The notes under the pieces: model-generated
The model's input: only the letters and a program-made list of their open reading frames with translations
What the model was told of the DNA's origin: nothing
The model's database searches: none
Assembly: GCA_030141605.1 (NCBI GenBank)
Contig: JAQGDQ010000356.1
Coordinates: 1 to 43,793, forward strand
Length of the DNA stretch: 43,793 nucleotides
Direction: 5' to 3'
Source of the DNA: Tubiluchus corallicola
Lineage: Eukaryota; Animalia; Priapulida
Shown here: piece by piece, positions 1 through 43,793 of the stretch
Layout: each line of letters opens with the position of its first letter
How positions within the stretch are numbered: position 1 is the first letter of the stretch
Position numbers and translations under genes: made by a program

Positions 1-264
1 AAACATTTGTATGATATTTTCCTAGAAATTTGTAAAGCAAAAGCCTGATTTGCATGATATTTTCCTGCAAATTCCTACAGGAAAAACCAGATTTGTATAA
101 CTTTCTGTAAATTCTTGTAAATCTAATGAAAAGACATTTCTTAGTGTACGTGTCTCTTGATTAATGTGAATTAGTCAGCACATTTTACTTTGTTCAGTTG
201 GATACTAAATGTTGCAAATTAAGCAAAATCTTTAGTTTCAAACTACCCCTACATTTGCAGTGTG

Positions 265-639
265 AATAAGTCTTTTTACAGTTACGGTAGGTCAAAGGTT
301 AACTGTACCACAGCAACACATCTTAACTACAACCGTCACATGATGTGGGTAAAGTAAAGCCCTCTGCCAGCTCAGTTCATCAATTTCAGTTGTTTCGCAT
401 GGATTTTACTTAATTATGCATCAGTCTGTACATAGAGTGATTTACTAGCAGGATCTTGCTTAGGAACAAGAAAAAATGAACTAGGTAAGGTTCTAGCTAG
501 TTGTTAAAACTGTTACTATTACAATAGCATGGGTACATAGCATGCGAGGCATTTGGTAGGCAAAAGCTTTGTCTGGTACACTTGACCTTTGACCTTTTCA
601 CAATCATATACAATCGCTGGAACTGTGGAAAGGCTTACT
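265..639. mobile_element. MITE-like family R1, copy 1 (about 380 bp, about 19-bp imperfect TIR aataagccttttcacagtt)
   Basis: Ends aataagtctttttacagtt and aactgtggaaaggcttact; shared core gatttactagcaggatcttgct...aaaaaatgaactaggtaaggttctagcta in 5 copies. Confidence 0.75.
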
Positions 640-1291
640 GTTGATGAACTTAAGGCAAAATTTGTTCTAATATGGCTGGCCACATTACTAACAGTTTACT
701 GAATTCAAATGAAATTAGAGGCTTGTCAAAGCAATGCATCATTTACACCACCTTAGTAGTGATCAACATGTTTGCTTACTTATTCTGCTAACAAATAACC
801 GAGTGGTCGTGGCGTGTGCTTATCGAATGAAGTCTAGCTGCACCGAGATTGGTCTGTAAGTGGATGTACGACTAGCCGACTCTCTTGGCTGGTTTACCTT
901 GAGAGAATGTATGTGAATTGAAATGTGGCAAAGACATCTCTGCTGATTCAGTGCCTTTCTTGATAACACACTAGGTACTAGTTCTGCCACAACCATCTAC
1001 ATTAAACGACACTGCTGTTTGAATGCATGGGTGCCAGACTGTGTAGAAAATTGCTTTTAAAATGTCATACGTACAACCGTATTGGGTGAAACTTTCTTTA
1101 AATTTATCAACTAGCATAAACATTATTCCTGGAGTCATAGTGATGGTCTATTAGTCATCTTTAACAGCAAAATCAAATGGTTTATTAATTCTTCTGAATA
1201 TATAACTTAGCTTTTGATTTGCTGTTCGCATTTAAAGGAAAACAACTAAGAATTTTAAAGTACATGCCAAAAAGCTTTCTATACAAAATTA

Positions 1292-1927
1292 CCGTTTATA
1301 CTTATGTACAAGTCGAATTCTTGAGAGACGATTTTAAGGTGAAATTTTTGGGGTCGACTTATTCTTAAGACATGTTTTTGGGAGATGTTGCTAAAGAGTC
1401 GTCTACAATACGAATATGTAAAGAAATAATCTTTCATTATATGCTGGACTGAATGAACACTCATACTGTGGTGCTTCACATCGGAGAATGTTCGCATCTT
1501 GACATTACTTCACAAAATTAACAAATATTACTGTAATTTATTTTAATGTATGTGAAATTAAGTTAAAATTTATATATTACCGGTAAATAAACTGGTGCGG
1601 AGCACTCGATCAGAACAATGGAAATCACAAATGTTGTGCAGGTGCTGCCACCTGTCGGCTTTCATGGGAAGTTTTACACTGGCCTTGTATATGCGTGTTT
1701 TATTGGCAAAATATCAATTACCAGCATACACGCGTATATAAAACACAACTACGCAGAGGTATTAATTTTAGTAAATTATTTTTTTCTTCAAATGGGAAGG
1801 TGATGAATGACATCATTTACTCTGGAAGACCTTAATATTTTAGGGTCGACTTGTGCACAGGTAATATATAAAATGATGCAATTTTTGGTCTTAAAATGCA
1901 CATCGACTTGTACATAAGTATGTACAG
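1292..1927. mobile_element. TA-flanked MITE with about 25-bp TIRs (Tc1/mariner-superfamily-like)
   Basis: ta|ccgtttatacttatgtacaagtcga ... tcgacttgtacataagtatgtacag|ta; internal gggtcgactt motifs near both ends. Confidence 0.75.
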
Positions 1928-2397
1928 TATATTATTTAACATTATGTTTGACAGACTTGTGTAATTTAAAAAGAAAATTCTTTATAATCTAAAATTTTCT
2001 TACCACGTGATAAAATGTCACAGCTTCGCCATCCCAGTGTGCTCCACTGATTCACGAAAGACAAACACTTTCATCTTGTTGACAATGTAAAGTAATTTAT
2101 ACTGTGCGCTGCGAATGTTCTGATTATTTTTTCGGACTTTATTCAATAAAATTTGTTTCAAACGACTTACCATTAAATGATCGCGCCTAACCGCGTCATC
2201 GCTGGAGTTTAAAGTTTTGTGCAGCGTTACTGTTAACGCAAGCTCTGTATGCAATGAAGCAGTATGCAGTAGGTGATACAAAATTTCAAAACAGATTTTT
2301 TAACTTTATTTACGAACAAGGTTTTCTCGTGCTTTCATTCTTGCTTGCTTTGTTTTCAGTTGTTCTTAATTTCTCAATTGCATTAATTTATTAACAG

Positions 2398-2518
2398 GCA
2401 CTGAGATTGCTAGTTGAGTATCAGACGGAGGCTGATATCTTGTTGCCGCCTCGTCTTGCAGGACACAAGCTTCCGGAAGAGGTGCTGGCTCATTTTGAAA
2501 GCGTTCAGAATGCAGACG
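2398..2518 (+). CDS. HYDIN: HYDIN window exon 1 ([33 protein letters not shown]...)
   Basis: ttaacag| ... g|gtaaat; LLPPR..G.KLP.E motif; phase 0 to 1. Confidence 0.88.
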
Positions 2519-5500
2519 GTAAATTTGCAACGAGTACAATGATTAAAATCTGTATTAAAAATCATCCGTTTATTATAGCTTTGATACAGTTTGATCTGCT
2601 TTGTCTGTAAAAATACTATAATTTTTATTTAAAATCTGCAACAATCTTGTCTAAAAGTATTTTATATTTTTTACCTGCATGAATGGTTTTAAACAGGGCG
2701 TATCAAGACTTTAAGACTCCCTAGACTGTTAGTTTTTCCCGCCCATTTCTGTTGTGATGTTGTTGTAATGTTTTGGTGCATAAATTTACTTTTGGTGCAT
2801 TAAAAACACTATTAGCGTAGTTTCTACATCGTCACTATTAATTACATGTATTTGCATAGCGCTTATATTCAAGTAGACGGCTCAACTGCTTATTGTGTAA
2901 TGCCCTGCACCTGTTCGTTATGTGGCACTTATATAGCAACTGAGTGCAGTAACTGTCTGCTGTGTGTTATAAAAAGTGCCCTTTACATGAATATGAAAGG
3001 CGCCCTGGGCTATAGCTTTGTTAGGCTATTGGTTAACAGTATTTAATACGTCCCTGGTTTTAAACCTGTGTCAAAGGTATTAGTTCTTAAAGTTTACACC
3101 AGTATAGTAGGTTATGAGTTTACTTTGCTTAGGCTTTAAATCAAAATACCAACCCTCTAATGACATTTTAATTTGCAGTTAAAAATATTTAAATCACCAC
3201 CCAATATACATGCATAAAATGTCTTAATTGACATCAATCAAGAAATAACAACTTAAAAGTGATTACTTAAAAGGCTAATACAGCAGGTGCCGCGTATTAG
3301 ACTCACGGTAATGTAGAATCAATCGCTTAATTGTCTCAAAAACGTCTAGTACAAGCTACACACTTGTCGTTACACGCTGCTTGCACTGATGTAGTGATGT
3401 AAACAAAGTGACGGCAAGCCAACTAGTGGTCAGCTTGCAATTTGACGAATTGTGTCCGTAATACAGGGAACTTTTAACAGTCCAGAACTTGATCAGTTAC
3501 CCGTAAAAGCGAAATACGAGTGTAATTATTTTGCTACCTTGTCGTGATTAATTTCATGTTATTATACTACTATCAATAACTGTTTTTTATGACATAATAG
3601 ATAACGAGATTCATTAGAAAGCAAAAAATTGTATTAGTAAGCTTTGTTGTTTAACAATGTGGATTGTTTTTAGTTGATAATAGTAACTGTTGCTGTAAAA
3701 AGTTTGTTTAGGCACCAGGAGGGATGTGTTGCCCCGGTAACCGGATGACTCAGTTTTTGTTCCAAATGGGTGCATCCAAGTGTGAAGTTATCGCGGCTTT
3801 AGATTGCTTTAGCACAGTTTTATTGCAGAAACTTTCTAACATTTTTTTATGAAAAATTCAAATAAACTTAGTTTCCCGAAAGCTTGGCTTTTCCTTTAAA
3901 CACTCAATTCATATTTCTATAAGAATTTGCTTTTATCACAACTAAGATTGAGTCACGCTATCTTTTACAGCTGACACAAACTCATCACATGAGGTGAAAT
4001 CTTCCAATGAAAATGGTACATCTCAAGCTTCAGGTTTTTCTCATTAATATTTATATGTTCGTGTAACTGTGACATTTGTTGTTAAGTTCACCATGTTTTT
4101 TAAGCTTTTTATGAGAAGCATTTCTGAATGTAAAACTTTTTATAGCTTTCACTTTTTATGTTTATCCCAAAGATACATCATTGCAAATGTTGTTTATTTA
4201 TTATCCTGTTTGTTTGTAAAATCTGTTTTTGTTTTTCTACTGATTAAGTAATTTTGTCTGTAAGAACTGGCACAGAAAGCTTAACTGTAACTGTTTTGTT
4301 CAGTGGGTGAAGTTCAGTTGACACCTCTTCAGCATGCAATAAGTAGTACACAAAGATTAACTGTAACTGTTTTGTCCAGTGGGTGAAGTTCAGTTGACAC
4401 CTCTTGAGCAAGCAATAAGTATTACACAAAGCTTAACTGTAACTGTTTTGTTCGGTGGGTGAAGTTCAGTTGACACCTCTTGAGCAAGCAATAAGTAGTA
4501 CACAAAGCTTAACTGTAACTGTTTTGTTCAGTGGGTGAAGTTCAGTTGACACCTCTTCAGCAAGCAATAAGTATTACACAAAGCTTAACTGTAACTGTTT
4601 TGTTCAGTGGGTGAAGTTCAATTGACACCGCTTCAGCAAGTAATAAGTATTACACAAAGATTAACTGTAACTGTTTTCTTCGGTGGGTGAAGTTCAGTTG
4701 ACACTTCTTGAGCAAGCAATAAGTAGTACACAAAGATTAACTGTAACTGTTTTGTTCAGTGGGTGAAGTTCAGTTGACACCTCTTCAGCATGCAATAAGT
4801 AGTACACAAAGCTTAACTGTAACTGTTTTGTTCGGTGGGTGAAGTTCAGTTGACACCTCTTCAGCAAGCAATAAGTATTACACAAAGCTTAACTGTAACT
4901 GTTTTGTTCAGTGGGTGAAGTTCAGTTGACACCTCTTCAGCAAGCAATAAGTAGTACACAAAGCAACTGAACTTTTTGTCATTGAAGTCGTTGACACCCT
5001 TCAGCAAGCAATAAGTAGTACAAAAGCTTAACTGTAACTGTTTTGTTCAGTGGGTGAAGTTCAGTTGACACCTCTTCAGCAAGCAATAAGTATTACACAA
5101 AGCTTAACTGTAACTGTTTTGTTCGGTGGGTGAAGTTCAGTTGACACCTCTTCAGTATGCAATAAGTATTACACAAAGCTTAACTGTAACTGTTTTGTTC
5201 GGTGGGTGAAGTTCAGTTGACACCTCTTCAGTATGCAATAAGTATTACACAAAGCTTAACTGTAACTGTTTTGTTCGGTGGGTGAAGTTCAGTTGACACC
5301 TCTTCAGCATGCAATAAGTATTACACAAAGCTTAACTGTAACTGTTTTGTTCGGTGGGTGAAGTTCAGTTGACACCTCTTCAGCAAGCAATAAGTAGTAC
5401 ACAAAGCTTAACTGTAACTGTTTTCTTCGGTGGGTGAAGTTCAGTTGACACCTCTTCAGCAAGCAATAAGTATTACACAAAGCTTAACTGTAACTGTTTT

Positions 5501-8500
5501 GTTCGGTGGGTGAAGTTCAGTTGACACCTCTTGAGCAAGCAATAAGTATTACACAAAGCTTAACTGTAACTGTTTTGTTCGGTGGGTGAAGTTCAGTTGA
5601 CACCTCTTCAGCAAGCAATAAGTATTACACAAAGTTTAACTGTAACTGTTTTGTTCAGTGGGTGAAGTTCAGTTGACACCTCTTCAGCATGCAATAAGTA
5701 GTACACAAAGCTTAACTGTAACTGTTTTGTTCGGTGGGTGAAGTTCAGTTGACACCTCTTCAGCAAGCAATAAGTATTACACAAAGCTTAACTGTAACTG
5801 TTTTGTTCAGTGGGTGAAGTTCAGTTGACACCTCTTCAGCAAGCAATAAGTATTACACAAAGCTTAACTGTAACTGTTTTGTTCAGTGGGTGAAGTTCAG
5901 TTGACACCTCTTCAGCAAGCAATAAGTATTACACAAAGCTTAACTGTAACTGTTTTCTTCGGTGGGTGAAGTTCAGTTGACACCTCTTCAGCAAGCAATA
6001 AGTAGTACACAAAACTTAACTGTAACTGTTTTGTTCAGTGGGTGAAGTTCAGTTGACACCTCTTCAGCAAGCAATAAGTAGTACACAAAGATTAACTGTA
6101 GCTGTTTTGTTCAGTGGGTGAAGTTCAGTTGACACCTCTTGAGCAAGCAATAAGTAGTACACAAAGATTAACTGTAACTGTTTTGTTCGGTGGGTGAAGT
6201 TCAGTTGACACCTCTTGAGCAAGCAATAAGTAGTACACAAAGATTAACTGTAACTGTTTTGTTCAGTGGGTGAAGTTCAGTTGACACCTCTTCAGCAAGC
6301 AATAAGTATTACACAAAGATTAACTGTAACCGTTTTGTTCAGTGGGTGAAGTTCAGTTGACAGCCCTTCAGCAAGCAATAAGTAGTACACAAAGATTAAC
6401 TGTAACTGTTTTGTTCAGTGGGTGAAGTTCAGTTGACAGCCCTTCAGCAAGCAATAAGTATTACACAAAGATTAACTGTAACTGTTTTGTCCAGTGGGTG
6501 AAGTTCAGTTGACACCCCTTCAGCATGCAATAAGTAGTACACAAAGATTAACTGTAACTGTTTTGTCCAGTGGGTGAAGTTCAGTTGACACCTCTTGAGC
6601 AAGCAATAAGTAGTACACAAAGATTAACTGTAACTGTTTTGTTCAGTGGGTGAAGTTCAGTTGACACCTCTTCAACAAGCAATAAGTAAGCACCATGGTG
6701 AAGATTTGTCTCCAGAGGGCTTGGCTGCTAAGAATCGACAAGGTATTGCTATTCTAGTTCACGGAGGACCAATTTCAGGTTCGTACAATTAATCTATTTG
6801 CATGAAATAATTTGTTATTTTGTAGGATGTTTTATACTGACAGAAAATGTCTCATTCAAACTTTACATCTTTTCAATTATCTTGCTGGCGTTGTTTGTTT
6901 GCTAAATTTTCTCCCACTAAGAGTTTTGTCAAATTAAAAAGATTTAACGTAGAGGTAGTTAAACACTCGAAAGTATTTGATCAGGAGTACTCAGCTACTT
7001 CTGAATATTTGACTGCAAATACTCATGTACTCATTAATATCTCAACATAACTACTCAAGTATTGATGAATATTAAATCATTCTAGAGCATTCGTCAGTAT
7101 TTGATCATAAGTACTCATGCACCAATTAATATTTGATCATACTTGAGTATTCATGAGTATTTGATCATAACTACTTGAGTAGTGGTGAATATTTGAGAAC
7201 ACTCGAGTACGCATGAGTATTTGATCCCTGTACTCAAGTACTGATGAACGTTTCAATGCTCAAGTGCTTGTGAACATTTTGTCATGAAATTTGGCAGTCA
7301 TGCCACCTGTAGAAAACAATGTGGAAAGAGTAGTCAAATGGTCACGGCATGTGCTGAATGAGCAATGTTAAGCAATGACAAGTACAGGTAGTGAACGTGA
7401 CCTTCAGGTTCAGCGTTAGCTGAGGATGACCATGCTAATTTGTAGAGAGAGGATGTGTTTATATTTGAAGATAGTTAAGACACCTCTGCTGGTTCAGTGT
7501 CTCATCTTAGAAGACTGTTTTTAGTAAAAACTCAGGTTGCCATCTTGGCACAGTCACCCATCCTGTTACCGAATGCTAGATGCTTGCTAAAAAGTGCATA
7601 AGAAAGACAGTTCTGTCGTTCGTTTTTATGAAGTGTTTCCTTGGTCATGTTAAGTTTATTTTAGTCTTTTAAACTTTCAGGGAAGACCACATGTGCACAG
7701 GAATTATCCACACTTTACAGCGTGCCATGTCTTACAGTTGATAACATTGTTCTAGAAGCCATGTCAAGCCGTTCAACACCTGCTGGTTCGTTACTCAACA
7801 TTATTTTCATTCTGCGTGACAAAAACGTTTTTTGAGTCAAGAAAAAGTTTAATTATGATGTAGATGTTGTTTTGCTTGTACAAACTGCAGTGAAACAGAC
7901 TTGAAACAGTATATTGTGGACAGTGAATTAAAAATAAGATTGAGTCTAATCAATCGTCCGGTTTTTCTTTATGATTAGACATTCAAGTTAACATTTTTCC
8001 AGGTTTATGTGCGTACATGCTATGTGTTGAAACAGCTCATTTGTTTTCCAGGTTTACGTGCGTATATGTAATGTGTCGAAGCAGCTCACTTGTTTTCCAG
8101 GCTTACATGTGTACATGTTATGTGTTGAAGCAGTTCACTTGTTTTCCAGGCTTACGTGCGTACATGTTATGTGTTGAAGCAGTTAACTTGTTTTCCAGGC
8201 TTACGTGCGTACATATTATGTGTCGAAGCAGCTCACTTGTTTTATAGGTTTACATGCGTACATGTTATGTGTTGAAGCAGTTCACTTGTTTTCCAGGTTT
8301 ACGTGAGTACATGTTATGTGTTGAAGCAGATAATTTGTTTTCCAGGCTTACGTGCATACATGTTATGTGTTGAAGCAGCTAACTTGTTTTCTAGGTTTAC
8401 ATGCGTACATGTTATGTGTTGAAACAGCTCACTTGTTTTACAGGTTTACGTGAGTACATGTTATGTGTTGAAGCAGCTAATTTGTTTTCCAGGTTTACGT

Positions 8501-11500
8501 GCGTACATGTTATGTGTTGAAGCAGCTCATTTGTTTTCCAGGTTTACGTGCGTACATGTTATGTGTTGAAGCAGGTAATTTGTTTTACAGGTTTACGTGC
8601 GTACATGTTATGTGTTGAAGCAGCTCATTTGTTTTACAGGTTTACGTGAGTACATGTTATGTGTTGAAGCAGCTCATTTGTTTTACAGGTTTACGTGCGT
8701 ACATGTTATGTGTTGAAGCAGCTCACTTGTTTTACAGGTTTACGTGAGTACATGTTATGTGTTGAAGCAGGTAATTTGTTTTCTAGGTTTACATGCGTAC
8801 ATGTTATGTGTTGAAGCAGGTAATTTGTTTTACAGGTTTACGTGAGTACATGTTATGTGTTGAAGCAGGTAATTTGTTTTCCAGGCTTACGTGCATACAT
8901 GTTATGTGTTGAAGCAGCTAACTTGTTTTCTAGATTTACATGCGTACATGTTATGTGTTGAAACAGCTCACTTGTTTTACAGGTTTACGTGAGTACATGT
9001 TATGTGTTGAAGCAGCTAATTTGTTTTCCAGGTTTACGTGCATACATGTTATGTGTTGAAGCAGCTCACTTGTTTTACAGGTTTACGTGAGTACATGTTA
9101 TGTGTTGAAGCAGGTAATTTGTTTTACAGGTTTACGTGCGTACATGTTATGTGTTGAAGCAGCTCATTTGTTTTACAGGTTTACGTGAGTACATGTTATG
9201 TGTTGAAGCAGGTAATTTGTTTTACAGGTTTACGTGCGTACATGTTATGTGTTGAAGCAGGTAATTTGTTTTACAGGTTTACGTGCGTACATGTTATGCG
9301 TTGAAACAGCTTATTTGTTTTACAGGTTTACGTGAGTACATGTTATGTGTTGAAGCAGCTCATTTGTTTTGCAGGTTTACGTGCGTACGTGTTATGTGCT
9401 GAAGAGGCTAACTTGTTTTCCAGGTTTATGTGCCTACATGTTATGTGTTGAAGCTGCTAACTTGTTTTACAGGTTTACGTGCGTACATGTTATGTGTTGA
9501 AGCAGCTAATTTGTTTTACAGGTTTACGTGCGTACATGTTATGCGTTGAAGCAGCTACTACTATCAAAGGAGTTGAGAACTTTATGAAGGCAGCTGATAC
9601 CCATGATTCAGTTGAGTTGAAGCAAACTTTTCCACCAGGTTCGTCATGTTTATTCCTAAGAACAAATGTTTTGTTGATTTGCATTGGAAAACTTTGTTTC
9701 TAGTATTTCTAGTTTTGCAATAAGGTACTTTAAAGGCTAAACAGAGCAAAAATGTTAGAGCATTGAATCTTTGAATGTATAGAAATTATCACTGTAAATT
9801 TAAGATTAAATACAGAAGTGTTGATGCTTACCGAAGAAGCTTGGATATTTCATATTTTGGTCTTTTTACCATTCATCATGGTATTTAAACCTATTTATTC
9901 ATCCAGTTAGCCCAACACAGCAAAATACAATTTATACAAGCACAAATTAACAATGCATTACAGTGCCATGAGCGTAGCAGAAGAAATTTACTTATAAGCT
10001 AAGCTCAACATGGATAAGACTTTATTAATGACGTAAACAACAAAAATATGTTAAACAGAGCAAAGAAAACCATATTGATGATGATGACATTGTTGTGTAT
10101 AAAACTTTAACCTTGGCATTAAATGTTTGTATTGCGTTATTGTGGTCAACCAGGGAAAAGTCTTTCACTAGCACCAACCAAGTTAGATACAAGAACATTT
10201 TGTTCCCAGGGATTCGTGGAATTAATGCTGAAAGAAAGGACATTGGAAACGTACAAGTTTTGCTCACTACATGCACTAGTTGTCGTAGTTATAATTGGAG
10301 ATGATACTATAATAAGTATTAGGAACCATTTATTCTCCCAGAATCATTAGTCCGACTGTACACTGCATCTGCAGCACTTATGACTTGTGATATGCAGACC
10401 TGTTTGAATTCAACTGGTTCAGTGAGAGAAAGTCGATACTATAATAAGTATTAGGAACCATTTATTCTCCCAGAATCGTTAGTCCGACTGTACACTGCTT
10501 CTGCAACACTTACTTGCAGGTAATTCTATAAAACATCAGTAATATAACCACCAAATTACACTGATAATGACACTGAAAATGGTGAATGTGTCACGATCGT
10601 TTGTTATGAACACCATTTCTTTCATAAGTGATAAAACGCGCAAAGTTAAGGATAGTGGTGGCGTGATAGGGCTCGACCAACCGAAAAATTTGGCAGAATT
10701 CCGGACTCTCACTATGACTTCACAAAAACCTATCTCAGTTCTTATATACGGGGAAACTAAGTCATAGATTATCGCTGATAAATTGGCCTTGTTCAGAACT
10801 ACAGTAGTTCAGATGTACAAGAGATTGTCCACGGTAAACTCAGTGAGATACTTATGAATACAGCCAATGTTTCGCAATCGGTAATAAAGGCTTACTCTAT
10901 TAATCTTATCGACCGATTCCAATAAAACATTTGATAACTTTCAGGTTTCAAACCCAAATTGTCACGACGGTTGTCACGCACATCGCGTCAGTCCAGTGCA
11001 AGCAGTCTTACTGCGTCAACTAAAAGAGTGTCTACGGCCGTGGGTCACGACGAGCTAACTAGTCCCGGACCGCTACAAGTAAGACCTAAGCGAACTGGTG
11101 GAACTTCACATGCTTCGGTGAGAATGCGCACTAACACATGTGTTTGGTACTGCATGTTTTTGGCATAGGTTTAAATTCACCATAATAAGTCTTCGCGGTT
11201 CCAGTGATTGATGAATAGCGGCTCTGACACTTACTAACGGAAGAACTGACATCTTGATAACGAAAACATTAATATTCTTACTAGCAAAGGCCCCGCAAAA
11301 TATTTTGCTTATAAATCCACTTATAATCAACAGTGTACGAACATTCTACCTAGTGTTCCTTTATTTACGTAACTCAAAGCCAGCAGCTTTAGTGAATTAA
11401 AGTTATAAGATTATGGACAGAGTATGATGGATGAAGTCAGAATAGTGGCTTTGCGGCAGAACATTGGCTTTCCAAGCGGAAATCGTGTGAAATGGAACCT

Positions 11501-11803
11501 CCAATCAACTTATCACAATCAAATCAGAAATAAGAGGTATAAGTTTTGCAAAAAACGGCCGAAAAATGGCCATTTTTGGAGGTTTTTCGCCCCCTTCCCC
11601 GTTCTTCCCGGTGTGCCCGATTCGAAAAATAAACCCCTAATGGCACGACACTAGATCGAGACCTTTCGTTTGATGTATAGATCGCCGCAAATGGTGCCCT
11701 CGCCGAAGCTGTAGCCTCGAATCTTATATATATAATATACCAGCGAAATTCATATATACGATATATATGTATATATATATATATATATATATACATATAT
11801 ATC

Positions 11804-11852
<49 letters not shown>

Positions 11853-14800
11853 AGCGAAACTAATATATACGATAATAAAAACATGTAAGTTGTGAAGAGT
11901 GTGGGTATAATGGGATCATTGACATTCCAGTAGAAGAAACATGTACATTCTGATCATCTTAATATTGACAGTCATTGTTTTAAATACCTTCCATATTGTG
12001 GTAGTTAGATAGCATAGCTGTTTGTTAAATAGGTTAGATGCACGAGCGCATTACTTTGTCGTATATTAGCATTTTGTAATTGCTGCTTCTAATATTGTTT
12101 TAACTAATTATTTTTTCATTTGATCTAAATGTGTTTTAATTAAACAAACTGTTGCGAATGTTCACGCTGAAAGCATCGGTAAGTAGATTTTATGTGTGCG
12201 TGTTTGTGTGCATGCATGTGTGCGTGTATGTGTGCGCATGTGCACTGCAGATGCAATTACTTAAGTAATATTTTGAATTGACATAAATATAATGCTTTGC
12301 AATGTAGGGATTGTCTACATAGTAATTGAGTTTTTTTAGACGAACACTTGTAAAAAATTTGTATGTAGCTCTATGTAAATGAAACATACAATGTGGTCGT
12401 TTCTTCTCCTCTTTTCCTTCTTCCTATACCTAATCTTACTATTTTTCTCCATTCCATCATGTCTACTAACCCTAACCATTCTTTCATTCACTCATTTGTG
12501 CCACCTTAACAGGCCAAGCTTTCAATGTGTCATACAGCAACTCTTTTATTTGGTTAATTTGACTTCATCAACGTTTTTTTACCTATACTATTTTTTGTTT
12601 CAATAATATTGTATGTTGATGTATTGTATATGCATTGCTGGAGTGAAATAAATTGATTGATTGATTGATTGATTGATTGACTTTTCAAAATTAACCCTAT
12701 ACTCTTCGTTGCTCTACGATGTTTACGCTCGTAAAGTCACAAAGATTTCTGCTGCTGTAACAATGGCATAACAGCTGATGGGTATGAAGTTTTAAAGTTA
12801 ACTGTGTTTATTTACATATTTTAGACTGATGGGTATGAAGGCACTCGCGGACGTTATCTTAACATATTAACTGAAAGTGGAGAAATGCTGCATAGTTGTG
12901 TGTTGCCATCAGACCTCCTGGTGGAGATATTAGCTGATAGACTTCAGGTGGGAGTTGTTCTTTAATATTTCAACTCGTTCAATGATTTCACTTTGGTTAG
13001 ATCTGCTAGAAGCTGTAAGCTATTAAAACACCCATTCTTACTTTAAGACTGAAGTACATGGATCATTCTTCATGTAGTTGCTTGCAAGCTGTAAGCTATT
13101 AAAACAACTGTTCTTACTTTAAGATTTAAGTACATGGATCATTCTTCATGTATTTTCTTGCAAGCTATAAGCTATTAAAACAACTGTTCTTACTTTAAGA
13201 TTTAAGTACATGGATCATTCTTCATGTATTTTCTTGCAAGCTATAAGCTATTAAAACAACTGTTCTTACTTTAAGATTTAAGTACAGCGACCATTCTTCA
13301 TGTAGTTGCTTGCAAGCTATAAGCTATTAAAACAACTGTTCTTACTTTAAGATTTAAGTACATGGATCATTCTTCATGTATTTGCTTGCAAGCTATAAGC
13401 TATTAAAACAACTGTTCTTACTTTAAGATTTAAGTACAGCGACCATTCTTCATGTAGTTGCTTGCAAGCTATAAGCTATTAAAACAACTGTTCTTACTTT
13501 AAGATTTAAGTACAGCGACCATTCTTCATGTATTTGCTTGCAAGCTGTAAGCTATTAAAACAACTGTTCTTACTTTAAGATTTAAGTACAGCGACCATTC
13601 TTCATGTATTTGCTTGCAAGCTGTAAGCTATTAAAACAACTGTTCTTACTTTAAGATTTAAGTACAGCGACCATTCTTCATGTATTTGCTTGCAAGCTGT
13701 AAGCTATTAAAACAACAGTTCTTACTTTAAGACTGAAGTACATGGATCGTTCTTCATGTACTTGCTTGCAAACTATAAGTTATTAAAACAACAGTTCTTA
13801 CTTTAAGACTGAAGTACATGGATCGTTCTTCATGTACTTGCTTGCAAACTATAAGCTATTAAAACAACAGTTCTTACTTTAAGACTCAAGTACAGGGATC
13901 ATTCTTCATGTATTTGCTTGCAAACTATAAGCTATTAAAACAACAGTAAATGTTTCATAGTATCTGTTGTTTTTATAGAAGCCGGACTGTTACAAGGGTG
14001 TAGTAATTGATGGAGTAAACACGTTATTTACATCAAATCCTATAGATGCGACGGCAGCCATACTGAAGTGTTTCAACAACAGAAAACACATCTATTTCAT
14101 CAACTTGGTGTACCCTTTGCAGAAATATAAAGAAAAATTACTTGCGGAGAAAAATAAAGCAGGTAACTGTGAAGTCTTCTCGTTTCCTTAGGGCAAGAAA
14201 AGTAATAAAATCATTTTGGCATTTGCATTGCAGTCAAAATTAAGCAACAGTGAGCATGGTTAGTAGATGTAGGAGAGTGATAACTAGAAAAAAATGTTTC
14301 TTACACTGTCATTAGCCCTTCCCCTTGTTGGCAGAGTCAAACACAACTCAGGAATCCCTGCTGGTTCAGTGTCTCATCATGCAGGACCATCATTAGTGGA
14401 TCATCATAGTGAATCATCATGGTTGATCATCACTCCAAGTTTGCCACAACCATTTACCTTGAGTGTAGGCCTTACTGCAGTTGTACTTTGCTTCGTAGTG
14501 TGTTAAACTGTGAAACTTACTTCATAATGAAGTAAACTCCAAGTTTGCCACAACCATTTACCTTGAGTGTAGGCCTTACTGCAGTTGTTCTTTGCTTCGT
14601 AGTGGGTTAAACTGTAAAACTTACTTCATAATGAAGTAAACTCCAAGTTTGCCACATCCATTTACCTTGAGTGTAGGCCTTACTGCAGTTGTTCTTTGCT
14701 TCGTAGTGTGTTAAACTGTAAAACTTACTTCATAATGAAGTAAACTCCAAGTTTGCCACATCCGTTTACCTTGAGTGTAGGCATTACTGCAGTTGTACTT

Positions 14801-17800
14801 TGCTTCGTAGTGGGTTAAACTGTAAAACTTATTTACGCCATTTTGTCTTCCATAATAAACCTTTTCACAGTTCCAGCGATTGATGATGATCGTGAAAAGG
14901 TCAAAGGTTAAGTGTACCAGACAATGCATTTGTTTACCCTTGACAACACCTTGCAGCTCATGCTGTTGTAATAATGAGAGTTTTAACAGCTAGCTACAAC
15001 CTTACCTAGCTCATTCTCTCATTTTTCTTGTTCCCAAGCAAGATTGTGCTAGTAAATCACTCTAAGCACAGACTAATGCATAACTAAGTAAAGTGTACGT
15101 AAGACAATTGAAGTTACTGAACTGATGCAGCAGACAGCTTTGCTTTACACATGTGACGGTTGTAGTTAAGACATGTTGCTGTAGTACACTTAATCTTTGA
15201 CTACAGCAACTGAGCGTGCACACGACGAAACTGTGAAATACTTTTTCTGTCGCTAGATGTATCAAAGCCCGCCAATATTTCTTTGTTTTTGTTCACTTTG
15301 TTTTTCTTTTTCTTTATACAAGATGCATCCAGCAGGTTGCCTGACTCTAGGATGCTTTACTACTGCTTTGGGATAGACGTTGATTCAAATTATGCTGCTA
15401 ACGGATATATTTTATCCATTTGAATTTATAAGAACTTAGTGAGCGCAGCGTCTCTATGATGTCCATATTGGTCAATAAGATTTGTTTGAAGTTACTGTTG
15501 AAAAAACTGAAGAAGTTGCCGTTACAGTTATAACTTCAAATCGTTGTCATCTTAGACAAGTAACTAGTTACTTTATGACTGCGTTTTTACAGTTATTTTT
15601 ACCAGATCTTCGCACTTTGAACACTAGCATTGATTATTATAACATAAAGTTCCCCGGGGATGTTTCTATGTGGAATACACCAACAACAGTGAAACACTTT
15701 GTTTTACAAGTGATTATAATCTTTAACTCAATTTTGAGCAAAGTGCTCTTTTAAGCATTTAGTCTTATAAACTATTTACAGTGTGTTACATTAACATAAT
15801 TTATAAATTGTCATATTTCACCAGTAACGTTCATTAATTCATTAGTAAATAGTCCGCAGCAGTTTTTTTTAATGATTAATCAATTTTTATTCTCACTATT
15901 TTGTTACTATGTTACTAATGTTACTAGTGTAAATGTTACTATTGCAGCGGGAGAAAAATCTAAAGAAGAAGAAGAAGCCAAACGCAAAGCTCAGTTATTC
16001 CTAGATGAACTTAGTGAAGATGAATATGATCAAATGAGACCAGAAGACAGAGATGCTTTTCACGAAAAACTATTAGGACCAAGGAGAGAAAAGATGGCAA
16101 AGAAGAGGCAAATTCTAGAAGAGAAGCTCAAAGAGCAATTTCTCTTACAACAGAAACTGCTAGATGAGAAGTATATTTATTTTTTTTGATACGATTTATT
16201 AATTACAGTACTAAAACTTGCAATCATAAATCAAAGAAAATTGTTTTTTTGGGTAATATTTGTATTGAGCAACATTTTACATGAATTAAAGTTTTTCTCC
16301 TAAATTTCTACTTAGAGCTTTTCTTTTGTATTTGTTATTCTACTGTTTTCCTTTTTGATCATCTGTCATTAAATTTAGTTTTGTTTTTGTGTGCCTTTTT
16401 GTCAGAATAAGCCTTTTCGTAGTGTGCACACTCGCAGTTACTTTAGGTCAAAAGATAAGTTTCGTTGTGCACACACGCAGTTGCTTTAGGTCAAAAGATA
16501 AGTTTCGTTGTGCACACTCGCAGTTGCTTTAGGTCAAAAGATAAGTTTCGTTGTGCACACGCGCAGTTGCTTTAGGTCAAAAGTTAAGTTTCAGTTTCGT
16601 TGTGCACACACGCAGTTGCTTTAGGTCAAAAGTTAAGTTTCGTTGTGCACACATGCAGTTGCTTTAGGTCAAAAGTTAAGTTTCGTTGTGCGCACGAGCA
16701 GTTGCTGTAGGTCATATGTTAAGTGCATCACAGCAACGTGCCTTAACTACAACTGTCGTGTGACATGTGGATAAAGCAAAGCCATGTGCCGCATAGGTTC
16801 AGTTACTTCAGTGGTTTTGCATTAACGTTACTTAATTATGCATTAGTCTGTGCATAGAGTGATTTACTAGCAGGATCTTGCTTGGGAACAAGAAAAATGA
16901 ATTAGGTAAGGTTCTAGCTAACTGTTAAAATTGTTACTATTACAATATTATGGGCTGCGAGGCATTGTCAAGTGTACACAAATGTGTTATCTGGTACTTT
17001 CAAAACGGTCACGTATGTGTGTGTTTGCCAACCTGTTATAACTGTTATGGTACAACTATTTGTTCAAATTACTCATCTATAATTAAAGTGAAGTAAATGT
17101 TGCTCTTTTAAGTCGGCTGTGAGAAAACAAACGAACTTGGTCTTAGTTGAATTTTCTGCCATTTAGATATTCCAGACGAAAGAGGAAGCAGACTGGAACA
17201 GGATTTGATCCCGTGTCCGCTGCGACTCACAAAAAGGTCGACTCTATCTCTGTGAAAAGGTAAAACTGCTAGTTTGCTTGTCAGCATTGCAAGCCGAACT
17301 GAAGAAAAGCCAATTCGGTTTTGCATAGAAACTAGATAAAGAGAATCAAGATTTAATTACAGGAGAGTAAAATAATATGTTTAATTGACTAGGTTGAATG
17401 TAATTTATAATTAGATATTTAATCAAACAGTAATAGTAACACCTCACAGTAACAATAACATCTAGGAGTAACAGTAACACTTAACAGTAACAACGACACC
17501 TAACAGTAACAATGACATCTAACAGTAACAACGACACCTAACAGTAACAATGACATCTAACAGTAACAATGACATCTAACAGTAACAATGACACCTAACA
17601 GTAACAATGACATCTAACAGTAACAACGACACCTAACAGTAACAATGACATCTAACAGTAACAACAACACCTAACAGTAACAATGACATCTAACAGTAAC
17701 AACGACATCTAACAGTAACAACGACACCTAACAGTAACAAGAACACCTAACAGTAACAAAGACACCTAACAGTAACAAAGACATCTAACAGTAACAACAA

Positions 17801-20800
17801 CACCTAACAGTAACAATGACATCTAACAGTAACAACGACACCTAACAGTAACAACGACACCTAACAGTAACAACGACACCTAACAGTAACAAGAACACCT
17901 AACAGTAACAAAGACACCTAACAGTAACAAGAACACCTAACAGTAACAGTAACATCTAGGAGTAACAGTAACACCTAACAATAATAATAATACCTAACAG
18001 TAACAATAACATCTAACAGTAACAATAATACCTAACAATAACAACAACATGTAACAGTAACAATAATGCCTTACAGTAACAGCAACATCTTGGAGTAACA
18101 ATAACACTTAACAATAACAATGATATCTAACAGTAACAACGACACCTAACAGTAACAACATCACCTAACAGTTACAGCGACCACTAATAGTAACAACAAC
18201 ACCTAACAGTAACAACAGTAACGATAACACCAGAAACAGTAATACCTAACAATAACAACAACATGTAACAGTAACATCTAGGAGTAACAGCAACACCTAA
18301 CATTAACAATGACACCTAACAGTTACTGCGATCACTAATAGTAACAACAACACCTAACAATAACAAACTAACTTCTAACAGTAACATAGTAACATCTAAC
18401 AGTAACAACGACACCTAACAGTAACAACGACACCTGACAGTAACTACGACATTAGTGAAAGGATACTATGATGATAAAGACAGAGGCTAGCAAGGTGGGG
18501 GCAATCGCGCTCCGGCTCAAGAGTGAGAGGGCAAAATTCAATGACAGTTAATTGTTAATTGACTAATCATACATTAACAAAACAATTAACAAACGTTTTC
18601 AAACTACAACAAAATTGCCTAGTCAGAAATTATCGTAGCTGATTTAATTACTACATACAACGTACCAAAAAGACTAATGTTGTTACTTAATGGTGTGTGT
18701 GTGTGGTGTCGTGTGGTTTAGCAGATTGATAATTTTGGGAGAAACAGTTTCTCTAAATGCTGATTGTATTATTATGAAAACATCTAGTGTTCTGTATCTT
18801 TCATAATCTTTGCATATTTTAATGCTGGAGCTGAATGTTTAGGGACTGTCGTGTTATGAGCAACTAATGCCTAGAAAAGAGTTATTCTGCTGCAGTACCC
18901 GAAATTAAACTCAGGGTGATTCTTGGAAAAAATTCATTTATCTTTATCCCATCGTGTCCAAGAAGGAAAGTCTCAGAGATGCAAAAAACGCGTGCAATTT
19001 GTGGCTTCACGCATGAAACAAATGATTAAAACATTAAAAGTGTAGGGCCAGAAGTTTTTTTGCCTCCAAACGCCACAAGTACTTGGTATTTCACTGAGTA
19101 AAGATTTCCGCCATTGCAATTCGCAACATGAGTTTGCAATGATAATAATTTTTAGATTAGAGCAAACAACAGGAAGCGGATCTCCGAATACGGTAATTAC
19201 GTCTCGGTGAGGGAAAGAGACAGCACTGAGTAAAGATTTCCGCCATTGCAATTGGTAACATGAGTTTGCAATGATAATAATTTTTAGATTAGAGCAAATA
19301 CCAGGAAGCGGATCTCCGAGTACGGTAATTACGCCCTCCGTGAGGGAAAGAGACAGAGACAGACATCATCACCATCATCATGGACAACAGCTAGGCTTAC
19401 CTGCAGAAACAGATTTGATTAATATAGATTCTCAATTGATGAACAGGTAACAAAGACGTCTTTTCGTTCTACAGGTCAACTTTTCACTCACTTTACATTT
19501 TTTCTTGAAAATAATTTATTTTCACCAACTGAAACTTTTACACTTTGCTTTCAGTTGAAGTGTGTTTCTCTGAAAAAATCAAAAAGCGTTTTTTACTCAG
19601 TATTAATGTTCTGCAAAGTACCTTTTCTCGGTAAAGTGAACTTTCTGTATGAACATATAAAATATGTGTGCTTGCAAACCAAAGCCGTCCGTAAGTCAGC
19701 ATAGTTAAAACAACGTTATGATGCTTCAAAGAATGCACAAAAATAGGGTCAAATGTTAATCTTTTATAAAAACAAATGCAACATATATTGGACTTTTATA
19801 TTCTAGCATCAAATTATTATTAAAATGTTGAAAAAATACTAAAAATCTAATTTTATAACCCGGTACCCTCTTTTCTGGCTAGAAACAGGTACTAAAATTG
19901 TAAACAACTTGTATTTCATAACTCCAATTGTGGCTCATGGAAGCAGACATTTTGCTTCAAGCTTTTTCTGCTGCCAACCCCAGATCTTCTTCAGTGAGAG
20001 CCATCTACTGGATTTAAACATAACTTAAATGTGCTCTTGCAAAGTCCATAGCAACCGACGTTTGTGCGGTTGCCAAGTGTTTCGTAGAAACGCGACAAAA
20101 AACAATGGCTGACTTTACCAGTGATTTTGTCAAGATTATGTTTTTCAGTGTGCAGCCTGCATCTCAACTTCTCCGTGGATTATCTCAACTTAGAAATAGA
20201 GCGATGAACTTGGTATCGAAATTATCCTCATGAAATGGAGATTCGGGATATGTGAATAACTAGAAAAGCTTAATTGCCGACTTATGGACGATTTTGCTAT
20301 TCAGGCACGCAATTAACAGTCACTTTACAAACATCCACTTTGTAAGTCTTAAATGTTTAAGAAATGACATAAAAATTGGCTGCTTTTCATCCAGATTTGT
20401 GAATTACGAATCAAACCTAAACGATATGCTTCAAGTCGTACAAGGATGGCAAAGAGACCCTCAAGACATGGCTCCAGACTTGGGTAAAGCTACCATACAA
20501 CTGCTTGCTAAAAAAAAGAAAGATAAACTGAGAGATGTAAAAGAGGTGAGCGAGTACAGTAAACTAGTAGTAGTAGTTATTAATTTGTGACACTGTATGT
20601 GAACATTTTTGAAGCTTGTCTTCTACTTTAAACTGTCAGTTTGTTTTGTATAATAATAGTAATAGTAATAGTAATAGTAATAGTAATAGTAATAGTAATA
20701 GTAATAGTAATAGTAATAGTAATAGTAATAGTAATAGTAATAGTAATAGTAATAGTAATAGTAATAGTAATAGTAATAGTAATAGTAAAAGTAGTAATAG

Positions 20801-20843
20801 TAATAGTAATTGTAATAGTAATAATAGTAATAATAATAATAAT

Positions 20844-20896
<53 letters not shown>

Positions 20897-20926
20897 CAAC
20901 AACAACAACAACAACAACAAACAACG

Positions 20927-20959
<33 letters not shown>

Positions 20960-23900
20960 AATAATTTATTTTTTGCCTTTAGAATAACAATCATAGATAG
21001 TATCTAACAATGATTTACAAAGATTAAAGAAGGGCGGGATGGCGAAAGACCAAAAGCTCTTCTAGTCTGCCATCTCTAAATAGTGAGTCTACTAATTTCA
21101 GCATGGCGAGCAAATATTGTTAGAACAGAATAAAGATTTGAATAGGAAAACTGATCAAAATTAAATTAATAGCAAACGATTATGGTAAATAAAATTATGC
21201 AAATTTACGCATAACAAAGTGAAAACAAAATTAGTAAGTCAGAATTCTATTGGCAAAACTAACTAATTAAAAGCAAAATTAATTTGACTATGCAGTAATG
21301 ACACTTTCTAATAAGAATTTGCTTTTATCACAGCTAACAATGAGTCACATTGTGTTTTACGGCTTTGACTGATGCAAACTTATCACATGACGTCAAATCT
21401 TCCATGGTACATCTCAAATGTACTTTACTATAATTGTAGTAATAATAATAATAATATTTATTTAAAGTCGGCTCAAGGAGCTATTATTGCCGACTGTAAA
21501 TAACCTACAACTACATAACAGGGACTATTATTACCCCACTTTTACCCTAAATACCACGTGTCAGGCAGAGCAACAGCAGGTGCCATTTTTAAAGTCTTTG
21601 GTATGACCCGGCCGCTGGTTCGAACTCACGACCTCCCAGACGGAAAGCAGACGCATTACCACTAGACCAAACCGTCTGGTCTTACTTTCTAATTGAGAGC
21701 CATGTTAGCATTTTTGGCTTTGTATGAGATCAATGTCTGTGCTACAACATAGGAGTTTTCTAAGCCTCTGTTTGTTTTCAATGTTTGTTTGTACGCAGGC
21801 ATCAGTAGATGCAATGACAGCGGAGAGTTCCGAGGCACAGTGGAAAGGAATTCCCATTATCCAGGTTTTCTAATTTTCAATGTTTGTTTGTACGCAGGCA
21901 TCAGTAGACGCAATGACAACGGAGAGTTCCGAGACACGGTTGAAAGGAATTCCCATTATCCAGGTTTTCTAATTTTCAATGTTTGTTTGTACGCAGGCAT
22001 CAGTAGACGCAATGACAGCGGAGAGTTTCGAGGCACGGTTGAAAGGAATTCCCATTATCCAGGTTTTCTAATTTTCAATGTTTGTTTGTACGCAGGCATC
22101 AGTAGACGCAATGACAGCAGAGAGTTCCGAGGCACAGTTGAAAGGAATTCCCATTATCCAGGTTTTCTAATTTTCAATGTTTGTTTGTACGCAGGCATCA
22201 GTAGATGCAATGACAGCGGAGAGTTCCGAGGCACAGTGGAAAGGAATTCCCATTATCCAGGTTTTCTAATTTTCAATGTTTGTTTGTACGCAGGCATCAG
22301 TAGATGCAATGACAGCGGAGAGTTCCGAGGCACAGTTGAAAGGAATTCCCATTATCCAGGTTTTCTAATTTTCAATGTTTGTTTGTACGCAGGCATCAGT
22401 AGACGCAATGACAGCGGAAAGTTCCGAGGCACGGTTGAAAGGAATTCCCATTATCCAGGTTTTCTAATTTTCAATGTTTGTTTGTACGCAGGCATCAGTA
22501 GATGCAATGACAGCGGAGAGTTCCGAGGCACAGTGGAAAGGAATTCCCATTATCCAGGTTTTCTAATTTTCAATGTTTGTTTGTACGCAGGCATCAGTAG
22601 ACGCAATGACAGCGGAGAGTTCCGAGGCACGGTTGAAAGGAATTCCCATTATCCAGGTTTTCTAATTTTCAATGTTTGTTTGTACGCAGGCATCAGTAGA
22701 CGCAATGACAGCGGAGAGTTCCGAGGCACAGTTGAAAGGAATTCCCATTATCCAGGTTTTCTAATTTTCAATGTTTGTTTGTACGCAGGCATCAGTAGAC
22801 GCAATGACAGCGGAAAGTTCCGAGGCACGGTTGAAAGGAATTCCCATTATCCAGGTTTTCTAATTTTCAATGTTTGTTTGTACGCAGGCATCAGTAGACG
22901 CAATGACAGCGGAAAGTTCCGAGGCACGGTTGAAAGGAATTCCCATTATCCAGGTTTTCTAATTTTCAATGTTTGTTTGTACGCAGGCATCAGTAGATGC
23001 AATGACAGCGGAGAGTTCCGAGGCACAGTGGAAAGGAATTCCCATTATCCAGGTTTTCTAATTTTCAATGTTTGTTTGTACGCAGGCATCAGTAGACGCA
23101 ATGACAACGGAGAGTTCCGAGACACGGTTGAAAGGAATTCCCATTATCCAGGTTTTCTAATTTTCAATGTTTGTTTGTACGCAGGCATCAGTAGACGCAA
23201 TGACAGCGGAGAGTTCCGAGGCACGGTTGAAAGGAATTCCCATTATCCAGGTTTTCTAATTTTCAATGTTTGTTTGTACGCAGGCATCAGTAGACGCAAT
23301 GACAGCGGAGAGTTCCGAGACACGGTTGAAAGGAATTCCCATTATCCAGGTTTTCTAATTTTCAATGTTTGTTTGTACGCAGGCATCAGTAGACGCAATG
23401 ACAGCGGAAAGTTCCGAGACACGGTTGAAAGGAATTCCCATTATCCAGGTTTTCTAATTTTCAATGTTTGTTTGTACGCAGGCATCAGTAGACGCAATGA
23501 CAGCGGAAAGTTCCGAGGCACGGTTGAAAGGAATTCCCATTATCCAGGTGGATGTTGATGAAGAAGTGGACATGAAAAACATTGATTTAGTTTTGGAAAC
23601 TTATCTATTGCCATCACCGGAAGAGGTAATCTAAAGCGATTGTTTTATGCAAATGTGTGATTCTACTGGGAATCAAGTCTTATGAGTAGCACCTGTTTTG
23701 TTTGTAAAACTATACAATTCTAATAAAGTTTTGGAATCATCGAAAAAAGTTTTCACGGTTCCAGCGATTGATGATGATCGTGAAAAGGTCAAAGGTTAAG
23801 TGCACCAGACAGCACATTTGTGTACACTTGACAATGCCTCACAGCCCAAGCTATTTAAATAGTAACAGTTTTAGCAGCTAGCTAGAACCTTACCTAGTTC

Positions 23901-26900
23901 ATTTTTTCTTGTTTCTAAGCAAGATCCTGCTAGTAAATCATTCTACAGGCAGACTAATGCATAATTAAGTAAAATCTATGTAAAACAACCAAAGTTACTG
24001 AACTTACTTGGCAAACGGCTTTGTTTTACACACATGTCTCATGATGGTTGTAGTTAAGGCGAGTTGCTCAGGTACACTTAATCTTTAACCTACAGTAACT
24101 GTGCGTGCGCATAATGAAAATGTGAAAAGGCTTATTGTTCATTTATTATGTCATTGTATGCTGATGTAGACTAAGATTTATCTTCATTCTGACATGCATT
24201 CTCGTGTAATAATGTTTCTGGTCGTCTCCCTCATCTGACTGAAAACAACAAACAACTAATAAAGCAATGCAGATAATAGTAAAAAATGACATAAAGACAT
24301 TAAGATGTTTTGCACAAGTAATAAAACTGATTAAATAGAAAGCGATTACCGTTGTAGATATGATGAGAGTGCAACAGTACTTAATATTGGACAGGAAGAA
24401 GCTACGATGCAACATAAATTGCATTTAAATTCAATTCAAACAACTTTATTTAGCACTAGAGCAGAAGTTAAGATGCTTAAAAGCTTTTTAACGTAAGGTA
24501 GAACACGGAATGCTCATTATAGTCACACAAAAGATTATTTATTTTCTTTTTCATAATTTGTGCTGTTTCTCGTGATTCTATGTTGTGCTTATAGCCACTT
24601 AATGATCCAGTTTTTCTTTCGGGCCTTTTCTCTATGGAGTTTTTATCACAAAAATCAGTTTACTGTTACAGTCTCTTTTCATTCAACACAAGCATTAACA
24701 GAAACCTTTTTTCTCTAGTAAATTTGTTACAAGATTTTTATTTTGCAAAATTCTTATCTCCGTCTCCAAGTTTCTAGCGAAGTCCTTTTGTTGTGTGCCG
24801 TTTGTCTTGTTTGGAGCAAAATGTTCGTGTCAGTGCTCCTGCATGATGTTTGAGTTTGTAACTTGGAAAAAAATGGTAATTTAGATTGAGTGCCATCTAG
24901 ATTTTGATTTGGTAAACTTAATATTAATTTAGTTTATGTGCCATCTAGATTTTGATTTGGTAAACTTAATATTAATTTAGTTTGAGTGGCATCTAGATTT
25001 TGATTTGGTAAACTTAATATTTATATAAGTAACTCGGATATTTGAGTCAGTTATTTACGGATGTGGAACAGAAACTCTGATGCTTGAGTTGGTAACTGAG
25101 TGTTTATGTGAGTAAATTCTGTGAGTAACTTAACAATGTAGATGATTAGCATGCATTCTTAAAGGAAAGCTGAACCTAATCTTGAACTATACCTCATAAC
25201 AATCTAATCTGTCAAATATTCAGAGGGAACTTACTATTTTTACACAATGACTTACGTGAAACAATTATTTGCCTTAAATGCTGTATCGCGTTTGTGGGGC
25301 TAGTTCTTCGCTGTTATACGTATTTCGCCCGAGATGGGCACTAGCGCCTGAATCTCGGAAATGCGTTGCACACAAAACAGGTGCTGTACTACTCAGCACA
25401 GAGGTGTTCAGTTATGACGTAGTACATACATTCCAGAGTTCATACGTGAGCACAGTTGTAAACTAGAGATTCGAATTTTAAACATTAAACTTGCTAACTT
25501 TTTCTCTATCACACTGTAGGAGCACTGTACTTCAATTTTTGCTTCACAAACACGTGCTCATGAACCTTTCTGCATTAAAAATTACGTTCATTTGTGATGT
25601 CATCACTAGTTGGGCTCGCCTGCCATTAATTAAGTCTTTAACTATTATTAAATTACCACGATTGCTTCGGCATTATTATTGGTATTAAAATGTATACTTT
25701 TTTCTGTACTTCAAAAATAGGGCATTATATGAAAAATCGTCCTGTTTTCCTTTAACTGACATGTCACTTATTAAAGTTGCTACATAAATTTAATATTTGC
25801 AATTTTTTAATTTTACTTTTAGATTTTGGATATTTTGGGAATTGGACCAAGTGGCCCTCCTCTTGCGCCACGCAGAGTTTACTCCGTTGTGCCATTTCCG
25901 CCGGAAAGAACTGCACCGGTCGTTAGTTGTGAGAATTTCGTATTCGTGGCAACTCCAGAGACGGAGGAAGCTCACAAAAAGAGGCACTCGGTTACTAGTA
26001 TGGAAGAGGAACAAGAAGCAGCAGCTGGGAAAAGTCGCAAAGAAATTGTATGTATTTCCTTTAATTAGTGTTTATAGTAGATGGTTTGTAACGAGATTTG
26101 GTCAGTCATTATAGTTAGTTGGATAGAGATCAGCCGTCATTAGCCGCATTTTCATGCAAACTTGATTGATGTTACCAGAAATGATAAAATGATAGACTAT
26201 CTGAAAATTTGTAAGTCGCCAAAAGTTGCCAAACGTGAGACAGAAGTATTTGCTGTTGCCGTCGCAGGCTTTGCAAAAATTTTTAAGTGTTTAAAGTTTG
26301 TGAGTGAAGTTGCAAATCTTGCAGCCTGCGTCAAAACTTCACGAAACTGTCGCAAAGTTGTCTGAACTTGCGCCAAACTTGTGTGCAAATGTGTCACTAA
26401 TTATTTGTGATATTCGTCAACAATTTCGAAGTCCGCAAAAACTTTTTACGTTGCTTTTGAGAATGCGGCGACATCTTTTGCGGTTATTCTTCAACATTTT
26501 GAAGACATTCTGCAAACATTTCGTGAAGTGATCACAATATACTCAAGCAAGTGTCGTGGATTGTTGGTCTTTTCGATTGTCGCAAACAAGTCAGTGGCAT
26601 GACTCATTGGCATATCAGTGAAACAAGTACCCTGGGTGAGACACTAAACCAATAGAGATGTCTCTGCCATGTTTAGACATATGTATATAATCACTTTGCT
26701 TTGATGACAAAAGAAACCATAATTGGCATGACGTGTAAAGCCTCCCAAAGTTAGTACTCACTCACAAAGTTCGGTTTGACACAAACAAAGTTTCGTCACA
26801 AACAACAAAGAAAAACAACAACAACAAAAATATGAAAGAGTGATAAAAAAATGACAAATATGACTAAAAACTTTAAGTGTGACTTATTCAGCAAAGTTCA

Positions 26901-29900
26901 GCTTTTATTATATACTGACTATCTAAATATAACTTATTTGAAGAGAAAAAATAGCTAAGAGGTCACGATGTTCACTCTGTTATTGTTTGTATTTACAAGA
27001 TTTTTTCCAGTTTTGTAAATATTGATGGTTAAAAATGTTGACAGTTGAGTGCCGCCAAGAAAGCTCGTAAGGAAAAGAAGGAAAAAGAACGAAGAGGGGA
27101 AACTCCTGTAGAAAAAGAAAGACGGACAAACAAACTAACGGAGACAAAAATGAAGCTTTCTGAGTTACAAGCTGGTGGTTCAGAATCTACGTCAGAATAT
27201 ACGTACGTACAAAACTGTTTATTATTAATATACAATGGGCGTCGCTTAATAGACTCACTTTGGGTTGGAAGTGTTTAGACCCAATTAACTGACTGATTCA
27301 ATTAGCCGAAGGGTTTAACCCATTACTACTATAGAAGAATGACTCATCACTCTTCACTGTAGTATGCATTTCAAAGGCTTTAAATGAATTTTAGAAATGA
27401 AAAATTCTTACGTGCAATTATTTAAGAATATTAATTTAAAAGTGAAATAATAAAAAAGAAAATAAAAAATCCCAAAAATCTGATTATTATCAGTAAAAAT
27501 TACAAAAATTCCTTCAAGGTTGGTTGCTTCATTTCTTCACGAAGAAGTTAGTTTATGAAATTCTCATAATGATAAAAACGTTGAAAATCTGTTGCTGTAT
27601 ACTGCACATATTCACTCAATACACCTAGTCACCTAGTGCTTGAGCTGCAGTTAGTGGTGACTTCAAAAGCAAACCGCTGGTCAAGTGATTAAATGTTTAG
27701 CTTCCAGAAACAATGAGGTTAATTGCAGTGGACAAGCGGGTGACACATTCAAAGTAATACCGCTAAGCTAACATATTATTGCATATGATAAATGTACCTG
27801 CTTACAAACAAAGCTGTACTTAACATGACTGTTTATATGTATATTATAGTCAATATTTAATACATAAAATCAATATAAAGATGATATGCAAGCAATAAAA
27901 GCTCTTTGGGTACACACAAGTATCTTATTTTAAGTATATGAAGTAAAAATATTGAGTCAATTATGCAGAGTTATTTGAGTCAATTACCAACAGTTTTTAT
28001 ATACATTTGAATAAGAGCGGCCCATACTGATGGCCACATGTACCCGTGGTGGTGGCAGCAAAACTTAATATTTGGTTTCAGAAATATCATTGTTTTTTCG
28101 TCAAATTTTCAAGCATATAATTGTGCAATACAGCAAAGCAATTTTAATGTATTAACTTCACATAGAATTAATTCTGGGTGTTTCTTCTCTGGTTTAAAAA
28201 CACTGAATTTATTCACATTTGCATTTCTCTTTAATTAAATTAAATTAGCGCATAATTTTTTTCTGTTTTTCTCATGCAGGTTACAGTATTTTCGCTGGGT
28301 TGTACCCGCAGAGGGCTCTGTCACACTTAGACTGAAATTTTCCGCTTCAGTTGTTGGAAGGGTTAGTCAAACGTTCACGTTTGAGATGCTTGGAACGAGA
28401 CGTCAGTATTCGCTGTGTTGCCAGGCACTTTGTGCATTTCCATCTATCAGCAGTAACCCCAAGTAAGCTAAATATGGGACTATAGTAAGTGCTTTTAAAC
28501 ACGGATGATTCCATTTGCCGATTATTGCACTTTAAATTCAGTATCGTTTTCGTCGAAAACCGTCAAGTTTTGTAGCCGAAACTTTCGATAATTTTCCGTA
28601 GCATTTTCTCCAGATTTTAGTAGACTATATATCCAGCTTACCATTTTCTTCTAGACGTTAAAAATCACTGAAAAATATTCTCTAAAATAGCTAAAAATAA
28701 AATGAAAACATTGTTTAGTCTTTGGCGCAAGTGAGCGAGAATGACGTACGAGGTACAGAAAGGGTCTTTACTTACCGATGTTTGTTTACTGATCTTTGAT
28801 GATCTCGCGACTGTACTCATTACGTCATTCGTCTTGCACAATGATAAATGGCGGTTCTTCAAATTTAATATCGCTAACAACGAAGTGATAAAAAATCGAA
28901 AGAAACAAGTTTTACAGTAAGTTTATAACAAAATAAATTGAATATTCATAATGAGAGTAGGATTTTAAGTCGTAAAAGCTTATATTATAGTCAGTGGCAA
29001 CTCATAACTAAGATTAGTAGGGATGTTGCTTCAGAAATTTTTTACCATTGTTTTAATATTGTGTAAAACAATATTGATGTTCACTTACTGTCACAGAACT
29101 TATTTCATGGGGGTGCAGGGAAGCTATGATTAAATTATTTAAAGTTGTGCAAAAATAAAAGAACTGAAAAAATTATGAATTAAATAGAATAGCTGGAAGC
29201 ATGATGATCATCTAATTCTACACTTCATCACATTTAAGAATATGGTACAAGGTTTTTAAGCGCAACACACTCCTAGTCAAAAATAAACACTACTTGTACA
29301 ACAGGGTCAGTACTGTGTGAGCGACAGTGCTTTCTCTACCTAGCATGCAGCTTCTTATCTCAGACAAGTGCACATGGCCGCAGGCACACAACAGCCAAAC
29401 ACCACGTTGCTAGAACTGCAAAGCGCACAATCCCCTCATGTTCTGGTTCTGTACAAGCATTGACAAGCATGTACAAGTTTAAAGAAAGATGCATGCACAC
29501 AACAGCCAAACACCACATTGCTAGAACTGCAAAGCGCACAATCCCCTCATGTTCTGGTTCTGTACAAGCATTGACAAGCATGTGCATGTATAAAGAAAGA
29601 ATTAAAGAAAGAAGACTCATTATATTGAATGTTATCAATAATATTGAGTGAAAATAGGGGGTGCTGCAGTTCCACAGTACCTATACACAAGCCACCACTT
29701 TAATAATTCATGTGTTTTGCATAGGGGGTGATGCAGTTCCACAGTACCTATACACGAGCCACCACTGTTTATAGTGAGTGTTTAGTTTGACTTTAATAAT
29801 CCATTTGTTTTGAATAGATTCGTATTTAACCGAAGGAAAGCCAGCAAAGAGAAAAATGAGATTATTCACAAGACTTACATTCATGACACCGGAGTGTTTG

Positions 29901-32900
29901 ACTTTGGCCCACTCCTCGCGACCAAAGCTAGAGATATGTATGTTTTTATTGGTTTTTATTTGTGTTGCTTTTAAATTCTTGATCAGTATCACTGCATTTC
30001 TGAAACTTTTGCAGTGGAATGTAATGGATTAAGTGTGTTTAATTTTTTCTTTTTTCTTTTTCCGCAGCCTCAGGGATGGAGCAGAAAACATGGCTACATT
30101 TAATTTGGTTAATGATAGTCCGCTGACTGCGCATTTAAGCATAACTTTTCAACACGATACGTTAGGCCGGGTCTTTCTGTTGCAACCCGTAAACTCGGAC
30201 CTAATTCCAAGCGAAGCTCAGATAACAGTGCAGCCAAACAGTACAGAGGTATTACATTGTAAAGTAATCACAGTGTAACCAAACAGTACAGAGGTATAAC
30301 CTTGTAAAGTAATCACAGTGCAACCAAACAGTACAGAGGTATTACATTGTAAAGTAATCACAGTGCAACCAAACAGTACAGAGGTATAACATTGTAACCT
30401 GATCACAGTGTAACCAAACAGTACAGAGGTATAACATTGTAACTCAGTCACAGTGCAAAAAGCAGTACTGAGGTATAACATTGTAACGTAATAACAGTGC
30501 AACTAAACAGTACTTAGGTATAACATTGTAACTCAATCACAATGCAACCAAACAGTACAGAGGTATAACATTGTAACCTAATCACAGTGCAACCAAACAG
30601 TACAGAGGTATAACATTGTAACCTAATCGCAGTGCAACCAAACAGTACAGAGGTATAACATTGTAACCTAATCGCAGTGCAACCAAATAGTTCAGAGGTA
30701 TAACATTGTAACTCAATCACAGTGCAGCCAAACAGTACAGAGGTATAACATTGTAACTCAATCACAGTGCAACCAAACAGTACAGAGGTATAACATTGTA
30801 ACTCAATAACAGTGCAACCAAACAGTTCAGAGGTATGACATTGTAACTCACACACAGTGCAACCAAACAGTTCAGAGGTATAACATTGTAACTCAGTCAC
30901 AGTGCAACCAAACAGTTCAGAGGTATAACATTGTAACTCAGTCACAGTGCAACCAAACAGTACAGAGGTATAAGATTGTAACTCAGTCACAGTGCAGTCA
31001 AACAGTACAGACGTATAACATTGTAACCTAATCACAGTGCAACCAAACAGTTCAGAGGTATAACATTGTAACTCAGTCACAGTGCAACCTAACAGTTCAG
31101 AGGTATAACATTGTAACTCAGTCACAGTGCAACCAAACAGTTCAGAGGTATAACATTGTAAAGTAATCACAGTGCAGCCAAACAGTACAGAGGTATAACA
31201 TTGTAACCTAATCGCAGTGCAACCAAACAGTACAGAGGTATAACATTGTAACCTAATCGCAGTGCAACCAAATAGTTCAGAGGTATAACATTGTAACTCA
31301 CACACAGTGCAACCAAACAGTTCAGAGGTATAACATTGTAACTCAGTCACAGTGCAACCAAATAGTTCAGAGGTATAACATTGTAACTCAGTCACAGTGC
31401 AGTCAAACAGTACAGACGTATAACATTGTAACTCACACACAGTGCAACCAAACAGTACAGAGGTATAACATTGTAACTCAATCACAGTGCAGCCAAACAG
31501 TACAGAGGTATAACATTGTAACTCAATCACAGTACAACCAAACAGTTCAGAGGTATAACATTGTAACTCAGTCACAGTGCAATCAAACAGTTCAGAGGTA
31601 TAACATTGTAACTCAATCACAGTGCAGCCAAACAGTACAGAGGTATAACATTGTAACTCAATCACAGTACAACCAAACAGTACAGAGGTATAACATTGTA
31701 ACTCAATCACAGTGCAACCAAATAGTTCAGAGGTATAACATTGTAACTCAATCACAGTGCAATCAAACAGTTCAGAGGTATAACATTGTAACTCAATCAC
31801 AGTGCAATCAAACAGTTCAGAGGTATAACATTGTAACTCAATAACAGTGCAACCAAACAGTACAGAGGTATAACATTGTAACCTAATCGCAGTGCAACCA
31901 AACAGTACAGAGGTATAACATTGTAACTCAATCACAATGCAACCAAACAGTACAGAGGTATAACATTGTAACCTAATCACAGTGCAACCAAACAGTACAG
32001 AGGTATAACATTGTAACCTAATCGCAGTGCAACCAAATAGTTCAGAGGTATAACATTGTAACTCAATCACAGTGCAACCAAACAGTTCAGAGGTATAACA
32101 TTGTAACTCAGTCACAGTGCAACCAAACAGTTCAGAGGTATAACATTGTAACTCAGTCACAGTGCAACCAAACAGTTCAGAGGTATAACATTGTAACTCA
32201 GTCACAGTGCAACCAAACAGTTCAGAGGTATAACATTGTAACCTAATCACAATGCAATCAAACAGTACAGAGGTATAACATTGTAACTCAGTCACAGTGC
32301 AACCAAACAGTTCAGAGGTATAACATTGTAACTCAGTCACAGTGCAACCAAACAGTTCAGAGGTATAACATTGTAACTCAGTCACAATGCAACCAAACAG
32401 TACAGAGGTATAACATTGTAACTCAGTCACAGTGCAACCAAACAGTTCAGAGGTATAACATTGTAACCTAATCACAATGCAACCAAACAGTACAGAGGTA
32501 TAACATTGTAACTCAGTCACAGTGCAACCAAACAGTACAGAGGTATAACATTGTAGCTCAATCACAGTGCAACCAAACAGTTCAGAGGTATAACATTGTA
32601 ACTCAATCACAGTGCAACCAAACAGTACAGAGGTATAACATTGTAACTCAGTCACAGTGCAACCAAACAGTTCAGAGGTATAACATTGTAACCTAATCAC
32701 AGTGCAACCAAACAGTACAGAGGTGTAACATTGTAACTTGATCACAGTGCAACCAAACAGTACAGAGGTATAACATTGTAACTTGATCACAGTGCAACCA
32801 AACAGTACAGAGGTATAACATTGTAACTTGATCACAGTGCAACCAAACAGTTCAGAGGTATAACATTGTAACTTGATCACAGTGCAACCAAACAGTTCAG

Positions 32901-35900
32901 AGGTATAACAGGTATGTCATTGTTGACCATGTTACAGGTTTTGTCTGTTTGGGCTTATCCGAAGGCTGTCGAGGAGGAAAATGATGCGGTCTTGTGCTCC
33001 GTAAAAGACAATCCGGAGACGGTCGTCTTCCCGATCAGATGTCACGGCTTCCGACCGGAAATTGTCGTTGAAACAAAAGTACTGAATTTTGAGAAAGTTC
33101 TCCTCCGCAGGTGATGTTTCATTTGTTATAGAAAACAATTTCACTCCACGTGATAGAGGATTTTTTCTTAACTCCGCTTGATTGAATCATGTTATTGTTG
33201 GTTTTTAGGAAAGAAACTAGAGTGATGCGATTGAGAAACCCGACAATGATTCCGGTTGCGTGGAGATTATCCGGTCTTGAAGCTCTCGGTGATGACTTCT
33301 CGTTCCAGAAGGACAACGGAATTGTAGAACCTTTGTCTGAGCTGCAACTGAACGTCTCGTTCCGTCCCGTGAAGGCTGTTAACATCAAGAAAGTTGTCAG
33401 GGTCGAGGTATGTAGAACCTTTGTCTGAGCTTCAACTGAACGTCTCGTTCCGTCCCGCAAAGGCTGTTAACATCAAGAAAGTTGTCAGGGTCGAGGTACA
33501 TCACTAAAGTCTAATGGCTATTCTTAATTAGTGACATTGTCATGCAATTTAACGTGGCTATTCTTAATTCTTTCTGGAACGTAAGCGTTTGCTCCATTTT
33601 GCATGAGTTCATGAAAAACTTTTCCCACTAAGCAGTGATTACATTATATTGGATAATTTTTGTAGGTTTCTACTCCTCATACAATGGATGTTTATGTATC
33701 ATTACATATGAAATGCATTTGTTTATGTTGGCCCAAAAAATCAATTTTTGACAAATAAATTGAAAAAATCTTTCAGTAACTGCAGTGTTTGCACTGTAAC
33801 AATGTACAGTATCACTTGTGTGAAATCGACTATTATGCAGAAAATTTCAACTATCCAGACACAACACTCTGATAAACTTTGATTTCAAGTCTACTCTATC
33901 TTTAAGAAGAAATTCCTGTTAAAAGGCGAAAAGGCTTTAATTTCTCCTTAGCTGTTTGGCAGTACTGGTACTTTTACAATTGCAAACTATCTATATTGAA
34001 TACAGCAGATCTCTCAACTGGTTTTTAGAACTGCTAATAAGCTTGAATGATAACACTGAAGAAGTTGAATTTGAATTTAAATTTGTTGAAAAAGAAGTTG
34101 AATTTAAAGAGTGTAGTCATTGATTTTTAGATATCTGATGCTCAAGGTCATCATGGATTGGTTTCAGCAGACACTATACAAATCATTGGAGAAGCATATG
34201 ATGTTGCTATTGATATAAGCTTTCCAAAAGGTATTGTATGTTCACTAAAAGATAAGAATATTTTTGTGATATTTTTTAAAGCAAAGGAAAGAACAAGTCA
34301 CTCAGCATGTTGTTGTTTATTTTACTGTTGTCACTTAAACTGTTTGCGGTGTGCTAAAGGAAAGAACAAGTCACTCAGTATGTTGGGTTTATTTTACTAT
34401 TGTCACTTAAACTGTTTGTGGTGTGCTAGAGGAAAGAACCAATCACTTAGCATGTTGGGTTTATTTTGCTGCTATCACTTAAACTGTTTGTGGTGTGCTA
34501 AAGGAAAGAACAAGTCACTCAGTATGTTGGGTTTATTTTACTGTTATCACTTAAACAGTTTGTGGTGTGCTAAAGGAAAGAGCAAATCACTCAGTATGTT
34601 GGGTTTATTTTACTGTTATCACTTAAACTGTTCGTGGTGTGCTAAAGGAAAGAATAAGACACTCAGTATGTTGGGTTTATGTTACTGTTATCACTTAAAC
34701 TGTTTGTGGTGTGCTAAAGGAAAGAACAAGTCACTAAGTATGTTGGGTTTATTTTACTGTTATCACTTAAACTGTTCGTGGTGTGCTAAAGGAAAGAATA
34801 AGACACTCAGTATGTTGGGTTTATTTTACTGTTATCACTTAAACTGTTTGTGGTGTGCTAAAGGAAAGAACAAGTCACTTAGTATGTTGGGTTTATTTTA
34901 CTATTATCACTTGATTTTATTTGTATTTCAGGCAGTGACGGTAGTATTGAATTTGGAGCTGTAAGAATGTTTGAAGACTCTAAACAGCAGTGCTTCTTGA
35001 AAAATAAAGGAAAATACGAAATTCAATTCAAGTAAGTTTTGTTTAATAATCATTGTTTCTGCCTTTTTTGAGTAAGTCTTCTTTATTTGTATCAGAAAAT
35101 ATTTGATCAATCGTATATATTAACTCTACTGGTATGTTTTATATATATAATATTCGAGACTACAGCTTCGACGACAGCACCATTTGCGGCGATCTATACA
35201 TCAAACGAAAGGTCTCGGTCTAGTGTCGTGCCATTGGGGGTTTACTTTTCGAATCGGGGTCGAAAAACCTCCAAAATGGCCATTTTTCGGCTGTTTTTTG
35301 CAAAACTTATATCGCTTGTTTCTAGACAGGCCGGGGGTGGCTGACGCAAAGCCATTGTTCTGACGTCATCCATTATACTCTTTATAACTTTAATTCAGTA
35401 AAAGCTGCTGCTGCTGGCTTTGCATTGTAAATGAGGACTATGTAGAATGTTCGCGCATTATTGATTATTAGTGTATTTATATGCCAATTTTTTTGCGGGG
35501 CCTTTGCTAGTAGGATATTAATATCTGAATTGTTTTTGTGAACTTCAGTGCACTATTTATGTATGCGACTTACGACCACATTTAATTTTAAACTGATTGG
35601 TTATAAAATGATTTCGGACCCGTATATTCTAGTGGTGCACTCCTATGCATAAGGCGTTGTGGGGGTACGCACACTAAGGTTGCATTTCCACTGCGTCCAC
35701 ACAGACACAGACTTTTCTGTCCGCACGTTTTACGTCTGCAAAAGTTGTTTCCACTGCGCCCACACAGACACAGACTCTTCTGTCCGCATGTTTTACCTCT
35801 GCAAAAGTTCTTTCCACTGCGTCCACACAGACACAGACTTTTCTGTCCGCACGTTTTACGTCCGCAAAAGTTGTTTCCACTGCGCCCACACAGACACAGA

Positions 35901-38900
35901 CTCTTCTGTCCGCATGTTTTACCTCCGCAAAAGTTGTTTCCACTGCGTCCACACGGACACAGACTTTTCTGCACGTTTTACGTCCGCAAAAGTTGTTTCC
36001 ACTGCTTCCACAGAGACATAGGCTATTCTGTCCGCACGTTTTACCTCCGCAAAAGTTCTTTCCACTGCGTCCACACAGACATAGGCTTTTCTGTCCGCAC
36101 GTTTTACGTCCGCAAAAGTTGTTTCCACTGCGTCCACACAGACATACGCTTTTCTGTCCGCATGTTTTACCTCCGCAAAAGTTATTTCCACTGCGTCCAC
36201 ACAGACACAGACTTTTCTGTCCGCACGTTTTACGTCCGCAAAAGTTGTTTCCACTGCGTCCACACAGACATAGGCATTTCTGTCCGCACGTTTTACGTCC
36301 GCAAAAGTTGTTTCCACTGCGTCCACACGGACACAGACTTTTCTGTCAGCACGTTTTACGTCCGCAAATGTTGTTTCAACTGCGTCCACACAGACATAGG
36401 CTTTTTTATCCGCACATATATATAAGATTTGCAATAAAAATTTGGATAGCGTACAGTGAATTGACTACTAGATAAGCTTTCATGAATTGCTTTATTTCTC
36501 CTGTTGGTTCAGTGCCCTAGCAGCAGCAAAGTATATTGCATAATTGTATATATGTATGTATATTGCTTTCCAGTGGAAATTGAATGGACCGATTGTTTTC
36601 ACTTTAAATAAAAAATGGTTTTTATTATATAGATAACAATGTTTTGAAACTCAGGGATTTATAATTATAGACTTATAATTAAAGTCGATATATACTATTG
36701 CGTTTGTAAATATGTACTATAAATTTAAAAATGAGTGGATCACGGAATCCCAAAATCAGACCTAAATTTGCAGAAACGTTAACATTATGACAAAAGCTAG
36801 ATGTTGACTATTGACTTCACTAATGACTTCAAAGGCTCCTTGAACCCACCGCTGCTTAGTAAAATCTCTGTGACTTTATTTGGGATAACTTTTGTCGTAC
36901 AAACCTCTACAGCGGGCGCAATTTGTTCGTTCTCAATTATGAAAATGAACTTGTTCACACGCAGAAAAAATGATTAAACGATTAAAGTGCGGATGTGTGC
37001 GAGTACGTGGCTTTCCGTGCGGATGCAGTGGAAACGACAAGGATGTAAAACAATGATTTGCAAAGGCGCGCTGTTTTTTCCGTGTGAGTCATACAGAATA
37101 AATCTGTGTCTGTGCGGGTTTGTGTGTGTCTGTGCGTGTCTGTGTGCATCTGTGTGTGTCTGTGCGTGTCTATGTGTCTGTGCGTGTCTGTGTGCATCTG
37201 TGCATGTCTGTGTGCATCTGTACGTGTCTGTGTGTGTCTGTGCGTGTCTATGTGTCTGTGCGTGTCTGTGTGCATCTGTGGGTGTCTGTGGGCGTTTGTG
37301 TGTGTCTGTGTGTCTATGTGTCTGTGCATGTCTGTGCGGGTCTGTGCGGGTCTGTGTGTGTCTGTGCGTGTCTGTGTGTGTCTGTGCATGTCTGTGTGCA
37401 TCTGTACGTGTCTGTGTGTGTCTGTGCGTGTCTATGTGTCTGTGCGTGTCTGTGTGCATCTGTGGGCGTCTGTGTGTGTCTGTGTGTCTATGTGTCTGTG
37501 CATGTCTGTGTGGATGCAGGGGAAACGCGGCCTTAGTGTGGTGATGTCTTCGGATGAATTTATCGAAATTTAGATGACAATTTAAAATTAATTTGTTAAA
37601 AAATACACTTATATCTCGATTTGTCGGTCCTGGCTTTTAGAGATAGGAAAAGAATTGGGCAAAATCTTGTCTACTAAAAAGTCAAGCATGCTACGGACAC
37701 AGTCCGTTATTTTGCGAGCTGGCTGCTAGTTGGCTGGCTGTCACTTTGTTTACTCCATTACATCAGCGCAACCAACTAACGAATAATGATGTTAGCGTAC
37801 AAAAGTGAAGTATCATAAAAATAGTAAAAGCTCATTGGTCACACAAAAGTATCTTATTTAAGCATGTGCAGAAAAAATATAGAGTCAATTATGCGGAGTT
37901 ATTTGAGTCAATTGCCAACGGTTCTTATATACTCTTGTACGGTAGCGGCCCGAACTAGACATTTTTGAGATAATTCTACATGAGTACTAACACACGGTGC
38001 CTATTGTATCAGTTTAGTATTGATAAATACGGATAATCGGCAAATTCAGACCGACGTCTCTCCACTTTTGTCCGCAAACTGTGATATGAGTGTAGAAGGA
38101 AATATAGGTAATAATTAGTTATATATGATTAATTAATTAAGTTGCACAAAATCGAACAGATGTCGTAGATCGACGACTACCTGTATTATTTTCGTTGTGT
38201 CTAAGTTATTTCTTTTTTGTTGTGTTGAAAATAAATTTCGGTTTTAATACATTTCAGATTCGAACTCGTGTCAAGAGTAGGATCGATCACAGACATTACT
38301 AGCTTGTTCTGTGTTGCTCCAATGAAAGGTAGCCTAGGTGCTAATGACAGAGCTGTACAGGTATTGCTCCTTTCTTTCATAAATTTTTTGCCTTGTTACA
38401 GTAAGTCCTCACCTAATGACTCTGTGTTTAGCGAACTTCGCTTTAATGACGCTGACCTTTTGACACCTTTCATTTACTAAACAACACACGCTTCGCTTTA
38501 GCGACGCTGACCTTTTGACACCTTTTATTCACTAAACGACACACGTTTTGCTTTAACAACGCTGACCTTTTGACACCTTTTATTCACTAAACGACACACG
38601 TTTTGCTTTAACAACGCTGACCTTTTGACACCTTTTATTCACTAAACGACACGCTTCGCTTTAACAACGCTGACCTTTTGACACCTTTTATTCACTAAAT
38701 GAAACACGTTTCGCTTTAACAACGCTGACCTTTTGACACCTTTTATTCACTAAACGACACATGTTTCGCTTTAACAATGCTGACCTTTTGACACCTTTTA
38801 TTCACTAAACGACACATGTTTCGCTTTAACAATGCTGACCTTTTGACACCTTTTATTCACTAAACGACACGCTTCGCTTTAACGACGCTGACCTTTTGAC

Positions 38901-41900
38901 ACCTTTTATTCACTAAACGACACACGTTTTGCTTTAACAACGCTGACCTTTTGACACCTTTTATTCACTAAACGACACACGTTTTGCTTTAACAACGCTG
39001 ACCTTTTGACACCTTTTATTCACTAAACGACACACTTCGCTTTAGCGACGCTGACCTTTTGACACCTTTTATTCACTAAACGACACGCTTCGCTTTAGCG
39101 ACGCTGACCTTTTGACACCTTTTATTCACTAAATGAAACACGTTTCGCTTTAATGACGCTGACCTTTTGACACCTTTCATTTACTAAACGAGGCATGTTT
39201 CGATTTTTTTCAGCTTTCAGGTGCTGAAATTTTGCTTGCTGTACTGTTAACAGAAATCACAGTAATAATTTGCGCTAGGCAGTCAGAGGCCCGCAATGGT
39301 GATTCATTGCTGGCTACTCACTAATTACTATAGCACGTTCCCAGTGTGTAGAAATGAAATTCCTCTGGTAAAAATTTCTCATGTCACATTACTAGTTTAA
39401 TTATTACTGCATTCACCTCTTTTGCATTTAATTTGTTGGAAGAACAACACTAGAAATTGAACGTTAATTTATATCAGCACAATATCAATGCTATATATCA
39501 ATGCAATTGAAAGCTTTACATATCCAGACATTATTGATTTTTGTCCTGTAGAGCAACTGAAAGCTTTACATATCCAGGCATTATTGATTTTTGTCCTGCA
39601 GGGCAACTGAAAGCTTTACATTTCCAGGCATTATTGATTTTTGTCCTGCAGGGCAACTGAAAGCTTTACATATCCAGGCATTATTGATTTTTGTCCTTTA
39701 GGGCAACTGAAAGCTTTACATATCCAGGCATTATGAGTATTTGTCCTGTTGGGCAAGTGAAAGCTTTACATAGCCAGGCATTATGAATATTTGTCCTGCA
39801 GGGCAACTGAAAGCTTTACATAGCCAGGCATTATTGATTTTTGTCCTGCAGGGCAACTGAAAGCTTTACATATCCAGGCATTATTGATTTTTGTCCTGCA
39901 GGGCAACGGAAAGCTTTACATATCCAGGCATTATTGATTTTTGTCCTGCAGGGCAACTGAAAGCTTTACATATCTAGGCATTATTGATTTTTGTCCTGCA
40001 GGGCAACTGAAAGCTTTACATATCCAGGCATTATTGATTTTTGTCCTGTAGGGCAACTGAAAGCTTTACATATCCAGGCATTATTGATTTTTGTCCTGCA
40101 GGGCAACTGAAAGCTTTACATATCTAGGCATTATTGATTTTTGTCCTGCAGGGCAACTGAAAGCTTTACATATCCAGGCATTATTGATTTTTGTCCTGCA
40201 GGGCAACTGGAAGCTTTACATAGCCAGGCATTATGAGTATTTGTCCTGCAGGGCAACTGAAAGCTTTACATAGCCAGGCATTATTGATTTTTGTCCTGCA
40301 GGGCAACTGAAAGCTTTACATAGCCAGGCATTATGAATATTTGTCCTGCAGGGCAACTGAAAGCTTTACATATCCAGGCATTATTGATTTTTGTCCTGCA
40401 GGGCAACATAGTAAGTGCTCTTACATTGGCCAAGCATTATTGATCGTTGGGTGGGAAATGCAACTGAATGATGTTACATTGTTTTCTATAGAAGGTATTG
40501 TTTCACATAATAATGTTTTGCTGAATGACACATTTTGTTGGAACGCATTAGCATCTTCAAACGTGGACTTACTGAATTTGTTGTGTAAATATGCAATTTA
40601 GAAATGCTGTTTTTCTGCAATGCTGAAATTCTTCTCACCACATTTGTAGATAATTTTTCTAGATGACTCATGTATTTTCAGGCACTAATTACATTTAGAC
40701 CGACTCATGAAGTGTCTTTGAAAGATGAACCAATCCTCAAATGTTTAGTTATTGAGCCAAACTTGAAGCCTGGTGGTGAGACAATAGCCTGTATACCTAT
40801 CCAGGTCACAGCTAGAGCATTTTATAGCAAGTATGTGTCTGATCCGGAGTTACGTGAATTGTTAATGTTAATTATTGTTATTGTTAATTACTTGTAACTT
40901 GTTTACTAATTGCTCTTTTGTGTCAGGTAGTTAAAGTGCAAGAAAACACTCTTCATAATTAAAGATTAAAAATTCGTTATTTGTTCATATTTTGTTCATC
41001 TACGTCTTATTGCATGTAGAGCTTGTAAGAGCAGTTACGCTGTATAAAGTTTGAAACTTAAACTGGAACTGTAAGTCATTCGAAACAAGTTTAGATAACA
41101 TTGCATAAAGATTGCAAAAATATAGTGCGCTCTTCGTTAACTGAGCAAAAATATTAATTACTTTAATGTGTCACTAAGGTAATGTTTTTTGGTGAACCAG
41201 TGGTGTACACTGGGATGGTAATATGGCAGACATTTTTAATTACTTTGAATTTTCTTTTGCAATTTCATAAACCATTCACATGTTGTATCACTTTGTATGG
41301 AAGGTTTTATAAGACAAACGCGAGAATTCCATTTTTCCATCGTGTGTTCATGCGCTATTATTTTTTAATTATATTTTTAGGTTCAAGATTGTTCCAGCTG
41401 CTGATATTAATTTTGGTACTCTCCACCTGGGAACAAGAAAGAGCAGAAATCTTCTGATAGAGAATGTAGGCGAATACGAGTTTAAGTACTGCATAACCAA
41501 AGTAGTGCAGTTGCCGTCAGATCAAAATGCAAAAGGATTGAGGTATCCGTACTAGCACTTGATTTTGATTAATAGGAACACTGCAAGTAACAGGGCTTTT
41601 CATTGTTGATGATTGATGATGATAGTGAAAAGGTCAAAGGTTAAGTGTCCCGGACAATGCATTTGTGTACACTTGAGAACACCTCACTGCCTATGCTATT
41701 GTAATAGTAACAGTTTTAATGTGTTTTAACAGCTAGCTAGAACTTTACCTAGTTCATTTTTTCTTGTTCAAAACAAGATCCTGCCAGTAAATCATTCTAT
41801 GTGTAGACTAGTGGATAAATAAGTAAAATTATTGAATTTACTGAACTGATGTGGCAGATGCCTTTGTTTTTCCCACACATCATATACAGGCTAATACATA

Positions 41901-43042
41901 ATTAAGTGTACACGTTTGTGTAAAACCACCACGTTTCCCTGTCGATTGACTTTTCTATATGTCTTGCTTGGGCTTACATGCGGTTTGAGAAGCCAGCTGA
42001 CCTTCAATTCCTACATGAAAGTGCTTAGAGGTTGCTAAAGCTTTGATTTCTGACACAGGTGCTCCTTGGTCTAGGGTCTCAGTGCTGTTTTACTTAGCGT
42101 TTGTTTGTGCATTTGTTCTCCCTTTTTTGTTTACAGAAGTACTGATAATAAAACTTGTTACAGCGTTCTCATTTGTGTGTGTAGGGTGGTGTGCTATGAG
42201 AGGTATATGCAATCCTTTCCTAAACGATTCATTATTAATTATGACGAAATTTGTAGTTAGAGAATTTCATTGGCTAGATAATTAATTACATTACTAGCCA
42301 AATCTGGCAAAAAAATTTTGCGCATAAACTCACAACAACAACCCATACCACACCACCCACCATTGAATGGGCTATTCAACCATTACCAGCACAAACCCCG
42401 GCACTTTCCCATTCCTTAGAAATAAAAGGTATAACTTTTGCAATTTTTTGCAAAAAAACAGTCAAAAAACGGCCACAGTTGGGGTTTTTCGCTCCCCCCC
42501 ATTTTTCCTGGTGGGCTTGAGTCGAAAAATAAAACCCCAGCTGCGAATCTATGGGTAGATGTCTTTCATTTGGCGTATAGATTGTCAAAAATGGTAGTAC
42601 AGTTGTCGGAGCAGAAGCCCAATTAGTTGTATATATATGATGATATATACTAGGTATTAGATATAACAGATAAGATGTTAGTTTATATAGTCTGATGATC
42701 CATCTTGTATAGTTGCTCTTACACTGTATATATTGATTTCCATGGTATATGTATATATATATATATATATATTAGACTATGAGATGAAAAAACCACTAGG
42801 CTATCTTGAAATTCTACCGACTGACTCCCGAGCCAAGTCAAATTCAGTGTAATATTTTACCTGAGTTATTTTGGCCATCATTTATATAAAAACATTAAAG
42901 ATTGCAAAATGTCACATTTGTTTCTTTACATTTTAAGTGGTTCCCATAGATTGCAATCATCTTTTGACAGAACCACCCGACAAAGGGAGGGTTCCGGATC
43001 CGTAGCCGGAAGGAAGGACATGCACACCCTGGCAAACATGAA
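2398..43042 (+). CDS. HYDIN: HYDIN axonemal central pair apparatus protein, internal portion (26 exons, about 1237 aa; gene extends beyond both window ends)
   Basis: Hand-spliced exon chain is phase-consistent with no stops. Peptides such as [79 protein letters not shown] and LKNKGKYEI match HYDIN as I recall it, in colinear order. No database search was run. Confidence 0.95.
3971..4033 (+). CDS. HYDIN: HYDIN window exon 2 ([20 protein letters not shown])
   Basis: ttttacag| ... cag|gttttt; 63 nt, open, phase 1-1; low-complexity linker so homology is not recognisable. Confidence 0.6.
4276..6688 (+). repeat. 76-bp tandem array, 32 copies, spanning the acceptor of exon 3
   Basis: Unit ttaactgtaactgttttgttcag|tgggtgaagttcagttgacacctcttcagcaagcaataagta(g/t)tacacaaag(c/a). 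Confidence 0.97.
6647..6778 (+). CDS. HYDIN: HYDIN window exon 3 ([44 protein letters not shown])
   Basis: Starts within the last unit of the 76-bp array; gttcag| ... cag|gttcgt; first half of the P-loop. Confidence 0.92.
7681..7785 (+). CDS. HYDIN: HYDIN window exon 4 ([35 protein letters not shown])
   Basis: tttcag| ... g|gttcgt; completes the Walker-A-like GKT. Confidence 0.92.
7990..9556 (+). repeat. 49-bp tandem array, 32 copies, spanning the acceptor of exon 5
   Basis: Unit aatttgttttacag|gtttacgtgcgtacatgttatgtgttgaagcagct; junctions at 8003 and 9522 are exactly 31x49 apart. Confidence 0.97.
9522..9638 (+). CDS. HYDIN: HYDIN window exon 5 ([39 protein letters not shown])
   Basis: Starts within the last unit of the 49-bp array; tttacag| ... 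cag|gttcgt; phase 1-1. Confidence 0.88.
10945..11117 (+). CDS. HYDIN: HYDIN window exon 6 ([18 protein letters not shown]...[18 protein letters not shown])
   Basis: tttcag| ... g|gtgaga; an alternative in-phase donor aa|gtaaga lies at 11079. Confidence 0.75.
11270..11850 (-). mobile_element. Dispersed repeat R2, copy 1 (possible non-autonomous Helitron), with (TA)n tract
   Basis: Inverted match to 35140..35520; one end is gcggggcctttgCTAGt and the other is (TA)n. Confidence 0.6.
12825..12947 (+). CDS. HYDIN: HYDIN window exon 7 ([41 protein letters not shown])
   Basis: ttttag| ... cag|gtggga; conserved SCVLP..LLV.ILA.R.Q. Confidence 0.92.
13010..13947 (+). repeat. 76-bp intronic tandem array, about 12 copies, filling intron 7
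   Basis: Unit agctataagctattaaaacaactgttcttactttaagatttaagtacatggatcattcttcatgtatttgcttgca. Confidence 0.95.
13979..14162 (+). CDS. HYDIN: HYDIN window exon 8 ([17 protein letters not shown]...RKHIYFINL...)
   Basis: tttatag| ... cag|gtaact; adenylate-kinase-like GVVIDG. Confidence 0.92.
14432..14830 (+). repeat. 104-bp tandem repeat, about 4 copies
   Basis: ctccaagtttgccaca recurs at 14433, 14537, 14641 and 14745. Confidence 0.93.
14854..15245. mobile_element. MITE-like family R1, copy 2 (inverted relative to copy 1)
   Basis: Reverse-complement similarity to 265..639. Confidence 0.75.
15948..16170 (+). CDS. HYDIN: HYDIN window exon 9 (charged coiled coil, ...[20 protein letters not shown]...)
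   Basis: ttgcag| ... aa|gtatat; phase 1 to 2. Confidence 0.9.
16406..17000. mobile_element. MITE-like family R1, copy 3 (truncated, with internal 43-bp array)
   Basis: Begins aataagccttttc; core similar to 290..580. Confidence 0.75.
16416..16725 (+). repeat. 43-bp tandem array, about 7 copies, inside a MITE terminus
   Basis: Unit ttcgttgtgcacacacgcagttgctttaggtcaaaagataagt. Confidence 0.92.
17167..17259 (+). CDS. HYDIN: HYDIN window exon 10 ([30 protein letters not shown])
   Basis: atttag| ... aag|gtaaaa; 93 nt, phase 2-2; an in-frame alternative acceptor lies 9 nt downstream. Confidence 0.65.
17425..18450 (+). repeat. 19-bp minisatellite (aacagtaacaacgacacct)n with degenerate edges
   Basis: Direct inspection. 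Confidence 0.93.
19092..19355 (+). repeat. 132-bp tandem duplication spanning the acceptor of exon 11
   Basis: cactgagtaaagatttccgcc at 19092 and 19224. Confidence 0.93.
19288..19446 (+). CDS. HYDIN: HYDIN window exon 11 ([38 protein letters not shown]...SQLMN)
   Basis: tttttag| ... cag|gtaaca; phase 2-2. Confidence 0.8.
20395..20545 (+). CDS. HYDIN: HYDIN window exon 12 ([22 protein letters not shown]...)
   Basis: catccag| ... gag|gtgagc. Confidence 0.88.
20650..20965 (+). repeat. Compound microsatellite (AATAGT)n-(AAT)n-(AAC)n
   Basis: Direct inspection; explains the poly-L/I/N ORFs. Confidence 0.97.
21305..21417 (+). pseudogene. Degenerate displaced copy of the intron 1 end and exon 2
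   Basis: tttcta(a)taagaatttgcttttatcaca...tgagtcac...ctga..caaact.atcacatga.gt.aaatcttcca...tggtacatctcaa matches 3915..4027. Confidence 0.8.
21441..21680 (-). mobile_element. tRNA-derived SINE
   Basis: On the minus strand: A box tggtctagtgg, B box gttcgaacc, core gggtcataccaaagactttaaaaatgg, 3' hairpin agtcggc...gccgact, (TTA)n tail. Confidence 0.8.
21774..23549 (+). repeat. 99-bp tandem array, 18 copies, spanning the acceptor of exon 13
   Basis: Unit gttttctaattttcaatgtttgtttgtacgcag|gcatcagtagacgcaatgacagcggagagttccgaggcacggttgaaaggaattcccattatccag; junctions at 21799 and 23482 are 17x99 apart. Confidence 0.97.
23482..23625 (+). CDS. HYDIN: HYDIN window exon 13 ([48 protein letters not shown])
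   Basis: Starts within the last unit of the 99-bp array; acgcag| ... gag|gtaatc; phase 0-0; joins ILDILG of the next exon. Confidence 0.88.
23745..24136. mobile_element. MITE-like family R1, copy 4 (inverted)
   Basis: ttccagcgattgatgatgatcgtgaaaaggtcaaaggttaagtg is shared with 14871; ends tgtgaaaaggcttatt. Confidence 0.78.
24890..25022 (+). repeat. 48-bp tandem repeat, about 3 copies
   Basis: gtgccatctagattttgatttggtaaacttaatatt at 24890, 24938 and 24986. Confidence 0.9.
25823..26047 (+). CDS. HYDIN: HYDIN window exon 14 ([26 protein letters not shown]...)
   Basis: ttttag| ... att|gtatgt. Confidence 0.92.
27045..27202 (+). CDS. HYDIN: HYDIN window exon 15 ([21 protein letters not shown]...)
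   Basis: tgacag| ... ac|gtacgt; phase 0 to 2. Confidence 0.8.
27897..28030 (+). repeat. Dispersed repeat R3 (second copy at 37826..37958)
   Basis: Shared aagtatcttattt...gagtcaattatgc(a/g)gagttatttgagtcaatt...agcggccc. Confidence 0.75.
28280..28462 (+). CDS. HYDIN: HYDIN window exon 16 ([20 protein letters not shown]...[14 protein letters not shown]...)
   Basis: atgcag| ... aa|gtaagc. Confidence 0.93.
29818..29937 (+). CDS. HYDIN: HYDIN window exon 17 ([39 protein letters not shown])
   Basis: gaatag| ... at|gtatgt. Confidence 0.92.
30068..30248 (+). CDS. HYDIN: HYDIN window exon 18 ([19 protein letters not shown]...[25 protein letters not shown])
   Basis: ttccgcag| ... gag|gtatta; the last 24 nt form the first unit of the 45-bp array. 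Confidence 0.88.
30225..32910 (+). repeat. 45-bp tandem array, about 60 copies, spanning the donor of exon 18
   Basis: Unit acagtgcaaccaaacagtacagag|gtataacattgtaactcaatc. Confidence 0.97.
32938..33110 (+). CDS. HYDIN: HYDIN window exon 19 ([27 protein letters not shown]...FEKVLLR)
   Basis: gttacag| ... cag|gtgatg. Confidence 0.93.
33209..33407 (+). CDS. HYDIN: HYDIN window exon 20 ([30 protein letters not shown]...[10 protein letters not shown])
   Basis: tttttag| ... gag|gtatgt. Confidence 0.93.
33323..33498 (+). repeat. 88-bp tandem duplication spanning the donor of exon 20
   Basis: tgtagaacctttgtctgagc...gggtcgag|gta at 33323 and 33411. Confidence 0.95.
34131..34230 (+). CDS. HYDIN: HYDIN window exon 21 ([33 protein letters not shown])
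   Basis: tttttag| ... aag|gtattg. Confidence 0.93.
34281..34912 (+). repeat. 72-bp intronic tandem array, about 9 copies, filling intron 21
   Basis: Unit gctaaaggaaagaacaagtcactcagtatgttgggtttattttactgttatcacttaaactgtttgtggtgt. Confidence 0.95.
34932..35031 (+). CDS. HYDIN: HYDIN window exon 22 ([33 protein letters not shown])
   Basis: tttcag| ... aa|gtaagt. Confidence 0.93.
35140..35520 (+). mobile_element. Dispersed repeat R2, copy 2
   Basis: Shares accatttgcggcgatctatacatcaaacgaaaggtctcg and gcggggcctttgctagta with copy 1. Confidence 0.6.
35685..36415 (+). repeat. 63-bp tandem array, about 12 copies, at the left end of a TIR element
   Basis: Unit tttccactgcgtccacacagacacagacttttctgtccgcacgttttacgtccgcaaaagttg. 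Confidence 0.95.
37103..37512 (+). repeat. GT-rich degenerate microsatellite (gtctgt/gtgt)n at the right end of the same element
   Basis: Direct inspection. Confidence 0.92.
38258..38360 (+). CDS. HYDIN: HYDIN window exon 23 ([34 protein letters not shown])
   Basis: tttcag| ... cag|gtattg. Confidence 0.9.
38436..39202 (+). repeat. 53-55-bp intronic tandem array, about 14 copies
   Basis: Unit ttcgctttaacaacgctgaccttttgacaccttttattcactaaacgacacacg. Confidence 0.95.
39503..40407 (+). repeat. 50-bp intronic tandem array, about 18 copies
   Basis: Unit gaaagctttacatatccaggcattattgatttttgtcctgcagggcaact. Confidence 0.95.
40682..40830 (+). CDS. HYDIN: HYDIN window exon 24 ([40 protein letters not shown]...FYS)
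   Basis: tttcag| ... aa|gtatgt. Confidence 0.93.
41381..41542 (+). CDS. HYDIN: HYDIN window exon 25 ([36 protein letters not shown]...)
   Basis: tttttag| ... ag|gtatcc. Confidence 0.92.
41594..41880. mobile_element. MITE-like family R1, copy 5 (inverted, partial)
   Basis: Shared gtgaaaaggtcaaaggttaagtg and agctagctagaac...ttacctagttcatttt. Confidence 0.72.
42291..42645 (-). mobile_element. Dispersed repeat R2, diverged copy 3
   Basis: ttactagc...gcaaaaaaattttg, agaaataaaaggtataacttttgcaa and tcgaaaaataaaaccc resemble 11279..11640. Confidence 0.5.
42971..43042 (+). CDS. HYDIN: HYDIN window exon 26 ([23 protein letters not shown])
   Basis: tgacag| ... aa|gtaagc; 72 nt, phase 2-2. Confidence 0.72.
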
Positions 43043-43130
43043 GTAAGCAATTTTCAGATGTTTGCGCAATTCAATTCAATCGATTTTTTTCAAATGAAAT
43101 ACTGAATGATGGAAGTGGTTAGCATTTATA

Positions 43131-43793
43131 TTCATCAATGTTTTTCAGACTTGTTGATGAAGTTTCATCAGCAGCTGTAGTTGTTCTCGTTTTCATCAAT
43201 GTTTTTCAGAATTGCTGGTGAAGTTTCATTAGCAGCTGTAGTTGTTCTAGTTTTCATCAATGTTTTTCAGACTTGTTGGTGAAGTTTCATCAGCAGCTGT
43301 AGTTGTTCTCGTTTTCATCAATGTTTTTCAGACTTGCTGGTGAAGTTTCATTAGCAGCTGTAGTTCTCATTTTCATCAATGTTTTTCAGAATTGCTGGTG
43401 AAGTTTCATTAGAAGCTGTAGTTGTTCTCATTTTCATCAATGTTTTTCAGGCTTGCTGGTGAAGTTTTGTCAGCAGCTGTAGTTGTTCTCGTTTTCATCA
43501 ATGTTTTTCAGACTTGCTGGTGAAGATTCATTAGCGGCTGTAGTTGTTCTCGTTTTCATCAATGTTTTTCAGACTTGCTGGTGAAGTTTCATTAGCAGCT
43601 GTAGTTGTTCTAGTTTTCATCAATGTTTTTCAGACTTGCTGGTGAAGTTTCATTAGCAGCTGTAGTTGTTCTCGTTTTCATCAATGTTTTTCAGACTTGC
43701 TGGTGAAGTTTCATTAGCAGCTGTAGTTGTTCTAGTTTTCATCAATGTTTTTCAGACTTGCTGGTGAAGTTTCATTAGCAGCTGTAGTTGTTC
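43131..43793 (+). repeat. 61-bp tandem array, >=11 copies, running off the window end
   Basis: Unit ttcatcaatgtttttcagacttgctggtgaagtttcattagcagctgtagttgttctcgtt. Confidence 0.95.

Follow-up and report, generated by a model that had tools for sequence, protein, structure and literature searches.

Tandem repeats that span exon-intron boundaries were named mirages in amphioxus, where the accessible text of the report describes them in Adh3 (Canestro et al. 2002, as cited there) and in the globin genes BflGb6 and BflGb9 (PMC3087553). They lie at both 5' and 3' boundaries, and splicing was normal by RT-PCR according to the available parts of two papers (PMC3087553, PMC3902484). Their units range from 10 to 160 bp, AG or GT is found in many, but not all, units, the arrays are unstable in length, and a model of intron gain was proposed from them in the accessible sections (PMC3087553). 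Lancelet troponin C and PGBD5 add further mirages, PGBD5 with two such arrays (accessible text of PMC3902484). In human F7, the first unit of a 37-bp VNTR in IVS7 spans the exon-intron boundary, and the identical pseudo-donors downstream of it are functional yet silent, the most upstream donor being used by oriented scanning (available part of PMC1557585). Human tandem repeats at exon-intron boundaries form new introns and can also activate cryptic sites, as far as the accessible portion of that study goes (De Grassi and Ciccarelli, PMC2812944), and the Rogers 1989 model, as cited in the available text of PMC3087553, derives introns from internal tandem repeats.

Here, we compare these systems with a window of 43,793 nt from Tubiluchus corallicola, i.e., the whole stretch analyzed, positions 1 to 43,793 of the forward strand of contig JAQGDQ010000356.1. 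A preliminary description had reported that at least six splice junctions of one HYDIN segment in this window are amplified into tandem arrays and had found no named system to match. All six arrays were recovered by TRF at the same places and with the same units and copy numbers, each spanning an AG or GT of our exon model, and the mirages of amphioxus, on the accessible text of those papers, are a named system that does match.

Comparison with known boundary-spanning repeats

On four tested features, the HYDIN arrays are a set of mirages. Six of the 22 nonredundant arrays with a period of at least 10 in the gene span a junction of the host gene, and 16 overlap none. Both boundary types are hit, with four acceptors (exons 3, 5, 11, and 13) and two donors (exons 18 and 20). 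The units (45, 49, 76, 88, 99, and 132 bp, in 2 to 60 copies) differ by locus, with lengths unrelated among the six arrays, compared to 10 to 160 bp in the available account of amphioxus. AG or GT is frequent without being universal, being kept in 126 of 139 scored decoys, and the 13 losses are all AG-to-GG changes in the exon 3 array. The seed did not detect one degenerate 76-mer unit, which is absent from the scored set.

The HYDIN case differs in that six junctions are affected within 41 kb and with up to 60 copies, compared to 2 to 7 copies in amphioxus globins and PGBD5 in the accessible reports; those reports showed normal splicing and length polymorphism, whereas the HYDIN arrays are known from genome sequence alone. 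Its host is a nonvertebrate animal other than amphioxus. The layout of the F7 repeat recurs in the exon 18 and exon 20 donor arrays, although F7, in the available part of its report, is one site in one gene tested in mammalian cells, with acceptor arrays not addressed. As in the accessible descriptions of intron-gain models, splice signals were copied by tandem duplication. However, the Rogers model, as described there, builds both ends of a new intron from a single exonic AG|GT unit and its copies; this holds for none of the six HYDIN introns, each of which has its far splice site outside the array, in unique sequence between 27 and 1832 nt from it (238, 209, 1832, and 1229 nt at the acceptors; 27 and 632 nt at the donors). 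Intron gain by duplication of AGGT-type sequence, which the preliminary description had mentioned as a proposed route, therefore does not apply, and the HYDIN arrays lengthen existing introns rather than create introns.

Gene model of the HYDIN segment

The gene segment (2398 to 43042, forward strand), with ends set from sequence and homology, comprises 26 exons with 3707 nt of coding sequence for 1235 aa. The exon model was built by hand from the whole window, then revised by phase and homology, and is a prediction independent of RNA. Every exon end is a canonical AG or GT and no stop occurs across the 1235 aa, in agreement with the unbroken reading frame reported earlier. Homology identifies the gene as HYDIN, a cilia gene, with the segment corresponding to approximately residues 1860 to 3260 of the mouse and platypus proteins. 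Most exons were matched, in order, by tblastn with homologs; Pfam Hydin_ADK matches exons 4 and 7, exon 20 matches mouse HYDIN chain 9ijj_4G at residues 2989 to 3054 (E value, 1e-15), and exon 3 matches homologs with an E value of 4e-12. Exon 6 (10945 to 11078) fills a phase gap, and adding it makes the numbering agree with that of the preliminary description. Single-exon queries against longer proteins gave no homolog match.

Among the junction exons, the repeated pieces of exons 3, 5, and 18 align with homologs: LQARELCDRAA is the homolog counterpart of the start of exon 5, and MTLRPDEKQE is that of ITVQPNSTE, the repeated part of exon 18. Conservation is poor around exon 11, which was placed by frame continuity, and exon 13 has a weaker alignment. 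Exon 18 also has about nine extra residues (30190 to 30220) before its repeated end compared to bowfin homolog P0093, possibly an older in-frame duplication.

With platypus HYDIN as the query, one starfish was found among the best 120 of 596 matches, the other named rows being vertebrate, and a quick tree of 42 rows placed the window protein with the animals but not in the starred vertebrate clade, at a fork without resolution. In run X6, presumed to be RNA by guess, no piece fell on a HYDIN exon among the matches listed.

Six arrays across splice junctions

All six junction arrays lie on the forward strand. Of the four acceptor arrays, that of exon 3 (4272 to 6688; exon, 6647 to 6778) has 32 copies of a 76-bp unit made of about 41 nt of exon and 35 nt of intron, and that of exon 5 (7995 to 9557; exon, 9522 to 9638) has 32 copies of 49 bp. 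The exon 11 array (19092 to 19356; exon, 19288 to 19446) has only two copies of 132 bp that are 93% identical, and use of the upstream copy would lead to a stop. The exon 13 array (21775 to 23549; exon, 23482 to 23625) has 18 copies of 99 bp, each decoy being laid out as an AG, 66 nt of exon, CAG|GTTTTC, and an in-frame TAA.

The exon 18 donor array (30217 to 32910; exon, 30068 to 30248) has 60 copies of 45 bp and occupies intron 18 (30249 to 32937) except for the 27 nt before the next acceptor. After collapse to one unit, this intron is 40 nt long, the next shortest collapsed intron being 98 nt, and the 45-mer array may now be needed for intron 18 to be spliceable. The exon 20 donor array (33323 to 33498; exon, 33209 to 33407) has two copies of an 88-bp unit with 85 exonic and only 3 intronic nt. 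The join of the two copies makes the donor GAG|GTATGT (score, 10.5), upstream of the older GAG|GTACAT (score, 7.6), with score matrices built from approximately 22 to 24 sites of the HYDIN gene alone; this duplication was likely tolerated because the join gave a stronger donor ahead of the older one. The two-copy and many-copy arrays had been taken as stages of one process, a view that their divergence does not bear out: the two-copy arrays are 93% and 96% identical, no closer than the units of the long arrays (90 to 97%), and need not be young.

Candidates and arrays away from junctions

Two further candidates, at exon 7 and at the end of the window, had been proposed. At exon 7, the start of the exon (12826 to 12840) does have a 15-nt copy on the forward strand at 12775 to 12789, 51 nt upstream and behind a weak AG, but the copy is isolated and not an array; it is possibly a decayed duplication. 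When decayed copies of exon edges were sought within 400 nt of all 26 exons, this 15-mer and the six arrays were the only ones to reach 15 nt. At the window end, an acceptor-like array of 11 copies of 61 bp (43131 to 43793, forward strand) runs to the last position. Its status as a junction array is unsupported: after the aligned KDM, homologs read R-[FL]-x-x-G-M-F, the 61-mer units read L-A-G-E-V, unlike the next conserved HYDIN residues, and the window stops there.

The 50-bp array (18 copies; 39503 to 40407, forward strand) carries an acceptor-like CTGCAG|G and borders no real exon. A putative exon behind it (40402 to 40494) was rejected for a phase conflict and because homologs have the neighboring exons, 38258 to 38360 and that at 40682, side by side (P0018 residues 3127/3129), the two also being in phase. 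This array serves as a control for eye-catching false junctions, and arrays of its kind can mislead annotators into false exons. Two other arrays make up most of otherwise short introns and were set aside because they do not include the junction: 12 copies of 76 bp (13010 to 13944) stop 34 nt before the acceptor of an intron that is 172 nt when collapsed, and 9 copies of 72 bp (34283 to 34912) stop 19 nt before the acceptor of an intron that is 143 nt when collapsed. An array of 14 copies of 55 bp (38437 to 39206) is purely intronic.

Other repeats were seen by eye. An interspersed element, likely a high-copy SINE or MITE, occurs in both orientations (290 to 700, 14866 to 15240, 16725 to 16970, 23750 to 24120, and 41600 to 41870), and its copy at 23750 to 24120 has very high summed contig depth. 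At 35685 to 36415 and 37020 to 37530, a 63-bp array and another of the GTGTCTGTGC type are flanked by inverted-looking ends, possibly as parts of a transposon with internal tandem repeats. In intron 5, a stretch of about 70 nt occurs twice, approximately 120 nt apart (10310 to 10380 and 10435 to 10510), and is absent from the TRF output. For 25001 to 25348 and 24252 to 27218, run X1 gave two contigs, of which one matches exactly and the other shows 28 differences over 342 nt, and run X4 gave contigs about 2 to 4.5% different; this suggests high heterozygosity, though the X1 pair might instead stem from copies of a repeat.

Repeat density and junction overlap

Tandem repeats make up 16,909 of the 41,396 nt of the gene span (41%). 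The preliminary description had asked for a permutation test of junction overlap, which we applied to the gene only, counting each array as a single unit and leaving out origins inside exons. With introns uncapped, 6 arrays overlap a junction compared to 2.55 expected (about 2.4-fold; P = 0.03), and 6 of the 16 arrays with a period of at least 40 do so compared to 2.33 expected (P = 0.02), in a window picked for the junction-array trait, which bears on these P values. The excess is lost with capped introns: the expectation rises to 4.5 with a cap at 600 nt (P = 0.28) and to 7.4 at 300 nt (P = 0.82). Capping was applied because bins of high depth mark interspersed repeats that swell the long introns; between 23560 and 30210, 16 of 30 bins have a summed contig depth above 1000, the baseline in unique parts being 10 to 20 (run X1). 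A junction bias of the arrays is thus possible but not shown. A literature search, mainly of freely accessible papers, found no study that tested such enrichment at junctions across a genome.

Exon edges might themselves be the target of a mutational process, such as breaks linked to transcription or splicing that are repaired by short tandem duplication, and this process could have seeded the junction arrays. It would account for six arrays where 2.2 to 2.6 are expected under uniform origin in the collapsed gene (P = 0.015 to 0.03) and for the unrelated unit lengths, which point to independent origins. We nevertheless consider it improbable, given the loss of the excess under capping, the choice of the window for the trait, joins that in our reading share few letters and no common motif, and the 16 of 22 arrays that lie away from junctions. 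The earlier proposal that introns grow outward from exon edges holds insofar as junction-spanning units lengthened introns with the frame intact; a junction-specific process is not needed for this, the 16 other arrays being purely intronic.

Decoy splice sites and variation between units

AG is kept in 17 of 30 decoys of the exon 3 array and in 31 of 31 of the exon 5 array, and GT is kept in 59 of 59 exon 18 decoys. From -20 to +2, all 17 decoys of exon 13 and 12 of 17 decoys of exon 3 are identical to the real acceptor. Extension of the exon through any decoy that keeps its AG or GT leads to a premature stop (126/126). Three arrays have 3n units, and the probability that the nearest decoy contains a stop in every one of them is 0.86 x 0.48 x 0.56, or about 0.23; the stops are compatible with masking by NMD, yet they are not beyond chance.

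These stops, together with AG|GT in 25 of 31 49-mer decoys (22 with a donor score of 6.4 to 6.6), would also suit arrays that serve recursive splicing or that dim HYDIN expression through NMD. A recursive site is marked by AG|GT together with a strong acceptor and a donor that is regenerated; this combination is moderate in 22 of 31 49-mer decoys and absent from the 45-mer array, whose AG|GT sites lack an acceptor signal (score of at most -0.9). Several observations speak against such a role: the 49-mer AG|GT is inherited, exon 5 itself starting with GT; the exon 3 array is losing its AG; and the introns, at 1.7 to 2.9 kb, are far below the length of those known for recursive splicing. We regard this role as very unlikely. 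Of the uses suggested earlier (recursive splicing, microexons, or regulated splicing), recursive and regulated splicing have no positive evidence here, although candidates for in-frame cassettes do exist.

Most units are distinct (22/30 for the 76-mer, 26/31 for the 49-mer, 10/17 for the 99-mer, and 40/59 for the 45-mer), and variants are shared between units and recur along each array. A stop variant and a deletion are present among the 45-mer units. Further criteria for a mirage are copy numbers that vary among haplotypes or cells and concerted evolution within the array from which the boundary units are exempt; here, the most divergent unit is the distal first one, with 10 differences in the 49-mer array and 9 in the 99-mer array, partly since it is incomplete, but the exon-bearing last unit has 1 difference from the consensus. 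The shared variants and distinct units fit biological turnover and bear on whether the arrays are assembly artifacts, a junction read having been repeated by the assembler. Array lengths do come from the assembly alone, and exact copy numbers could be off; the shared and recurring variants, the differences of 4 to 7% in the two-copy cases, one indel included, and the confirmation of such repeats by resequencing in lancelet PGBD5 (accessible text of PMC3902484) make an artifact extremely unlikely.

Candidate in-frame cassettes within the arrays

Some units have a donor of their own. In the 49-mer array, 7 of 31 decoys carry CAG|GTAATT 33 nt past an intact AG, with a score of 10.2, near the top of the gene's real donors; the seven 33-nt AG...GTAATT candidates (8542 to 9260, forward strand) start at 8542, 8738, 8787, 8836, 9081, 9179, and 9228. 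In the 99-mer array, CAG|GTTTTC follows after 66 nt in 17 of 17 decoys and scores 6.7, compared to 7.0 for the real donor of exon 2. All 33-nt and 66-nt cassettes are 3n, in frame, and stop-free. Several real donors of exons 2 to 5 are themselves weak, with T-rich sequences (GTTTTT; GTTCGT three in succession), so weak donors within the arrays are less easily dismissed.

Such units might be spliced as cassette microexons that add peptide repeats to HYDIN, the arrays then being intermediates of exon duplication. The in-frame donors of the 7 49-mer and 17 99-mer decoys would allow it, and the accessible text of PMC3087553 proposes that a mirage unit can be recruited as an exon. However, the C-to-G change that creates the donor, present in 8 of 31 49-mer units, is no commoner than the array's other variants, and the eight variable sites of the 99-mer exon part, read by us as three silent and five replacing, show an excess of replacements. 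An exon of 33 nt is also short for exon definition. The cassette isoform is a prediction that we hold to be improbable. In a related scenario, exon edges would be duplication hotspots and donor-gaining units would be spliced in, making the arrays exon nurseries. We give this scenario little credence; if true, array length would set how many peptide repeats HYDIN, an essential ciliary protein, contains, and a single mutation type would yield both new introns and new exons.

A probable neutral account of the junction arrays

The six arrays are best explained as neutral mirage minisatellites whose decoys the spliceosome likely skips for the one complete exon, a reading to which we assign a probability of roughly 0.8. 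Repeat density, geometry, decay of the decoys, and the consequences of stops were computed, and we infer splice-site use, NMD, and neutrality. The HYDIN gene forms minisatellites at a high rate throughout, mostly off junctions. A duplication across one junction leaves one full exon and truncated intronic copies, the full exon being last at an acceptor and first at a donor. This terminal position of the intact exon, on which the preliminary description had laid weight, is real, but it is forced by tandem geometry and therefore carries no evidential weight. Duplications inside exons would damage the protein and so be purged. Unequal exchange or slippage, to which the unit haplotypes point, would then alter copy number and spread variants along each array.

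In general, exon definition picks a complete exon, and NMD clears transcripts with premature stops. In these arrays, the terminal copy alone would pair both sites around a full exon and would be picked by exon definition together with scanning for the upstream donor, the latter of the kind shown in human F7; use of a decoy would lead to a premature stop and probably to clearance by NMD. Exon definition, already invoked in the preliminary description, is thus a reasonable account of how the arrays are tolerated. Several results count against the neutral reading. Many decoy acceptors equal the real site in strength; enrichment measured with introns uncapped still stands at about 2.4-fold (P = 0.02 to 0.03); the stops in the decoys do not exceed chance; and a donor on the last copy only is not a strict rule, 7 49-mer and 17 99-mer units having their own downstream GT. 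The in-frame AG...GT cassettes of the 49-mer and 99-mer units are the strongest counter-result.

Significance

The HYDIN case belongs to a repeat type that already has a name, is notable for its density and copy number, and adds a nonvertebrate animal to a list of mirages that, in the accessible literature, has so far been mostly amphioxus. Its weight would rise if junction-biased duplication held genome-wide or if cassette inclusion occurred. With 17 exact matches to the real acceptor ahead of exon 13, and with some arrays holding units that have their own donor, the gene offers a natural test of how a 3' splice site is chosen.
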